Source: a virus (lineage: Duplodnaviria > Heunggongvirae > Uroviricota > Caudoviricetes). From it: 64,000 nt of DNA. The stretch lies in IMG/VR virus record IMGVR_UViG_2851938318_000001; one strand, 5' to 3'. The notes under the pieces were generated by a model, which saw only the letters and a list, made by a program, of their open reading frames with translations, did not search any database and was not told where the DNA came from. The position numbers and the translations under genes were made by a program. This document shows, one piece after another, positions 1-64,000 of this stretch. Numbering within the stretch: position 1 is the stretch's first letter; each line of letters opens with the position of its first letter.

Positions 1-1056
1 ATGAGCGAAAACGGCAATAAAAACATAGCGATCGTTGAAGCATTTTCAGAAACAGATAAAAAGACAGGCGAAGTTGTTACGTTGGTTCCTAACACTAATA
101 ACACTGTTCAGCCTGTTGCTTTGATGCGTCTGGGCCTCTTCGTTCCGACGCTGAAATCGACATCCAGAGGAAGAAAGGGGCAAATGGTCTCTATGGATGC
201 CTCTGCTGAACTCAAACAGCTGTCTCTGGCAAAAGCCGAAGGGTACGAAGACATAAGGATCTCTGGCCTTCGGCTTGATATGGATAACGACTTTAAAACG
301 TGGGTGGGAATAATCCACGCGTTTGCCAAACACAAGGTCGTTGGCGATACTGTCACGTTGCCGTTCGTTGAGTTTGTAAGGCTGTGTGGCATTCCGACCG
401 CCAGGTCATCAGCGAAGTTACGCAAACGCCTGGACAGTTCGCTAAGCCGTATTGCCACAAATACCATCTCGTTCCGTAGCAAAGGCTCTGATGAGTTTTA
501 CGTAACGCATCTTGTGCAAACGGCAAAATATAGTGTCAAGCACGATACGGTCGAACTGAAAGCAGATCCCAAGATTTTCGAACTCTACCAGTTCGACAAA
601 AAGGTTCTTCTGCAACTCCGGGCTATAAACGAACTCTCAAGAAAAGAATCCGCTCAGGCGCTTTATACTTTTATTGAAAGTTTGCCGCCTGATCCGGCAC
701 CAATATCACTAGCCCGTTTACGCGCCAGACTTAATCTGACAAGTCGCACTATTACTCAGAATGCGACGGTAAGAAAGGCTATGGAACAGCTGCGAGAGAT
801 AGGATATCTCGATTACACGGAAGTTAAGCGCGGAAACTCGGTCTACTTCGTCATCCACTATAGGCGGCCAAAGTTACGCCAGGCACAAATATCAACAAAA
901 ATCGATAATGATGAGACGGAATATAGCCTCCCAGATGAGAATCAAGATGACATTATCGACGTTGTGCCTGACGAAAAAGAAGGCAAAATGGTCATGTTGA
1001 GTAAAGAAGAACTGGCGCTTCTCGAAGAGTTGCGCAAGGCAAAGACTCGCAAATAG
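1..1056 (+). CDS. repA: Plasmid/phage-plasmid replication initiator RepA (iteron-binding, P1/RepFIB-like)
   Basis: 351-aa ORF with RepA-like conserved blocks ([48 protein letters not shown]); followed directly by iteron-like repeats. Confidence 0.8.
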
Positions 1057-1101
1057 CCCAACCACTGTAGTTAGTAGTAAGGCTCACTATCCACTGTAGT
1101 G
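1057..1101. repeat. Iteron copies (reverse orientation), the second truncated by the IS629 insertion
   Basis: aaccactgtagttagta and atccactgtagtg match the reverse complement of the CTCACyrTAGTGG iteron consensus seen at 3978-4162. Confidence 0.55.
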
Positions 1102-1155
1102 TGAACCGCCCCGGAAATCCTGGAGACTAAACTCCCTGAGAAAGAGGTAAACAGG

Positions 1156-1482
1156 ATGACTAAAAATACTCGTTTTTCCCCCGAAGTCCGTCAGCGGGCG
1201 ATTCGTATGGTTCTGGAAAGTCAGGATGAATATGACTCACAGTGGGCGGCAATTTGTTCCATTGCCCCAAAGATTGGCTGTACGCCGGAGACTCTGCGTG
1301 TCTGGGTTCGCCAGCATGAGCGGGATACCGGGGGCGGTGATGGTGGGCTCACCAGCGCTGAACGTCAGCGTCTGAAAGAGCTGGAACGTGAAAATCGTGA
1401 ACTGCGCCGCAGTAACGATATCCTTCGCCAGGCTTCCGCTTATTTTGCGAAGGCGGAGTTCGACCGCCTCTGGAAAAAATGA
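1156..1482 (+). CDS. IS629 transposase OrfA (HTH)
   Basis: 108-aa [18 protein letters not shown]..., identical in all six copies. Confidence 0.85.
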
Positions 1483-2369
1483 TGCCACTGCTGGATAAGC
1501 TGCGTGAGCAGTACGGGGTCGGACCGGTATGCAGCGAACTGCATATTGCCCCGTCAACGTATTACCATTGTCAGCAACAGCGACATCATCCGGATAAACG
1601 CAGTGCCCGTGCGCAGCACGACGACTGGCTGAAGAGAGAGATACAGCGCGTATACGATGAAAATCATCAGGTGTACGGTGTGCGTAAAGTCTGGCGTCAG
1701 TTGTTACGGGAAGGAATCAGGGTGGCCAGATGTACAGTGGCACGTCTCATGGCGGTTATGGGACTTGCCGGTGTTCTCCGGGGTAAAAAGGTCCGTACGA
1801 CCATCAGCCGGAAAGCCGTTGCCGCAGGCGACCGCGTAAACCGTCAGTTCGTGGCAGAACGACCTGACCAGCTGTGGGTGGCTGATTTTACTTACGTCAG
1901 CACATGGCAGGGCTTCGTCTATGTGGCGTTTATCATTGATGTGTTTGCCGGATACATCGTGGGGTGGCGGGTCTCATCGTCTATGGAAACGACATTCGTG
2001 CTGGATGCGCTGGAGCAGGCGTTGTGGGCCCGTCGTCCGTCTGGCACCATCCATCACAGCGATAAAGGCTCTCAGTATGTGTCACTGGCCTATACGGAGC
2101 GACTAAAAGAAGCCGGATTACTGGCATCAACAGGGAGTACAGGCGACTCGTATGACAACGCGATGGCTGAGAGCATCAATGGTCTTTACAAAGCGGAGGT
2201 AATACACCGTAAGAGCTGGAAAAACCGTGCAGAAGTGGAACTGGCCACACTAACGTGGGTGGACTGGTATAACAATCGACGATTGCTGGGAAGGCTGGGC
2301 CATACTCCTCCGGCAGAAGCAGAAAAAGCTTATTATGCTTCCATCGGAAACGATGATCTGGCAGCCTGA
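1479..2369 (+). CDS. IS629 transposase OrfB (DDE domain; normally expressed as OrfAB by -1 frameshift)
   Basis: 296-aa ORF overlapping orfA end at A-run (ggaaaaaatgatg). Confidence 0.85.
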
Positions 2370-2411
2370 GTTCACAGATAAAACACTCTCCAGGAAACCC
2401 GGGGCGGTTCA

Positions 2412-2661
2412 GTGAGCCTTACTTATATCTGTAATTCGCTATCCACTATAGTGAGTATCGTTATCTGTTGATAACCACTGTAGGCAGTAGAATGCAAATA
2501 CTGAATGAAATGTTAGTGATCACTAACACTGATGAAACAAGGGCTGCGAGGTTAGTGGTCACTGGGTATCTTGGAAAATTTACTGTCTATAGTGGTTGTT
2601 GTCGCCCTCATCTTTGAGCGTATCCACTGTGGCGAGTGGATATCCACTGAAAACAGCAAAG
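2412..2661. repeat. Iteron copies in mixed orientation between the two tandem IS copies
   Basis: atccactatagtgagta, aaccactgtaggcagta, tactgtctatagtggtt, atccactgtggcgagtggat. Confidence 0.5.
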
Positions 2662-2715
2662 TGAACCGCCCCGGAAATCCTGGAGACTAAACTCCCTGAG
2701 AAAGAGGTAAACAGG

Positions 2716-3042
2716 ATGACTAAAAATACTCGTTTTTCCCCCGAAGTCCGTCAGCGGGCGATTCGTATGGTTCTGGAAAGTCAGGATGAATATGACTCAC
2801 AGTGGGCGGCAATTTGTTCCATTGCCCCAAAGATTGGCTGTACGCCGGAGACTCTGCGTGTCTGGGTTCGCCAGCATGAGCGGGATACCGGGGGCGGTGA
2901 TGGTGGGCTCACCAGCGCTGAACGTCAGCGTCTGAAAGAGCTGGAACGTGAAAATCGTGAACTGCGCCGCAGTAACGATATCCTTCGCCAGGCTTCCGCT
3001 TATTTTGCGAAGGCGGAGTTCGACCGCCTCTGGAAAAAATGA
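2716..3042 (+). CDS. IS629 transposase OrfA
   Basis: Identical 108-aa translation. Confidence 0.85.
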
Positions 3043-3929
3043 TGCCACTGCTGGATAAGCTGCGTGAGCAGTACGGGGTCGGACCGGTATGCAGCGAACT
3101 GCATATTGCCCCGTCAACGTATTACCATTGTCAGCAACAGCGACATCATCCGGATAAACGCAGTGCCCGTGCGCAGCACGACGACTGGCTGAAGAGAGAG
3201 ATACAGCGCGTATACGATGAAAATCATCAGGTGTACGGTGTGCGTAAAGTCTGGCGTCAGTTGTTACGGGAAGGAATCAGGGTGGCCAGATGTACAGTGG
3301 CACGTCTCATGGCGGTTATGGGACTTGCCGGTGTTCTCCGGGGTAAAAAGGTCCGTACGACCATCAGCCGGAAAGCCGTTGCCGCAGGCGACCGCGTAAA
3401 CCGTCAGTTCGTGGCAGAACGACCTGACCAGCTGTGGGTGGCTGATTTTACTTACGTCAGCACATGGCAGGGCTTCGTCTATGTGGCGTTTATCATTGAT
3501 GTGTTTGCCGGATACATCGTGGGGTGGCGGGTCTCATCGTCTATGGAAACGACATTCGTGCTGGATGCGCTGGAGCAGGCGTTGTGGGCCCGTCGTCCGT
3601 CTGGCACCATCCATCACAGCGATAAAGGCTCTCAGTATGTGTCACTGGCCTATACGGAGCGACTAAAAGAAGCCGGATTACTGGCATCAACAGGGAGTAC
3701 AGGCGACTCGTATGACAACGCGATGGCTGAGAGCATCAATGGTCTTTACAAAGCGGAGGTAATACACCGTAAGAGCTGGAAAAACCGTGCAGAAGTGGAA
3801 CTGGCCACACTAACGTGGGTGGACTGGTATAACAATCGACGATTGCTGGGAAGGCTGGGCCATACTCCTCCGGCAGAAGCAGAAAAAGCTTATTATGCTT
3901 CCATCGGAAACGATGATCTGGCAGCCTGA
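3039..3929 (+). CDS. IS629 transposase OrfB
   Basis: Identical 296-aa translation. Confidence 0.85.
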
Positions 3930-3971
3930 GTTCACAGATAAAACACTCTCCAGGAAACCCGGGGCGGTTCA

Positions 3972-4180
3972 AAGGCTTACTCACCATAGTGGATACCCGC
4001 TGGACATCTCACTCCAATACTCACCATAGTGGTTGTTTGATGCGAATGAAAGGCTGTCTACTCGCTACAGTGGTTAGCAGATATGTAGGAAGGTTTTGTT
4101 ACTGACTACAGTGGATAATGAGCTGGATACGAATGCGGTGAGCAGACTACTCACCGCAGTGGTTGGTGCTATTAGTGTAT
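3972..4180 (+). repeat. Iteron array: five direct repeats at about 41-bp spacing
   Basis: tactcaccatagtgg at 3978 and 4018, tactcgctacagtgg at 4059, tactgactacagtgg at 4100, tactcaccgcagtgg at 4148. Confidence 0.6.
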
Positions 4181-4384
4181 TTTCTTCAACAGACCCCAAA
4201 GTGTTCCGGCTTTTGTAGTCAGTTTTCCTGTTTCTGGATCGTACATACGCCATTCACGCCGCTGGTGGACGATATACCCATCTTCACGTTCCAGACGCTC
4301 AAGAATGCCAGGCTGCTTGAAACCCTTAGCACGCCAGTAGCCGCTTGTTTTCTCGATTTCCAGACCTGCCAGTGTTAATGCCAT
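4172..4384 (-). CDS. Hypothetical protein (70 aa)
   Basis: ORF whose start is adjacent to the stop of the upstream 111-aa gene; no recognisable domain. Confidence 0.35.
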   Translation of the reverse strand: MALTLAGLEIEKTSGYWRAKGFKQPGILERLEREDGYIVHQRREWRMYDPETGKLTTKAGTLWGLLKKIH

Positions 4385-4719
4385 TATCCAACCTCCTTGC
4401 AGTCATCGAAAAGGTAGCTTTGCTGAGAAGCGTGAACGCCATAGAAGCCCTTGTATTTGTTGTATACGAAGTGGTCTTCTCCGACGCCGGTTAATTTGCC
4501 ATTACGATTTGTGAGATATGGGGATGACAACACTCGATCGTCACGCACAACATAGAACTGGTCGCCGCTGTCTACGACCATCGCTCCATATGGTGCTTTT
4601 ATGACGTCGGTAAGAGCGCCATTCTTAACGTCGGCTACAGACATTTCACACTGATAAACAGTGGTGTCGGCCACAACGATCGAAGAAAGGAACAACAGCG
4701 CGAATGGGATGGCCTTCAT
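4384..4719 (-). CDS. Hypothetical secreted protein (111 aa, N-terminal signal peptide)
   Basis: MKAIPFALLFLSSIVVA signal-like N-terminus; start overlaps the stop of the upstream small ORF (ATGA). Confidence 0.5.
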   Translation of the reverse strand: MKAIPFALLFLSSIVVADTTVYQCEMSVADVKNGALTDVIKAPYGAMVVDSGDQFYVVRDDRVLSSPYLTNRNGKLTGVGEDHFVYNKYKGFYGVHASQQSYLFDDCKEVG

Positions 4720-4895
4720 GCTGCCACCTCTTTGATTACATCAAATGCTGAATTAAATACGAGCACGATAGCCAAAGCGTTTATGACTACGTCGTGCACC
4801 GGGGAAAAGACTTTACGAATGACACCAGTGAAAATGCAGTCGATGACAAAAGCTATTGAAACGATGAGTAACAAGTATTCAATAAAAATCTTCAT
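4716..4895 (-). CDS. Small hydrophobic protein (59 aa, below the ORF-track cutoff)
   Basis: Hand translation MKIFIEYLLLIVSIAFVIDCIFTGVIRKVFSPVHDVVINALAIVLVFNSAFDVIKEVAA; stop overlaps the next start. Confidence 0.35.
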   Translation of the reverse strand: MKIFIEYLLLIVSIAFVIDCIFTGVIRKVFSPVHDVVINALAIVLVFNSAFDVIKEVAA

Positions 4896-4934
4896 GATAG
4901 GTAGATACTAACTTATATAAATTTTACTGTAAAC

Positions 4935-5210
4935 TCACTCAAAAGTGCTGATGCTTAAAATACGCTCAAGATGTTCGGCATCTTCATCACTGATTTGTTG
5001 AGTCTCTTCTACGTACCAACAGTTGCCGTTATGCCAACAAACACCATCATCATCAACCATCACTGAATCAGCGTCATGACCTGTATATTCAACGAGAATA
5101 CGCTGGATCAGCGCGTCAGTTTCTTCGTCGTTAAGGCCATCGGCTTTGACCATAAAAAGCGGAAACACGTCATAGACAGTGCTGGTAACGATTCGAACTA
5201 AAACTCTCAT
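4935..5210 (-). CDS. Hypothetical protein (91 aa)
   Basis: ORF in the same-strand gene series; no recognisable domain. Confidence 0.4.
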   Translation of the reverse strand: MRVLVRIVTSTVYDVFPLFMVKADGLNDEETDALIQRILVEYTGHDADSVMVDDDGVCWHNGNCWYVEETQQISDEDAEHLERILSISTFE

Positions 5211-5265
5211 GTGTTTTTCCTTTTGTGGTTAGTGTTTACTTATTTTGTTAGTTATGAATAGGCGA

Positions 5266-5691
5266 TCAATCTTCTTGTTTAGGGAAAAACTGTTCAATAA
5301 CTCTGTCAACGGCTGTGTCTATATGGAGTAGATGCCACACAACCATATCTTTGCTTCCCATGCCTTGTGTGAATATCACGTCATACTTACGCCATGCGCA
5401 GTGGAACCAATATGCTGAGTCATCAATTGGTAAATCCTCTCCCGCCTCTTTGAAGTATTTCAGCAGCATTGCCTGCTCTGCCGTTGGCGTTGGACCTATT
5501 TCCTGAGCGTACATACGGATGAATCGCTGCCAGTCTGTCTCGTCGGTGGTCGGATCTGGTGGATTCATTTCGGCGATAGCGTTTCGTAGCTGATGCGCCC
5601 AATCAGGTTCAGGAAAGCCTTTTGCTGCTTCATCATCAATAACATCCAGAGCCACGTTTGCGGCATCGTAGAGTTTCTTAATAGCTGTCAT
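5266..5691 (-). CDS. Hypothetical protein (141 aa)
   Basis: ORF with AAGGA RBS 8 nt upstream, preceded by the palindromic TTTTAAACAAATTGTTTTCT motif. Confidence 0.5.
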   Translation of the reverse strand: MTAIKKLYDAANVALDVIDDEAAKGFPEPDWAHQLRNAIAEMNPPDPTTDETDWQRFIRMYAQEIGPTPTAEQAMLLKYFKEAGEDLPIDDSAYWFHCAWRKYDVIFTQGMGSKDMVVWHLLHIDTAVDRVIEQFFPKQED

Positions 5692-5740
5692 GTTTTCTTA
5701 TCCTTTTAAACAAATTGTTTTCTTAATAAGATAATTGCGA

Positions 5741-5765
5741 TAAAAAAGGCGTCCAACTGGACGCC
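5741..5765 (-). terminator. Rho-independent terminator downstream of the SPFH gene
   Basis: ggcgtcc-aact-ggacgcc stem-loop followed by a T-run on the minus strand. Confidence 0.55.
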
Positions 5766-5782
5766 TGAACTTTTTAGGGGAG

Positions 5783-6613
5783 TTATTTCACTGTAATGAA
5801 AGGAGTGTTAGCCCCTTGAGTCATGTACTGCGGTAACTGGCCATTCCATTTATTGATGGCTTCCAATTCCATAACGTTCGGGTTTTGACGCAGAGCTTCA
5901 CCGCGCAGACGAATGGCGTCTGCTTCTGCTTGCGCACGAGCACGGATAGCATCAGCTTCACCATTAGCCTGTTCACGTAGCATATTCGCCTCAGCTTTAC
6001 GTTGTTCAACTTCCTGCTGACGTTGCAGAGTACGCTGGTTAGCCGTTACTTTGGCGTTAATAGATTCAATGACAGTTTTTGGGTAATCAGGCTTTCCAAC
6101 CCATGACAGGCTCAGTACCTCAATACCAACCGGAGACATCTCTTTCTGAATATCTTTCAGTGCGTTGTCCAGCAATTGTGCCTTACCACCGTCGATAAAT
6201 GAGTCAGTGGTCATACGGCTGGCCAAACGGTTTAGAGAGTCGGCAATTTTCTGACGCAGATCTGATTCGGTGATATCGTCTACGCCTTTGCGATAGGTCT
6301 GGAACACCGTCGTTACCTTGTCACGATTAACCAGATACGCAACGCCAATTTTGTGACCAATAGCAGTACCGTCACTCATCTGGAATGTGAACGGCTCGTC
6401 GTAGGTCTTCATTTGTTTGAAGGTCGGGAATACGTAAAGTTCGGTGTTAAGACCTGTCCATTGGCGACCAACGCCAACCACTTCACCAATCCCTTTGTCT
6501 TCACCTAATTTGTTTACTTTGATGCCAACGTATCCAGGCTCCACGCGATCGCAGCCAGTAAGACCCATTGTGCAAATAGCCGCCAGAGCAACTGCAAGTA
6601 AACCTTTCTTCAT
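5783..6613 (-). CDS. SPFH/band-7 (prohibitin/HflC-like) domain lipoprotein
   Basis: Lipobox LTGC after signal peptide; SPFH-like core and C-terminal Ala/Glu/Arg coiled-coil. Confidence 0.65.
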   Translation of the reverse strand: MKKGLLAVALAAICTMGLTGCDRVEPGYVGIKVNKLGEDKGIGEVVGVGRQWTGLNTELYVFPTFKQMKTYDEPFTFQMSDGTAIGHKIGVAYLVNRDKVTTVFQTYRKGVDDITESDLRQKIADSLNRLASRMTTDSFIDGGKAQLLDNALKDIQKEMSPVGIEVLSLSWVGKPDYPKTVIESINAKVTANQRTLQRQQEVEQRKAEANMLREQANGEADAIRARAQAEADAIRLRGEALRQNPNVMELEAINKWNGQLPQYMTQGANTPFITVK

Positions 6614-6616
6614 TAC

Positions 6617-6817
6617 TTATTTCCCCTTTGCTTTGATTAATGAGTTGATAAACTTACGACCAGCAATAAGACCGATTACAGGAGCACCAAAACCAACGAT
6701 AACTCCAAACATGACGGCTAAATCACTCTTGGTAGAAATCAGCGACGGAACCAGTAAACCGTAGATGAGAGCCACTGAAAGGCCTGTGGTTACTGCCAAT
6801 AGATAGATTTTGATCAT
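6617..6817 (-). CDS. Small membrane protein (66 aa) immediately upstream of the SPFH gene
   Basis: Two predicted hydrophobic helices; 3-bp gap to SPFH start. Confidence 0.5.
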   Translation of the reverse strand: MIKIYLLAVTTGLSVALIYGLLVPSLISTKSDLAVMFGVIVGFGAPVIGLIAGRKFINSLIKAKGK

Positions 6818-6879
6818 GTGTTTTCCTATGTGGTTGTTATGCGAAAATAATAAGTAAGTACTTATATATTTTCAAGAGA

Positions 6880-6907
6880 TAAAAAAGGCGTCCTGTGGAC
6901 GCCTTGT
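6880..6907 (-). terminator. Rho-independent terminator downstream of the recA-like C-terminal fragment
   Basis: aaggcgtcc-tgtg-ggacgcctt stem-loop followed by a T-run on the minus strand. Confidence 0.55.
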
Positions 6908-6909
6908 GT

Positions 6910-7620
6910 TTACTCTTCTACTGACTCGGTGGGATTGTCTTTTGATCTCCGGTCGTCGATTGCCTGTAAAGCCGCAATGATTTCAGCTAGTGGCTTCTCC
7001 CGATACATCTCGACGATCTGTGATTTGGTGTATTTCTTGTCACCAATTTCTACGCGCCCGCTGGCGTTCTTTGGCAGGTATCCTTCATCCAGCATGTACT
7101 CGACGAGCGATTCGATAACGTCGAGGCCACGAGTAGGATCGAAGTAGAATTTCCAGGTGCACTTGCCATACGGTGGTGCAACTTTGTTTTTGATGCACTC
7201 TGCGCCTACGTCCTGACCGATCTTCTCTTTACCATCCTTCATCACCGATGCACCAAGACGGATACGTACAGAAGCGTAGAACTTCGGTGAATCTCCACCT
7301 GGCGACGTAGTAGGGTCGCCAAACATTACACCGATTTTTGTGCGAACCTGATTCAAGAAGATGATGCAGGCGTTGTATTTGCGTGCCCACAAAGCCAGAG
7401 TAGGGAAGTTCGCACTCGTCGCACGAGCCAGTGCCGTATTGTCGTTCATGTTTAGCTGATCTTTGTCTTTGGCAGTGCCTTCAGCCATCTTTTCGAACTT
7501 CTCGGCTTTGGAGTTCGGAACCATAGACGCAAGAGAGTCAGCCACGATACAGATAGGTGCTGATTCGGGGATAAGCTCTTCATCACGAACCAATTTAAGT
7601 ATTGTGCCGATCAACTCTAC
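6910..7620 (-). pseudogene. RecA-like recombinase, C-terminal fragment (interrupted by IS629 copy 3)
   Basis: Translation VELIGTILK...CIVADSLASM...NACIIFLNQVRTKIGVMFGDPTTSPGG...KFYASVRIRL matches RecA core motifs; ORF runs to the IS boundary. Confidence 0.75.
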
Positions 7621-7674
7621 TGAACCGCCCCGGAAATCCTGGAGACTAAACTCCCTGAGAAAGAGGTAAACAGG

Positions 7675-8001
7675 ATGACTAAAAATACTCGTTTTTCCCC
7701 CGAAGTCCGTCAGCGGGCGATTCGTATGGTTCTGGAAAGTCAGGATGAATATGACTCACAGTGGGCGGCAATTTGTTCCATTGCCCCAAAGATTGGCTGT
7801 ACGCCGGAGACTCTGCGTGTCTGGGTTCGCCAGCATGAGCGGGATACCGGGGGCGGTGATGGTGGGCTCACCAGCGCTGAACGTCAGCGTCTGAAAGAGC
7901 TGGAACGTGAAAATCGTGAACTGCGCCGCAGTAACGATATCCTTCGCCAGGCTTCCGCTTATTTTGCGAAGGCGGAGTTCGACCGCCTCTGGAAAAAATG
8001 A
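7675..8001 (+). CDS. IS629 transposase OrfA
   Basis: Identical 108-aa translation. Confidence 0.85.
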
Positions 8002-8888
8002 TGCCACTGCTGGATAAGCTGCGTGAGCAGTACGGGGTCGGACCGGTATGCAGCGAACTGCATATTGCCCCGTCAACGTATTACCATTGTCAGCAACAGC
8101 GACATCATCCGGATAAACGCAGTGCCCGTGCGCAGCACGACGACTGGCTGAAGAGAGAGATACAGCGCGTATACGATGAAAATCATCAGGTGTACGGTGT
8201 GCGTAAAGTCTGGCGTCAGTTGTTACGGGAAGGAATCAGGGTGGCCAGATGTACAGTGGCACGTCTCATGGCGGTTATGGGACTTGCCGGTGTTCTCCGG
8301 GGTAAAAAGGTCCGTACGACCATCAGCCGGAAAGCCGTTGCCGCAGGCGACCGCGTAAACCGTCAGTTCGTGGCAGAACGACCTGACCAGCTGTGGGTGG
8401 CTGATTTTACTTACGTCAGCACATGGCAGGGCTTCGTCTATGTGGCGTTTATCATTGATGTGTTTGCCGGATACATCGTGGGGTGGCGGGTCTCATCGTC
8501 TATGGAAACGACATTCGTGCTGGATGCGCTGGAGCAGGCGTTGTGGGCCCGTCGTCCGTCTGGCACCATCCATCACAGCGATAAAGGCTCTCAGTATGTG
8601 TCACTGGCCTATACGGAGCGACTAAAAGAAGCCGGATTACTGGCATCAACAGGGAGTACAGGCGACTCGTATGACAACGCGATGGCTGAGAGCATCAATG
8701 GTCTTTACAAAGCGGAGGTAATACACCGTAAGAGCTGGAAAAACCGTGCAGAAGTGGAACTGGCCACACTAACGTGGGTGGACTGGTATAACAATCGACG
8801 ATTGCTGGGAAGGCTGGGCCATACTCCTCCGGCAGAAGCAGAAAAAGCTTATTATGCTTCCATCGGAAACGATGATCTGGCAGCCTGA
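7998..8888 (+). CDS. IS629 transposase OrfB
   Basis: Identical 296-aa translation. Confidence 0.85.
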
Positions 8889-8930
8889 GTTCACAGATAA
8901 AACACTCTCCAGGAAACCCGGGGCGGTTCA

Positions 8931-11900
8931 ACTGATGGTTCGAACTGACTTCTCACTTGGGGAGTCGGCTCTAAAAGCAGAAAACGCGGTGAAGATTGCC
9001 AGAGAAGCTGGCTACACCGCTGTAATTTCAGCAGATAGCATGAATATTGCGAGCGTTATTCCACTACAACGTGCCGCTGGTGACGACATGGCGGTTATTT
9101 GTGGTGTGAAACTAAACATTGTTGATGATCCCACATACGAGCACCGGGCTAAACTTGCTAAAGAATCTATGAGATGTATGGAATCATTAGAGCGGGGACG
9201 TAACTACTCGTTTACCGCTCTAATTAAAAATGAGCAAGGATATCGCGACATCTGCGAACTAATGACGGCGGCCAACACACGAGAACAGTTCTACTTTGTA
9301 CCGCGTCTCTCGCTCGAACAGTTGGTTTCTACATATGCCAAAGGCAACATCATCCTGCTTACTTCCGACATCGGTAGCGTGTTCCAACGCAACGATTTTG
9401 CAAAAATCATAAGCACACTGATTACAGCGGGTGGAAAAGACAACTTCTATAGTGTGGTTTATCCGCACCCTACCCCATTCTACGACCAGATTAACGTCCG
9501 GGCGATGAAAGTCGCCAGCGCATTGAAAATAGAGCCAGTGGCGTTCTATCCCGCTTATTACGAATCGATCGACGATGCAGACATTAAAGACATTGCGCAC
9601 ATGGTTACGAACAACATCAAAATCGACCAGCCGCATCGTCTGCGTATCCCCCACCAGCGAGATAACGCCGTCAATGGTCGCCGCCATCTCCTTGAGGCGC
9701 TTAAAGCCTTCTCCGTTCGCATGGATGTGCCGGTAACAGCTGCAATGGCCTCAACAACGCAGGATACCATTATCGATGCCTGCACATGGCGCTGGCATGA
9801 ATTGCCGCCAGCACTGCCAAAGATGGCAGACGACGAGCCTGCAACGCTTATGAAACTGGCTGTTGCAGGGCTGCGTAAACGTCTTACCACAAAAGAGTTT
9901 GGCTACACACCACCTGCTTCTGAGAACAGGGTTTATGTTGAGCGGCTAAAGTACGAAATGGACACGCTGACTCGCCTGGGATTTTGTGGTTACTTCCTGA
10001 TGGTACGCGATCTGATGAATCATAGTCGTGAAACTGGCATTCCCGTTGGGCCTGGTCGTGGTTCCTCTGCCGGTTCTCTGGTGGCGTGGTGCATAGGCAT
10101 AACCAACGTCGACCCAATCCGTCACGGTCTTCTGTTTGAGCGTTTCATCAACCCTGAGCGTCTCGACTTGCCGGATGCGGACTTGGACTTCAGCCAGGCA
10201 CGTCGCCATGAGGTGATCGAGTATCTGAATGAACGCTACGGCGAAGATTACGTTGCGGGTATTCCGAACTTCACCTACCTGGGCGCAGCCTCTGCACTAC
10301 GTGATACCGCTCGTATTTATGGTGTGGAGTCCGCAGATATGGCGGTATCAAAAGAACTGAAGAACGTCGAGGATGATAGCCTTCCATTGGAAGAGCTGCG
10401 CGAACAACTGGCAAGTCTCGACAAATACGCAACAAAATATCCTGATGCATTCAATGCAGCCTGCAAGTTACAAAGCCTTATGCGTGGCTTTGGTAGACAT
10501 GCGGCAGGGATGATCGTAGCAGGTGTTCCTCTGACAGAACGTACACCGGTTGAGCGCCGTGGTGACGCGCGTTGTATCGCATTTGACAAGCGTTACTGCG
10601 AGGCTATGGGCCTAATTAAGCTGGACGTGCTTGGCCTGGCAACTCTCGATTTGCTCGATAGTGCAAAACGCTACATAAAAGAGAACACAGGTGAAGATAT
10701 CAATCTTGATGCCATTTCTCTTGAAGATCGCAAGGTGCTGGATGGTTTTGCTGCTGGGTACACTCAAGGTGTTTTCCAGCTTGAATCAGGCCCAATGCGC
10801 AAGCTGCTTAAAGATTTAGGTGGTGGAATTGAGCCAATGAGCTTTAAAACGGTCGTCGCTACAACTGCGCTCTTCCGGCCGGGGCCAATTCAATCAGGCA
10901 TGTTGGATGACTATGTTTCTGTCGCCAAAGGCTTTATGACGCCGGAATCATTACACCCCGTTCTTGATGAACTTACCGCGGAAACAAATGGCGTGATTCT
11001 CTATCAGGAACAGACGATGAACGCGACTCGATTGCTTGCCGGCTTCACAATGGCTGAAGCTGACGCTGTGCGTTCCGCAATCGGTAAGAAGAACATGGAA
11101 AAAATGAAGAGCATGGGCGAGAAGTTTATCGTTCAGGCTCAAGCTGGCTGGATAGACGTTGAGCTGGAAGATGGCACTACACAGCGCATTCACCGTGCGG
11201 AACATTTTAAATGCGAAGACGGAACTCTGAAAACTGTCGAAGAGGCACTTGAGCACGGCGCAAAACTACCTATAAACGCAGTACGCGTTACAGCGTCACA
11301 TCCAGGGCTATCAGAGATGAAAGCGAAGGAGATCTGGACCGCATTTGAGAAAAACGGAGCCTATCAGTTCAATAAATCACACTCCGTTGCTTATTCTTTA
11401 ATCAGTTATCAGTCTATGTGGCTAAAGACGCACTACCCTGCTGAGTTCTTCGCAGCTGCGCTCACCATTCTGGGCGAGGATAAGCATCAGGGGCTGGTGA
11501 AGGATGCGCTGACCTATGGCATTCGCGTATTGCCACCAGACGTTAATGTGTCATCTAACCGAATTGAGATCCGCACACTCGAAGACGGCAGTCAGGCACT
11601 GTATGCGCCATTCTCTGCTGTGAAAGGCTGTTCTGAAAATGGTTGTCAGGCAATTATGCGTGCGCGTGAGAAAGTTGGTGGCAAATTCGAGTCAGTGGCA
11701 CAATTCGATGAAGCGGTCGAGAAGCGTGCATGTAACAGTCGTGTACGCGAGTCGCTTCATAAAGTAGGGGCTTTTGCGTCAATTGAGCCAGGCAGTCTGC
11801 CAGCAACTGATCCTGAACGACTGCGCGACCAGGCTGAGCTGATGGGCAATCTCATCATTGACGCTGTTAAAGCATCACGTCCGTTCGAAATGAATCCTAA

Positions 11901-12441
11901 GCGTTCTGCCGAAATCAACGTACTCATGACACGTATGGCGGCTGAAATGGGCTTGGGTGAGGAGTTGATACGCCCGACTATTGGTATTAAACCCAAAATC
12001 ATGATCATTCTGGACAATGCGAACGGCAATGACGCTCGTACCGGCTACTTCATGGAGAACGGATACGACGACTTTAAGGCAAAACTACTGACAGTTGGAG
12101 ATCTGCGCATGGGCGATCTTTATGTCACGGGTGTTTGTAAGAAGGTTAAGGACAAAGAGAAAGACTATACCAAAGACGAGATAGGCCAGTTCACAGACTT
12201 TATGCGGGAAGAAATTAATCTTGTACGACCAACCTACATTTTGACGTGTGGTAGTCGTTCAACCGCACTATTTAACAATAAGAGTAAACCATCAGATCTG
12301 ATTGGTCGTAAGGAGTACTTCCCAGAGCTTGATGCAACCGTCTTCTACGGATTTAACCCGAATATCCTGTACTTCCGACCGGAAGAAGGAGAGCGACTGG
12401 AGGCCATTCTGGCTGATATCGCGGAGACAATAAATAAGTAA
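8931..12441 (+). CDS. dnaE: DNA polymerase III alpha subunit (DnaE-like), separated from its native start codon by IS629
   Basis: PHP-like N-terminus and Pol III alpha signature GPGRGSSAGSLVAWCIGITNVDPIRHGLLFERFINPERLDLPDADLDF; ORF-track start at 8854 is IS-derived, first in-frame ATG after the IS at 8935. Confidence 0.8.
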
Positions 12442-12446
12442 TAAAG

Positions 12447-12470
12447 AAAACCCGCCTGTTGGCGGGTTTA
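12447..12470. terminator. Bidirectional rho-independent terminator
   Basis: cccgcc-tgtt-ggcggg stem with A-run before and T-run after. Confidence 0.5.
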
Positions 12471-12744
12471 TAAAGAATTATGGCGCTTGTTGAGGAAGTC
12501 ACTCCTCTTACGCACTTTGTTTTGCCATGCCGGCAGTTAGCTTCTGCCTTTGACTATTCATGCGGCAACCCCGCATTTCGCCACAATGGGCAATTCACTT
12601 TTATGGAATAAACTGGCCGTTGTGTCGATTTAATTAGCATGGCCTTACCATGCTAATTTATTCAACTTGTACAATCCTACAAATCTATCCACTCAGGCTT
12701 ACACCGTCTTCGTTATTGTAGAAATGAGGATCATCAGCGTTGAA

Positions 12745-12960
12745 TCAGCTTAGAGCAACGACATTTGCTGCTGCTGGGCCTTTAGCCCCATTCTCGATAG
12801 AGAATTCGACCTGCTGGCCTTCTTCCAAAGTGCGGAAATTATTACTCTGAATTGCCGAAAAATGTACAAAAACATCTTTACTGCCATCAGCAGGAGAAAT
12901 AAAGCCAAAGCCTTTATCAGAGTTAAACCATTTTACTAAACCAGTCATTTTATTAGACAT
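12745..12960 (-). CDS. Cold-shock protein, CspA family
   Basis: [23 protein letters not shown]...VFVHFSAIQ matches the CSD RNP motifs; ORF-track ORF extends upstream, true start taken at MSNKMTG. Confidence 0.8.
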
Positions 12961-13289
12961 AGATATTACCTTCTTAATTTTGTGAGCCACATAGTGCGGC
13001 GAGAATTTGATCTGTATAGATTGGGACTTACTTAGGCACTTAAGGAGGAGACTCACGAAGAAGGGAAATCAGAAGATAACACTGAACTGAGACTGCTTTA
13101 CTAAAACTGCTTACATAAGGTCTGTCTTGCAAACCAACGATGCTATTAACGCATACCCCTTCTTTTCATGCAACCTTTATTTTTCAAAGATAACTAATTT
13201 TTGTCACCATTGGTTTAGTAAACGTTAACGAACCAGACGATGCCAGACACCTTTACAGAGAACAGATGCCCGCCAATTGGCGGGCATCA

Positions 13290-13853
13290 TTATGCACATT
13301 TCGCAATATCTTTGCGGCGTTTAATCAGTTTCTCCGCAATTTGCTCTATTTCGTTGAAATCTTTCGAGACGCTGTTTCGAAGCGCCAGATTCCATTTACT
13401 CAAAGTTCGGGCATTTTGGACAATTTGATCGCCCTCTTTAAGTCGTCCGTTATTCATGAGCCATTCAGCCACATCAGCCCAATCCCAGAGAGGAGACTGG
13501 CCTTTTATGCGTTGTACAGGGCAAGGGAAGTCGCCGCTTCCGCGCTTACCGTCTTTGAGCAACGCCACTGCCTGGCGAGACAGGTCTGTCAGTTCCGCGA
13601 TATCGCTTAAGCCCACAAGAGCCGAGTCGACGGATTCAACAATTGCACCGATACCGGCTGATTCAATATTGTCGACCGCAGATGCGATAGCTGCATCAAG
13701 TGATTGTGCTTCGCGGTCAAATTCTACATAGACGGAGTTTCCATATGCGCAAATTAGCGCATCGTCACAGCCGTTTTGGTACAGCGCGTCTTCCAGTCCT
13801 TCCGTCTCATACGATACGCCTGAGAGCGTCAGAGTGAAGTTATAAAGCGCCAT
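13290..13853 (-). CDS. Putative DNA-binding protein with C-terminal HTH (possible HicB-like antitoxin)
   Basis: HTH-like segment LSDIAELTDLSRQAVALLKDG; second gene of an operon behind a palindromic operator/promoter. Confidence 0.4.
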   Translation of the reverse strand: MALYNFTLTLSGVSYETEGLEDALYQNGCDDALICAYGNSVYVEFDREAQSLDAAIASAVDNIESAGIGAIVESVDSALVGLSDIAELTDLSRQAVALLKDGKRGSGDFPCPVQRIKGQSPLWDWADVAEWLMNNGRLKEGDQIVQNARTLSKWNLALRNSVSKDFNEIEQIAEKLIKRRKDIAKCA

Positions 13854-13913
13854 AGTTTTCCTTTGAAGATAGTTGGACAGTTTCTGCAAAAGGCGGCTAA
13901 TGCCGCCTTGAAA

Positions 13914-14138
13914 TCATTTACAACGATCAACCATTCGTTTGATCTGTTTGGCATGGTTTTCGGGATTACCCGGAGTCGACCATACGCTCATTTGGTGAGT
14001 TTTGTGTTCACCTTCTGGATTACCGCATCGCAGTCTGCAAAAACAATGTGCAGCACCACCAGCTGCTACCCAGATCCAGCCTTTACTTAATGCATAGTCA
14101 ATGGCTGCTTGAATATGCTTATTCGGATGTTGCTTCAT
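13914..14138 (-). CDS. Small protein (74 aa), possible toxin partner
   Basis: First gene behind a sigma70-like promoter overlapped by a palindrome; GGAGG RBS; size and gene order fit HicA-first operons but sequence is not diagnostic. Confidence 0.35.
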   Translation of the reverse strand: MKQHPNKHIQAAIDYALSKGWIWVAAGGAAHCFCRLRCGNPEGEHKTHQMSVWSTPGNPENHAKQIKRMVDRCK

Positions 14139-14149
14139 TCGCCTCCGAT

Positions 14150-14190
14150 AATAGTATTCTATTCACAGTGTTGACATCTGTCAACGGCGA
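14150..14190 (-). promoter_or_regulatory. Sigma70-like promoter with overlapping palindromic operator
   Basis: Minus-strand TTGACA (14179-14184), 17-bp spacer, TAGAAT (14156-14161); palindrome gttgaca-tc-tgtcaac at 14170-14185. Confidence 0.45.
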
Positions 14191-14350
14191 CTGAATTTCA
14201 TCCGTTCATGCCACACCCCCATCCATCTCATGTATGTGACCTAAAGATGGTCAGCACAGCTTACCAAAATAAGACAACTAATTATCTTCGGTGATCTCAA
14301 TATTTTCCCCTGAACAAAGTTGACATGACGCCATAAACCCGTTCTCTGTT

Positions 14351-14359
14351 TGATATAAT
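14351..14359 (+). promoter_or_regulatory. Extended -10 promoter element (TGaTATAAT) upstream of the UvsY-like gene
   Basis: tgatataat about 34 bp upstream of the GTG start at 14393; no good -35. Confidence 0.3.
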
Positions 14360-14392
14360 TGATACAGATTTTATAAGTAGGAACCTATTAGA

Positions 14393-14824
14393 GTGAACAC
14401 TGATATTTTTTCTAAAATCATGGCCGATCTGGAGTTCGACCGCGACAACCTTGAGGAAGTATGGCGTAAACAGCCACGGCTTTTAATGGAGTATGGGTCA
14501 AAACTAGCGCAGGCAGATCGAGATGTCGCAGAGGCAAAACTTAACCTTGAAGCTGTTGAAGCAAAGCTATACGACACAGAGCGTAAGAACTTGAGTATGA
14601 ACGGCATTAAGTTCAACGAGTCTGTACTGGACGCTAAGGTTAAAACAAACCCACAGTATCTGTCTAAACGGCAGAAGTTGGATGAAGCACGGCACATCGC
14701 AGACATATACAAACATGCTGTCGCCGCCTTTTCGCATCGCCGAGACATGATCGTTCAGGCGTCAAAGATGGCCATCGTTGAATTAGAGCGATTAGGCTCT
14801 GAACGCTTTATTACTCCCCGTTGA
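14393..14824 (+). CDS. Putative recombination mediator (UvsY-like), hypothetical
   Basis: 143-aa helical protein starting at GTG; sits directly upstream of the gp32-like SSB and RecA-like genes as in T4-type recombination modules; weak similarity only. Confidence 0.4.
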   Translation: MNTDIFSKIMADLEFDRDNLEEVWRKQPRLLMEYGSKLAQADRDVAEAKLNLEAVEAKLYDTERKNLSMNGIKFNESVLDAKVKTNPQYLSKRQKLDEARHIADIYKHAVAAFSHRRDMIVQASKMAIVELERLGSERFITPR

Positions 14825-14941
14825 TTTTTGATAGATAATAAGTAAGTACTGATCTATCATTTAACAGCTCGAAAGAGCCACGAATGAACGAAAGCCCAAC
14901 GCGCATAGCGCCATCGGCCAAATCACAACAAGGAGAAACAC

Positions 14942-15982
14942 ATGTCTAAGACATTACTTGATTTGCTTAACAAAACTCGTGAAGACATTGCCGCCAAACG
15001 TGGCAACAACGTTGATCTGACTCGCTTAAAAGACGGCGTCAACTATATCCGCATCTTCCCGAATAAAGACGACCCAAACGGTAAGTTCTTCCAGACTTTC
15101 GGTATGCACTACGTTAAGTATCAGAACGAGGAAGGTAAAGAAGCAACCAACGCTTATATTTGTGAGCAACATACTCACGGTCGCGCTTGTCAGCTATGCG
15201 AAATGGTTATGGAAGGTCGCGCTCGTCACAAGGGTAACAAAGCAATGGAAGAACGCATCGGTCAAATGCGTGCCACTCCTCGCTACCTGGTCAACGGCAT
15301 TCTTTCTGCTCGTGAGGATTTCGCAGATGCTGAGAAATGCCAGTTAATCGAGCTGCCGTCTACTGTATTCGATGATATCTGCAAAGCAATCACCGAAGAC
15401 ATCGCTGATGATATCGGCAATCCACTGAGCAAAGAGGAAGGCTACGCATTCCTGATTAAACGTACTGGCTCTGGTCGCGATACCAAATATGACGTCTCGC
15501 CTAAGCGTAAAGTCTACAAAGGCGATATCGAAGATAAATTCTGGAACACCCAGCATGATCTGATCGCATACGCAAATCAGGCTGATGAAACTCGTCTTCT
15601 GTCGACAGTTCGCACTATGGGTCGTCTGATTGGCATCGCTGCACCAACTGCCGCAGCATCTGCACCAGCATCTGCACCAGCAATTTCCTCAACCGCGAAA
15701 ACATCGGCTGCGGCACTACCTGGATTTGGCTCTGTCACTGGTCATACAGAAGGAGCGACGGCTGTAGCAACCGCGCACACACCGGCTTCTGAACCAACCA
15801 GTCTGGTTGATGAAGAAATCCTCCGTGCCGTTGAAACTGAATTTAAACCAGAAGCAAGTTCCGCTGCCGTTGCCGTATCAGTCAAAGAGTCTGAAGCAGT
15901 CGCAGCGACATCTGTAGCAGCCGCATCTGCGACGGAAGATGAAGGTCTGGATGACCTACTGAGAGAGCTGGACTCTCTGTAA
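14942..15982 (+). CDS. Single-stranded DNA-binding protein, T4 gp32-like
   Basis: IRIFPNKDDPNGKFFQTFGMHY core, Cys/His cluster C-x3-H-x-H...C-x2-C, acidic C-terminal tail DEGLDDLLRELDSL; AAGGAG RBS. Confidence 0.6.
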   Translation: MSKTLLDLLNKTREDIAAKRGNNVDLTRLKDGVNYIRIFPNKDDPNGKFFQTFGMHYVKYQNEEGKEATNAYICEQHTHGRACQLCEMVMEGRARHKGNKAMEERIGQMRATPRYLVNGILSAREDFADAEKCQLIELPSTVFDDICKAITEDIADDIGNPLSKEEGYAFLIKRTGSGRDTKYDVSPKRKVYKGDIEDKFWNTQHDLIAYANQADETRLLSTVRTMGRLIGIAAPTAAASAPASAPAISSTAKTSAAALPGFGSVTGHTEGATAVATAHTPASEPTSLVDEEILRAVETEFKPEASSAAVAVSVKESEAVAATSVAAASATEDEGLDDLLRELDSL

Positions 15983-15998
15983 TCCCATTACGTGACCA

Positions 15999-16027
15999 GT
16001 AAGGCGTCTACGGACGCCTTACTTTTT
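15999..16027 (+). terminator. Rho-independent terminator after the SSB gene
   Basis: taaggcgtc-tacg-gacgcctta stem followed by cttttt. Confidence 0.6.
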
Positions 16028-16042
16028 GGAAGGAATGTACCG

Positions 16043-16987
16043 GTGAATTATCTCTTCGTAGATGGCAATAGCCTGGGTTATTACCACCAACAATCTGACA
16101 AATTGCACAACGGCGAAATGGAAGTACAGGCTGCTTTCGGCTTTGTTAAGAACGTCCGTCGTTATGCCTCCATCCTCCATGCCCGACCTATGATTCTTTG
16201 GGATGGATTTAGTGACAAGCGTCGCGACTTTTACCCGGACTACAAAGCAAATCGCGACGACGATCCTGATATGAAAAAGATGAAGGAAGGCTTTGCTATC
16301 CAGAAGCCATACATCCTCAAAATGATGACCGCGCTTGGAGTTACCCAACTCATTGCAAAAGATGCAGAAGCGGATGATCTGGCCGGGCTGCTGGTATCCC
16401 GCATGGCACCGCAGCCAACCGTTGAACACATCTATCTGTTAACAGGCGATAGCGACTGGCTTCAGTTAGTTCGTGAAAACGTAAGCTGGGTAAGCCTGCG
16501 TGAAGACGCCAAAAACAAGCAGGTTAATTTTGAGCAATTTGCGGAGCTGACAGGATTCGCCACGCCTCGCGCATTTTTGGAAGCAAAAGCATTACAAGGC
16601 GATAACTCGGACAACATTAGCGGTGTTGGTGGCATTGGTGCTGGCGGTGCGAAAGAGCTGCTGCATGAATGGGGAAGTGTCGCAACGATGGTACGCGGCA
16701 TCAACGACGGCTCAATCGTGGTTAATAAAGGGCGTCATAAGACCGCCTTCAACAAACTAGCGAAGAATGCCTTCAACGAGAAAACAGGCTGTCGAATGCT
16801 CGAAGCGTTCAAGAGAAACATCACGCTAATGAACCTGATTGAGACGAAGTTTCCGCCTACCGAAATCGAAACAATCAAAGGCAATCGTGACGTGAAAGCA
16901 TTCGAGCAACTGTGCTACGAGCTGAATTTCCGTTCGTTCCTTGAAGACCTTGAAGTGTTTGTTCTTCCATTCGAAAGGTATTGCTAA
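16043..16987 (+). CDS. 5'-3' exonuclease / flap endonuclease (PIN/FEN family)
   Basis: LFVDGNSLGYYH, GDSDWLQLV and GDNSDNISGVGGIG motifs; start placed at GTG 16043 after the terminator, with GGAAGG RBS. Confidence 0.7.
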   Translation: MNYLFVDGNSLGYYHQQSDKLHNGEMEVQAAFGFVKNVRRYASILHARPMILWDGFSDKRRDFYPDYKANRDDDPDMKKMKEGFAIQKPYILKMMTALGVTQLIAKDAEADDLAGLLVSRMAPQPTVEHIYLLTGDSDWLQLVRENVSWVSLREDAKNKQVNFEQFAELTGFATPRAFLEAKALQGDNSDNISGVGGIGAGGAKELLHEWGSVATMVRGINDGSIVVNKGRHKTAFNKLAKNAFNEKTGCRMLEAFKRNITLMNLIETKFPPTEIETIKGNRDVKAFEQLCYELNFRSFLEDLEVFVLPFERYC

Positions 16988-17253
16988 TGCTTAAATCGAT
17001 TATCAATGGCGCTACAACCACCCCTGCCCAACTGGCAAAAGAGATTGTCTTTTATCACGGTGAGTACGCTGTCATCGCACTGCCGTCAATTCTAGGCGCT
17101 GCCGGAATGAAAGCGACAGATCGCGAGTTTGGATTAGTCAGCGAGCAGGTCGTAAAAATCCTCGCTCGTGTATCCAGACTCCTTAACCACGATGCGATTG
17201 TATTCGATGAATCCGCCGCTTTAAAACGAATCAACGAAACAAAAGGAGCCTGA
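16981..17253 (+). CDS. Hypothetical protein (90 aa)
   Basis: ORF between exonuclease and recA-like fragment; no recognisable domain. Confidence 0.35.
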   Translation: MLMLKSIINGATTTPAQLAKEIVFYHGEYAVIALPSILGAAGMKATDREFGLVSEQVVKILARVSRLLNHDAIVFDESAALKRINETKGA

Positions 17254-17255
17254 TC

Positions 17256-17622
17256 ATGGCAAAAGGAAAATCCGCACTGGCACTTGCTCTGAAAAAGAAA
17301 ATCGGTAGCAACGACGAAATTCAGAAAGTAACTCATTGGATTGATACAGGCTTTCCACCGTTAAACAAAGCTATTTCTGGTCGTTACGATGGCGGCTTCC
17401 CATGTGGTCGTATCGTCGAAGTATTCGGTCCTCCAAGTGCAGGGAAAACGTTCCTTGCAACAGCAGCGATGATCTCCGCTCAAAAACAAGATGGTCTGGC
17501 GGTATTCCTCGATCATGAAAACAGTTTTGACGTTGGCCTGGCTGTCGCCAATGGCCTGAACGCAGATGAGGATGACGGTCAGTGGGTATACAAGCAGCCA
17601 GATACCTTCGAAGACTCTGTAG
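17256..17622 (+). pseudogene. RecA-like recombinase, N-terminal fragment (interrupted by IS629 copy 4)
   Basis: MAKGKS...GRIVEVFGPPSAGKT (Walker A)...QPDTFEDSV, ending at the IS boundary; joins in frame with 6910-7620. Confidence 0.75.
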
Positions 17623-17664
17623 TGAACCGCCCCGGGTTTCCTGGAGAGTGTTTTATCTGTGAAC

Positions 17665-18555
17665 TCAGGCTGCCAGATCATCGTTTCCGATGGAAGCATA
17701 ATAAGCTTTTTCTGCTTCTGCCGGAGGAGTATGGCCCAGCCTTCCCAGCAATCGTCGATTGTTATACCAGTCCACCCACGTTAGTGTGGCCAGTTCCACT
17801 TCTGCACGGTTTTTCCAGCTCTTACGGTGTATTACCTCCGCTTTGTAAAGACCATTGATGCTCTCAGCCATCGCGTTGTCATACGAGTCGCCTGTACTCC
17901 CTGTTGATGCCAGTAATCCGGCTTCTTTTAGTCGCTCCGTATAGGCCAGTGACACATACTGAGAGCCTTTATCGCTGTGATGGATGGTGCCAGACGGACG
18001 ACGGGCCCACAACGCCTGCTCCAGCGCATCCAGCACGAATGTCGTTTCCATAGACGATGAGACCCGCCACCCCACGATGTATCCGGCAAACACATCAATG
18101 ATAAACGCCACATAGACGAAGCCCTGCCATGTGCTGACGTAAGTAAAATCAGCCACCCACAGCTGGTCAGGTCGTTCTGCCACGAACTGACGGTTTACGC
18201 GGTCGCCTGCGGCAACGGCTTTCCGGCTGATGGTCGTACGGACCTTTTTACCCCGGAGAACACCGGCAAGTCCCATAACCGCCATGAGACGTGCCACTGT
18301 ACATCTGGCCACCCTGATTCCTTCCCGTAACAACTGACGCCAGACTTTACGCACACCGTACACCTGATGATTTTCATCGTATACGCGCTGTATCTCTCTC
18401 TTCAGCCAGTCGTCGTGCTGCGCACGGGCACTGCGTTTATCCGGATGATGTCGCTGTTGCTGACAATGGTAATACGTTGACGGGGCAATATGCAGTTCGC
18501 TGCATACCGGTCCGACCCCGTACTGCTCACGCAGCTTATCCAGCAGTGGCATCAT
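17665..18555 (-). CDS. IS629 transposase OrfB
   Basis: Identical 296-aa translation. Confidence 0.85.
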
Positions 18556-18878
18556 TTTTTCCAGAGGCGGTCGAACTCCGCCTTCGCAAAATAAGCGGAA
18601 GCCTGGCGAAGGATATCGTTACTGCGGCGCAGTTCACGATTTTCACGTTCCAGCTCTTTCAGACGCTGACGTTCAGCGCTGGTGAGCCCACCATCACCGC
18701 CCCCGGTATCCCGCTCATGCTGGCGAACCCAGACACGCAGAGTCTCCGGCGTACAGCCAATCTTTGGGGCAATGGAACAAATTGCCGCCCACTGTGAGTC
18801 ATATTCATCCTGACTTTCCAGAACCATACGAATCGCCCGCTGACGGACTTCGGGGGAAAAACGAGTATTTTTAGTCAT
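18552..18878 (-). CDS. IS629 transposase OrfA
   Basis: Identical 108-aa translation. Confidence 0.85.
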
Positions 18879-18932
18879 CCTGTTTACCTCTTTCTCAGGG
18901 AGTTTAGTCTCCAGGATTTCCGGGGCGGTTCA

Positions 18933-18943
18933 AGTGCCTTCAT
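18933..18943 (-). other. dnaE: Detached 5' end of dnaE (ATG AAG GCA CT) with its native RBS
   Basis: Minus-strand ccagaaaggtaaaaacac-ATGAAGGCACT abuts the IRL end of IS copy 4; continues as G ATG GTT CGA at 8931 after sharing the ACT duplication. Confidence 0.6.
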
Positions 18944-19122
18944 GTGTTTTTACCTTTCTGGTTTTTTGATTTTGTCATTGGGGAAGCCTACGAACTTCCC
19001 ATGCATCGAAATCGCAACTTCTTTTGCTGATTGGTGACAATCGGGCTTGTCTGGACACACCAGACAAGCCTTACCAGTTTCAGAAGCAGCGATAAGAGAG
19101 CCGAAACATCCTTTACGCACGA

Positions 19123-38790: not shown

Positions 38791-39458
38791 TATTCTTCTT
38801 CCTCCAGACTCAACAGATAATCTACAAATTCTTCAAACTCGGCTTCCGCCTTTTTGTCGCGCTCGCTACCGGTCATTTCAAAGATAGAACGACCAGACTC
38901 TTCCGCATCATCATAGACGTTGCGGTTATATAGATTGACTGGCGCAGACTCGATTCCAAACGTCTCAACAATCTCTTTAGCCGCCAGAATGCGAGACACT
39001 TGTGATGGCAAAGCCGGGCACTGGTTCATGACCGCGCGGACCTTCACTTTATCGTTTACATTGCGAACATTGTCGATAATAGGATCGATGTCACGTAAAG
39101 ATTTCAAATCACGACGCTTAGGACGCAGCGGGATAATGATAACGTCAGCCATCAGCATCGCTTGTCGCTGAATTTCGGAGTCGAAGCCACCAGCATCTAC
39201 CACTACAAACTCAGCTCTACCCTGAAGCGATTTTAGGTGCTTAATGATGTCATCCTGAACGTATGCAAAAGGAATCAGCTCAAGGTCTTCGTTCTGTCGA
39301 CGGTCTTCACACCAGCTCGTTGTCGTGCGCTGAATATCTATATCGGTAATATAAACCTTCTTCTTCTTTTTGACTTTCAGGCAAACGGCAATTTGCTGGG
39401 CAACGGTGGATTTGCCAGGCCCGCCCTTTGTGCCGCCAACCACAAAGATCTTGGTCAT
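38790..39458 (-). CDS. parA: Partition ATPase ParA (small type Ib ParA/ParF-like)
   Basis: Deviant Walker A GGTKGGPGKST; 222 aa. Confidence 0.75.
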   Translation of the reverse strand: MTKIFVVGGTKGGPGKSTVAQQIAVCLKVKKKKKVYITDIDIQRTTTSWCEDRRQNEDLELIPFAYVQDDIIKHLKSLQGRAEFVVVDAGGFDSEIQRQAMLMADVIIIPLRPKRRDLKSLRDIDPIIDNVRNVNDKVKVRAVMNQCPALPSQVSRILAAKEIVETFGIESAPVNLYNRNVYDDAEESGRSIFEMTGSERDKKAEAEFEEFVDYLLSLEEEE

Positions 39459-39633
39459 TGGAGAGTTCCCTTTGCGTATATAATTATCGTCTGAAACAAC
39501 TTGTTTTCTTATATGTGATATAGCCTAAATGCCTACGGCTGCGGTGTAAAGGTTAAATGGTAGGTTGTGATTAACAATTTGAACCGCCCCGGAAATCCTG
39601 GAGACTAAACTCCCTGAGAAAGAGGTAAACAGG

Positions 39634-39960
39634 ATGACTAAAAATACTCGTTTTTCCCCCGAAGTCCGTCAGCGGGCGATTCGTATGGTTCTGGAAAGTC
39701 AGGATGAATATGACTCACAGTGGGCGGCAATTTGTTCCATTGCCCCAAAGATTGGCTGTACGCCGGAGACTCTGCGTGTCTGGGTTCGCCAGCATGAGCG
39801 GGATACCGGGGGCGGTGATGGTGGGCTCACCAGCGCTGAACGTCAGCGTCTGAAAGAGCTGGAACGTGAAAATCGTGAACTGCGCCGCAGTAACGATATC
39901 CTTCGCCAGGCTTCCGCTTATTTTGCGAAGGCGGAGTTCGACCGCCTCTGGAAAAAATGA
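39634..39960 (+). CDS. IS629 transposase OrfA
   Basis: Identical 108-aa translation. Confidence 0.85.
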
Positions 39961-40847
39961 TGCCACTGCTGGATAAGCTGCGTGAGCAGTACGGGGTCGG
40001 ACCGGTATGCAGCGAACTGCATATTGCCCCGTCAACGTATTACCATTGTCAGCAACAGCGACATCATCCGGATAAACGCAGTGCCCGTGCGCAGCACGAC
40101 GACTGGCTGAAGAGAGAGATACAGCGCGTATACGATGAAAATCATCAGGTGTACGGTGTGCGTAAAGTCTGGCGTCAGTTGTTACGGGAAGGAATCAGGG
40201 TGGCCAGATGTACAGTGGCACGTCTCATGGCGGTTATGGGACTTGCCGGTGTTCTCCGGGGTAAAAAGGTCCGTACGACCATCAGCCGGAAAGCCGTTGC
40301 CGCAGGCGACCGCGTAAACCGTCAGTTCGTGGCAGAACGACCTGACCAGCTGTGGGTGGCTGATTTTACTTACGTCAGCACATGGCAGGGCTTCGTCTAT
40401 GTGGCGTTTATCATTGATGTGTTTGCCGGATACATCGTGGGGTGGCGGGTCTCATCGTCTATGGAAACGACATTCGTGCTGGATGCGCTGGAGCAGGCGT
40501 TGTGGGCCCGTCGTCCGTCTGGCACCATCCATCACAGCGATAAAGGCTCTCAGTATGTGTCACTGGCCTATACGGAGCGACTAAAAGAAGCCGGATTACT
40601 GGCATCAACAGGGAGTACAGGCGACTCGTATGACAACGCGATGGCTGAGAGCATCAATGGTCTTTACAAAGCGGAGGTAATACACCGTAAGAGCTGGAAA
40701 AACCGTGCAGAAGTGGAACTGGCCACACTAACGTGGGTGGACTGGTATAACAATCGACGATTGCTGGGAAGGCTGGGCCATACTCCTCCGGCAGAAGCAG
40801 AAAAAGCTTATTATGCTTCCATCGGAAACGATGATCTGGCAGCCTGA
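39957..40847 (+). CDS. IS629 transposase OrfB
   Basis: Identical 296-aa translation. Confidence 0.85.
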
Positions 40848-41089
40848 GTTCACAGATAAAACACTCTCCAGGAAACCCGGGGCGGTTCAATTGGCAATCA
40901 TAGCTTGTATTTGTCTGTTGAAAAAAGTAACAATGACCTCTATATTACAAGTACGGTGATATGCCGTACACAATTTGATAATGCACACGTAATGGGCTAT
41001 AGCCTTTTAAAGTAATTTTTGAGTCGAAAACTCAGTTTGAACAGAGGAGATTGATGGCCTTCCTACATCACGGCCATCAGGAGGAATAC

Positions 41090-41359
41090 ATGTCAGCACT
41101 AAAAAAGCAGCGCATCGATTTGAGATTAACCGATGACGATAAAAGCATCATCGAGGAAGCTGCCGCAATGTCTAACCAGAGCATTACTCAGTTTATGGTT
41201 AGCAGTGCATCTGAACGTGCCGTGAAAGTTATAGAGCAACACCGTAGACTAGTTCTGAATGAAGAATCCTGGAATCTGGTTATGGACGCTATAAGCAATC
41301 CTCCGGCACCGAACGACAAGCTGAAACGAGCTGCTGATCGTCTGAAAAGCATGGAGTAG
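41090..41359 (+). CDS. TacA-like antitoxin (DUF1778 type)
   Basis: MSALKKQRIDLRLTDDDKSIIEEAAAMSNQSITQFMV; start set at ATG 41090 with AGGAGG RBS. Confidence 0.6.
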   Translation: MSALKKQRIDLRLTDDDKSIIEEAAAMSNQSITQFMVSSASERAVKVIEQHRRLVLNEESWNLVMDAISNPPAPNDKLKRAADRLKSME

Positions 41360-41366
41360 TTTACTC

Positions 41367-41888
41367 GTGAGCAATACAACGATAGAGATTTTCTCTGGAG
41401 AGAAAGATTATGATCTAAACGGTTTTGATTGCGGCGAAGAGTCACTAAACGCCTTTTTAGCCAACCACTTAAAAAGGCAGCATGAGGGAAAAATTCTTCG
41501 TGCTTATGTGCTTTGCACTCAAGAAGAAAGGCCAAAAGTGTTAGGATATTACACTTTGTCAGGTAGTTGTTTTGAAAAGGAGTCCTTACCTTCAAGAAGC
41601 AAACAAAAGAAGGTTCCTTATCGGAATGTTCCAAGTGTTACTTTGGGTAGGCTGGCTTTGGACAAGCCCCTTCAAGGTCAAGGATTTGGCTCAATGCTTG
41701 TAACACATGCAATGCGCGTTGTGTACAATGCATCTCTTGCTGTAGGCATTCATGGACTTTTCGTTGAGGCGTTAAATGACAAAGCCAAGGCGTTTTATAA
41801 AAGTTTAGGCTTTATCCAGCTGGTTGGTAACAACGAGCGTTCTTTGTTCTATCCTACAAAATCTATCGAAAAATTGTTCGAAGAATAA
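41367..41888 (+). CDS. GNAT-family acetyltransferase toxin (TacT/AtaT-like)
   Basis: GNAT core LQGQGFGSMLVTHAM...KAFYKSLGF; directly downstream of the TacA-like gene. Confidence 0.65.
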   Translation: MSNTTIEIFSGEKDYDLNGFDCGEESLNAFLANHLKRQHEGKILRAYVLCTQEERPKVLGYYTLSGSCFEKESLPSRSKQKKVPYRNVPSVTLGRLALDKPLQGQGFGSMLVTHAMRVVYNASLAVGIHGLFVEALNDKAKAFYKSLGFIQLVGNNERSLFYPTKSIEKLFEE

Positions 41889-42056
41889 TGTGTTCCCCTC
41901 ATTTGAGGGGAACTTCGACATCACCAACCACAAACCCTCTCTCCCATCGTATTGTGAAAAAGGATTTGGCGTTCGGTTTCTTCAGTCATTACATCATTAT
42001 TGCTGATATAGATAGGCTCAGCCCCATCGCAGAACAACACGCTGGCTGTTTGTGGT

Positions 42057-42308
42057 TTAATGACGCACCCACTTATCATACAACTCACGATGAACGGCAG
42101 AAGCATCTTTCTGACGTATTTTACTGCTCGTCTCATTCACCACTTTCACTGTGTTTTGAAGTCGTTTTCTGTCTTCCTGTTTTGCCTTCTCTTCCATTGC
42201 TCGTCGCGCCGCATTCCCGCCCATCGTGTAAGCGCCGACAAGAACGAAAAGAACGGCAGCCAGCGTAATCAAAGCAACTTTTAGCTTTGTCATCAGGCTG
42301 CCTAGCAT
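42057..42308 (-). CDS. Putative spanin-like lysis protein (N-terminal TM plus coiled-coil)
   Basis: 83 aa; position at the distal end of a lysis-like cassette. Confidence 0.35.
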   Translation of the reverse strand: MLGSLMTKLKVALITLAAVLFVLVGAYTMGGNAARRAMEEKAKQEDRKRLQNTVKVVNETSSKIRQKDASAVHRELYDKWVRH

Positions 42309-42309
42309 A

Positions 42310-43029
42310 TTAGACCATCCCTTTCTGGTGTTTTCTTACCTGCGACCAGGCAATGAATCCTGCCACAACAATAGTGGCAATACCGAAGATAATGCGTACT
42401 GTATCCCCGCTAGAGATATGACCTTGTGCTTTATCCATAGCAGCGGAAACCTGCGGCATAACATCGGCCAGCTGCGCCAGACCAATACCTGCTGTAACAG
42501 TTGCGCCTGCGGTTTCTTTAGTTACAGGAACAGCCTTCACGGTTTTCACCGGCTTAACAACGCCAGCTCGACGCAGACCTTCCTCAATAACTTCTGCCGC
42601 ATACCAGGTGTTCAGCGTTTTTAGCGGGCCTCGGCCATTCTCGTGGCGAATGATTGCCTCAACCAAAGGTCGAAGGATGTCGTAATCATGCAGATCGATG
42701 ATCATGTCTGCGGTTACACCAACGGCTTTAGACACCTCATTAATGTAGGCGTCAGTATTGTTTTCATTCGGCGGTGCCCAGCGTTCAATAACTTCACGAA
42801 TGGTATCGATACTTGTGCCGTCTTTTGCGCGACGTTTATCGTGGTAGGTAATTAGAGTCACCGCCAGCGCACGAATCCCCCAAACAGGGTCTTTAAACGT
42901 GCAAAAGCGCGGTTCGTCTGGATTCGCAACCAGACCTTGCCACGGTGATCCTTTATCAAGATTACCGGGGTTATTATTACGAATGCCTCTCGGAGTCTTC
43001 ATCCTTGATCTCCTGTTATTGCAGTCCAC
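42310..43029 (-). CDS. Putative lysis-associated cell-wall hydrolase with C-terminal TM anchor
   Basis: 239 aa with RNNNPGNL motif and C-terminal hydrophobic helix; enzymatic class not resolved. Confidence 0.35.
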   Translation of the reverse strand: MDCNNRRSRMKTPRGIRNNNPGNLDKGSPWQGLVANPDEPRFCTFKDPVWGIRALAVTLITYHDKRRAKDGTSIDTIREVIERWAPPNENNTDAYINEVSKAVGVTADMIIDLHDYDILRPLVEAIIRHENGRGPLKTLNTWYAAEVIEEGLRRAGVVKPVKTVKAVPVTKETAGATVTAGIGLAQLADVMPQVSAAMDKAQGHISSGDTVRIIFGIATIVVAGFIAWSQVRKHQKGMV

Positions 43030-43351
43030 TTTTTACGCCATACGCGGCTAACCCCAAAAGCAGTGCGGTAATAATGAACGACGTTATTTTAGAAACAATG
43101 CCGCCAAAGAACCCACTTGAGATGGAATCTAACCGGTTAAGGAGTTTGTCCAGATTGGAGTGTTGAATACTATGTTGCGCCGGGGTCATATCACCAAAGT
43201 AGGTTTTCAGCTGATCATTGACCTCCTGGCCAATTTCTTCACGTAGCTCTTTACCTAATTTGCCAACAACCTCCCGAGCAACGATCGCGGCAATACGCTC
43301 AACTTGCTCTGTTGTAACGCCCGCCATCTCGTTCGACATGTTTTCCTCCAT
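43016..43351 (-). CDS. Putative holin-like membrane protein
   Basis: 111 aa with C-terminal TM segment; overlaps the start of the next lysis gene. Confidence 0.3.
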   Translation of the reverse strand: MEENMSNEMAGVTTEQVERIAAIVAREVVGKLGKELREEIGQEVNDQLKTYFGDMTPAQHSIQHSNLDKLLNRLDSISSGFFGGIVSKITSFIITALLLGLAAYGVKSGLQ

Positions 43352-43541
43352 GAAAAGTCAAATCGGGATGGCGGATTTATATCACACTTCCCCTTTCAAT
43401 TATAGGTATATACTTACCTACCTATGCATATACCGTTTAACGGCTGTTCAAATTCGTATCTAGTAACTCACTAATATATCCCTATGATTGCGGCTGTGAG
43501 ATCGCATTTTAAACCTCACAGCCATATAAATAATGTCTAAA

Positions 43542-46500
43542 TCAGTTACTTGTTGCCCCAACAGTACCTGCAAATTTCAGCCATTGACCTGACGGACTTC
43601 TATTACTACGGTAGTGATAAACGAGGATTGCGTTTGTAATCCCACCATAGTCAGCTTTGTGTGACGTCGTTAAACGAATTGTATAATCACCGTTAGGTAG
43701 ATTAAAAACTTCGATTATAGATTCTGCTAATTCTACAGCACCAAATCCCGTTATATTGTTGATACTGCCAGCATTGAATCCCATAGCATCGCCAAAGCCA
43801 ATCCAATAACTTTTGCTAAACGCCCCATTTGATTTTAGGTGGCTAATGAATGCGGACAAGCTCATGCCCATATCCCCACCTGAAACAGAGGAAGTTCGCA
43901 CAGTCATGCTTGGAAGAGCACTGCTCTTCACATAGGAACTTAGAAGGTTTGTTACCTCTGTTTTCGTGTAAGCATTAACATTAGCCGCAGTCAAAGTTAT
44001 ATCGGCAGAGCCATCAAACGCCACACCAGCAATTTTCCTTGCTGTCTGCAATTTTGTGGCGGTTGCGGCATTACCAGTAGTGTTCTGGTTCCCATCTGCA
44101 TTCACACCTGGGATGCTGTCTTTTTTAGTATATATCTGAGTCCAGTCCTCTTCGAACCCATAGCCATCACGTGATGAACGGTAATACAATCCACCATTTT
44201 TATAATGCGCTCGGATTTGGAGAGTCCGACAACTACCTACGCCTGTATAAAAATTTGCAACGATATAAGAATCCCCGGAGCGTGTAACATTATACGCACC
44301 TGATTCGGCATTCCACGGGACCGCACCACTAGTATCGGCATAAGTTCCAGTAGCGCGTCGAGCAAAAGCAGATACATTTGCAGCTGTTAGTGTTATATCA
44401 GCAGAACCATCAAAAGACACGCCGCTTATTTTTCTAGCAGTTTGCAACTTCGTAGCTGTTGAAGCATTACCGTTCAAGCTGCCATTTACGCCACCAGTAA
44501 CATTTAGTCCATTACCAATGGACACAGCACCGCTGGTATTGTTAATTGTAATCGGTCGCAAACCGTTCCATGAACCTAATGTGTCTCCTGATGCTGTTAG
44601 CATGAAATATGTGTTCGACCCATCATTACGGATAAAGAACCCAAAGCTACCGTAAGCAATGCGGAAACCATTTGCATATTTTGAAATGATCTCGCCAGAA
44701 GATGTCAAACCTCCAGATAATGTCCCACCGGTAAGAGGTAATGCACCAACGTCAGATGCTGTTGGTTTATTTTTCGTGTTATATACTCTTCGCCATCCTG
44801 GAGAATAATCTGTGCCATTAAATACATAGATAAACTCCGCATTAGTGAGAGCACCAGAGACACTCGTCGTTGTGGCCGTTGTTATACGGATCGTATAATT
44901 GTTTGAGCTACTACCGTTATTAAATACCTCTATAACAGCTCCTGCCAATGGAATAACGCCACAACCAGTTTCACTATTTGGTATGGTTGCACTATTGGCA
45001 TAGGCCCACGCACATCGAGCAATCCATGACTTTGTGTTAAATGCTCCATTATTTTGCAATAACGTCACTAACTGTGCTGTTGTTATTGCTCCGCCATTAC
45101 TTCCTGTAGTTAACCAACCAGTAGGAGATGCCGGGCAACCTATATTTGCTGGCGATAAGGAAATATTTGCCGAGCCGTCAAACGACACCCCATTAATAGT
45201 ACGCGCAGTCTGCAACTTCGTAGCAGTAGCCGCGTTGCCCGTTGTATTCTGATTACCAGTCGTATTAACACCTGGCAAATTAATATTCGCAGTACCATCA
45301 AAGCTCACGCCGCCGATAGTTCTTGCCGTCTGAAGTTTTGTAGCAGTTGCAGCATTACCAGTGGTGTTCTGATTACCCGTAGTATTTACACCTGGAAGGT
45401 TGATATTTGCAGAACCGTCGAAACCAACTCCACCGATAGATCTTGCCGTCTGCAATTTCGTTGCTGTACTTGCATTACCATTTAATGTTCCGGTGATCCC
45501 ACCAGTAACAGACAACGGACCTGAAACTGTTCCTCCGGTTGTTGGCAGTGCACCAATATCTAACGGCGTCGGTTTCTGATGTGTGCTATACATCGTATAA
45601 ACAACACCATCGGTAACGCTGGAAGGCTTACTCGCTGAATATGTTGGCGATGTATAAATAGAAACTGTCGCATTTGCAGTACAATCCCAATGGATATTTA
45701 CACTCGTCGCATAATTGCCAATCTCAACGTAAATATCATATGTATCGCCGGATGTGTTGATCCAGGCGAAATTCGTTAATCCGACAGCTGTACGCTTCCA
45801 CAAAGCCCCGGTAATTCCTTTGGGGTTTCCATTGCCTGCTCGTAGAACCAGTTCTGAAATGCCTGCCTGATGTGGGGAACCGACGTTGTAACCAGCGCCA
45901 CCAATCAATGCGATGTAAACGATGGAACTCGCTTGTGGCATGGTAACCGTAGCCAGTTTGAACCACCCAGCCCCGCCAGAGAAAGACATCGTTACTGAAT
46001 TTAAAGTACCAATATCTTTCGGCGTTAATGTTATATCCGCAGTCAATGCTTTTCCGTTAACTTTTCGGTTAGATGGCACCCTGCTATTCGCATTGTCATT
46101 GGCTGCTTTAACTGCTTTTGGCGTTGCGGCCAGCGATTCACTGGTGCTGTCGACAGCACTGCTAAGTTTCACAACACCTTTGGTGGTAAGGCTTGCGTCT
46201 TCCATCGCAACTGCACCGGCAATCTCTTCAGCACGATCAGCGGCAGCTTCCGCACGGGTCGCAGCGGATTCAGCAGCAGTTTTGCTCTGAGATGCAGCTG
46301 TCGCACTGCCTGCCGCCTCTGTTGCCTTCGTGGATGCCGTTGAAGCACTGCTCTTCGCTGCTGATGCCTGCTTGGTCGCCTCATCTTTTGAAGCGGATGC
46401 TGAGGTGGCTGATGCAGACGCAGAACTTGCAGATTCAGCAGCTGCCGCCTTAGAGGAAGCAGCATTGTCTTCTGAGGTCTTTGCATTTGTTTCAGAGGTT

Positions 46501-47567
46501 TTTGCTGCCGATGCTGAATTTTTAGCAGCTGTAGCCTGACTCGTCGCCTCTGTCGCTTTTGTGGTAGCTGTTGTCGCGGATGACAATGCGCTATCCGCAG
46601 ATTTTCCTGCCGCTGTTGCACTTGATGAAGCACTATCCGCACTTGCTGAGGCTGCACTTGCTGACGCTTCTGCCACAGATTTCGAACTGTTTGCAGACGA
46701 TGCACTCTGTTCGGCTGCCGTTTCAGATGCTTTTGCGTTTGTCTCTGACGTTTTTGCTGCCTTAGAGGAATTTGCAGCTTCTGTTGCCGATGATGCAGCC
46801 GCGTTTGCACTCGATGAAGCGTTAGTCTCTGATGCTTTGGCTGCATCCTTAGATGCAGAGGCACTGGACGCAGATATTGCAGCCTCCGATGCTTTGGTCG
46901 ATGCTACAGACGCTGATTCTGCTGCCGCTTCTTTGGCGGCCTCTGCGTTCGTTTCAGATCTTTTCGCAGCAGTTGCACTCGCACTTGCAGCACTTTGTGA
47001 GGATGCCGCAGCGGATGCACTTTGAGACGCTTGAGATGCTTTTTCTCCAGCGGTATTGGCGCTTTCTGCCGCTGCGGCAGCACTGGCCGCCGCCTCACGA
47101 GCTTTGTCGCCAGCAGCATCAATCGCGTCAGTGTTATTTTTATACCACTCAACGTTTTCGTTGTGCTCGTTGACGATCTGCATTAGCGGCTTAACGGTCA
47201 CTTCTGTACCGTCTTCACGCTCGATTGTCACCTCATCCAGAGCAGTCAACCAACTGCGCATGGACTTTGAATCAGCCGACATACGCGACATTAGTGCAGT
47301 AAAGCGCGCGCTAAACTGTGTTAAGTCGCCTTCATAGGTCGTAATGATTCGGCACGGAACTTCAGACTGAGTTTCGCCGGTATAAGGTTCTGAGAGAACA
47401 ATGTTCGTATCACTGGTTACGCGCTTGATCTCATACAGCTTGTTGTCGGGGCCAATGACGATCATCCCCGGCAACACACCATTAGCTGTTACGTTCCAGG
47501 CTGTTCCAACACCAACGAGAGTATTGCTACCCTGTGTAAATGTGATAGTACCTTCCCTGTACCACAT
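43542..47567 (-). CDS. Tail fiber protein (1341 aa) with Ala/Ser-rich region and repeated C-terminal modules
   Basis: Repeated motif NTTGNQNTTGNAATATKLQTAR-IGGVSFDG-ANINL; immediately downstream of J. Confidence 0.7.
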   Translation of the reverse strand: MWYREGTITFTQGSNTLVGVGTAWNVTANGVLPGMIVIGPDNKLYEIKRVTSDTNIVLSEPYTGETQSEVPCRIITTYEGDLTQFSARFTALMSRMSADSKSMRSWLTALDEVTIEREDGTEVTVKPLMQIVNEHNENVEWYKNNTDAIDAAGDKAREAAASAAAAAESANTAGEKASQASQSASAAASSQSAASASATAAKRSETNAEAAKEAAAESASVASTKASEAAISASSASASKDAAKASETNASSSANAAASSATEAANSSKAAKTSETNAKASETAAEQSASSANSSKSVAEASASAASASADSASSSATAAGKSADSALSSATTATTKATEATSQATAAKNSASAAKTSETNAKTSEDNAASSKAAAAESASSASASATSASASKDEATKQASAAKSSASTASTKATEAAGSATAASQSKTAAESAATRAEAAADRAEEIAGAVAMEDASLTTKGVVKLSSAVDSTSESLAATPKAVKAANDNANSRVPSNRKVNGKALTADITLTPKDIGTLNSVTMSFSGGAGWFKLATVTMPQASSIVYIALIGGAGYNVGSPHQAGISELVLRAGNGNPKGITGALWKRTAVGLTNFAWINTSGDTYDIYVEIGNYATSVNIHWDCTANATVSIYTSPTYSASKPSSVTDGVVYTMYSTHQKPTPLDIGALPTTGGTVSGPLSVTGGITGTLNGNASTATKLQTARSIGGVGFDGSANINLPGVNTTGNQNTTGNAATATKLQTARTIGGVSFDGTANINLPGVNTTGNQNTTGNAATATKLQTARTINGVSFDGSANISLSPANIGCPASPTGWLTTGSNGGAITTAQLVTLLQNNGAFNTKSWIARCAWAYANSATIPNSETGCGVIPLAGAVIEVFNNGSSSNNYTIRITTATTTSVSGALTNAEFIYVFNGTDYSPGWRRVYNTKNKPTASDVGALPLTGGTLSGGLTSSGEIISKYANGFRIAYGSFGFFIRNDGSNTYFMLTASGDTLGSWNGLRPITINNTSGAVSIGNGLNVTGGVNGSLNGNASTATKLQTARKISGVSFDGSADITLTAANVSAFARRATGTYADTSGAVPWNAESGAYNVTRSGDSYIVANFYTGVGSCRTLQIRAHYKNGGLYYRSSRDGYGFEEDWTQIYTKKDSIPGVNADGNQNTTGNAATATKLQTARKIAGVAFDGSADITLTAANVNAYTKTEVTNLLSSYVKSSALPSMTVRTSSVSGGDMGMSLSAFISHLKSNGAFSKSYWIGFGDAMGFNAGSINNITGFGAVELAESIIEVFNLPNGDYTIRLTTSHKADYGGITNAILVYHYRSNRSPSGQWLKFAGTVGATSN

Positions 47568-47660
47568 GTTGAATATGCTCCTTGATTTGGTGGGCTATCC
47601 TTGCCCACCATAAAGTAAGTACCTACTTATTTTTACCGATGTAAATATTTTTTTCTACTA

Positions 47661-59200: not shown

Positions 59201-60828
59201 CTGCCAGCACCAACTACCCCCATGATCCCTGCTCGCATCAGTTTGAACGCAACCATCGCGGCCACGACCTTACCGAGATTAATTACCAGCTCTTGGTTCT
59301 TTGCTAACCATTGAGCAAGCTGACGCAACCCATCGATTGCCGTCGTTAACCCCGAACCTAAAGAATTGGCAAACGAAATCCCTTCGGCGCTATTCATGAT
59401 TGAAGCCAGTTCTTTCATCCCCTTTGATAGAGAATCCAGATATCCGGCCTGACCAACTCGATCAGCAAATAACGTGAATGACGTCTGAAGTTGCGCCAGC
59501 GCACCTGTGTAGGTTTGCATCATGTCTTTCGCTGCGTTCTCGTTCTCCGCACGCAGACCAACAAACATCAGAGACAACGCCTGTTTTGCCTCAACCGTAC
59601 CGCTGGCAACAGCTTTAGTCAGTTCCCCCATAGTGATGCCTGCGGCATCTGCCATTGCCTGCATCGCGTTAGGAACGGCTTCACCTAATTGCTGACGTAG
59701 CTCTTCCATTGACACAACGCCCTTACCGGACATCTGCTGAACGGCCACAGCCGCACGTTTCAACAGCTCACTATCACCACCAAAACGAGCAACGGAGTCC
59801 ACCAGCGCCTTCAGAGAACCATCGGTTGGATCTAAGCCAGCAGAACGAAACTTCACGAAGGAATCTGTTAACGCCTGCATCGCGAACGGCGCATTTTGAG
59901 CCATGTCTACGATGTACTTCATATCATCAGCGGCAGCCTGGCCAGGGTTGGACTTCTCCTTATTCAACCCTCGAAGCATCACCCGCATACGTTCCATTTC
60001 GGCCGCAGCTTCAACAATAGGCTTCTGCCACCCAAACATGATGTCAGTAACCGTTCTGGCTGCATCTCCGATCTCGCCAAGCAGGAAAATGTTGCCACGA
60101 AGGCCAGAGAACATACCTCCTTCGTTATTTTTACCGCTGTGACCAGAAGCGCCGCTACGCTGCCCGCTACCACCATCGCCACTTCCAGATGTACGAACGC
60201 GTACCGGCTTGCTAATCAGTTGCTGACGTCCGATAACTTCGTCCATCTGCTCACGAACCTTTTTCAGTCCCTCGGCAGCCTGACTCGTTGTGACCCCCCA
60301 ATTACTGAGTCGCTTCGTCGTGGTATTAAGGCGCGTATTCATGCCACTCACGGACGCAGATGCTTCTTTGACCTCCGTTCCAAAGCGGCTTGCGCTTTTG
60401 CTTGCATAGGTCGCCCAATCAGAGAAATCATTTAGCTCTGATTGCACTTTACGTAATGACGCAGTGAGTTTATCTACTGAAGAAGTTGTCGTATCGACGC
60501 GCTCAATCAGGGCTTTAAGACCAGAATTGAGGCTGGTGATGTTGCCACGCATTTTACGCGTAGCATCTGAAGCAAGCTCAAAACCGGCAGCTACATCCTG
60601 TAGTTTATCTGCCGTAGAATCGAGCTTGCTTTCCAGAACGCCAATGATACGGGCGACCGAACCCAAAGAGCGTTCAAAGGTTTGGATTTTTTGAGCAGGC
60701 TTTGTTACCTGCTCACCAAATCGAGTAAGCAGTTTCCCCGCACGATCGATTGACGCTGTAAACTGTTTGTCTTCCAGCGACAGGATAAACTCTACGTTTT
60801 GTGACATTCCCTTGTCATCCTCTGCCAA
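56248..60828 (-). CDS. Tail tape measure protein
   Basis: 1526-aa protein with long coiled-coil/alpha-helical regions and hydrophobic segments; lambda H position. Confidence 0.8.
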   Translation of the reverse strand: MAEDDKGMSQNVEFILSLEDKQFTASIDRAGKLLTRFGEQVTKPAQKIQTFERSLGSVARIIGVLESKLDSTADKLQDVAAGFELASDATRKMRGNITSLNSGLKALIERVDTTTSSVDKLTASLRKVQSELNDFSDWATYASKSASRFGTEVKEASASVSGMNTRLNTTTKRLSNWGVTTSQAAEGLKKVREQMDEVIGRQQLISKPVRVRTSGSGDGGSGQRSGASGHSGKNNEGGMFSGLRGNIFLLGEIGDAARTVTDIMFGWQKPIVEAAAEMERMRVMLRGLNKEKSNPGQAAADDMKYIVDMAQNAPFAMQALTDSFVKFRSAGLDPTDGSLKALVDSVARFGGDSELLKRAAVAVQQMSGKGVVSMEELRQQLGEAVPNAMQAMADAAGITMGELTKAVASGTVEAKQALSLMFVGLRAENENAAKDMMQTYTGALAQLQTSFTLFADRVGQAGYLDSLSKGMKELASIMNSAEGISFANSLGSGLTTAIDGLRQLAQWLAKNQELVINLGKVVAAMVAFKLMRAGIMGVVGAGSQMVSTFATMATAIQTPFNLGATAVTRFNRAARMGLAPIPSLIFAIRGAITGLKGAFAGLTAFIAANPIGFVFTAAMTAVAGLITYMTMLRSETSKVVDEIRKIPEAMTAAKRAQMAEYKARLEQQITQKEQELKSGEKVVYGPGMAGTTVKINHDERKRIENELNELRKKRDETNETIARGDLAVAKRLAKETAESQIEKILEENRDFAATFVKARQEALEKIQKIKDDGSLSDDEKNKLLAPLRETVNKSYLEPAQKLVDSLSSRKNATEKQIATLNDQLEKAKKEGNTEQIQKLQGSIRGYQEHLEVVAQELTQAEFKRDNAAKSGNGLVSINGDVLGLGTTDKAAQKALAQYMRNQMDSATYQRTLPDGTPMMDFEGKPIIGPKQLKTQLNLQKASSASSLEKMSDEERAAAIAALTKAREQDAAAAEKAAQRSANASQRAAKKEQAAQQKLAAGYQKALDKADQLMGQMGESSKATVSFDQSLRDTTKSLTDLANAVPNEFITQEMIDKAKKRLEDLKNATPEYREMFNRRNVEQMISTWAPESDSIISAGYTPSREEKVADFEDTYNRNLKALIELRDKASDPKVVALYTKKINQLIAAGNTALIKETGTATQKLALEYENLAEQIESTWTDLFSGLTDVLTDFVINGKMSFSSLSQSILKDITNMVVKSQITLPLMNMLGMGTTAAGSSQSGNLLTGVASAVANQGVRMGNTVNGDKSVGEATKETSSSVTGLGQTTQQTTSAIGTATNAIGSWVSGLFDSTEAKDAETKAVKDSIFSMQNLSSVTGALSAAFAMLGANASGSGNKWLSFGATVASGLVSAWAGGGFDSVTSSSAKTTTSSVADGTKGIPAIPKFANGGIFGKDGVIPLRAYQKGGIANSPQLALFGEGSMNEAYVPLPDGRTIPVTLSTDGMSGGGNVLSPVSIEINVHSDGSTTESGDTESIWNNAAQRMKAIALETIAQEKRPGGSLNPNTQRN

Positions 60829-61201
60829 ATATTTGCATCAGTTGCTCTTTGGCGTCAGGGTCTGCCTTATCCTGGCTTGGATCGTAGACTTTATCTGTTA
60901 CGACTGGTCTTCCAATCCTGAGTTGCAAACCCTCCATGAACGCCTTCACAGCCTCGCCATCCGCCTGGGACGCACGAGCGACTTGTAAGTTGCGGACATC
61001 CTCTTCCGCACGCAGACGGTCTATATTGCGACTGAGCATCCAGAACATCGTGAGAGGGATGTTCAATAGCTCTAATGGCGACACAGCGTAGTGAGCAACT
61101 ACACGACTGAAATAGAATCCGAGATCTATTGAAACGGTCCTTGTCCCGGATTCATCGCGGGAAATTACTTTGCCCCTTCGCCAGCCGCTTTTTCGTTTTC
61201 T
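60815..61201 (-). CDS. Tail assembly chaperone T-frame segment (expected GT fusion by -1 frameshift)
   Basis: The -1 frame is open from 61201 through the G stop to 60815. Confidence 0.45.
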   Translation of the reverse strand, partial: RKRKSGWRRGKVISRDESGTRTVSIDLGFYFSRVVAHYAVSPLELLNIPLTMFWMLSRNIDRLRAEEDVRNLQVARASQADGEAVKAFMEGLQLRIGRPVVTDKVYDPSQDKADPDAKEQLMQIFGRG

Positions 61202-61482
61202 TCATCAATCACTTCCATAGCGAAGGTGAAGATCTGCTGGAGTTGCGGAACAGTCAGTTTTTCAAGAACTTCGTCAGGTACTGAAGGGATAACCTTACGA
61301 ACCAGATCTGCATAAGCTGTCACTTGCTCAACAGGAGACATGTTCATGAGATCTTTACCTTCCATCTGCTTGATGGAAACGAACAGACCTACCGTCATTT
61401 CAACGATGGGATATTCCTGACCGCCAAATTTGATGCTTTTCTTCGGAGGCAGAATGGAATCGAGATCGAGTAATTTGGTCAT
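61165..61482 (-). CDS. Tail assembly chaperone G-like
   Basis: 105-aa acidic protein between major tail and tape measure genes. Confidence 0.6.
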   Translation of the reverse strand: MTKLLDLDSILPPKKSIKFGGQEYPIVEMTVGLFVSIKQMEGKDLMNMSPVEQVTAYADLVRKVIPSVPDEVLEKLTVPQLQQIFTFAMEVIDEENEKAAGEGAK

Positions 61483-61537
61483 TGGTTAAAATCCTTTTAA
61501 AAGAGAGGCCCATCCTGAGCCTCTGCTTAATTACTGA

Positions 61538-62320
61538 TTAATCTGCGGGGTTAATCGTTACTGACTTAGTAGCCTTCTTAGAACCGCTATTGCTGGTGAA
61601 GGAGATGTTTGCAGTACCCTGCGCCACACCACGTACCAGACCCGTTTGATCTACCGTGGCCTTTTCCTGGTCTTCGGATTCCCAAACACCGGTTTTGTCT
61701 GCGGCATCAGCTGGAGTGATTTCGGCTGTCAGTTGCACAGTTTCTCCAGCTTTTACGGTTGGAGATTCCGGTGTGATCGACACAGTTTTTACCGGTTTGG
61801 GACCGCTCATTTTGCCCAGAACGCCTTCATCATCCGGGTATGCGCTGAACTGAACAGAGAACACACGAACATCATCAGACTGGTAGGTCATAGTGAAGTT
61901 GCCCGCGGTTGCCGCTTTCGGAATGGTCAACACATAGTCGGTGGTGTCCTGCGGAGTCAGAACCAGCTCCTTCGCCACATCGATCAGGTTGACGCCCTGT
62001 GCAGATGTGATCGTGACAGAGTTGTCATCTTCGCTCAGAGTAGAACCGGGCATCAGGTCAACCATGTTTTGGAGTACAGACTCAGCCAGAGGCGCGGTGA
62101 TGGTAATGTTGCGCCCCTGAACTAATTCGGAAATTACGGTCTGCCCCAACTGATCGACGGTGACTTTCAGCGTTTCAGTGGCTACTTCAACCTGAACACC
62201 ACCTTTGGTGTAACCCAAATCCACACCACCAAACGACACCTTACAGGCACCAAGTTTGATGTTTTTTACATGGGTATTAGACATTGATGGAAAACTCCTT
62301 TTTCCGTTAATTCTACGCAT
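61538..62320 (-). CDS. Major tail protein V-like with C-terminal Ig-like (Big_2) domain
   Basis: Position upstream of G/T; C-terminal Big_2-like segment TVKAGETVQLTAEITPADAADKTGVWESEDQEKATVDQTGLVRGVAQGTANISFT. Confidence 0.7.
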   Translation of the reverse strand: MRRINGKRSFPSMSNTHVKNIKLGACKVSFGGVDLGYTKGGVQVEVATETLKVTVDQLGQTVISELVQGRNITITAPLAESVLQNMVDLMPGSTLSEDDNSVTITSAQGVNLIDVAKELVLTPQDTTDYVLTIPKAATAGNFTMTYQSDDVRVFSVQFSAYPDDEGVLGKMSGPKPVKTVSITPESPTVKAGETVQLTAEITPADAADKTGVWESEDQEKATVDQTGLVRGVAQGTANISFTSNSGSKKATKSVTINPAD

Positions 62321-62358
62321 TCATTGCGCTAATGGTAAGTATATACTTACCTATTGAC

Positions 62359-62742
62359 TTAATTCAATAAATAGCCAGCAAATTCAACAGGAATGCCTGC
62401 TTCTATTAATGCCCCATCATTTTTGGGATAAATGATTGGCATCGCCATCGGTCGTACAAGTCGAAAATAAACACCACCAGATTCCGTTTCCTCTACTGGA
62501 AACATCTCAATGATTTTATTGGCTTTCTCAACCGTCGTAGTAATTGACGAACCACGCACAATGATTGTGAATGATTCGTGATAAAAGCCCTGTAGCTCAT
62601 GATCGATGCAGATGCCGGTATTTGGGTTAATAAGCAAGACGCCAGATTTCACATTGGCAGGCAAGTAGTGACAGAAAATGTCAGTCCCGACCGTGCCAAT
62701 CTTTGCCTTCTGCATCAAACTTGCAAACGCTTCGATAAACAC
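62359..62742 (-). CDS. Tail terminator protein U-like (127 aa)
   Basis: Position immediately upstream of the major tail gene; start set at GTG 62742 with GAGG RBS, just after the upstream gene's stop. Confidence 0.4.
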   Translation of the reverse strand: MFIEAFASLMQKAKIGTVGTDIFCHYLPANVKSGVLLINPNTGICIDHELQGFYHESFTIIVRGSSITTTVEKANKIIEMFPVEETESGGVYFRLVRPMAMPIIYPKNDGALIEAGIPVEFAGYLLN

Positions 62743-62743
62743 A

Positions 62744-63217
62744 TTAACCTCTCGTAAAACCGGCTTTTCTGGCAGCCTCAAGAATCGCTTCTGAGAACTG
62801 CTTCTCGCTAATTTCCACCGCTCTTTCCAGAAAGTGTGGCCCAACACGAGGTTTAACACCGGCAATTGGTGGATTTGTCACGTTCTTCATTCGAGAAAGA
62901 TAACCGAGTCGATATTTACCCAGCTCCATGTACTTAGCATAGTCACCTACTTCTACGCCCGGATGCCCCTGACGTGGTTTTGCTCCAGACACAGAAAGCT
63001 CAATGCGCAGCCCTGAATAACCTTCTTTAATCACCCTGGCAAAGATAGCTGTCTCCAGAGATCCGGTTTCCAGCGGAGCCATTGCACGGCTGAGACGCTC
63101 AACCAAACGCGCCAGCTTTTCCATGTCCCGAATAAGATATCGCTTAAATGCTTTCTGGCTGTTGTTGAGTCTATTCCCCGCACGTTTGAACTGATGCGCA
63201 TCGTATTTCAGACCCAT
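62744..63217 (-). CDS. Tail completion / head-tail joining protein (Z or HK97 gp10-like)
   Basis: 157-aa ORF at the lambda Z position. Confidence 0.4.
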   Translation of the reverse strand: MGLKYDAHQFKRAGNRLNNSQKAFKRYLIRDMEKLARLVERLSRAMAPLETGSLETAIFARVIKEGYSGLRIELSVSGAKPRQGHPGVEVGDYAKYMELGKYRLGYLSRMKNVTNPPIAGVKPRVGPHFLERAVEISEKQFSEAILEAARKAGFTRG

Positions 63218-63648
63218 ATATTCGCCCCCACTTCAAGATGCCCAGGTCTTCCTCGTAGCCCCCAGCGACGATGAACACTGGACACCTTTAATTTTTGACC
63301 TTCAAGGATCAGCACATCATCAAGTTGTACAGCCGCTTCTAAAGGGACAACTAACACAGCATCAAACAACTCCAGACTCGCCTTACCACGGCTACCAGAG
63401 CTATCAGCACGAACTGACGATTTCTCATTACTCTGTTCGAACTTAACCACGCCGACATTCGTCTTCCTGACGAATTGCAATTGCGCCTCGCCGTAAACGT
63501 TCTTTGCGCCAAAGCGGTAGATCGCAATTTCTGTTTGCCATGAAATATTCATGCTCTCTCCCTGTTGTTGTCGGTCGCTCTCATTACTGGCCAAAAACCA
63601 TTTCGACCAAAAGTAAATAATGCGACTAGCGTTACGCACGGCGAACAA
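63208..63648 (-). CDS. Hypothetical head-tail joining protein
   Basis: ORF overlapping neighbours in a head-tail connector position; start uncertain. Confidence 0.35.
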   Translation of the reverse strand: MFAVRNASRIIYFWSKWFLASNESDRQQQGESMNISWQTEIAIYRFGAKNVYGEAQLQFVRKTNVGVVKFEQSNEKSSVRADSSGSRGKASLELFDAVLVVPLEAAVQLDDVLILEGQKLKVSSVHRRWGLRGRPGHLEVGANIWV

Positions 63649-64000
63649 TCATACGGTTGTTAATGTAACTGACCAGCAAGCGCCAGGTACTGCGAGCCAC
63701 ATGCACGTTTGCAGCTTTACCGGTACGGTACATGTTGGTTGTTTCACCGATGGACTCTGACAAAATGCCATCTTCTCGTGCTGCGGCAACATCATTGCCA
63801 TTTGCGATCTCACACGCTTCGTTGACAACGGCAAGCATCAACGCTTCTTTGAAGTAGTCAGGGAACTCTTCAAACTTCTCCTGCGTCATCTTTTCCCAAT
63901 CGACTAAATCATGCCGGTACGCTCCGTCTGCTCCCCACGGAATGTCATACACATTCAGCATATTTTGAGGGCGATCGTATCGGTCAAAGTCGATACGTAG
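63632..64000 (-). CDS. Hypothetical phage structural protein, 5' end beyond the window
   Basis: Open frame runs to the window end. Confidence 0.35.
   Translation of the reverse strand, partial: LRIDFDRYDRPQNMLNVYDIPWGADGAYRHDLVDWEKMTQEKFEEFPDYFKEALMLAVVNEACEIANGNDVAAAREDGILSESIGETTNMYRTGKAANVHVARSTWRLLVSYINNRMIVRRA

Follow-up and report, generated by a model that had tools for sequence, protein, structure and literature searches.

Two copies of the insertion sequence IS629 split the iteron array that lies downstream of repA in the 64,000-nucleotide stretch of viral DNA analyzed here (hereafter, the window). We consider it probable that the replicon still runs from repA and that the splitting of its putative control array has a small effect at most. 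Judged by its sequence relationships, the window covers the initial 64 kb of a phage-plasmid that belongs to the SSU5 family, is of the same type as pLF82 and phage Cyrano, and has been colonized by IS629. Specifically, with the IS copies set aside, nearly all of it aligned with pLF82, at identities of 94-100% apart from a 116-bp piece at 88.8%, and the annotations of pLF82 and pRM9131-1 include tail, capsid, terminase, DnaB-like, primase, and DnaE genes; a ligase is also encoded. The closest relative was pRM9131-1 (NZ_CP028430.1; from E. coli RM9131, cattle, California), which is 99.998-100% identical to the window over long shared backbone blocks. The host of the window plasmid is probably Shiga-toxigenic or cattle-associated.

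Table 1. Features of the window (positions count from its first nucleotide; D1-D11, iterons downstream of repA)
Feature	Position	Strand	Remarks
repA	1-1056	+	351-aa Rep_3 (WH1+WH2) initiator, predicted to bind iterons, RepFIB family by sequence; ORF intact
Iteron D1	1062-1074	+	13-nt core, intact; conserved in SSU5
Iteron D2	1091-1103	+	11-nt core CCACTGTAGTG retained; 3' half replaced by IS629 left end
IS629/IS1203 copy 1	1102-2411	+	1310 bp; duplication GTG at 1099-1101/2412-2414; orfA 1156-1482, orfB 1479-2369
Iteron D3	2443-2455	+	Intact; between IS copies
Iteron D4	2475-2487	+	Intact; between IS copies
36-nt block between D4 and D5	2538-2573		Identical in SSU5 though flanking spacers diverge (alignment)
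Iteron D5	2583-2595	-	Intact; between IS copies
Iteron D6	2624-2636	+	Intact; between IS copies
IS629/IS1203 copy 2	2662-3971	+	1310 bp; duplication AAG at 2659-2661/3972-3974
Iteron D7	3980-3992	-	Intact; distal block
Iteron D8	4020-4032	-	Intact; distal block
Iteron D9	4061-4073	-	Intact; distal block
Iteron D10	4102-4114	-	Intact; distal block
Iteron D11	4150-4162	-	Intact; distal block
IS629 copy 3	7621-8930	+	Splits intein-free recA-like gene
Segment inverted relative to pLF82 (pLF82 5022-14954)	8931-17622		8.7 kb; copy 3 x copy 4 recombination; flank exchange restores CTAC and AGT
IS629 copy 4	17623-18932	-	Identical 1310-bp copy
IS629 copy 5	39580-40889	+	Duplication ATT; intergenic gap before DUF1778/GNAT toxin-antitoxin pair
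IS629 copy 6	51531-52840	-	Duplication TAC; splits gpJ/TipJ-like tail-tip gene

RepA and the downstream iterons

On the evidence of its initiator, the plasmid replicon belongs to the RepFIB family, with an initiator of the Rep_3 type. RepA matched the Pfam models Rep3_N (42.2 bits, cut-off 22.4) and Rep3_C (22.6 bits, cut-off 21.1), and both of the Rep_3 domains by which a Rep_3/RepFIB initiator is recognized, WH1 and WH2, are present; a sequence search of NCBIfam and PDB returned no match. The repA genes of pLF82 and phage Cyrano are 100% identical to the one in the window. At the amino acid level, RepA is about 91% identical to the Yersinia pestis pMT1-type RepA and 61-65% identical, over 81-94% of the protein, to classical IncFIB initiators, taken here from IncFIB-typed E. 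coli and Salmonella plasmids that included pO157. Further, PLSDB replicon typing assigned both pRM9131-1 and pLF82 to IncFIB only, and among the longest contigs retrieved by a RepA look-up only IS-free contexts were seen. IncpKPHS1 plasmids were set aside as a comparison, as theirs is a different replicon.

The repeats that follow repA stood out clearly from background. A search of the whole 64 kb for the pattern CCACTRYRGNRAG, allowing up to one mismatch, gave 12 matches where 2.4 were expected, a count reached by none of 100 shuffled controls, and all but one of these matches fell within positions 1062-4162, where they share the iteron core CCACTRYRGnRAG. Two units precede IS629 copy 1, four lie within the 250-bp segment that separates the copies, and after copy 2 come five direct repeats, which bears out the arrangement described in the initial annotation. 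The repeats behind its consensus, CTCACyrTAGTGG, are likewise real, but a single consensus hides two orientations, with D1-D4 and D6 on the plus strand and D5 and D7-D11 on the minus strand. The distal block, D7-D11, thus consists of direct repeats (spaced 40, 41, 41, and 48 bp) that are inverted relative to D1-D4. A promoter and terminator scan of positions 900-4500 found such sites to be no more numerous than in shuffled sequence.

Comparison with relatives indicates that these repeats are a genuine and conserved iteron family, of the kind expected for a Rep_3/RepFIB-type RepA. SSU5 is 85% identical to the window in nucleotide sequence across repA and the first 45 bases downstream, and the downstream array has a mean column identity of 83%; within it, the iterons are kept at the same places, whereas the spacers have diverged, and SSU5 has 14 downstream units versus the 11 found here. 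The conservation of the core against diverging spacers, together with its likeness to RepFIB iterons, suggests that RepA binds these sites. Array length among 337 PLSDB relatives moved in steps (531, 569, 609, 650, 692, and 774 bp), and the number of iteron units is thus naturally variable.

Two independent IS629 insertions in the array

The window contains six IS629 copies, all 1310 bp long and 100% identical to one another, with imperfect 25-nt terminal inverted repeats (88% complementary) and two overlapping genes in different frames, orfA (108 aa) and orfB (296 aa). We name the elements IS629/IS1203, of the IS3 family, from annotated database copies. The identical copy in pRM9131-1 is annotated as [quoted passage not shown], with a pseudoknot; a copy in AP024476.1 (100.0% identical, as rounded by the tool) is annotated as "IS629 transposase OrfB"; and copies in many other records, at 99.7-100% identity, are annotated as "IS1203 family transposase". 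Target duplications are directly visible for four copies (GTG, AAG, ATT, and TAC), and undoing the inversion between copies 3 and 4 reveals those of the remaining two (CTAC and AGT).

The two copies in the array lie in tandem and in the same orientation, as the initial annotation had reported, and they are real and independent insertions, each simple and with its own 3-bp duplication. Deleting each element together with one duplication left a sequence that is collinear with pLF82, free of indels, and in agreement with it at 1770 of 1774 positions. The sites also agree with the earlier description, in that copy 1 (GTG) lies inside an iteron, D2, and copy 2 (AAG) just before one, D7. The leave-one-out score of D2 on a position weight matrix, 19.9 bits before the insertion, is now 12.4 bits, compared with 17.9-28.6 bits for the 21 accepted iterons, while D7 is intact over all 22 nt, such that 10 of the 11 downstream iterons survived both insertions. 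What has changed is the spacing, from 39 to 1352 bp between D2 and D3 and from 55 to 1368 bp between D6 and D7, whereas 331 of the 337 homologous arrays in PLSDB are contiguous and at most six are otherwise; the altered spacing relative to IS-free relatives proposed earlier is thus upheld. The array now consists of three blocks (D1 with the damaged D2, D3-D6, and D7-D11), and nine of its 11 iterons lie further from the origin than before, D3-D6 by 1.3 kb and D7-D11 by 2.6 kb.

Two identical repeats 250 bp apart are hard to assemble from short reads, and the pair could in principle be an assembly artifact or have arrived together as a composite transposon, readings to which we assign a negligible probability. 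Each copy is bounded by its own matching duplication (GTG/GTG and AAG/AAG), and in the closed and independent assembly of pRM9131-1, copy 2 occupies the identical base without copy 1; on these grounds, we rejected an artifact. A composite transposon, IS629-cargo-IS629, was rejected because the outer flanks differ (GTG versus AAG), leaving no common outer duplication, and because the supposed cargo is native array sequence at its native position (the 250-bp segment shows 100% identity with pRM9131-1, and 250 of 251 positions agree with pLF82). The order of the two independent insertions follows from their distribution. Among the collections searched, the left junction of copy 2 is common only to the window and pRM9131-1, and copy 2 therefore inserted first; copy 1 followed and is confined to the window lineage. 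The copy-1 junction was absent from PLSDB, 5,426 complete E. coli genomes, IMG/VR, and GTDB representative genomes, and an exact-protein look-up of a junction-spanning ORF gave no match.

Two of six insertions falling within ~490 bp of ~56 kb of IS-free sequence might suggest that the array is a preferred IS629 target, through RepA-bent or paired DNA or a sequence preference, and that the clustering reflects targeting instead of tolerance. Under uniform insertion and a pre-specified interval, the chance of such clustering is ~1e-3, and both sites have (G)CTTACT at a distance of 2-4 nt on the right-hand side of the duplication. The interval was, however, chosen post hoc, and the chance that any pair of six copies would lie within 250 bp is ~0.13. 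Only two independent events are involved, copy 2 being present in pRM9131-1 by descent; two events are not evidence for (G)CTTACT as a target motif, which we rejected, and the two insertions differ in position relative to their iterons. Further, very few related plasmids could carry an interrupted array (the six or fewer in PLSDB noted above), and copy 5 also lies in a large intergenic gap, which fits survival at harmless sites. We therefore regard preferential targeting as improbable.

Beyond the array, the four further copies, the inversion, and the split phage genes amount to general IS-driven decay. A 1195-aa ORF starts inside copy 3 at position 8854 and runs into the phage dnaE. Against this background, the insertions in the array are probably an ordinary, recent, and mild lesion.

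Probable origin and copy-number control

The idea that the interrupted repeats are those on which initiation depends was not supported by comparison with relatives. The window starts at the repA ATG, and the region upstream was seen in pRM9131-1, Cyrano, and SSU5, where it is origin-like in makeup: two clusters of 21-bp-phased iterons surround an AT-rich stretch, accompanied by DnaA boxes (TTATCCACA) and GATC clusters. Iterons thus flank rep on both sides, with the downstream set in the window and the upstream set in these relatives, and the near-identity of pRM9131-1 argues that the upstream origin of the window plasmid is intact. Work on FIB replicons links the upstream iterons to the origin and shows that the downstream block, when provided by itself in trans, displaces the replicon (PMC11983097). 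Specifically, in the FIB replicons of pO157 and F, the downstream iterons are the control set, which lowers copy number and causes incompatibility, also in trans (PMC11983097). The interrupted repeats are therefore probably a dispensable copy-number brake and not the origin, a control role that we transfer from homologues whose RepA is 61-65% identical. For annotation, this advises caution: the repeats after repA in this RepFIB-type replicon family are probably not the origin.

We propose that the 11 downstream iterons, which correspond in position to RepFIB iterons E-K and are analogous to P1 incA and F incC, form a non-essential negative control array that binds RepA and, acting in cis or in trans, handcuffs the iterons of the origin. 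IS629 entered this ~490-bp non-coding array by two separate transpositions, first as copy 2 and then as copy 1, and replication would continue from the RepA replicon. Because the control iterons would pair via RepA, also in trans, copy-number control should be relaxed slightly at most, and we expect a modest rise in copy number at most and no loss of the replicon.

The suggestion that this replicon may no longer be functional, with the plasmid kept by another, draws on the interrupted array and on the phage-type replication proteins that the plasmid encodes (DnaB-like helicase, primase, DnaE, and ligase). We give it only the slightest chance. The repA gene is undamaged and does not differ from that of working relatives, including Cyrano, a working phage-plasmid maintained at 5.5 copies per chromosome (PMC9928086), and the upstream origin is intact in pRM9131-1. 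The annotations of pRM9131-1 and pLF82 contain no second plasmid rep gene, no second plasmid replicon was found, and the stretches of the window without a pLF82 match correspond to non-rep genes in pRM9131-1; the phage dnaE, moreover, has an IS at its own 5' end. The intact repA, the intact origin of pRM9131-1, and the failure to find another rep gene led us to reject this reading. Further, pRM9131-1 is a closed 117-kb plasmid with one annotated rep gene that has kept D1-D6 and both upstream clusters but lost D7-D11, although its existence does not entail a normal copy number or stability.

A less extreme alternative, which we consider unlikely but the most serious of those weighed, is that the insertions materially weaken negative control, giving a clearly higher copy number than in IS-free relatives. 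Such a change might even be selected, for example through gene dosage or through the stability of a phage-plasmid unable to spread as a phage, and the deletion in pRM9131-1 would then be a further step on the same path. In line with this, D2 now scores below every accepted iteron, nine of 11 control sites have moved away from the origin, the sister lineage has lost five control iterons outright, and inhibition in FIB replicons is exerted by the downstream iterons (PMC11983097). The phage side is damaged as well, with the tail-tip gene split, so vertical maintenance matters. On the other hand, all iterons but D2 are intact, and unit numbers in natural relatives span about 11 to over 14. In the homologous system, control iterons act in trans (PMC11983097), so a displacement of 1-3 kb should matter little, and neutral insertion into one of the rare large non-coding gaps accounts for both events equally well. 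A real effect on copy number may still exist, given that D2 is clearly weakened and that proximity in cis may matter for handcuffing.

It is a far more doubtful proposition that IS629 has dismantled the brake stepwise (by an insertion, a second insertion, and an IS-IS deletion as in pRM9131-1), each step raising copy number or changing incompatibility in a lineage with broken phage functions, or, in a variant, that the IS629-flanked 250-bp segment with its four iterons is mobile. If true, this variant would plant RepA-binding incompatibility sites on other replicons. On the reading we prefer, a mild lesion in a replicon that still runs from repA, the case adds one more mobile element to those reshaped by IS629 expansion and carries little weight alone. 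It does provide a natural allelic series, comprising a split array (the window), an array that has lost D7-D11 (pRM9131-1), and about 330 relatives with intact arrays, which is useful for asking whether downstream iterons control copy number in SSU5-type phage-plasmids.

Comparison with related plasmids and known replicons

The backbone and iteron positions of the window plasmid are those of pLF82/Cyrano, SSU5, pHCM2, and Y. pestis pMT1. In these relatives the array is uninterrupted, whereas the window plasmid has six IS629 copies, the 8.7-kb inversion, and split recA-like and tail-tip genes. Its copy-2 junction recurs in pRM9131-1, as do the insertion sites of copies 3-6. That plasmid is without copy 1 and without window positions 3972-7620 (3.6 kb, including D7-D11), a loss that fits recombination between two same-orientation IS629 copies; it also has an extra IS629 in a 5'-3' exonuclease gene, and its segments are arranged differently. 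The IS629/IS1203 expansion in Shiga-toxin-producing E. coli involves the same kind of 1310-bp orfA/orfB element, with a programmed frameshift and 3-4 bp duplications, and likewise features many identical copies and IS-mediated inversions and deletions; we see no difference in kind.

Bacteriophage P1, likewise a phage-plasmid, offers a functional analogy. Its replicon runs from oriR (DnaA boxes, GATC repeats, and five phased iterons) through repA to incA, an order matching that of the SSU5-type replicon, and incA is a dispensable downstream array of nine iterons whose deletion raises copy number. The iteron sequences are unrelated, and the window RepA matches Rep_3.

In RepFIB (P307, pO157, and F), rep is flanked by the iterons BCDD' upstream (origin) and E-K downstream (control), the initiator is a homologous Rep_3 protein, and direct iterons with a DnaA box and AT-rich sequence upstream are paired with a mostly inverted array downstream. 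The pO157 RepFIB iteron, ATAAGCTGTAGTCAGTAA, shares CTGTAGTnAGTA with that of the window plasmid, while the 5' half of the iteron differs (ATCCAC versus ATAAGC). Relative to RepFIB, the SSU5-type replicon has two upstream iteron clusters and 11-14 downstream units, and it is carried by a phage-plasmid rather than by a conjugative F-like plasmid.

IS629 insertions in the iteron array downstream of repA

The repA gene and the next 45 bp are 100% identical to pLF82 of E. coli LF82 (the same element as phage Cyrano, which was separately deposited) and 85% identical to Salmonella phage SSU5. The window aligns with pLF82 throughout, the exceptions being the IS copies, one inversion, and a small number of segments that have been replaced. 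Cyrano is a virion-forming element that ciprofloxacin induces, and its measured plasmid copy number is 5.5 per chromosome (PMC9928086). RepA scored above the Pfam cut-offs for both Rep3_N and Rep3_C and shares ~91% identity with RepA of Yersinia pestis pMT1-type plasmids and 61-65% with the initiators of classical IncFIB replicons, pO157 included; relatives of the window plasmid are likewise typed IncFIB in PLSDB.

A search of the whole 64-kb window for the iteron pattern CCACTRYRGNRAG, allowing at most one mismatch, returned 12 matches against 2.4 expected, a count reached in 0 of 100 shuffles, and 11 of the 12 fall within 1062-4162 (iterons D1-D11). The initial annotation had placed iteron-like repeats before, between, and after two IS copies, which stands, except that its single consensus lumps two orientations. 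A further iteron-like site, CCACTATAGGCGG, lies at 855-867 within the repA coding region and is conserved at the equivalent place in SSU5.

Coordinates of repA, the downstream iterons, and the IS629 copies
Feature	Position	Strand	Remarks
repA	1-1056	+	ORF, 351 codons
D1	from 1062		before copy 1
D2	from 1091		before copy 1
IS629 copy 1	1102-2411	+	1310 bp
D3	from 2443		in 250 bp separating copies 1 and 2
D4	from 2475		in 250 bp separating copies 1 and 2
D5	2583-2595	-	in 250 bp separating copies 1 and 2
D6	from 2624		in 250 bp separating copies 1 and 2
IS629 copy 2	2662-3971	+	1310 bp
D7-D11	3980-4162	-	after copy 2; spacing 40, 41, 41, 48 bp
IS629 copy 3	7621-8930	+	
IS629 copy 4	17623-18932	-	
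IS629 copy 5	39580-40889	+	
IS629 copy 6	51531-52840	-	

The six copies in the window are mutually identical in sequence, each with imperfect terminal inverted repeats of 25 nt and two reading frames, orfA and orfB, that overlap. The annotation of an identical copy in pRM9131-1 (NZ_CP028430.1, from E. coli RM9131) reads IS3-like, IS1203-family transposase with programmed frameshift, and that of a copy in AP024476.1 (100.0% aligned identity, as rounded by the tool) reads IS629 OrfB. Copies 1 and 2 form the tandem, same-orientation pair originally described, with target duplications of GTG on both sides of copy 1 and AAG on both sides of copy 2. When both copies and one duplication each were deleted in silico, the remaining DNA was free of indels relative to pLF82 and collinear with it at 1770 of 1774 positions; the two are therefore simple, independent insertions in otherwise native DNA. 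Copy 1 was correctly placed inside an iteron, as D2 retains an 11-nt core and its 3' half is now IS sequence. Under a position-weight matrix trained on 21 iterons of an IS-free relative, which discriminates those sites (17.9-28.6 bits) from the remainder of the plasmid, uninterrupted D2 scores 19.9 bits and the interrupted site 12.4 bits, lower than any accepted one. Copy 2 lies, as also noted, just before an iteron, and this iteron, D7, is unchanged over 22 nt.

The calculated chance that any pair of six insertions in ~56 kb would fall within 250 bp is ~0.13. IS629 may have a target preference for the array, a reading drawn from two events only. The array is also one of the few ~500-bp non-coding gaps in a densely coding plasmid, and copy 5 likewise occupies a large gap between genes; the pattern needs no explanation beyond the survival of insertions where they do no harm.

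Variation of the array among relatives

The initial annotation proposed comparing the array with that of IS-free relatives. In PLSDB, the homologous array is contiguous in 331 of 337 plasmids and its length is stepped (531, 569, 609, 650, 692, and 774 bp); thus, interruption is rare, at most 6 of 337, and a varying number of units is normal. The steps suggest gain and loss of ~40-bp iteron units. SSU5 has 14 downstream units versus 11, the extra units being inserts of ~40 bp, and pLF82 and SSU5 have conserved iteron cores separated by diverged spacers. Overall, the downstream array appears constrained but flexible. Among complete E. coli genomes, a contiguous pLF82-type array occurs in 89 plasmids, and pRM9131-1 alone has an IS junction in common with the window.

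Between D4 and D5, a 36-nt block (2538-2573) is identical in SSU5 despite the diverged spacers around it. Close to it lies a perfect 16-nt palindrome with a central GATC, GTTAGTGATCACTAAC (2512-2527), which is not conserved in SSU5. Separately, a 5.57-Mb chromosome record (CP043541.1; L016, 4959-8741) holds only a 3.8-kb phage-plasmid piece, made up of repA with its origin region and downstream array plus three small genes, between two chromosomal genes, one OapA/ytfB-like and the other purH; it may represent a mini-replicon that has integrated, or else a misassembly.

The closest relative, pRM9131-1, came from cattle in California and is 99.998-100% identical across long shared backbone blocks. 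It has the copy-2 junction at the identical base and is without copy 1; copy 2 is therefore the older, and copy 1 is specific to the window's lineage. Window positions 3972-7620 (3.6 kb) are wholly absent from it, including D7-D11, a cra-like gene, small genes, an SPFH gene, and part of recA, and no iteron matches were found to the right of its copy-2 IS. Such a deletion is what recombination between two same-orientation IS629 elements (window copies 2 and 3) is expected to produce. The plasmid, closed at 117 kb, retains repA, D1-D6, and both upstream iteron clusters, and no second rep gene is annotated in it. No other evidence points as clearly to the distal part (half) of the array being dispensable for maintenance. 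An additional IS629 lies within its 5'-3' exonuclease gene.

IS629-driven decay elsewhere in the window

Copies 3 and 4 have recombined with each other, inverting 8.7 kb (window 8931-17622, corresponding to pLF82 14954-5022). In the present arrangement neither is flanked by matching duplications; swapping their inner flanks brings back CTAC and AGT, the outcome predicted if the two inverted IS629 copies had recombined. One ancestral insertion split the recA-like gene (6910-7620 plus 17451-17622), an intein-free allele; the LAGLIDADG intein of pLF82 (5194-6462) is missing here and likewise in loci L012 and L018. The other entered phage dnaE (DNA polymerase III alpha) 8-10 nt inside its 5' end, in the first codons, and a predicted 1195-aa ORF (8854-12441, + strand) begins in the right end of copy 3 and reads into dnaE. 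Copy 6 splits a gpJ/TipJ-like tail-tip gene, annotated as incomplete in pRM9131-1, so the phage side is probably defective and the element probably no longer a competent phage. The element is decaying under IS629 expansion.

Expected consequences for replication control

The window begins at the repA ATG, and the upstream region was read in three relatives: pRM9131-1, Cyrano, and SSU5. Each of them has, within ~600 bp before repA, a group of about five iterons spaced 21 bp apart (-540 to -454), an AT-rich stretch, GATC clusters, and DnaA boxes (TTATCCACA), and a second 21-bp-phased iteron run (-159 to -53) extends to the presumed repA promoter. The origin-type iterons thus lie upstream of repA, and it is the downstream array that carries the insertions. 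FIB replicons link their upstream iterons to the origin and their downstream iterons, E-K, to control, and the downstream block alone displaces the replicon in trans, which the upstream block does not (PMC11983097).

We infer RepA binding, an inhibitory role of the array, and the size of any effect: RepA on the downstream iterons would pair with RepA on the origin iterons and so limit initiation. The insertions leave 10 of 11 sites intact, nine of them shifted 1.3-2.6 kb farther off. Because such control also acts in trans in the homologous system, the replicon is expected to remain functional and to lose control modestly at most, an effect that could be larger in pRM9131-1. The earlier suggestion that this replicon is perhaps no longer the functional one found no support: the repA gene is undamaged, the nearest relative has an intact origin, neither pRM9131-1 nor pLF82 has a further plasmid replicon annotated, and the window stretches unmatched in pLF82 correspond in pRM9131-1 to toxin, tetratricopeptide-repeat, GIY-YIG, and hypothetical proteins. 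In sum, the initial observation is confirmed and its interpretation partly supported.

In kind, the event is ordinary, an IS insertion into a presumably non-essential plasmid control region, although the site is, as far as we found, not previously catalogued. It is chiefly useful as one member of a natural allelic series with which the part played by downstream iterons in SSU5-type phage-plasmids can be tested. The pO157 RepFIB iteron, ATAAGCTGTAGTCAGTAA, has CTGTAGTnAGTA in common with that of the window plasmid, and its layout is like that of the window plasmid's family: copies before rep are direct, and those after it are mostly inverted. The upstream architecture of the relatives is the classical RepFIB origin arrangement, the same as that of P1 oriR.

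Follow-up and report, generated by a model that had tools for sequence, protein, structure and literature searches.

Gene organization of the locus

The window, the whole 64,000-nt (64-kb) stretch of DNA analysed here, derives from an SSU5/pHCM2-type E. coli phage-plasmid and is riddled with IS1203. The element is 99.6% identical to many roughly 110-kb E. coli plasmids, 96.8% identical to phage Cyrano and about 75% identical to SSU5. A sequence-only reading had described seven minus-strand open reading frames (ORFs) between the origin and the recombination genes. All seven lie where it had placed them, with iterons and repA on one side and a truncated recA on the other:

1..1056: repA, flank on the iteron side
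3978..4165: five iterons of 18 nt, TACTCACCATAGTGGTTG-like, with a spacing of 40–48 nt
4384..4172, minus strand: 70-aa ORF, phrog_804
4719..4384, minus strand: 111-aa ORF with an N-terminal signal-like hydrophobic stretch, phrog_2077
4895..4716, minus strand: 59-aa ORF with two helices, phrog_2535
4905..4933, minus strand: promoter of the 59-aa/111-aa/70-aa trio, TTTACA, 17 nt, TAGTAT (promoter scan)
5210..4935, minus strand: 91-aa ORF, phrog_2209
5691..5266, minus strand: 141-aa ORF, Pfam DUF7238
5747..5766, minus strand: terminator hairpin T2, AGGCGTCC-AGTT-GGACGCCT then a T run, after the SPFH gene (terminator scan)
6613..5783, minus strand: SPFH ORF, 276 aa, Pfam Band_7
6817..6617, minus strand: 66-aa ORF with two hydrophobic helices (residues 4–22 and 33–51)
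6847..6875, minus strand: sigma-70-type promoter of the 66-aa/SPFH pair, TTGAAA, 17 nt, TATTAT (promoter scan, 10/12 matches)
6885..6905, minus strand: terminator hairpin T1, AAGGCGTCC-ACA-GGACGCCTT then a T run, directly after the recA stop (terminator scan)
6910..7614: truncated recA, flank on the pair side

The five iterons, an incA-like array belonging to the RepA replicon, lie immediately next to the 3′ end of the trio. Each of the seven ORFs has a PHROG family match (E values from 1e-25 to 1e-108), and their products share 59–96% identity with those of SSU5, Enterobacter and pMT1. Because these matches and the protein-level conservation in diverged relatives are joined by transcription in the 96.8%-identical Cyrano, where the small ORFs are expressed, the ORFs represent more than chance.

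The order recA, 66 aa and SPFH, DUF7238, 91 aa, trio, iterons and repA is common to E. coli, Salmonella SSU5, Enterobacter and Y. pestis pMT1. This synteny, which had been proposed as a check, qualifies the earlier description of the block as accessory: the block is a conserved backbone feature of this phage-plasmid family, and a Klebsiella branch lacks the pair. Conservation with a known function in relatives had been named as evidence against the reading; the block is indeed conserved there, but we found no published function for it or its modules. What had been taken for a single membrane/secreted block is instead two independently promoted units with two cytoplasmic-type genes between them. 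Prediction assigns only four of the seven products to the membrane or secreted proteins and supports an envelope location for these, whereas the DUF7238 protein, the 91-aa protein and the 70-aa Cra homologue carry no convincing membrane or export signal. The 141-aa DUF7238 protein (E = 2.3e-37) is acidic, has no transmembrane (TM) segments or membrane signal and lies outside both envelope units; the 91-aa protein is likewise acidic. The two units also differ in distribution, the pair being pan-phage and the trio restricted to the SSU5 group.

The SPFH pair cassette

Unit 1 spans 6875 to 5747 on the minus strand and consists of a promoter, the 66-aa gene, the SPFH gene and a terminator. The 66-aa gene sits directly upstream of the SPFH gene, as had been noted, with 3 nt separating the two reading frames. 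Twin hairpins, T1 upstream and T2 downstream, enclose the cassette; the pattern GGCGTCC-N3-5-GGACGCC occurs exactly twice in the 64 kb, against 0 occurrences expected. Two exact copies are found in most pair-carrying SSU5-like loci and one in a Klebsiella element without the pair, and in pMT1 the T1 stem carries a compensatory change. Between E. coli, SSU5, Enterobacter and pMT1 the promoter region hardly varies, whereas flanking coding DNA differs by about 20–25%. Its spacer holds a perfect palindrome, TAAGTACTTA (6855–6864), which from its sequence is a candidate repressor operator; similar palindromes recur next to the repressor gene and in other intergenic regions (17 matches versus 6 expected). 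With its own promoter and terminator between backbone genes, the layout expected of a moron, the pair is a discrete cassette.

In the 276-aa protein the SPFH domain is accompanied by a coiled-coil region and, at the C terminus, by a conserved KW-G-LP motif. It matches Pfam PF01145 Band_7 over residues 23–209 (E = 2.6e-30; 106.2 bits, cut-off 23.6) and phrog_200 (E = 3e-108), and its sequence matches in the PDB, which include the coiled-coil wall region, are prohibitin, HflC, HflK and QmcA. Orthology with HflK or HflC was rejected: the HflC model (TIGR01932) scored 30.2 bits against a cut-off of 134.4 and the HflK model (TIGR01933) 18.7 against 159.4. The signal peptide, read from sequence, ends in the lipobox L-T-G-C (MKKGLLAVALAAICTMGLTG-C21; pattern used, [LVI][ASTVI][GAS]C), whose cysteine is invariant in nine diverse homologues. 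Since the sole hydrophobic stretch of the protein is this signal peptide, a lipid anchor is indicated; the N-terminal TM anchor of HflK/HflC is missing from the lipoprotein, although its predicted orientation is likewise periplasmic. The cysteine is followed by Asp at +2 and Arg at +3. Under the Lol-avoidance rule of E. coli, Asp at +2 predicts retention in the inner membrane; Arg at +3 may weaken this retention and lead to outer-membrane sorting.

The 66-aa protein belongs to the two-helix family phrog_1130, with the signature P24-x-L-I-S28...G38. By the positive-inside rule applied to its basic C-terminal tail, it is predicted to be an N-in/C-in inner-membrane protein with the conserved signature on the periplasmic side. 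Alignment of 28 diverse partners needs no gaps in the core, where P24, S28 and G38 are shared by at least 90% of them, and 24 of the 28 match phrog_1130. No Pfam family matches the 66-aa protein at E values up to 1, and none, NfeD included (0/28), convincingly matches the diverse partners. The absence of any PF01957 match in either set rules out NfeD as the identity of the SPFH partner.

Distribution of the pair among phages

That the SPFH protein has a dedicated small membrane partner was upheld by a survey of 160 viral loci from IMG/VR, in which the pairing holds in about 94%, and by its conservation in at least seven unrelated phage lineages. A small TM ORF lies upstream of the SPFH gene in 151 of the 160 loci, 124 of these 151 passing a strict motif filter, and in the remaining 6% or so the SPFH lipoprotein has no recognisable partner. 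Among SPFH-lipoprotein clades of this kind, Pseudomonas TL has a single-TM ORF and Erwinia phiEa104 has none. The partner gene is directly upstream of the SPFH gene, with an ATGA overlap or a 3-nt gap, across SSU5-like elements and other lineages; in rV5-like phages one small ORF lies between the two.

Pair-bearing phages include the P2-like P88, the Stx phage phiP27, the N4-like KpCHEMY26 and Paxi, the P1-like 813R1 and the T7-like ProddE, and the pair also occurs in Vibrio and Pseudomonas phages and in lambdoid and P2-like prophages. Its presence across T7-, N4-, rV5-, P2-, P1-, lambda- and SSU5-like phages marks it as a common mobile phage module. The earlier reading knew of no such module as a core phage function, but the module is not unusual in phages: the SPFH lipoprotein is present in 413 GenBank phage records, strictly virulent phages included. 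In other phages the module usually lies in early or DNA-metabolism gene clusters. We found no published description of phrog_1130 plus phrog_200 as a two-component phage system, and no defence or exclusion model in PADLOC-DB credibly matched any of the seven proteins; a Cas5 match of the 59-aa peptide (E = 0.0087) was dismissed as noise.

The trio

Unit 2 spans 4933 to 4172 on the minus strand, contains the 59-aa, 111-aa and 70-aa genes and is confined to SSU5-like elements. The tight coupling attributed to these genes is apparent in the overlaps ATGA (59/111) and TAATG (111/70), with a Shine–Dalgarno sequence within the upstream ORF each time. The trio promoter does not vary among five relatives and is almost unchanged in Klebsiella. 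With its −10 element only 9 nt from the 59-aa ATG and no Shine–Dalgarno sequence before the 59-aa ORF, the mRNA probably has little or no leader. The motif TATAAGTTAG[TA]AT occurs only at this promoter and at that of the repressor-divergent gene (22885), that is, 2 occurrences versus 0.17 expected.

The 111-aa protein, with a signal peptide and invariant Cys24 and Cys107, is a predicted disulfide-bonded periplasmic protein that is modelled as a small all-β barrel; the barrel is confident in one of five AF2 models only, and its fold matches are generic. The likeness to PliC/MliC lysozyme inhibitors is at the level of fold class (all Foldseek E values at least 0.018; no Pfam match at E up to 1), and a role as periplasmic binder or inhibitor is only a guess. 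The 70-aa protein matches phrog_804 over residues 1–70 (E = 6.5e-34) and, by tblastn, P1 cra with 43.5% identity over 62 aa (residues 8–69). Members of this family are 70–73 aa long, share the motifs G-Y-W-R-A-K-G-F and LLK, and account for only 23 cluster representatives among 1.8 billion proteins. The homologue is basic, probably cytoplasmic, and encoded by the most conserved gene of the trio (84–99% identity across relatives). Trio genes are also present in pHCM2-type Salmonella plasmids, and in an S. Typhi pHCM2-type allele a deletion fuses the 59-aa and 111-aa genes.

Expression in phage Cyrano

Expression was assessed from published RNA-seq of the 96.8%-identical phage Cyrano rather than of this element, as log2(fpkm+5) in overnight LB cultures and after 6 h in macrophages (PMC9928086 S1 Table). 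Both units are at background in LB lysogens and rise about 10–80 fold in macrophages: from 2.3 to 7.6 for CYRAN_56, from 3.7 to 7.3 for CYRAN_57 and from 2.3–3.7 to 8.3–9.0 for CYRAN_60-62. The flanking genes do not follow (recA, 3.3 to 4.05; DUF7238, 2.5 to 4.1). Transcript levels drop after the pair from 7.3–7.6 to about 4 at the next gene, across the T2 site, and jump between CYRAN_59 and CYRAN_60, matching the trio promoter site. Both units are probably switched on jointly through the phage-plasmid's own repressor/operator network, the candidate operators being assigned by sequence recurrence. In macrophages, transcripts of the major capsid gene and of a tail gene increase as well, so the induction could reflect lytic derepression in a subpopulation; the authors of the study report no virions above background there and do not list the pair among their 13 Cyrano morons (PMC9928086).

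A proposed periplasmic SPFH scaffold with a membrane partner

We consider the block best explained as two self-contained, jointly induced transcription units set in the backbone of replication and recombination genes of an SSU5/pHCM2-type phage-plasmid. The first would encode an SPFH scaffold that resembles HflK/C, lies at the periplasmic face and has a membrane partner of its own. Taken whole, this explanation stands about evenly poised between right and wrong. The SPFH lipoprotein would be exported, lipid-anchored and held in the inner membrane through Asp at +2. Going by family behaviour and synteny only, it may then oligomerize on the periplasmic side of that membrane into a ring or cage resembling HflK/C, with the 66-aa protein as its integral-membrane adaptor or enclosed client. 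The module would act in periods of phage genome activity, be it early infection or the time following derepression, and would reorganize or shield the inner membrane. The likeliest roles are blocking DNA entry by superinfecting phages and control of membrane-protein turnover or integrity, each of them a possibility to which we give a low probability. Unit 2 encodes, on a translationally coupled and probably leaderless mRNA, a 2-TM peptide, a periplasmic protein modelled as a barrel and a Cra-like cytoplasmic protein.

A wider version of this proposal is decidedly more tentative. A lipid-anchored periplasmic SPFH cage with a dedicated two-helix adaptor would be widespread in virulent and temperate phages of Proteobacteria and might constitute a general inner-membrane shield, serving superinfection exclusion at DNA entry or protection against membrane-targeting abortive-infection effectors; in SSU5-type phage-plasmids this shield would be wired to a dispersed repressor–operator network.

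Alternative explanations

The relationship to HflK and HflC admits a different role, in which the lipoprotein and its partner mimic or hijack HflK/C and tune FtsH proteolysis of CII/CIII-type regulators, membrane proteins or LpxC, so as to influence the lysis–lysogeny decision or protect phage membrane proteins. HflC and HflK are the best sub-threshold NCBIfam matches, the PDB matches include the HflC and HflK chains of FtsH–HflKC complexes, and the predicted periplasmic orientation agrees with that of HflK/C, to our knowledge the only periplasm-facing SPFH complex of E. coli. Published annotations speculate likewise. Moreover, in the sampled lambdoid prophages the pair is flanked by the repressor gene and int and is encoded on the strand of int, in a region that in lambda contains the FtsH inhibitor gene cIII. 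Yet the scores remain far under the HflC and HflK cut-offs (30 versus 134 and 19 versus 159 bits), and HflK/C wall off FtsH using their own TM helices, whereas the phage lipoprotein has no TM anchor. The module is also frequent in strictly virulent phages, for which no lysogeny decision arises, and no result here ties it directly to FtsH. We regard this role as unlikely.

A similarly low probability attaches to lysogenic conversion, in which both units would be stress-responsive morons aiding the lysogen against envelope stress inside host cells, the scaffold stabilizing the inner membrane and the barrel binding or inhibiting a host factor such as lysozyme. The moron-like architecture of the pair accords with this, as do the roughly 10–80-fold rise of both units in macrophages where no Cyrano virions were reported above background, the retention of the block in the pathogen plasmid pMT1 and the trio genes of pHCM2-type Salmonella plasmids. 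A prophage-encoded SPFH protein of Pasteurella multocida, putatively homologous to phrog_200, is a reported virulence factor (PMC9872710). Against these points, the pair is at background in LB lysogens and outside the 13 listed Cyrano morons, and virulent phages that never form lysogens carry the same module. For the trio, the lysozyme-inhibitor likeness stays at fold-class level (Foldseek E at least 0.018; no Pfam match at E up to 1), and the 59-aa and 111-aa genes are fused by deletion in the S. Typhi allele.

Far less probable still is control of lysis timing, with the 66-aa protein as a pinholin-like or membrane-damaging agent caged or restrained by an antiholin-like SPFH lipoprotein. The 66-aa protein is like a class II holin in its length, its pair of TM helices, its basic C-terminal tail and its predicted N-in/C-in topology. 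In Cyrano, however, holin, endolysin and Rz/Rz1 are annotated in a distant cassette of their own, and in every annotated lineage examined the neighbours of the pair are early or DNA-metabolism genes and not lysis genes. Conservation, moreover, falls on the periplasmic interface and not on a helix face able to line a pore.

Significance and comparison with known systems

SPFH scaffolds are ubiquitous, and what they enclose and why is debated. Here, phages combine an SPFH protein and a minimal membrane partner, defined by its sequence, in a two-gene module of about 1 kb, which has spread through many unrelated phage families, strictly lytic ones included, and offers a compact, genetically tractable system for the effect of an SPFH cage on the inner membrane. 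The pair may mark a common phage strategy, be it exclusion, membrane protection or protease control, that is annotated today just as 'lipoprotein' and 'membrane protein'. The block itself is clarified as a conserved part of SSU5-, pHCM2- and pMT1-type phage-plasmids with two inducible units, neither of them a known defence system.

The proposed scaffold with its dedicated partner can be compared with HflK/HflC–FtsH of E. coli. Both belong to the SPFH/Band-7 superfamily, the phage coiled-coil aligns to HflC 196–293 and HflK 181–298, the bulk is predicted to be periplasmic and both are tied to phage biology. However, the phage protein is lipid-anchored where HflK/HflC have an N-terminal TM helix, and its partner is a two-helix protein of 61–84 aa instead of a paralogous SPFH subunit. 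In SPFH–NfeD operons such as QmcA–YbbJ and YqiK–YqiJ, a small membrane-protein gene adjoins and is cotranscribed with the SPFH gene, following the same logic of scaffold and partner; the phage pair shows this adjacency, with a 3-nt gap here, an ATGA overlap elsewhere and co-induction in Cyrano. In contrast, the phage partner has neither an NfeD domain nor any soluble domain, and QmcA and YqiK face the cytoplasm, whereas the phage SPFH protein is an exported lipoprotein.

The phage superinfection-exclusion proteins T4 Imm/Sp, P22 SieA, T5 Llp and phi80/N15 Cor likewise work at the envelope as small lipoproteins or inner-membrane proteins, many of them products of early expression and some encoded by virulent as well as temperate phages; the pair described here shows no sequence similarity to them and has no PADLOC match, and none of them contains an SPFH domain. 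In the pspA–ydjGHI operon of B. subtilis, the small integral-membrane proteins SamG/SamH are reported to recruit the SPFH protein YdjI/SamI under membrane stress, YdjI/SamI being cytosolic and working with PspA (bioRxiv 10.64898/2026.02.06.704340); the module described here is phage-borne and predicted to be periplasmic. For the trio, the closest counterpart is P1 Cra. Although the P1 gene is not preceded by the 59-aa and 111-aa genes, its product is 43.5% identical to the 70-aa protein across 62 aa, falls in the same PHROG family and is of similar length, and in both elements the gene adjoins a plasmid-maintenance element, loxP–cre in P1 and iterons plus repA here.

Two transcription units between recA and the iterons

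Judged by its nearest matches, the element in the window is an SSU5/pHCM2/pMT1-type phage-plasmid: across 4000-7000, identity is 99.6% to many non-mobilisable E. coli plasmids of ~110 kb, 96.8% to Escherichia phage Cyrano and about 75% to Salmonella phage SSU5. The first 12 kb of the window contain genes for a RepA initiator (1..1056) and a DNA polymerase III alpha subunit, with three IS3-family copies and a recA that is truncated (6910..7614). All seven minus-strand ORFs of the sequence-only reading are present, and each matches a PHROG family (E 1e-25 to 1e-108). That reading took them for a single block of membrane or secreted proteins; the sequence anatomy instead splits the region into two units, each with its own promoter.

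Features of the region
7621-8930, 2662-3971 and 1102-2411: three identical copies of IS1203 (ends approximate)
6905..6885: strong hairpin terminator after the recA stop
6875..6847: pair promoter, sigma-70-like (TTGAAA, 17 nt, TATTAT)
6817..6617, minus: 66-aa protein
6613..5783, minus: 276-aa SPFH lipoprotein
5766..5747: second hairpin terminator, closing the pair unit
5691..5266, minus: DUF7238 protein, 141 aa
5210..4935, minus: 91-aa protein
4933..4905: trio promoter (TTTACA, 17 nt, TAGTAT)
4895..4716, minus: 59-aa protein
4719..4384, minus: 111-aa protein
4384..4172, minus: 70-aa protein
3978-4165: iterons, five of 18 nt (TACTCACCATAGTGGTTG-like), spaced 40-48 nt

The first unit, the pair, comprises the promoter, the 66-aa gene and, after a 3-nt gap, the SPFH gene. 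The 66-aa protein contains two hydrophobic helices; the 276-aa protein scores well over the Pfam Band_7 threshold and its signal peptide ends in a lipobox, L-T-G-C. The second unit, the trio, encodes a 59-aa protein with two helices, a 111-aa protein with a signal-like N terminus and two invariant cysteines, and a 70-aa homologue of P1 Cra. The description as membrane or secreted thus holds for four of the seven products and fails for the DUF7238, 91-aa and 70-aa proteins, which carry no membrane or export signal. The tight coupling of the trio stands: the 59/111 genes overlap by ATGA and the 111/70 genes by TAATG, and at each junction the upstream ORF contains a Shine–Dalgarno sequence.

Both hairpins have the stem GGCGTCC...GGACGCC, which occurs exactly twice in the 64-kb window, with no occurrence expected. 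Most pair-bearing SSU5-like loci have two exact copies; pMT1 and locus L021 have one each, and the other copy in pMT1 carries a compensatory stem change. A Klebsiella relative without the pair has one copy, directly 3′ of its recombinase gene. Twin hairpins with the pair and a single hairpin without it mark the pair, on sequence grounds, as a discrete cassette of promoter, genes and terminator, with a duplicated terminator as the site of its gain or loss.

Across E. coli, SSU5, Enterobacter and Y. pestis pMT1 the two promoter regions hardly vary, although the adjoining coding DNA differs by 20-25%. Just 9 nt separate the trio −10 element from the ATG of the 59-aa ORF, and this ORF has no Shine–Dalgarno sequence, so we infer that the trio mRNA is leaderless or nearly so. 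An Rfam scan of 3900-7100 on both strands found no RNA families, and inspection by eye recognised no LexA-, PhoP- or Fur-type boxes in either promoter.

The iterons stand between these genes and repA; the array, incA-like and downstream of repA, comes to within 7 nt of the Cra-like stop codon. The insertion sequence was identified as IS1203. Two copies, 250 bp apart, occupy the short repA-to-iteron interval, and the third adjoins dnaE (8854..12441) and cuts recA down to its last 234 codons. This copy of the phage-plasmid is rearranged and probably defective. Among complete E. coli RefSeq genomes the recA::IS1203 junction had no match, and the IS-dnaE junction alone was matched, in pRM9131-1, whose whole block is deleted. 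The recA gene is 2340 nt in Cyrano (L001 6912-9251) versus 1077 nt in SSU5 (L002 8234-9310), pMT1 and Enterobacter, and many E. coli plasmids carry a LAGLIDADG homing endonuclease annotation for this gene, which points to insertion of an intein or homing endonuclease in the E. coli lineage.

Putative operator network

The spacer of the pair promoter holds a perfect palindrome, TAAGTACTTA. Strand-matches to related palindromes number 17, compared with about 6 expected; every shuffle gave fewer. Intergenic copies of the GTAAGTACTTAC type lie at 6855, 14843, 20422, 23021, 23082, 28726, 47616, 55847 and other sites; those at 23021 and 23082 precede the repressor gene (23125..23511), within its intergenic region. 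A second motif, TATAAGTTAG[TA]AT, occurs only in the trio promoter (4905-4917) and in that of the repressor-divergent 70-aa gene (22885-22897). At both, the −10 element is 9-11 nt from the ATG, suggesting leaderless transcripts. We read the recurring palindrome and the promoter motif shared by the trio and the repressor-divergent gene as a putative, dispersed operator network that takes in both units. The dispersal of the palindromes is reminiscent of the P1 C1 operators.

Expression in Cyrano

Transcription of the region can be followed in published RNA-seq of Cyrano in E. coli LF82, grown overnight in LB or for 6 h in macrophages (Misson et al. 2023, S1 Table; PMC9928086).

Expression of Cyrano genes, log2(fpkm+5) (PMC9928086)
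CYRAN_55 (recA): LB 3.1-3.6; macrophages about 4.05
CYRAN_56 (66 aa): LB 2.3; macrophages 7.6-7.7
CYRAN_57 (SPFH): LB 3.0-4.3; macrophages 7.25-7.4
CYRAN_58 (DUF7238): LB 2.3-2.7; macrophages 3.9-4.2
CYRAN_59 (91 aa): LB 2.85-3.5; macrophages 4.8-5.1
CYRAN_60-62 (trio): LB 2.3-3.8; macrophages 8.3-9.0

In LB, all the tabulated genes are at prophage background (PMC9928086). In macrophages the pair and the trio rise about 10-80 fold, and recA, the exonuclease gene and the DUF7238 gene stay near 2.4-4.2 (PMC9928086). This pattern confirms, in Cyrano, that the small ORFs are transcribed and bears out the predicted operon boundaries; the possibility, raised with the sequence-only reading, that the small ORFs are not expressed thereby falls away for this close relative. 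Also elevated are CYRAN_46, which adjoins the repressor, the major capsid gene and one tail gene (PMC9928086), so derepression in a subpopulation is a possible cause of the rise of both units. Cyrano virions in macrophages were not over background, and the authors' list of Cyrano morons does not include CYRAN_55-62 (PMC9928086).

Conservation and divergence among SSU5-like elements

Comparison with related elements, proposed in the sequence-only reading, yielded one gene order in Cyrano, SSU5, an Enterobacter plasmid and pMT1: recA, the 66-aa and SPFH genes, a variable slot, DUF7238, the 91-aa gene, the trio, iterons and repA. The slot, 3′ of the SPFH terminator (compared in L002, L100, L102 and L101), is empty in the window (5692-5782), is occupied by a DUF2591/NinX gene in SSU5, pMT1 and Enterobacter, and has three extra genes in E. 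coli plasmid NZ_CP027369.1. Of the two units, a Klebsiella member retains only the trio. Between the window and SSU5, Enterobacter and pMT1, the SPFH protein and the Cra homologue are 93-96% identical, the 111-aa protein 68-74%, the 59-aa protein 63-68% and the 66-aa protein 59%.

Against Cyrano, the 66-aa protein diverges by 27%, with 16 synonymous and 18 nonsynonymous codon differences. Positive selection on this partner alone might be invoked, but a sharp mosaic breakpoint falls exactly at the SPFH/66-aa boundary (6613/6617) and accounts for the divergence by recombination: from SPFH through the iterons Cyrano and the window are 99-100% identical, whereas identity drops to 76-80% over the 66-aa gene with its promoter and over the 3′ end of recA.

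The trio

Only SSU5-like elements were found to encode the 59-aa and 111-aa proteins, and the 111-aa family is narrow (23 clusters). In the best of five AF2 models (pLDDT 85; the other four, 58-66), the 111-aa protein would be a small all-beta barrel closed by an invariant Cys24-Cys107 pair. A PDB profile search with this protein returned only noise, and Foldseek found no significant match to the model in PDB. In the S. Typhi pHCM2-type allele (P0136), present on about 1000 contigs, a deletion fuses the two genes in frame, so that helix 1 of the 59-aa protein runs into residues 45-111 of the 111-aa protein and Cys24 is lost. Of 1.8 billion proteins, 23 represent the Cra-like family, each about 70 aa long, and tblastn places the family in SSU5-like and P1-like phages only; the model of the 70-aa protein has low confidence and no matches.

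An SPFH–partner pair across phages

The SPFH lipoprotein is far more widespread. By tblastn it is present in 413 GenBank phage records, including Stx and lambdoid, P2-like, P1-like, N4-like, rV5-like, FelixO1-like, LUZ24-like, T7-like, phiCbK, Lak and crAss-like phages. BLAST with the 66-aa protein matched SSU5-like phages only; loci read one by one showed a two-helix ORF of 55-84 aa directly upstream of the SPFH gene in many lineages: P88, phiP27, KpCHEMY26, a P1-like phage, Enterobacter and E. coli prophages, and phages of Vibrio, Pseudomonas, Burkholderia (annotated as 107 aa), Desulfovibrio and Stenotrophomonas. The 62-aa partner ORF of phiP27 (L004 2316..2504, NC_003356) overlaps the SPFH start by ATGA and is unannotated in the reference record.

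Four divergent SPFH queries retrieved 160 IMG/VR loci for a survey; in 151 of them a small membrane ORF lies immediately upstream of SPFH, upholding the earlier description of a lipoprotein with a small membrane partner. A strict motif filter passes 124, and most loci outside it show, by eye, variant motifs. An alignment of 28 diverse partners is gapless through the core, and at least 90% of them conserve Pro24, Ser28 and Gly38; the 66-aa partner family phrog_1130 matches 24 of the 28. NfeD matches none of the 28, and no other Pfam family is convincing; an NfeD identity for the partner was accordingly rejected. Exceptions are Pseudomonas TL (a single-TM ORF), phiEa104 (no partner) and phiCbK (a three-helix protein). 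In the rV5-like PVP-SE1 and SNUABM_55 one small ORF separates the two genes; such ORFs (L006 2329-2493; L094 4201-4356; L108 984-1157) encode soluble proteins of 51-57 aa (MLLNLKA..W.KL..LA...GKS..) that by eye look ribbon-helix-helix-like.

In the annotated lytic and temperate phages examined, the pair sits among early or DNA-metabolism genes, which suggests that it acts when the phage genome is active. The genes are already in databases as 'lipoprotein' and 'membrane protein'; the literature searched described neither the tight, motif-defined pairing nor its occurrence in virulent and temperate phages alike. What could be found on phage SPFH genes was speculation in genome announcements, about HflK/C and lysogeny or about adsorption or entry, and one virulence study of a Pasteurella prophage SPFH protein, a possible homologue of the SPFH family described here. 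We class the pair as a putative SPFH scaffold with a small membrane partner.

Proposed mechanism and known systems

Against PADLOC defence-system models, none of the seven proteins gave a credible match. The SPFH protein belongs to the Band-7 superfamily; its NCBIfam matches to HflC, HflK and flotillin are all sub-threshold, and it is not an HflK or HflC orthologue. The other six proteins have no NCBIfam match. In E. coli, Asp at +2 of a lipoprotein directs retention in the inner membrane. The lipobox and Asp+2 therefore predict an inner-membrane lipoprotein with its SPFH domain in the periplasm, although Arg at +3 may weaken the signal. The basic C-terminal tail of the 66-aa partner predicts an N-in/C-in topology, in which the conserved P-x-L-I-S loop and the beginning of helix 2 would sit at the periplasmic leaflet, adjoining the conserved post-cysteine segment of the lipoprotein. 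The mature lipoprotein (residues 21-276) has the conserved N-terminal stretch C-D-R-V-E-P-G-x-V-G. Hypothetically, the pair might exclude superinfecting DNA, control FtsH or the turnover of membrane proteins, or stabilise the membrane. The solved relatives closest by sequence are prohibitin, HflC, HflK and QmcA, with alignments reaching through the coiled-coil wall region; together with the predicted topology, they suggest that the SPFH protein would form a ring or cage like that of HflK/C, facing the periplasm from the inner membrane, with the small protein as its putative adaptor or client.

Follow-up and report, generated by a model that had tools for sequence, protein, structure and literature searches.

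Dispersed palindromes at predicted promoters of SSU5-type phage-plasmids as candidate operators of an element-encoded XRE repressor

In the plasmid prophage P1, a single repressor, C1, is thought to hold many lytic promoters by means of operators scattered over ~100 kb. Lambdoid phages cluster the palindromic operators of their CI and Cro proteins at two loci and control their late genes via antitermination. A different arrangement is found in the middle promoters of T4, with their MotA box at -30, and in the Lpa-dependent late promoters of P1, which contain a palindrome; in both, the -10 element is a normal one, and the place of the -35 element is taken by a sequence specific to the phage. 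A 2024 review of phage-plasmid regulation gives mechanisms for P1, N15, VP882 and GIL01, and none for the SSU5-type family (PMC11652158). The DNA analyzed here, a 64-kb stretch that we refer to as the window, comes from an IS629-riddled SSU5/pSLy3-type Escherichia coli phage-plasmid close to pRM9131-1 and phage Cyrano. It carries ~15 copies of a palindrome, of which there are ~27-30 per complete element and for which we found no description in the literature.

When the palindromes are read as operators, the arrangement may be comparable to that of P1 C1, since both would concern a plasmid prophage with dispersed operators that overlap core promoters at varying positions. However, the operators of P1 are asymmetric 17-mers, whereas the motif described here is a two-fold palindrome, the candidate binder is a small protein with a probable Cro/CI-type helix-turn-helix (HTH) domain that does not seem to belong to the C1 family, and the sites also precede tail, tail-fiber and lysis genes, for which P1 requires the activator Lpa. 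The predicted fold of the candidate binder resembles that of lambdoid CI/Cro repressors (434 cI, P22 c2) and of the C-proteins of restriction-modification systems, and the putative operators of this element would share with the lambdoid ones a palindromic form and a length of 14-18 bp, with TAAG/CTTA tetramer centers ~10 bp apart; the candidate repressor gene is likewise divergent from a small open reading frame (ORF). In contrast to the two lambdoid clusters, there are ~30 single sites here, at every lytic unit, and the 128-aa candidate lacks an S24 peptidase domain. As with LexA and its SOS box, one palindromic box would be used at variable positions in many otherwise unrelated sigma-70 promoters, but the box has a different sequence, is confined to one mobile element, and its binder is probably encoded by that element. 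A subset of the sites (CobS, SbcD, CYRAN_34 and Ead) looks like MotA or Lpa promoters; those, however, have their box at one fixed position, whereas here it shifts over a range of more than 50 bp; a homologue of MotA/AsiA or Lpa was not detected.

The first-pass annotation of this DNA had pointed to a recurrent AT-rich palindrome upstream of many genes, and the recurrence proved to be real. The core, rTAAGTA-NN-TACTTAy, is a 6-2-6 two-fold palindrome in which the information content is matched position by position between both arms, the inner positions G-T-A / T-A-C are best conserved, and two registers 4 bp apart often double the motif. With at most one mismatch, TAAGTANNTACTTA (TAAGTA-NN-TACTTA) has 10 matches in the window against 0.08 expected, with a maximum of 2 in shuffled sequence, and a 16-mer version with at most three mismatches gives 16 matches against 0.25 expected. 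After merging of overlapping registers, the window contains 5, 10 and 16 sites at no more than 0, 1 and 2 mismatches, respectively, and mononucleotide shuffles of the window gave 3.4 ± 1.7 sites at the most relaxed of these thresholds. All 14 positions listed in the first-pass annotation are among these 16 matches, and the two additional ones are at 14374, upstream of UvsY, and at 29102, inside a coding sequence, the latter being probably a chance match. The sites and the features of the candidate repressor locus are listed in Table 1.

Table 1. Palindromic sites and features of the XRE locus in the window. Strand refers to the gene or promoter concerned; gap is the number of nucleotides between the site and the start codon that follows it, read in the direction of the gene.
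Feature	Coordinates	Strand	Gap (nt)	Context
Palindrome, 2 mismatches	4898..4911	-	2	Upstream of CYRAN_60-like gene; overlaps tool-called promoters 4933-4905 and 4921-4894
Palindrome, 2 mismatches	5229..5242	-	18	Upstream of CYRAN_59-like gene
Perfect palindrome	6851..6864	-	33	Within spacer of TTGAAA-17-TATTAT, 6875-6847; heads membrane/SPFH operon, after terminator 6905-6885
Weak palindrome, 2 mismatches	14374..14387	+	32	Upstream of UvsY; downstream of conserved extended -10 TGATATAAT
Palindrome, 1 mismatch	14839..14852	+	89	In spacer of TAGATA-17-TATCAT, 14832-14860; upstream of gp32-like SSB gene
Perfect palindrome	20422..20435	-	63	Upstream of CobS
Two overlapping weak registers (at 26222 and 26226), 2 mismatches each	26222..26239		73/86	Divergent region, glutaredoxin (-) / 302-aa ORF (+)
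Perfect palindrome	28722..28735	-	~750 (to tRNA cluster)	After ligase operon; heads unit with tRNA cluster
Palindrome, 1 mismatch	32081..32094	-	46	Upstream of CYRAN_34-like gene; conserved TGTAAGAAT 12-13 nt past site
Palindrome, 1 mismatch	37342..37355	-	14	Upstream of CYRAN_31-like gene heading DnaB/primase block
Degenerate palindrome, 2 mismatches	37463..37476		135	Center of large inverted repeat 37445-37499
Palindrome, 1 mismatch	43403..43416	-	63	Upstream of holin gene
Perfect palindrome	47616..47629	-	48	Upstream of tail-fiber gene; then GC hairpin
Palindrome, 1 mismatch	55847..55860	-	26	In spacer of TGGATA-17-TATCAT, 55864-55836; upstream of tail protein L; then hairpin 55832-55810
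Perfect palindrome	62336..62349	-	51	Upstream of Ig-domain major tail gene
Predicted promoter of XRE gene, TTTACA-16-TAATAT	23051..23078	+		Block conserved in alignment
Conserved degenerate palindrome TCGGTAAGCACTTACCAG	23078..23095			Directly past -10 of XRE promoter; putative autoregulatory operator
128-aa protein of probable Cro/CI (XRE) HTH type, candidate binder	23125..23511	+		CYRAN_45 homologue
70-aa ORF, CYRAN_46-like	22661..22873	-		Divergent from XRE gene; first gene of CobT-CobS-DnaE unit

As can be seen in the table, the sites lie upstream of genes, as had been suggested, but the range of 20-70 bp given for their distance to the start codon did not hold strictly, and most gaps fall between 14 and 89 nt. 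A palindromic core reads the same on both strands, which makes it meaningless to place it on the coding strand, and the flanks of the motif do not provide an orientation either: a leave-one-out flank test gave no robust asymmetry, and directional flanks were rejected since the test was significant in SSU5 only, owing to the tie-breaking of overlapping registers. A comparison of coding and intergenic DNA had been proposed as a way to refute a regulatory role, and in Cyrano 24 of the 28 sites are fully intergenic, while intergenic DNA makes up 13% of the genome (binomial p = 7e-18); shuffled intergenic DNA contained 1.45 sites. Orthologous site positions are found in Salmonella SSU5, Klebsiella, Moellerella and the Yersinia pestis plasmid pMT1, and the site at 6851, for example, is orthologous in SSU5, Cyrano and pMT1. 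Among the elements of E. coli, Salmonella and Klebsiella, ~20 orthologous genes are preceded by the conserved palindrome, which is also present in those of Moellerella and Y. pestis (pMT1) and stands out as a conserved island within otherwise diverged intergenic DNA in at least four host genera.

The first-pass annotation had left two possibilities, an element-specific promoter or the binding site of an element-encoded regulator, and had remarked that the motif is unlike the sigma-70 promoters of the host. The remark is correct in that the palindrome itself is not a promoter, and a sigma-70 -10 element inside the core was rejected since none of the hexamers within TAAGTAnnTACTTA combines an A at its second position with a T at its sixth; however, the palindrome sits within recognizable predicted promoters of the sigma-70 type, such as the one spanning 6875-6847. 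The best sigma-70-like score within ±45 nt of the sites favored gene orientation over the reverse in Cyrano (21 versus 2, p = 5e-4), SSU5 (21 versus 5, p = 1e-3) and Klebsiella (18 versus 4, p = 3e-4), and the site promoters scored 8.7-8.9 versus 7.1 in random genomic windows, all promoters being consensus predictions in AT-rich DNA, some of them built in part from flanks of the palindrome itself (TTGATA..., ...TATCAT). When -10-like hexamers beside the sites were simply counted, both directions were equal, because the extended palindrome has TATCAT-like hexamers on both sides, and this test was superseded by the full -35/-10 scoring. In a separate promoter scan, the sites at 6851, 14839, 55847 and 4898 were found inside promoter spacers. 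By-eye comparison with T4 late promoters (TATAAATA), sigma-28 promoters (GCCGATAA), and Fur, DnaA, IHF and LexA boxes revealed none that fits the conserved positions.

Relative to the predicted starts, which follow from the promoter predictions, the palindrome centers range from about -43.5 to +17.5, with clusters near -32.5, -24.5/-21.5, -17.5 and -0.5, and +14.5 also seen, so that all of these positions would lie within the footprint of RNA polymerase and overlap the predicted core promoters. A directional promoter consensus at a fixed distance was not found, as the core is palindromic and its offsets to -10-like hexamers, which vary by more than 50 bp, and to start codons are variable. Neither RNA polymerase nor a sigma factor was present in the annotations of pRM9131-1, Cyrano, SSU5 and pJN2-26, or found among 30 conserved hypothetical proteins searched against Pfam and PHROGs, a search that very divergent ones could escape. 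This speaks against the element-specific promoter of the first-pass annotation, whereas its other proposal, a site for an element-encoded regulator, gained support from the equal arms, the conserved island and the overlap with gene-oriented sigma-70-like promoters. A symmetric core without -10 element, whose center moves from about -43 to +17, is the behavior of an operator rather than that of a promoter element or an activator site.

On balance, the palindrome is probably the operator of the phage-plasmid's own repressor, most likely the XRE protein encoded at 23125-23511, which would silence the lytic units in the plasmid state. According to this model, the operators would lie inside the core of host-type sigma-70 promoters heading units for replication, recombination, nucleotide metabolism, tail, tail fiber and lysis, and a dimeric HTH protein bound to them would occlude RNA polymerase, so that neither early nor late genes would be expressed during replication as a plasmid; once the repressor is lost or inactivated, all lytic units would be freed together. 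The motif, its enrichment, conservation and symmetry and its overlap with predicted promoters were observed, whereas the identity of the binder, the negative direction of control and the transcription starts are inferred. Expressed in the Cyrano lysogen are, among others, CYRAN_45, which is the homologue of the XRE gene, CYRAN_29 and 30 of the parA operon, and toxin-antitoxin genes (PMC9928086), and these are mostly located in site-free units, while the first genes of site-bearing units are absent from the list (PMC9928086). In phage SSU5, Int, XRE and hyp46 are entirely missing, ~30 sites are kept, and the phage grows lytically; if the XRE protein is the binder, lytic growth thus does not require it, which is what one expects of a repressor. 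Counting against the repressor are some late-region sites (portal, tail fiber) for which no convincing promoter was found. It is also unusual for late genes to be repressed directly by a lysogeny repressor.

The candidate binder matches Pfam HTH_19 with E = 7.8e-4 (19.7 bits, below the curated cut-off of 30.2 bits) and PHROGs phrog_8, 'transcriptional regulator', with 1.3e-11, and its homologues are named XRE family by NCBI. A homologue search, meant to supply more distant members for a covariation test, found these homologues, all with at least 55% identity, only on contigs of ~100-116 kb of the SSU5-type plasmid family, and the recognition region GYKNxNNLSLIKSGKIPLP is invariant across them (55-100% identity). 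The AlphaFold model (pLDDT 74.5) has only Cro/CI-type matches, with a Foldseek probability of 1.0 but E values of at least 0.012; it superposes on C.AhdI with an rmsd of 1.6 Å over 62 columns, and the other matches were C.BclI, DNA-bound HigA and the DNA-binding domain of the 434 repressor. In a 12-lineage alignment, a palindrome GGTAAG-NN-CTTACC is located 2 nt past the -10 of the predicted XRE promoter, at about +1, and is present also in pMT1 and Klebsiella. Read as a 14-mer it has three mismatches (9 of 12 specified positions), and another register can be read, which, like the HTH_19 score below the cut-off, counts against the repressor model. Since its own promoter thus carries a conserved, weaker palindrome, the sequence suggests that the XRE gene is negatively autoregulated. 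The divergent 70-aa ORF may occupy the place expected of a Cro-like gene; neither Pfam nor PHROGs gave it a family assignment. The order Int, XRE, and then the divergent hyp-CobT-CobS-DnaE genes is kept in nearly all of 80 related loci, yet this synteny does not single out the XRE protein as the binder, because every backbone gene co-occurs with the motif. Two other proteins were rejected as binder: the FljA-like protein (CYRAN_114), which is conserved but is a member of a family of RNA-binding proteins, lacks both a site at its gene and a solved homologue, and is more likely a host-directed accessory gene, and a HicB-annotated 187-aa HTH protein, which has no solved homologue and was not found in the 100 kb searched of a 110-kb Klebsiella element.

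Two more distant sets of sequences bear on how the palindrome is read. A relative from the Acinetobacter AB group has a syntenic XRE homologue with 38% identity, an HTH_3 score above the cut-off and a recognition helix that differs; there a related but distinct palindrome, AGTAAGCGCTTACT, has 11 sites at no more than one mismatch against 0.18 expected, mostly intergenic and in several cases directly adjacent to a TATAAT. Each of the two lineages, enterobacterial and Acinetobacter, has its own palindrome type and lacks the other, and this pairing speaks for the repressor model. The other case is an unrelated environmental phage of ~62 kb in which the same 18-bp palindrome, GATAAGTAnnTACTTATC, heads at least 10 early genes, with near-identical copies 8-12 nt upstream of ribosome-binding sites and no sigma-70 hexamers, which counts against a repressor. 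Pfam and PHROGs were uninformative for the ORFs of this phage, and no protein common to it and Cyrano was detected in the 26 kb of the phage contig that were compared.

The environmental phage would fit positive control, in which the palindrome, like the MotA box of T4 or the palindrome of the Lpa-dependent P1 promoters, is the site of an element-encoded activator, or is recognized by a host RNA polymerase that the phage has redirected, and so serves to switch on the lytic units. We consider this unlikely, even though it can draw on more observations than this one. The window has fewer strict sigma-70 matches than expected (20 versus 35.9 ± 6.2, and 11 versus 24.7 ± 4.9), the Acinetobacter relatives encode a sigma-70-like ORF, and five promoters (CobS, SbcD, CYRAN_34, Ead and the tRNA unit) share the palindrome centered near -32.5, a gap of 13-14 nt, a TGn-extended -10 and no -35; at CobS, the extended -10 TGnTATATT begins 13 nt past the site and is conserved among 24 distinct sequences. 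This geometry also fits sigma-appropriation or activation, and counts against a repressor. However, no more than ~5 sites have it and the others are centered at -24.5, -17.5, -0.5 and +14.5, unlike a single activation geometry; the core is symmetric and non-directional; several of the site promoters are already good sigma-70 types (TTGAAA-17-TATTAT, TTGATA-17-TAACAT); no recognizable activator was found among the 30 conserved hypothetical proteins; and the sigma-like ORF has no homologue in SSU5-group elements. A related, distinctly less probable reading is that the palindrome is the core of a portable promoter cassette, read by an unrecognized small factor or by a widespread host factor that redirects host RNA polymerase, in which case the sites of the SSU5 family would represent this cassette in a temperate setting. 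Should a host DNA-binding protein read the palindrome, host physiology would gate the lytic genes, and a NarL/FixJ-family protein such as RcsB comes to mind, whose box TAAGAATATTCTTA has the same TAAG-6-CTTA outline. The occurrence of one core in Escherichia, Salmonella, Klebsiella, Moellerella and Yersinia elements, and in the environmental phage without a detectable Cyrano-related protein in the 26 kb compared, would agree with this. Nevertheless, a host binder is improbable: the best-conserved inner positions differ from the RcsB box, no host regulon is known to have this box, and the pairing of a different palindrome with a diverged syntenic repressor in the Acinetobacter relatives is better explained by an element-encoded binder.

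The proximity of many sites to start codons (2-33 nt), between genes of long operons, could also indicate an element acting at the RNA level, a hairpin or protein site in 5' leaders and intercistronic regions such as a FljA-like translational operator, and a FljA-like protein of full length (PF03614, E = 1e-80), which also has a weak Hfq-like match, is indeed encoded by the family. We regard this as very improbable, since the motif RNA shows little or no folding (mean -2.3 kcal/mol, structureless in 3 of 13 sites), frequent T12-to-C changes leave uncompensated A-C mismatches on the sense strand, the arm-by-arm conservation is what a DNA-binding dimer predicts, and the FljA-like gene has no site. 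Moreover, at about half of the sites the predicted start is downstream of the palindrome, which places the palindrome outside the transcript there. Lowest in probability is the possibility that the palindromes are recombination or module-boundary repeats that promote gene shuffling, with regulation being secondary. T4-type phages have promoter-stem-loop cassettes that could be an analogue, several sites are followed by a GC hairpin, the sites flank variable modules, and the stretches in which relatives differ in their accessory genes, such as the one past the ligase operon, lie exactly between sites. But a conserved core with a degenerate spacer is not the longer identical tract that homologous recombination needs, and neither the two-fold symmetry nor the association with gene-oriented promoters is explained in this way.

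Phage-plasmids of the SSU5/pSLy3/pKpn/pMT1 type are common in E. coli, Salmonella (pHCM2), Klebsiella and Y. pestis (pMT1/pFra), and carry resistance and virulence genes. A set of operators together with a named candidate repressor would provide a directly testable model for the maintenance and release of the plasmid state. Such a model predicts the membership of the lytic regulon, would allow the 14-mer to be used as a marker that delimits transcription units, and would offer, in the XRE gene, a means of forcing induction or curing. That operator and repressor have changed together between the enterobacterial group and the Acinetobacter group may, in addition, serve as a small natural experiment in repressor-operator co-evolution.

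As reported in the first-pass annotation, an AT-rich palindrome, here TAAGTA-NN-TACTTA, recurs in the window: TAAGTANNTACTTA gave 10 matches at up to one mismatch against 0.08 expected, and a 16-mer version gave 16 at up to three mismatches against 0.25 expected. When overlapping registers were merged before counting, the window contained 5 sites without mismatch, 10 at ≤1, and 16 at ≤2 mismatches, and mononucleotide shuffles of the window contained 3.4±1.7 sites at ≤2 mismatches. All 14 positions listed before matched the motif, and two sites were added, one upstream of UvsY and one within a coding sequence, the latter probably a chance match. The sites do lie upstream of start codons, but the 20-70 bp distance proposed for them is too narrow, since in gene orientation it spans 2-135 nt, mostly 14-89. 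Equal motif frequency in coding DNA, which would speak against a regulatory site, was not found in Cyrano, a related, fully annotated phage of E. coli LF82: intergenic DNA makes up 13% of this genome, and 24 of 28 sites were wholly intergenic (p=7e-18), with 1.45 sites expected in shuffled Cyrano intergenic DNA. Site-bearing upstream regions belong to replication, recombination, and nucleotide-metabolism genes, and also to portal, tail, tail-fibre, and holin genes. No sites were present at repA, parA, integrase, or toxin-antitoxin genes in the site maps of the window and Cyrano.

The number of copies is similar among relatives, with ~28 in the Salmonella phage SSU5, 27-28 in Cyrano, and 26 in 100 kb of the Klebsiella phage pJN2-26, and the motif also occurs in a Moellerella plasmid and in Y. 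pestis pMT1. The palindrome formed a conserved island amid diverged DNA when 20 sets of orthologous upstream regions were aligned three ways, and likewise in 24 distinct aligned sequences upstream of CobS. Alignment of 26 SSU5 and window sites gave equal information content at corresponding positions of the two arms, with only weak purine/pyrimidine-rich flanks beyond them. Flank asymmetry reached significance in a leave-one-out test in SSU5 only, owing to the choice among overlapping registers. The two-fold symmetry of the palindrome, rTAAGTA-NN-TACTTAy, is therefore genuine. Many sites extend to palindromes of 18 bp with a period of 4 bp (e.g., TAAG-TAAG-TA-CTTA-CTTA and TAGG-TAAG-TG-CTTA-CCTA), in which two 14-bp registers are shifted by 4 bp relative to each other. 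Folding of the motif as RNA was weak (mean -2.3 kcal/mol, with 3 of 13 sites lacking structure), and T12-to-C changes were frequent, without compensation in the sense strand.

Coordinates of features in the window and in the comparison DNA
Feature	DNA	Coordinates	Remark
Motif site	Window	14374	Upstream of UvsY
Motif site	Window	29102	Within a coding sequence
Motif site	Window	28722	Heads unit containing the tRNA cluster
XRE gene	Window	23125-23511 (+)	128 aa; CYRAN_45 homologue
Predicted XRE promoter	Window	23051-23078	TTTACA-16-TAATAT
Predicted promoters with palindrome within the spacer	Window	6875-6847, 14832-14860, 55864-55836, 4933-4905	Independent promoter scan
GC-rich hairpins	Window	55810-55832, ~47575-47600	
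GC-rich hairpins	Cyrano		Upstream of NrdA, Ig6, major tail gene
Conserved block TGTGATATAAATCCGCCATCC	Window	~43345-43400	Between site 43403 and holin start
Top sigma-70 match	Window	14156-14184 (-)	TTGACA-17-TAGAAT (11/12)
Large inverted repeat	Window	37445-37499	Between hyp31/DnaB block and GIY-YIG gene
Large inverted repeat, second copy	Cyrano	~78.1 kb	Upstream of CYRAN_80
Large inverted repeat, second copy	SSU5	~78.3 kb	
Large inverted repeat, second copy	pJN2-26	~15.3 kb	
tRNA cluster	Window	~27400-27970	Asn, Tyr, Thr, Ser
IS629/IS1203 copies (n=6)	Window	1156-2369, 2716-3929, 7675-8888, 17665-18878, 39634-40847, 51573-52786	Interrupt backbone
FljA homologue CYRAN_114	Cyrano (piece L008)	780-1301	Outside the window
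pMT1-type plasmid	Y. pestis (piece L214)	9064-38298	
pWT37662 (AB-group)	A. baumannii (piece L211)	1572-38834	
Sigma-70-like ORF, 221 aa	pWT37662	21264-21929	Between CobS and DnaE
Environmental-phage palindrome copies	Piece L112 (IMGVR_UViG_3300030106_001081)	8399-10468	
Environmental-phage palindrome copies	Piece L113 (IMGVR_UViG_3300030106_001081)	1076-6035	
Environmental-phage palindrome copies	Piece L104	3592-4445	

Orthologue alignments revealed conserved -10-like hexamers at differing offsets from the palindrome. At CobS, SbcD, CYRAN_34, and Ead, the -10 begins 13-14 nt past the 14-mer and has a TGn extension and no -35, while at NrdA (TTGATA-17-TAACAT), tail L (TAGATA-17-TATTAT), and CYRAN_107 (TTGTAA-17-TAGAAT) it begins 5-6 nt past the 14-mer and a -35-like hexamer overlaps the left arm. 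The -10 of the membrane/SPFH operon (TTGAAA-17-TATCAT) overlaps the final two bases of the 14-mer, and at UvsY and ThyX the palindrome lies over the -10 or downstream of it. An independent promoter scan placed the palindrome within the spacer of four predicted promoters, despite a depletion of strict promoter matches across the window as a whole. Some late sites (portal, tail fibre) had no convincing promoter. When the DNA up to 45 nt either side of each site was scored in both directions for its best sigma-70-like promoter, the gene orientation scored higher than the reverse at 21 sites versus 2 in Cyrano (p=5e-4), 21 versus 5 in SSU5 (p=1e-3), and 18 versus 4 in the Klebsiella element (p=3e-4), and scores near sites exceeded those of random genomic windows. 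The palindrome adds equally to both orientations, thus the gene-directed promoters are carried by the flanking DNA.

Relative to the predicted starts, the palindrome centre ranged from -43.5 to +17.5, with clusters near -32.5, -24.5/-21.5, -17.5, and -0.5. Such a position, always within the polymerase footprint and without fixed register, would be the signature of a repressor operator. This variable offset speaks against the element-specific promoter suggested in the first-pass annotation, since a promoter element would behave otherwise, and the sigma-70 -10 signature A(-11)/T(-7) was absent from every hexamer within the core. Its other suggestion, a binding site for an element-encoded regulator, agrees with the two-fold symmetry, the conservation across genera, and the variable register in predicted promoters. 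A palindrome near -32.5 would also fit an activation site, and five extended -10 promoters carry it at about this position. An activator site would not show variable register within the polymerase footprint. No RNA polymerase or sigma factor was annotated in four annotated relatives, and searches of 30 conserved hypothetical proteins against Pfam and PHROGs turned up none.

That the palindrome is a portable promoter cassette seems improbable to us, and this reading is kept alive by an unrelated environmental phage contig of ~62 kb, IMGVR_UViG_3300030106_001081, with at least 10 near-identical copies of aaCCGA-TAAGTAATTACTTA-TCAaaa. Most of these lie 8-12 nt upstream of early-gene ribosome-binding sites, two being followed by a GC hairpin, and no sigma-70 hexamers were found near them. 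Within 26 kb of the contig, no proteins were shared with Cyrano, and the terminase shares ~46% identity with HTVC023P/027P-type pelagiphage terminases.

For an operator bound by an element-encoded repressor, sequence context and structural modelling point to the XRE protein as candidate binder. The LF82 study regards its homologue CYRAN_45 as the putative master repressor and reports its expression in the lysogen (PMC9928086). The gene adjoins the integrase and is divergent from a 70-aa ORF heading the CobT-CobS-DnaE unit, an arrangement shared by pMT1 and by almost every one of 80 related loci. Homologues occurred only on ~100-116 kb Enterobacterales contigs, and the HTH stretch GYKNxNNLSLIKSGKIPLP was invariant among those of 55-100% identity. 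The AlphaFold model (pLDDT 74.5) matched solely Cro/CI-type DNA-binding proteins, with weak E-values, including Stl, C.BclI, C.AhdI, DNA-bound HigA, and the 434 repressor, which would group the candidate structurally with Cro/CI-type repressors. The predicted XRE promoter is immediately followed, at 23078-23095, by the palindrome TCGGTAAGCACTTACCAG, a degenerate motif copy kept in twelve lineages. SSU5 lacks the integrase, the XRE gene, and the small ORF, yet retains the sites; thus, if the XRE protein is the binder, it would be dispensable for lytic growth.

The A. baumannii phage-plasmid pWT37662 has the same gene order. Its CobS shares only 41% identity, and its syntenic HTH_3 protein shares 38% with the XRE protein and has a different recognition helix. 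The plasmid carries its own repeated palindrome, AGTAAGCGCTTACT, at 11 sites with ≤1 mismatch where 0.18 were expected, mostly intergenic and located upstream of the primase, CobT, CobS, and SbcD orthologues. Several directly abut TATAAT, aTTATT-palindrome-ATAAT being a frequent form. Between the enterobacterial and Acinetobacter lineages, the palindrome types exclude each other, as an element-encoded repressor co-evolving with its operators would predict; every backbone gene co-varies too, so this is supportive, not decisive. Of note, pWT37662 encodes a sigma-70-like ORF with a weak region-2 match, which has no homologue in the SSU5 group.

In function, the P1 C1 repressor and its numerous operators scattered over the genome come closest, and the presence of a single box in numerous promoters, in variable register, resembles the SOS regulon. 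The searchable literature contained no description of the motif or of lysogeny control in SSU5-type phage-plasmids. These include pHCM2, pMT1, and many resistance-bearing plasmids, which makes the motif of moderate interest.

Several sites are followed after 5-15 nt by GC-rich hairpins, with or without a T-run, and the predicted transcript start coincides with the hairpin base. Their role could be to stabilise the 5' end, to attenuate, or to terminate the upstream unit. T4-type phages have promoter-stem-loop cassettes, which this layout recalls. The block upstream of the holin gene is kept in E. coli, Salmonella, and Klebsiella elements, and contains a TATAAAT resembling the T4 late promoter box. 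The top sigma-70 match in the window has no palindrome and is predicted to drive a HicA-like/HTH pair that is expressed in the Cyrano lysogen. The large inverted repeat, CCTGCTTCCGTATATAT ... ATATATACAGAAGCAGG, has 17-nt arms that are 94% complementary, with a degenerate motif copy at its centre, and may act as a bidirectional terminator, as an origin, or in recombination.

The window is an E. coli phage-plasmid of the SSU5 supercommunity, with most genes on the minus strand. Over positions 19000-39500 it matches plasmid pRM9131-1 (NZ_CP028430.1) at 100% identity and Cyrano at 97-98%. The segment order differs from that of the otherwise identical pRM9131-1, and IS629/IS1203 copies disrupt tail gene J, a 5'-3' exonuclease gene, and genes for RecA-like/AAA ATPases. 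The element is probably a defective phage whose segments were rearranged via recombination between IS copies. Its four tRNA genes are ~93% identical to those of phage-plasmids P7 and D6, and ~78% to N4-like phage ones. In the pMT1-type Y. pestis plasmid, the integrase-XRE-small ORF-CobT-CobS-DnaE module is retained, orthologous promoters carry the motif, and the XRE promoter has its palindrome; the caf1 (F1 capsule) operon directly adjoins the integrase. Finally, CYRAN_114 is homologous over its full length to the phase-1 flagellin repressor FljA (PF03614, E=1e-80) and also has a weak Hfq-like match. It is 75-78% conserved in the SSU5 and Klebsiella elements and may be an accessory gene silencing host flagellin.

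What the first reader, a model, noticed from the sequence alone, without database searches (positions are those of the whole stretch)
7621..18932. Inversion between two inverted IS629 copies splits a recA-like gene and detaches dnaE from its start codon
Copies 3 and 4 each lack matching flanking duplications, but their flanks cross-match: CTAC at the copy-3 left end and copy-4 right end, ACT at the copy-3 right end and copy-4 left end. The recA-like N-terminus (17256-17622, plus strand) and C-terminus (6910-7620, minus strand) join in frame into a 357-aa protein (...QPDTFEDSVELIGTILK...) if segment 8931-17622 is re-inverted and the IS removed. Likewise the dnaE start (minus strand 18943-18933, ATGAAGGCACT with its RBS) joins G ATG GTT at 8931. 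Two original insertions followed by homologous recombination explain all four junctions.
Basis: seen in the sequence. Interest (0 to 1): 0.7.

Follow-up and report, generated by a model that had tools for sequence, protein, structure and literature searches.

The report
IS629-bounded inversion in a phage-plasmid
Two identical copies of the insertion sequence IS629 landed in the recA-like and dnaE genes of an SSU5-type phage-plasmid of E. coli and then recombined, flipping the 8.7 kb between them; this is a real but ordinary rearrangement.

Summary

- **Repeats.** The window holds six 100 % identical 1310-bp IS629/IS1203 copies. Four have their own 3-bp target duplications. The copies at 7621-8930 (+) and 17623-18932 (-) do not, but their flanks cross-match (CTAC and ACT).
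- **Reconstruction.** Removing both copies, re-inverting 8931-17622 and dropping one copy of each duplication gives a 357-aa RecA-family protein and a 1172-aa DnaE. The result aligns in one 16.3-kb block to IS-free relatives.
- **Relatives.** One relative is 100 % identical over the flipped segment. 190 complete E. coli genomes, and phages SSU5 and Cyrano, have the collinear order.
- **Source.** The window is plasmid CP028433.1. Its sister plasmid pRM9131-1 carries the same two insertions recombined with other IS partners (one deletion, one other inversion). IS-by-IS homologous recombination is therefore recurrent in this lineage.
- **Nuance.** The insertions broke the genes; the inversion only moved the pieces and changed their promoter context. 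dnaE lost just four codons and keeps in-frame start codons.
- **Limits.** Assembly error and one-step transposition cannot be formally excluded.

Novelty is none and interest is low.

The parts
6910..7620 (-). C-terminal fragment of the RecA-family gene (residues 123-357, with stop codon). It ends at the IS copy 3 left end.
   Evidence: translation; the rejoined protein matches Pfam RecA PF00154, E 2e-42; a 204-aa gene with a RecA_N hit is called here.
7617..7620 (+). CTAC, one copy of the 4-bp target duplication of the recA insertion. Its partner is GTAG at 17619-17622.
   Evidence: IS-free relatives have a single CTAC at the empty site.
7621..8930 (+). IS629/IS1203 copy 3: orfA 7675-8001, orfB 7998-8888, ALIL frameshift pseudoknot 7956-8072. 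The transposase reads towards dnaE.
   Evidence: HTH_Tnp_1, rve; RF01497, 121.5 bits. Homologous copies are annotated 'IS3-like element IS1203 family transposase'.
8931..17622 (.). The 8692-bp inverted segment. It carries the dnaE body, cspG with its thermoregulator, an HTH regulator, a small hypothetical gene, a UvsY-like gene, a gp32-like SSB, a 5'-3' exonuclease, an 88-aa hypothetical gene and the recA N-terminal fragment.
   Evidence: it aligns to the intact relative on the strand opposite to both flanks; 8692/8692 identical to the IS-free relative L011, which is collinear.
8931..8933 (+). ACT, one copy of the 3-bp target duplication of the dnaE insertion. Its partner is AGT at 18933-18935.
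8935..12441 (+). dnaE body from native Met5 to the stop codon (1168 aa). In-frame ATGs inside the IS at 8854 and 8872 give 1195-aa and 1189-aa fusion ORFs.
   Evidence: PHP, DNA_pol3_alpha, finger and HHH_6 domains; the 8872-equivalent start is annotated as an intact dnaE in both sister plasmids.
12720..13138 (-). cspA-type thermoregulator 5' UTR overlapping the start of the cold-shock gene (12745-12960). It lies inside the flipped segment.
   Evidence: RF01766, 185.7 bits. (cspG / CSD).
14942..15982 (+). gp32-like single-strand DNA-binding protein (346 aa), inside the flipped segment.
   Evidence: PF08804, E 2e-66.
16043..16987 (+). 5'-3' exonuclease. It is intact here and interrupted by another IS629 copy in pRM9131-1.
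17256..17622 (+). N-terminal fragment of the RecA-family gene (residues 1-122, including Walker A at 58-65). It reads on into the IS as a 200-aa fusion ORF that ends at 17858.
17623..18932 (-). IS629/IS1203 copy 4, inverted relative to copy 3. ALIL pseudoknot at 18481-18597.
18933..18943 (-). Orphaned first 11 nt of dnaE (ATGAAGGCACT), with its ribosome-binding site (GAAAGG) upstream at about 18950-18956.
   Evidence: Identical to the dnaE start of the intact relatives.
19123..20358 (-). AAA_5 ATPase gene, the native upstream neighbour of dnaE. It shows which side is ancestral.

Best explanation
The window is the first 64 kb of a 120-kb SSU5-type phage-plasmid of E. coli (CP028433.1) that has undergone a burst of IS629/IS1203 transposition.

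- **First insertion.** One copy went into codon 122/123 of the plasmid's RecA-family recombinase, duplicating CTAC.
- **Second insertion.** Another copy, in the opposite orientation, went into codon 3/4 of its dnaE, duplicating ACT.
- **Recombination.** Homologous recombination between these two identical 1310-bp inverted repeats then flipped the 8692 bp between them. Host RecA is the presumed catalyst; this is inferred.
- **Consequence for the junctions.** The crossover lay inside the IS, so all four IS-end/flank junctions were kept but re-paired. This is why each copy now carries one half of each duplication.
- **Consequence for recA.** It is cut between Walker A and the Walker-B-like IVADS motif and is almost certainly dead.
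- **Consequence for dnaE.** It lost only MKAL together with its ribosome-binding site and upstream operon. It keeps native Met5 and two in-frame ATGs in the IS right end, downstream of and co-oriented with the transposase genes. It may therefore still be made at some level (inferred).

What is shown: the anatomy, the ancestral order and the recurrence of IS-by-IS recombination in the lineage. What is inferred: the order of events, RecA dependence and the expression consequences.
For: - **IS copies and duplications.** Six identical copies; four have their own duplications, and copies 3 and 4 have reciprocal CTAC/ACT flanks.
- **Reconstruction.** It gives intact 357-aa RecA and 1172-aa DnaE. It aligns in one 16,339-bp HSP to NZ_CP020118.1 with single-copy target sites.
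- **IS-free relative.** L011 is 100 % identical over the segment and collinear.
- **Other relatives.** 190 complete E. coli genomes and phages SSU5 and Cyrano have the order CobT-AAA-dnaE...RecA-SPFH.
- **Sister plasmid pRM9131-1.** It is identical apart from one mismatch over all of the window it shares and has the same IRR|recA-N, IRR|dnaE and dnaE-start|IRL junctions. There the recA IS is fused with the IS next to repA (flanks AAG / CTAC), which deletes recA-C to DUF7238. The dnaE IS is cross-matched with an IS in an SbcC-like gene (AAC / ACT), a second inversion.
- **IS type.** orfA/orfB domains and the ALIL frameshift pseudoknot. Duplications of 3 to 4 bp are reported for IS629 (PMC3271280).
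- **Draft contigs.** Contigs from three more isolates stop exactly at these IS boundaries.
Against: - All IS copies are identical, so no crossover point can be seen.
- The same flank pattern would result from a one-step intramolecular transposition with inversion.
- No plasmid with both insertions still un-inverted and with both native outer flanks was found in RefSeq complete E. coli genomes or PLSDB.
- The orientation rests on one assembly. It is not in the RefSeq or PLSDB copies searched, and its reads could not be inspected.
Confidence: 0.85

Rival explanations
1. One-step intramolecular transposition. A single resident IS629 (in recA or at dnaE) attacked the other site on the same plasmid in a replicative or IS-dimer mode. 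This created the second, inverted copy and flipped the intervening DNA in the same event.
For: By established knowledge of replicative elements such as IS26 and Tn3, the expected flank pattern is the same as the one seen: each copy carries one half of each duplication. Parsimony over the two sister plasmids does not separate the models. My count is three rearrangements in total under either ancestor.
Against: By established knowledge of IS911, IS2, IS3 and IS150, IS3-family elements move by copy-out/paste-in through a circular intermediate, which gives simple insertions. The other four copies here are simple insertions with their own duplications. In pRM9131-1 the deletion end-point coincides exactly with the recA insertion site of this window (R flank CTACAGAG). 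That is expected for recombination between two pre-existing copies and not for a fresh transposition.
Confidence: 0.08
2. Assembly artefact. The segment between two perfect 1.3-kb inverted repeats was placed in the wrong orientation by the assembler, and the real plasmid has the two insertions but no inversion.
For: Orientation between perfect inverted repeats cannot be read from the sequence itself. The source record CP028433.1 is absent from the RefSeq complete-genome copy and from PLSDB. Short-read drafts of the lineage break at every IS.
Against: The record is a closed 120,253-bp plasmid. Its sister record differs in content as well as order: it has one extra IS in the exonuclease gene, lacks the IS at 1102, and lacks the 3.6-kb recA-C-to-DUF7238 block. 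Its own hybrid IS flanks show that real IS-by-IS exchanges occur in this lineage. Reads longer than 1.3 kb resolve such repeats, but the sequencing platform is not known to me.
Confidence: 0.05
3. The segment is a programmed invertible switch or a composite transposon, not the product of accidental recombination.
For: The 8.7-kb module is bracketed by inverted IS copies with their right ends facing inward, the layout of a composite transposon. Flipping changes which promoters face dnaE and the genes downstream of recA.
Against: The boundaries are whole IS elements, with no short recombinase sites and no invertase gene at the ends. The nearest tyrosine recombinase gene is at 23506-24609. The outer flanks (CTAC ... 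AGT) are not a duplication. The cargo is native to exactly this place in 190 relatives. Neither orientation restores either gene.
Confidence: 0.02

Closest known systems
Inversions by homologous recombination between inverted IS copies or other inverted repeats in E. coli genomes and plasmids (for example the repeat-mediated inversions described in E. coli O157:H7, PMC7430833 and PMC8743559)
   Same: Identical inverted repeats sit at both break-points. The flanks are exchanged reciprocally. Collinearity with relatives returns after re-inversion in silico.
   Different: The published O157 examples read here are megabase chromosomal inversions between prophage repeats. This case is an 8.7-kb flip on a phage-plasmid between two IS629 copies, each sitting inside a gene.
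IS629 / IS1203 (IS3 family)
   Same: 1310 bp. orfA (HTH_Tnp_1) and orfB (rve) with the ALIL frameshift pseudoknot. Duplications of 3 to 4 bp. 99.5-99.8 % identical to copies annotated IS629 or IS1203.
   Different: Nothing of note. PGAP names it IS1203, and PMC3271280 treats IS1203 as an IS629 isoform.
SSU5-type phage-plasmids (Salmonella phage SSU5, Escherichia phage Cyrano, E. coli plasmids of about 110 kb)
   Same: A Rep3-type repA, the CobT-AAA-dnaE...UvsY-like-gp32-exonuclease-RecA-SPFH module and phage head and tail genes. 82 % nucleotide identity to SSU5 and 98 % to Cyrano over the segment.
   Different: This copy and its sister are riddled with IS629. recA, the dnaE start and the tail-tip gene J are interrupted, and the replication/recombination module is inverted.
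Inversions made by intramolecular replicative transposition (IS26, Tn3-type)
   Same: The target-duplication pattern is the same.
   Different: IS629 belongs to the IS3 family, which is not known to transpose that way. See the rival explanation.

Membership tests
IS629/IS1203 (IS3 family) | About 1310 bp with terminal inverted repeats starting TGAACCGCCCCGG | tested here: met
   1310 bp, with both ends reading TGAACCGCCCCGG(A/G).
IS629/IS1203 (IS3 family) | orfA (HTH) and orfB (DDE rve) joined by a programmed -1 frameshift with a pseudoknot | tested here: met
   (HTH_Tnp_1; rve, HTH_21, rve_3). (ALIL pseudoknot RF01497, 121.5 bits, in both copies). (PGAP: programmed frameshift).
IS629/IS1203 (IS3 family) | Target duplication of 3 to 4 bp | tested here: met
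   four copies with 3-bp duplications; the reconstructed duplications are 4 bp and 3 bp. The literature value is in PMC3271280.
IS629/IS1203 (IS3 family) | Near identity to named reference copies | tested here: met
   99.5-99.8 % over the full length to copies annotated IS1203 or 'transposase for IS629'. No ISfinder reference was available.
Inversion by homologous recombination between inverted IS copies | Identical IS copies in inverted orientation at exactly the two break-points | tested here: met
Inversion by homologous recombination between inverted IS copies | Neither copy has its own duplication and the flanks match reciprocally | tested here: met
   (CTAC and ACT). Chance is about 6e-5.
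Inversion by homologous recombination between inverted IS copies | Re-inversion and IS removal restore the gene order and the ORFs of IS-free relatives | tested here: met
Inversion by homologous recombination between inverted IS copies | Dependence on the host recombination system rather than on the transposase | not testable with these tools
   This needs a recA-deficient host or a transposase mutant.
SSU5-type phage-plasmid | Plasmid replication gene plus a full set of tailed-phage genes on one replicon of about 100-120 kb, syntenic with SSU5 | tested here: met
   (repA, ParB, terminase, portal, capsid, tape measure and tail genes in the sister plasmid, which matches the window over all it shares with one mismatch). 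(82 % identity and the same order as SSU5).
RecA family (the split gene) | RecA core domain with a Walker A P-loop | tested here: met
   (PF00154, E 2e-42, residues 27-281 of the rejoined protein). (GPPSAGKT at 58-65).
DnaE (Pol III alpha family) | PHP, polymerase core, finger and HhH domains in order | tested here: met
Site-specific invertible switch (Hin/Gin, shufflon type) | Short inverted recombination sites and a dedicated invertase at or in the segment | tested here: not met
   The break-points are whole IS elements. No recombinase gene lies in 7621-18932 other than the IS transposases.
Composite transposon insertion | Target duplication outside the two IS copies, and cargo foreign to the site | tested here: not met
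   The outer flanks CTAC / AGT do not match. The cargo is native here in 190 relatives.

The most novel reading that the evidence does not exclude
The IS629-bracketed replication/recombination module might flip back and forth at an appreciable rate in the cell population. That would toggle dnaE between read-through from the CobT-AAA operon and dependence on the IS promoter alone. It would also cut the SPFH-side genes off from the recombination operon. Together with the broken recA and tail-tip gene, this could be a selected step in turning a phage-plasmid into a quiet plasmid in cattle-associated E. coli, rather than neutral decay.
Probability: 0.05. Interest if true: 0.35.

Novelty: already known. 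Interest (0 to 1): 0.12.

Why it matters
It matters little beyond annotation.

- **Structure.** The odd 'half recA' and 'dnaE starting inside an IS' are explained as products of two IS629 insertions and a flip, and the ancestral structure of the plasmid is recovered.
- **Recurrence.** IS629 copies on this phage-plasmid lineage recombine repeatedly: one inversion here, and one deletion plus another inversion in the sister plasmid.
- **Dispensability (inferred, not shown).** The plasmid persists with its own RecA broken and its DnaE start displaced. This suggests these phage genes are not needed for plasmid maintenance.
- **Practical point.** It is a clean worked example of reading rearrangement history from target-site duplications.

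Tried and rejected
- **Looking for the window's arrangement or an un-inverted intermediate.** Searches of RefSeq complete E. coli genomes and PLSDB with a probe across recA-C|IS|dnaE and with window 1-25000 found neither. Only pRM9131-1 shares the IS|dnaE junction, and no record has the recA-C|IS junction.
- **Exact-protein look-up of the recA-N::IS fusion ORF.** Nothing is on record. Look-ups of the dnaE fusion ORF and the gp32 allele did work and identified the source record.
- **Rest of the source plasmid.** CP028433.1 is not in the annotated collections, so positions 64-120 kb could not be read. Whether it also carries the IS in the SbcC-like gene is only suggested by length arithmetic.
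- **Literature.** A search for strain RM9131 found no papers.
- **Promoter scan of the IS-dnaE junction, 8500-9100.** No sigma-70-like site was found. Continued dnaE expression therefore rests only on the in-frame start codons and on the published observation that genes downstream of an IS629 insertion were still transcribed (PMC7430833).
- **Extended repeat arm.** The 1339-nt arm 17595-18933 / 39579-40917 suggested extra homology beyond the IS. It is an artefact of gapless extension (15 of 28 matches).
- **Recurrent IS hits in dnaE or recA.** I checked whether other SSU5-type plasmids also have IS elements in these genes, which would hint at selection. The two examined have IS elements at the exonuclease 3' end and next to cspG instead.
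- **Rejected readings.** A native split arrangement, a composite transposon insertion and an invertase switch were rejected; see the rival explanations and membership tests.

Full report
**What is in the sequence**

The window holds six copies of a 1310-bp element: 1102-2411 (+), 2662-3971 (+), 7621-8930 (+), 17623-18932 (-), 39580-40889 (+) and 51531-52840 (-). All six are 100 % identical.

Each copy has an HTH_Tnp_1 orfA and an rve-type orfB. The two copies in the region scanned also have the ALIL frameshift pseudoknot. Copies elsewhere that are 99.5-99.8 % identical are annotated IS1203 or IS629. PMC3271280 treats IS1203 as an isoform of IS629 and reports duplications of 3 to 4 bp.

Four copies have their own 3-bp duplications (GTG, AAG, ATT, GTA). 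The copies at 7621 and 17623 do not. In IS orientation their flanks are ...CTAC / ACTGATGG and ...GGCACT / CTACAGAG. The left flank of one therefore equals the right flank of the other, in both directions. The chance of this is about 6e-5.

**Reconstruction**

I deleted both copies, re-inverted 8931-17622 and removed one CTAC and one ACT. Two continuous ORFs result.

- **RecA-family protein, 357 aa.** Pfam RecA gives E 2e-42. It is 99.4 % identical to the RecA of plasmid NZ_CP020118.1 and 94.7 % to SSU5 gp60.
- **DnaE, 1172 aa.** It has the same length and the same MKALMVRTDF start as in those relatives.

At the nucleotide level the reconstruction aligns to NZ_CP020118.1 as a single 16,339-bp block at 99.4 %, with one CTAC and one AGT at the two empty sites. 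The window itself aligns in three blocks, with the middle one reversed.

**What the element is**

The window is positions 1-64,000 of plasmid CP028433.1 (120,253 bp, assembly GCA_003288275.1). The first 22,441 bases of that record are identical to the window.

It is an SSU5-type phage-plasmid. Over the flipped segment it is 82 % identical to Salmonella phage SSU5 and 98 % to Escherichia phage Cyrano. Its sister plasmid carries repA, partition genes, and terminase, portal, capsid, tape-measure and tail genes.

In SSU5, in Cyrano and in 190 complete E. coli genomes the order is CobT, AAA ATPase, dnaE, cold-shock gene, regulator, UvsY-like, gp32-like SSB, 5'-3' exonuclease, small ORF, RecA, small ORF, SPFH protein. 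All but the three genes between dnaE and the UvsY-like gene (cold-shock gene, regulator and a small ORF) lie on one strand.

A draft contig of another isolate (L011) has no IS, is 8692/8692 identical over the flipped segment and is collinear. The split arrangement is therefore derived and recent.

**The sister plasmid shows the same insertions with different partners**

pRM9131-1 (CP028430.1) is identical to the window over all it shares, apart from one mismatch, but it is arranged differently. Its IS flanks are as follows.

| IS position in pRM9131-1 | Left flank | Right flank | Reading |
|---|---|---|---|
| 1349 | AAG (that of the window's copy 2) | CTACAGAG (the recA-N junction) | A deletion between those two direct copies, which removed recA-C to DUF7238 |
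| 12664 | AAC | ACTGATGG (dnaE body) | Cross-matches with the copy at 111615 |
| 111615 | GGCACT (dnaE start) | AAC | Cross-match shows a second inversion, between the dnaE IS and an IS in an SbcC-like gene |

So the recA and dnaE insertions pre-date both plasmids, and IS-by-IS exchange has happened at least three times in this small lineage.

Draft contigs from three more isolates begin at the dnaE-side boundary. One ends at the recA-side boundary. The other two end at the site of the pRM9131-1-specific IS in the exonuclease gene.

**Mechanism**

The best-supported history is two independent IS629 insertions in opposite orientation, followed by homologous recombination between the 1310-bp inverted repeats.

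- **Shown:** the break-points, the reciprocal duplications, the ancestral order, and independent hybrid-flank IS copies in the sister plasmid.
- **Inferred:** that the exchange was RecA-dependent recombination rather than a transposase-driven one-step inversion. The flank pattern cannot tell the two apart. The preference rests on the copy-out/paste-in mechanism established for IS3-family elements, and on the deletion end-point in pRM9131-1 coinciding exactly with a pre-existing insertion site.

An assembly error in orientation cannot be excluded from sequence alone. It is unlikely, because the two sister records differ in content as well as in order.

**Consequences**

The insertions, not the inversion, interrupted the genes. 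RecA is cut after residue 122, between Walker A (58-65) and the IVADS motif (146). Neither piece should work.

dnaE loses only MKAL with its ribosome-binding site. Native Met5 (8935) and two in-frame ATGs inside the IS right end (8854, 8872) remain, downstream of and co-oriented with the transposase genes. The annotation pipeline calls the 8872 form an intact dnaE. No promoter-like site was found at the junction. However, transcription downstream of an IS629 insertion has been observed elsewhere (PMC7430833).

What the inversion adds is a change of context. The dnaE body is no longer downstream of the CobT-AAA genes. The genes after recA (the 66-aa ORF, SPFH and DUF7238) no longer follow the UvsY-gp32-exonuclease operon.

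**Comparison and verdict**

This is a textbook IS-mediated inversion, involving a well-known IS on a well-known type of phage-plasmid. Every membership feature that could be tested was met for IS629/IS1203, for SSU5-type phage-plasmids and for recombination between inverted IS copies. The features of an invertase switch or a composite-transposon insertion were tested and not met.

Its interest score was too high. I found no published description of this plasmid pair, but nothing here is new in kind.

Noticed in passing
L007:12301-14640 (phage Cyrano) and L014:4325-6664; absent at window 17256-17622: Many relatives carry a ~422-aa intein with a LAGLIDADG homing endonuclease in the P-loop of this RecA (GPPSAGK|C...SHN|T), annotated as 'LAGLIDADG family homing endonuclease'. 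The window's recA has the intein-free allele.
   Followed up: partly
window 51531-52840: This IS629 copy (own duplication GTA) maps to the site where pRM9131-1 has its TipJ tail-tip gene cut in two. The element is therefore probably no longer able to make infectious particles.
   Followed up: partly
window 12720-13138 (-): There is a full-length match to the cspA thermoregulator RNA (RF01766, 185.7 bits), overlapping the start of a phage-plasmid-borne cold-shock gene annotated cspG.
   Followed up: no
window 1102-2411 and 2662-3971: Two direct IS629 copies lie only 250 bp apart just downstream of repA. The first is absent from the sister plasmid. The second is the partner used for the recA-C-to-DUF7238 deletion in pRM9131-1.
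   Followed up: yes
L003 (pRM9131-1) 16037-20180 and 13968-14651 / 112925-114166 of the record: In the sister plasmid the nrdA gene is split by an IS91-family element, and an SbcC-like AAA gene is split by IS629 with its halves about 98 kb apart. Length arithmetic suggests that the window's plasmid lacks the IS91 insertion.
   Followed up: partly
L003 24063-24539 and 40158-43449 (pRM9131-1; outside the window): The sister plasmid carries dfrA51 (trimethoprim-resistant DHFR), thymidylate synthase, nrdAB, metG, apbC and four tRNA genes. This cargo is typical of SSU5-type phage-plasmids.
   Followed up: no
L011:3982-7500: In the IS-free near-identical relative, no dnaE gene is listed in the collection's gene table, and RecA is called 15 codons shorter, although the DNA is identical to the window's segment. 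This is probably a gene-calling or record quirk.
   Followed up: no

Follow-up and report, generated by a model that had tools for sequence, protein, structure and literature searches.

A PDC-M06 gene pair with a conserved operator in the Cyrano phage-plasmid as a candidate toxin–antitoxin-like cassette

Type II toxin–antitoxin (TA) systems can be modular in a "mix-and-match" manner, wherein the toxin-binding and DNA-binding parts of antitoxins are exchanged. Among these systems, the antitoxin HicB carries an N-domain with a partial RNase-H-like fold. HicAB operons (E. coli 6hpb; Y. pestis HicA3B3 4p78; B. pseudomallei 6g26; S. pneumoniae 5yrz) share a layout with the cassette described here, in which a small toxin gene (a candidate in our case) precedes the gene of a larger, DNA-binding partner (putative in our case). 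In both, an operator overlaps the promoter, which would imply autorepression.

A second point of comparison is the group of AlpA/Xis/MerR-superfamily winged-helix regulators (e.g. PDB 8c3t), whose small AlpA/Xis-type winged helix is also present in the second protein of our cassette. Unlike these regulators, that protein has additional N- and C-terminal domains and shows no consistent link to integrases, and where they bind att-arm sites, it probably targets a symmetric palindrome located over the promoter of its own operon.

The closest described cassette is PDC-M06 (CAS_00046, FAM_01986>>FAM_01364), a "guilt-by-embedding" defense candidate with 497 RefSeq instances, occurrences of which lie within BREX, DISARM or type I RM systems (Payne et al., bioRxiv 10.1101/2024.01.29.577857). 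The setting of these embedded instances differs from that of the present cassette, which resides on a phage-plasmid. The 145 PDCs were put forward by their authors as candidates only (bioRxiv 10.1101/2024.01.29.577857), and DefensePredictor left PDCs out as unvalidated. PDC-M06 is absent from the candidates tested in PMC12881386, and we found no mention of it by name in the literature.

The operon and its operator

The window, meaning the whole 64,000-nucleotide stretch of DNA that was analyzed, is 99.7% identical to phage Cyrano (pLF82), an SSU5-like E. coli phage-plasmid. As a preliminary description of this DNA had proposed, the minus strand carries a two-gene operon that begins with a gene for 74 amino acids (Table 1). 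The order is promoter and operator, gene A (74 aa), gene B (187 aa) and a terminator-like hairpin with 12-nt perfect arms, wherein a 10-bp stem with 8 GC pairs is followed by a T-rich tail. The A protein matches six PDC-M06A models (best match 1.2e-19) and the B protein matches PDC-M06B at 1.3e-32. With both models matched by adjacent genes in the modeled order, the pair is a PDC-M06 cassette. The Cyrano locus lies amid replication and recombination genes with no adjoining integrase. No foreign-insert signal was seen in the base composition, and Rfam yielded no known RNA family within the operon. We place the start of gene B at the ATG at 13853 because homologues begin with the same residues (MALYNF) and an AAGGA site lies ahead of this codon. 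A TTG start at 13889, which appears in the ORF-tool listing and would give 199 aa, was rejected.

Table 1. Features of the PDC-M06 cassette, with positions in the 64,000-nucleotide window.
Feature	Position	Strand	Remarks and basis
Operator palindrome GTTGACA-GA-TGTCAAC	14170..14185	.	Perfect 7+7 with 2-bp center; comparative conservation
-35 hexamer TTGACA	14179..14184	-	Inside left operator half-site; promoter match
-10 hexamer TAGAAT	14156..14161	-	17-bp spacer from -35; promoter match
Gene A RBS GGAGG	14142..14146	-	3 nt ahead of ATG; read from sequence
Gene A, 74 aa, candidate toxin/effector	13914..14138	-	PDC-M06A and phrog_5923 matches
Intergenic GC hairpin AAGGCGGC-ATTA-GCCGCCTT, then TT	13890..13909	-	Inverted-repeat search, sequence
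Gene B RBS AAGGA	13859..13863	-	5 nt ahead of ATG; read from sequence
Gene B, 187 aa, candidate antitoxin/repressor	13290..13853	-	PDC-M06B and phrog_2620 matches
Terminator-like hairpin	13265..13288	-	Directly past B stop codon

In LF82 lysogens, gene A is transcribed at 30 times and gene B at 14 times the local background, such that A transcripts are about twice as abundant as B transcripts relative to background (PMC9928086). An excess of A over B transcripts would be unusual for a toxic A unless translation compensates. The 60-nt spacer between the genes contains the GC hairpin. Hairpins of similar strength and other sequence occur in clades with A–B spacers of 50 to 80 nt and are missing from those with spacers shorter than ~35 nt. 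We therefore rejected the hairpin as a universal feature of the cassette, as it is confined to long-spacer clades. It may act as a partial terminator (attenuator) or as an intergenic element for mRNA stabilization or processing. Upstream of gene A, the arrangement of CGGAGG, 3 to 4 nt and ATG recurs across many homologous loci.

The promoter, which was also noted previously, matches the consensus at 11 of 12 hexamer positions and is the best promoter-like site between positions 12400 and 15000, a region in which the number of such sites equals the shuffle expectation. The palindrome covers the -35 box together with the beginning of the promoter spacer. Considered in the window alone it is statistically weak, since the pattern, with up to two mismatches allowed, turns up at least once in 30 of 100 shuffles. 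Its core is nevertheless strongly conserved among homologues. In 62 of 64 species-level loci, the sequence GTTGAC-N4-GTCAAC, whose half-site centers are 10 bp apart, precedes the start codon of A by 41 to 52 bp. No further copies were found in 546 kb of homologous loci, and the 64-kb window contains a single copy. Among the operator-bearing loci, information content is confined to the half-sites and to A2 and T6 of the -10 element; the N4 center is variable and the rest of the intergenic sequence is unconserved. TTGAC is kept in all of these loci, and an xAnnnT hexamer lies 16 to 18 bp from it in 61 of 62 (at 17 bp in 54). GTCAAC, the right half-site, is not needed by any sigma-70 element and is preserved just as widely (62/64). 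Even loci from which A has been deleted retain the operator.

Operator variants also track the putative recognition helix of B. Helices with S/T-R-Q-A accompany GTTGAC/GTCAAC sites, and helices with T/S-R-A-A accompany GTTTAC/GTAAAC in two loci (L153 and L134) and a degenerate form in a third (L133). Similarly, K-K is found with GTAGAC-type sites and N-E-S with TGTTGGTAT/ATACCAACA. On these comparative sequence data, the palindrome reported earlier is a firm operator. Its position within the operon's own promoter points to autoregulation, and the conservation of the operator, together with its covariation with the helix, suggests that B is the protein that binds it. Given that no further operator copies occur in the window or in the 546 kb of flanking sequence, B appears to regulate its own operon alone.

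Domain composition of the two proteins

The A protein is small, with a probable alpha-beta-beta-beta-alpha topology to which a short helix is added, and has a conserved HPNK motif near its N terminus. A-type proteins span 716 clusters at 50% identity, and A matches phrog_5923. Within its family, H31, which precedes strand 2, is kept in 100 of 105 members. Three further columns could provide zinc ligands: C38 (104/105), position 48 (C in 72 and H in 25) and C73 (103/105). A putative zinc site of A would thus comprise C38, H45/H48 and C73. Current pipelines call A a "hypothetical protein".

For gene B, the structural model (pLDDT 89.2) indicates a ferredoxin-like N-domain (residues 1 to 75), an AlpA/excisionase-type winged helix (~78 to 135) and a C-terminal helical hairpin (143 to 186). 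The helix-turn-helix (HTH) that had been assigned to the C terminus of this protein is therefore central, and the C terminus is occupied by the hairpin. Model comparisons relate the N-domain to ligand-binding or oligomerization domains of the ACT, AsnC-RAM and HMA types. The winged helix is matched by AlpA, Xis and TerS proteins and resembles both the GIsul2 AlpA-family excisionase (PDB 8c3t) and mycobacteriophage Pukovnik Xis. In one relative (L147), the partner of A consists of the N-domain alone (~85 aa), and an Xre-like HTH is encoded by a separate ORF that comes next. This arrangement, a single example that recalls mix-and-match TA systems, suggests that the N-domain is the A-specific part and that the DNA-binding part is exchangeable.

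Sequence-profile searches of Pfam, NCBIfam and the PDB with A and B gave nothing meaningful, and NCBIfam returned nothing for A. Two weak sub-threshold matches, RuBisCO_small for A and CagE_TrbE_VirB for B, recur across members but fall below the cut-offs and were treated as spurious.

Pairing across loci and competing explanations

In 80 loci selected by gene B, A or a remnant of A lies directly upstream in ~72 (intact in 64, with remnants in ~8 more). When viral loci are selected by gene A, B is directly downstream in 62 of 62 (41 distinct sequences). Pairs are still found at ~43% A identity, as in the distant examples L086 and L158; the partners of distant A proteins were sampled by five single look-ups. 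One divergent orphan A (L160) has no B downstream in the 300 bases covered. The cassette occurs on phage-plasmids, in integrative islands and in chromosomal backbones, including many enterobacterial chromosomes. About 2% of complete E. coli genomes carry it, always on plasmids of 106 to 117 kb, and PLSDB contains 346 plasmids with the cassette, among them 63 pMT1-size records from Yersinia and numerous plasmids of Enterobacter and Citrobacter. The cassette also occurs beside a RelE-family/HTH gene pair and in an island with a HicA_toxin gene and DUF433/PIN genes. Thus, one generic hallmark of a type II TA system, two small adjacent and co-oriented genes whose pairing is kept across contexts, is observed.

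The two genes also appear to decay differently. Gene A is deleted, frameshifted or truncated with B and the operator intact in ~12 of 78 loci. Damage to B with A intact was seen in 1 of ~40 distinct viral sequences, a metagenomic viral contig (L106) in which an 80-bp deletion takes out the B RBS and start codon. This asymmetry is only suggestive, as the two sets were selected differently. The autoregulated, small-gene-first TA layout that the preliminary description had proposed is consistent with the conservation of the operator, the pairing, the mobility of the cassette and the decay of A with B kept, as read from these sequences.

We considered whether the cassette might instead be a non-toxic regulatory pair. 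B would then be an autoregulated AlpA-like factor that senses a ligand or partner through its ACT/RAM-like domain, and A would be a harmless zinc protein serving as a co-regulator, anti-repressor or chaperone. The resemblance of the N-domain to ligand-binding domains is compatible with this explanation, as is the RefSeq name of B, which is transcriptional regulator only. Loci that lack A retain B and its operator, which argues that B functions without A; the excess of A transcripts and the contig that has A but no functional B start also fit. However, no further operator copies exist in the window or in the 546 kb of flanks for such a regulator to act on. The cassette is also mobile as a self-contained pair, is found beside other TA-type genes and has PDC-M06 counterparts inside BREX, DISARM or type I RM systems. 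Moreover, the loss of A with B kept is the pattern expected if A is the costly partner. On balance, we regard a purely regulatory role for the pair as unlikely.

The Cyrano record annotates A as "HicA toxin protein" and B as "putative antitoxin HicB" (PMC9928086), and the preliminary description likewise pointed to the HicAB kind. If so, A would be a HicA mRNA interferase and B its HicB antitoxin. For B this assignment fails. Its comparison with HicB N-domains by hhalign gave 0.4%, and in place of a HicB-type N-domain and a C-terminal ribbon-helix-helix or Xre-type HTH domain, none of which is present, B carries its ferredoxin-like N-domain, central winged helix and helical hairpin. Thus, B is not HicB.

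A, for its part, may have the alpha-beta-beta-beta-alpha topology of HicA, and the conserved histidine at the opening of its strand 2 would be near the position of the HicA catalytic histidine. When the A family was aligned by hhalign with five solved HicA sequences, a probability of 32% was obtained, which became 21% with 120 more canonical sequences. Only 23 to 24 columns are involved in either case, and the match collapses in global mode. The 120 added homologues brought little diversity because all are at least 75% identical to the query. This weak alignment pairs the GW...H31 segment of A with the GW...GSH segment of HicA and sets H31 one position beyond His24 of B. pseudomallei HicA, which is replaced by alanine in PDB 4c26 and 6g26. 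The same one-residue offset is found with E. coli HicA (GSNH).

The profile similarity is thus marginal. Pfam HicA_toxin (PF07927) gave no match for A at E ≤ 1, and no match at E ≤ 10 among 44 close and 105 diverse A relatives. As a positive control, all 120 B. pseudomallei HicA homologues among the matches listed carry PF07927. A Foldseek search of the A model against the PDB found no HicA and no significant match (best E 1.2). Furthermore, A is ~15 residues longer than HicA and has the extra helix, and its HPNK motif and conserved Cys/His cluster, the putative zinc site, are missing from the five solved HicA sequences compared. A "HicA-like" label for A is therefore weakly supported, and despite the small-gene-first order we consider it very unlikely that the cassette is a bona fide HicAB member.

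Even less probable is a role of B as excisionase or recombination directionality factor, with the palindrome as a recombination or att-related site. PHROG labels phrog_2620, which B matches, as well as phrog_66 and phrog_2790, as "excisionase and transcriptional regulator". The winged helix has excisionase relatives, and integrases are near some loci. Yet Cyrano is extrachromosomal and its locus lacks an adjoining integrase, and many chromosomal loci (e.g. in Providencia and Mannheimia) have none nearby. The site always overlies the -35 box of the operon itself at a constant spacing, and B is paired with A. Finally, the notion that the palindrome arose by chance from a strong -35 box and that the ORFs are unrelated neighbors, which the shuffle results for palindrome and promoter-like sites would allow, is refuted by the comparative data: the right half-site persists while N4 and the flanks vary, symmetric variants such as GTTTAC-N4-GTAAAC exist, and A–B linkage is near universal.

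Proposed mode of action and significance

We moderately favor a model in which this PDC-M06 cassette is an autorepressed type II TA-like or abortive-infection module, a "moron" of Cyrano/pLF82 that is expressed during lysogeny. The sequence and the published RNA-seq data show that a strong sigma-70 promoter drives A and then B in one transcription unit. B would dimerize through its C-terminal helical hairpin and place two winged helices on the GTTGAC-N4-GTCAAC half-sites, whose centers are one helical turn apart. Occupancy of the operator would occlude the -35 box and turn the operon off, as operator conservation and recognition-helix covariation suggest.

A would be the harmful effector, a small and probably zinc-stabilized protein with dsRBD/HicA-type alpha-beta-beta-beta-alpha topology and an invariant histidine opening strand 2. 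Its activity would most plausibly be RNA binding or RNA cleavage. The ferredoxin-like N-domain of B would bind and neutralize A; we assign this role to the N-domain because this portion of B is invariably kept beside A. If B were lost or titrated, through loss of the phage-plasmid or infection by another phage, A would be freed and might cause cell arrest or death, resulting in plasmid addiction, abortive-infection defense or both. More speculatively, the short GGAGG–ATG spacing is expected to limit translation of A, and the intergenic hairpin may tune the ratio of A to B transcripts.

A bolder reading, to which we give somewhat less than even credence, is that A and B are founders of an unnamed and widespread TA/abortive-infection family. 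Such a family would combine a zinc-stapled, HicA-like small nuclease with a new kind of antitoxin that recognizes its own dedicated operator, GTTGAC-N4-GTCAAC. This antitoxin would join a ferredoxin-like domain for toxin binding to an AlpA-type winged helix and a coiled-coil. The pair would stabilize or defend SSU5-type phage-plasmids, including the pMT1-size plasmids of Yersinia pestis.

These findings correct the public HicA/HicB annotation of Cyrano, which is unsupported for B and weakly supported for A. The 16-bp operator, with variants that track the putative recognition helix, offers a testable protein–DNA recognition code. If A is a toxin, the type II repertoire would gain a new toxin variant and, with B, a new antitoxin architecture. 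The cassette would then be a module for addiction or abortive infection and would help to account for the stable persistence of SSU5-like phage-plasmids.

Operon layout and the conserved operator

Inspection of the sequence on the minus strand from 13265 to 14185, which holds the whole feature set, agrees with the preliminary description in finding a promoter, a palindrome that overlaps it, and a two-gene operon. The promoter of the first gene (A) matches the consensus at 11 of 12 positions and is the top promoter-like site of the region. For the second gene (B), a TTG start giving 199 aa came from ORF prediction and was rejected because homologues start MALYNF.

Features of the operon and its neighbors in the window
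Feature	Position	Strand	Detail
-35 box	14184-14179	minus	TTGACA; 17-bp spacer to -10
-10 box	14161-14156	minus	TAGAAT; 17 bp from -35
Palindrome	14185-14170	minus	GTTGACA-GA-TGTCAAC; spans -35 box and initial ten spacer bases
RBS of A		minus	GGAGG; just 3 nt from ATG
Gene A	14138-13914	minus	74 aa
Hairpin in 60-nt A-B spacer	13909-13890	minus	AAGGCGGC-ATTA-GCCGCCTT, then TT
RBS of B		minus	AAGGA; 5 nt from ATG
Gene B	13853-13290	minus	187 aa
Terminator-like hairpin	13288-13265	minus	GC-rich; abuts B stop codon
cspA-family cold-shock gene	12720-13138	minus	CDS about 12745-12960; downstream of operon
DnaE-like DNA polymerase III alpha	8854-12441	plus	one uninterrupted 1195-aa ORF
T4-like recombination/replication set	14393-16987	plus	divergent from A promoter region

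Within the window alone, the palindrome does not exceed chance, as shuffled sequences often match it at up to 2 mismatches. The comparative set consisted of 80 loci from different species, collected with B as the probe, whose upstream regions were aligned at the A start codon. The core GTTGAC-N4-GTCAAC is located 41 to 52 bp 5′ of the A ATG in 62 of the 64 loci with intact A; it occurs once in the 64-kb window, and no further copies were found in 546 kb of compared loci. Its half-sites, whose centers are 10 bp apart, carry 2 bits of information, compared with about 0.1 to 0.4 bit for the flanks and 1.4 bits for A2 and T6 of the -10 box, and the 4-bp operator center takes 36 different sequences. 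The -10 hexamer is positioned 16 to 18 bp from TTGAC (17 bp in 54 of the 62 loci). The operator is even kept in loci from which A has been deleted (L015, L019, and L042). Judged by comparison across genomes, the palindrome is clearly more than a chance occurrence. Moreover, conservation of the right half-site, which is dispensable for sigma-70, indicates a dimeric DNA-binding protein. The Enterobacter pulveris locus (L044) has a tandem double operator, GTTGACATCCGTCAAC - AAAATC - GTTGACAGGCGTCAAC, about 70 to 35 bp upstream of A.

B is the sole protein of the pair with a DNA-binding fold. In its winged helix, the segment aligned to the second helix varies in step with the operator from locus to locus. 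Dozens of loci, distant ones among them, combine the helix [ST]-R-Q-A with GTTGAC/GTCAAC. The helix [TS]-R-A-A occurs with the symmetrically changed GTTTAC-N4-GTAAAC in L153 and L134 (degenerate in L133), K-K with GTAGAC-type half-sites (L005 and L139/L140), and T-N-E-S with CTGTTGGTAT-A-ATACCAACAG in L158, where this different palindrome (CTGTTGGTATAATACCAACAG) is centered on the -10 box. Three exceptions, L141, L086, and L148, pair R-A-A with GTTGAC-like sites. Despite this imperfect correlation between helix and operator, the co-variation supports the assignment of B as the putative operator-binding repressor.

Predicted folds of the two proteins

The AF2 model of B (pLDDT 89.2) comprises three parts, in which residues 1 to 75 form a beta-alpha-beta-beta-alpha-beta domain, residues about 78 to 135 a small winged helix, and residues 143 to 186 two long helices. 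The helix-turn-helix, originally described as C-terminal, sits centrally instead. In locus L147 (IMGVR_UViG_3300031991_000103, 3269-3800), the partner of A is the ferredoxin-like N-domain only (about 85 aa), followed by a separate Xre-like HTH ORF. This partner may be a split or domain-swapped B and is a hint that A specificity lies in the N-domain of B.

The A family comprises 716 clusters at 50% identity with E ≤ 1e-3, and no model for it was found in Pfam or NCBIfam. From its confident AF2 model (pLDDT 89.8), an alpha-beta-beta-beta-alpha arrangement with a short extra helix, we conclude that A is predicted to adopt a HicA-like fold. Profile-profile comparison with solved HicA sequences gave 32% probability, covering helix 1 to strand 2 only, and 21% with a larger HicA set. 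This weak alignment places the nearly invariant H31 one residue past the HicA catalytic His, an offset also seen for E. coli HicA. Unlike the five solved HicA sequences compared, A has an N-terminal H-P-N-K motif, an S-V-W-S-T-P motif, three metal-ligand-like columns, and often a His two residues past C73. The columns are C38 (104 of 105 sequences), position 48 (Cys in 72 and His in 25, the window protein having His), and C73 (103 of 105). On these patterns a zinc site in A is probable, and homology of A to HicA is possible.

In the Enterobacter/Salmonella phage-plasmid lineage (L002 and L105-L107), A has no ATG and starts with TTG or CTG (GGAGATAAATTGTATCTGAAGACG); database entries exist at both 74 aa and 76 aa, and such a weak start may restrict how much A is translated. 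Sub-threshold matches to RuBisCO_small (PF00101) occur in 33 of 44 close A homologues (best E 1.2e-4). The NCBI record of one A homologue (P0039, Shewanella sp. 1180_01) calls it "ribulose bisphosphate carboxylase small subunit", almost certainly a mis-annotation.

Gene linkage, decay, and genomic surroundings

About 72 of the 80 loci selected with B carry A or an A remnant directly upstream on the same strand (64 intact), and all 62 viral contigs selected with A (41 distinct sequences) have a B homologue directly downstream. Even where A identity has dropped to about 43%, in L086 and L158, the pairing is retained; by gene order, A and B form a unit. This unit is found in the same slot of SSU5-like phage-plasmids, in a Pseudoalteromonas island flanked by an integrase, in a satellite-like Prodigiosinella island adjoining a RelE-family/HTH pair, in plain chromosomal backbone of Providencia and Mannheimia, and, as a distant pair, in L158 (ENA ERZ795066 contig, 400-3340). 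The L158 contig also contains a canonical HicA_toxin (PF07927) gene preceded by a 74-aa gene, as well as DUF433 genes, one adjoining a PIN-like gene.

In about 12 of the B-selected loci A is disrupted, with B intact and usually the operator too: A is deleted in L015, L019, L042, L043, and L046, frameshifted in L023, L035, L073, and L076, and truncated or cut by a stop codon in L032, L034, and L065. A damaged B is present in one sequence only of the A-selected set, L106 (IMGVR_UViG_3300013741_000046; 3270-3275), where an 80-bp deletion relative to L105 takes the RBS, start, and first ~15 codons of B and leaves A intact. L106 could be a counter-example to a strict need for B wherever A occurs, an assembly artifact, or a dead element. 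The A-selected set also includes a stop codon inside A (L131), and L160 is an orphan A that has diverged and is altered at conserved residues. Loss of A with retention of B is the asymmetry expected of a toxin-antitoxin system and is suggestive here, given small numbers and sets that were selected differently.

Strong GC hairpins of differing sequence separate A and B in clades with 50- to 80-nt spacers (L007-L069) and are absent from loci where the genes abut; an Rfam search of the operon returned no match for the hairpin. Just four T's follow the stem. The hairpin could be a leaky terminator (attenuator), which fits the roughly 2:1 A:B transcript ratio (PMC9928086), or could equally be an mRNA-stability element.

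The neighboring cspA-family gene has a full-length cspA thermoregulator 5′UTR (Rfam RF01766, 185.7 bits, E 8e-51); related SSU5-like phage-plasmids (L002) have a 214-aa gene there, so the slot is variable. In L002 (Enterobacter hormaechei, 10053-14305), an HNH/NUMOD4 homing-endonuclease gene interrupts the DnaE-like gene, leaving parts of 787 aa and 389 aa. The RecA encoded by the phage-plasmid has about 780 aa (L001, Cyrano, 10544-12883, beyond about 17200 of the window; L002, 2548-4890), and Intein_splicing and LAGLIDADG Pfam matches in the L002 protein point to an intein-containing RecA. The T4-like set comprises a UvsY-like mediator, a gp32-like SSB, and a 5′-3′ exonuclease (Cyrano annotation and L002 Pfam matches).

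Distribution and proposed function of the cassette

The region analyzed shares 99.7% identity with Escherichia phage Cyrano (OV696614), which is pLF82, an SSU5-like phage-plasmid from E. coli LF82. Catalog entries for the cassette already exist: the Cyrano record names A "HicA toxin protein" (CYRAN_51) and B "putative antitoxin HicB" (CYRAN_50), and PADLOC identifies the pair as PDC-M06, a candidate phage-defense cassette derived by "guilt-by-embedding" from BREX, DISARM, and type I RM systems with 497 RefSeq instances (bioRxiv 10.1101/2024.01.29.577857). RefSeq uses "hypothetical protein" for A and "helix-turn-helix/AlpA family transcriptional regulator" for B. Both genes are lysogeny-expressed morons, at 30-fold (A) and 14-fold (B) over the local transcription background (PMC9928086). 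Among 5,426 complete E. coli genomes, 109 carry the operon, every time on a 106- to 117-kb plasmid. B homologues occur on 346 PLSDB plasmids, most of them non-mobilizable and near 100 kb in size, whose hosts include Escherichia, Enterobacter, Yersinia (63 records, several Y. pestis), and Citrobacter.

We lean toward an autorepressed toxin-antitoxin-like cassette as the most likely mechanism. Its main rival, in which the regulator is non-toxic and has a small zinc protein as cofactor, is a distinctly less probable reading. The operon was first described as a candidate for an autoregulated toxin-antitoxin system of the HicAB kind. The conserved operator and the gene linkage support the autoregulated, toxin-antitoxin-like part, but the HicAB label applies only loosely and strict membership is unlikely. 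An excisionase role is very improbable, and chance even more so.

The present analysis adds to the catalogued knowledge an operator that is conserved and tracks the B helix, a three-part domain layout for B, a putative zinc site for A, and HicAB membership tests that the pair did not pass. In the toxin-antitoxin-like mechanism, B dimers on the operator would block the -35 box, and the N-domain of B would neutralize A, a presumably harmful effector that is probably RNA-directed. Loss or titration of B would then free A, which may result in plasmid addiction, abortive infection, or both.
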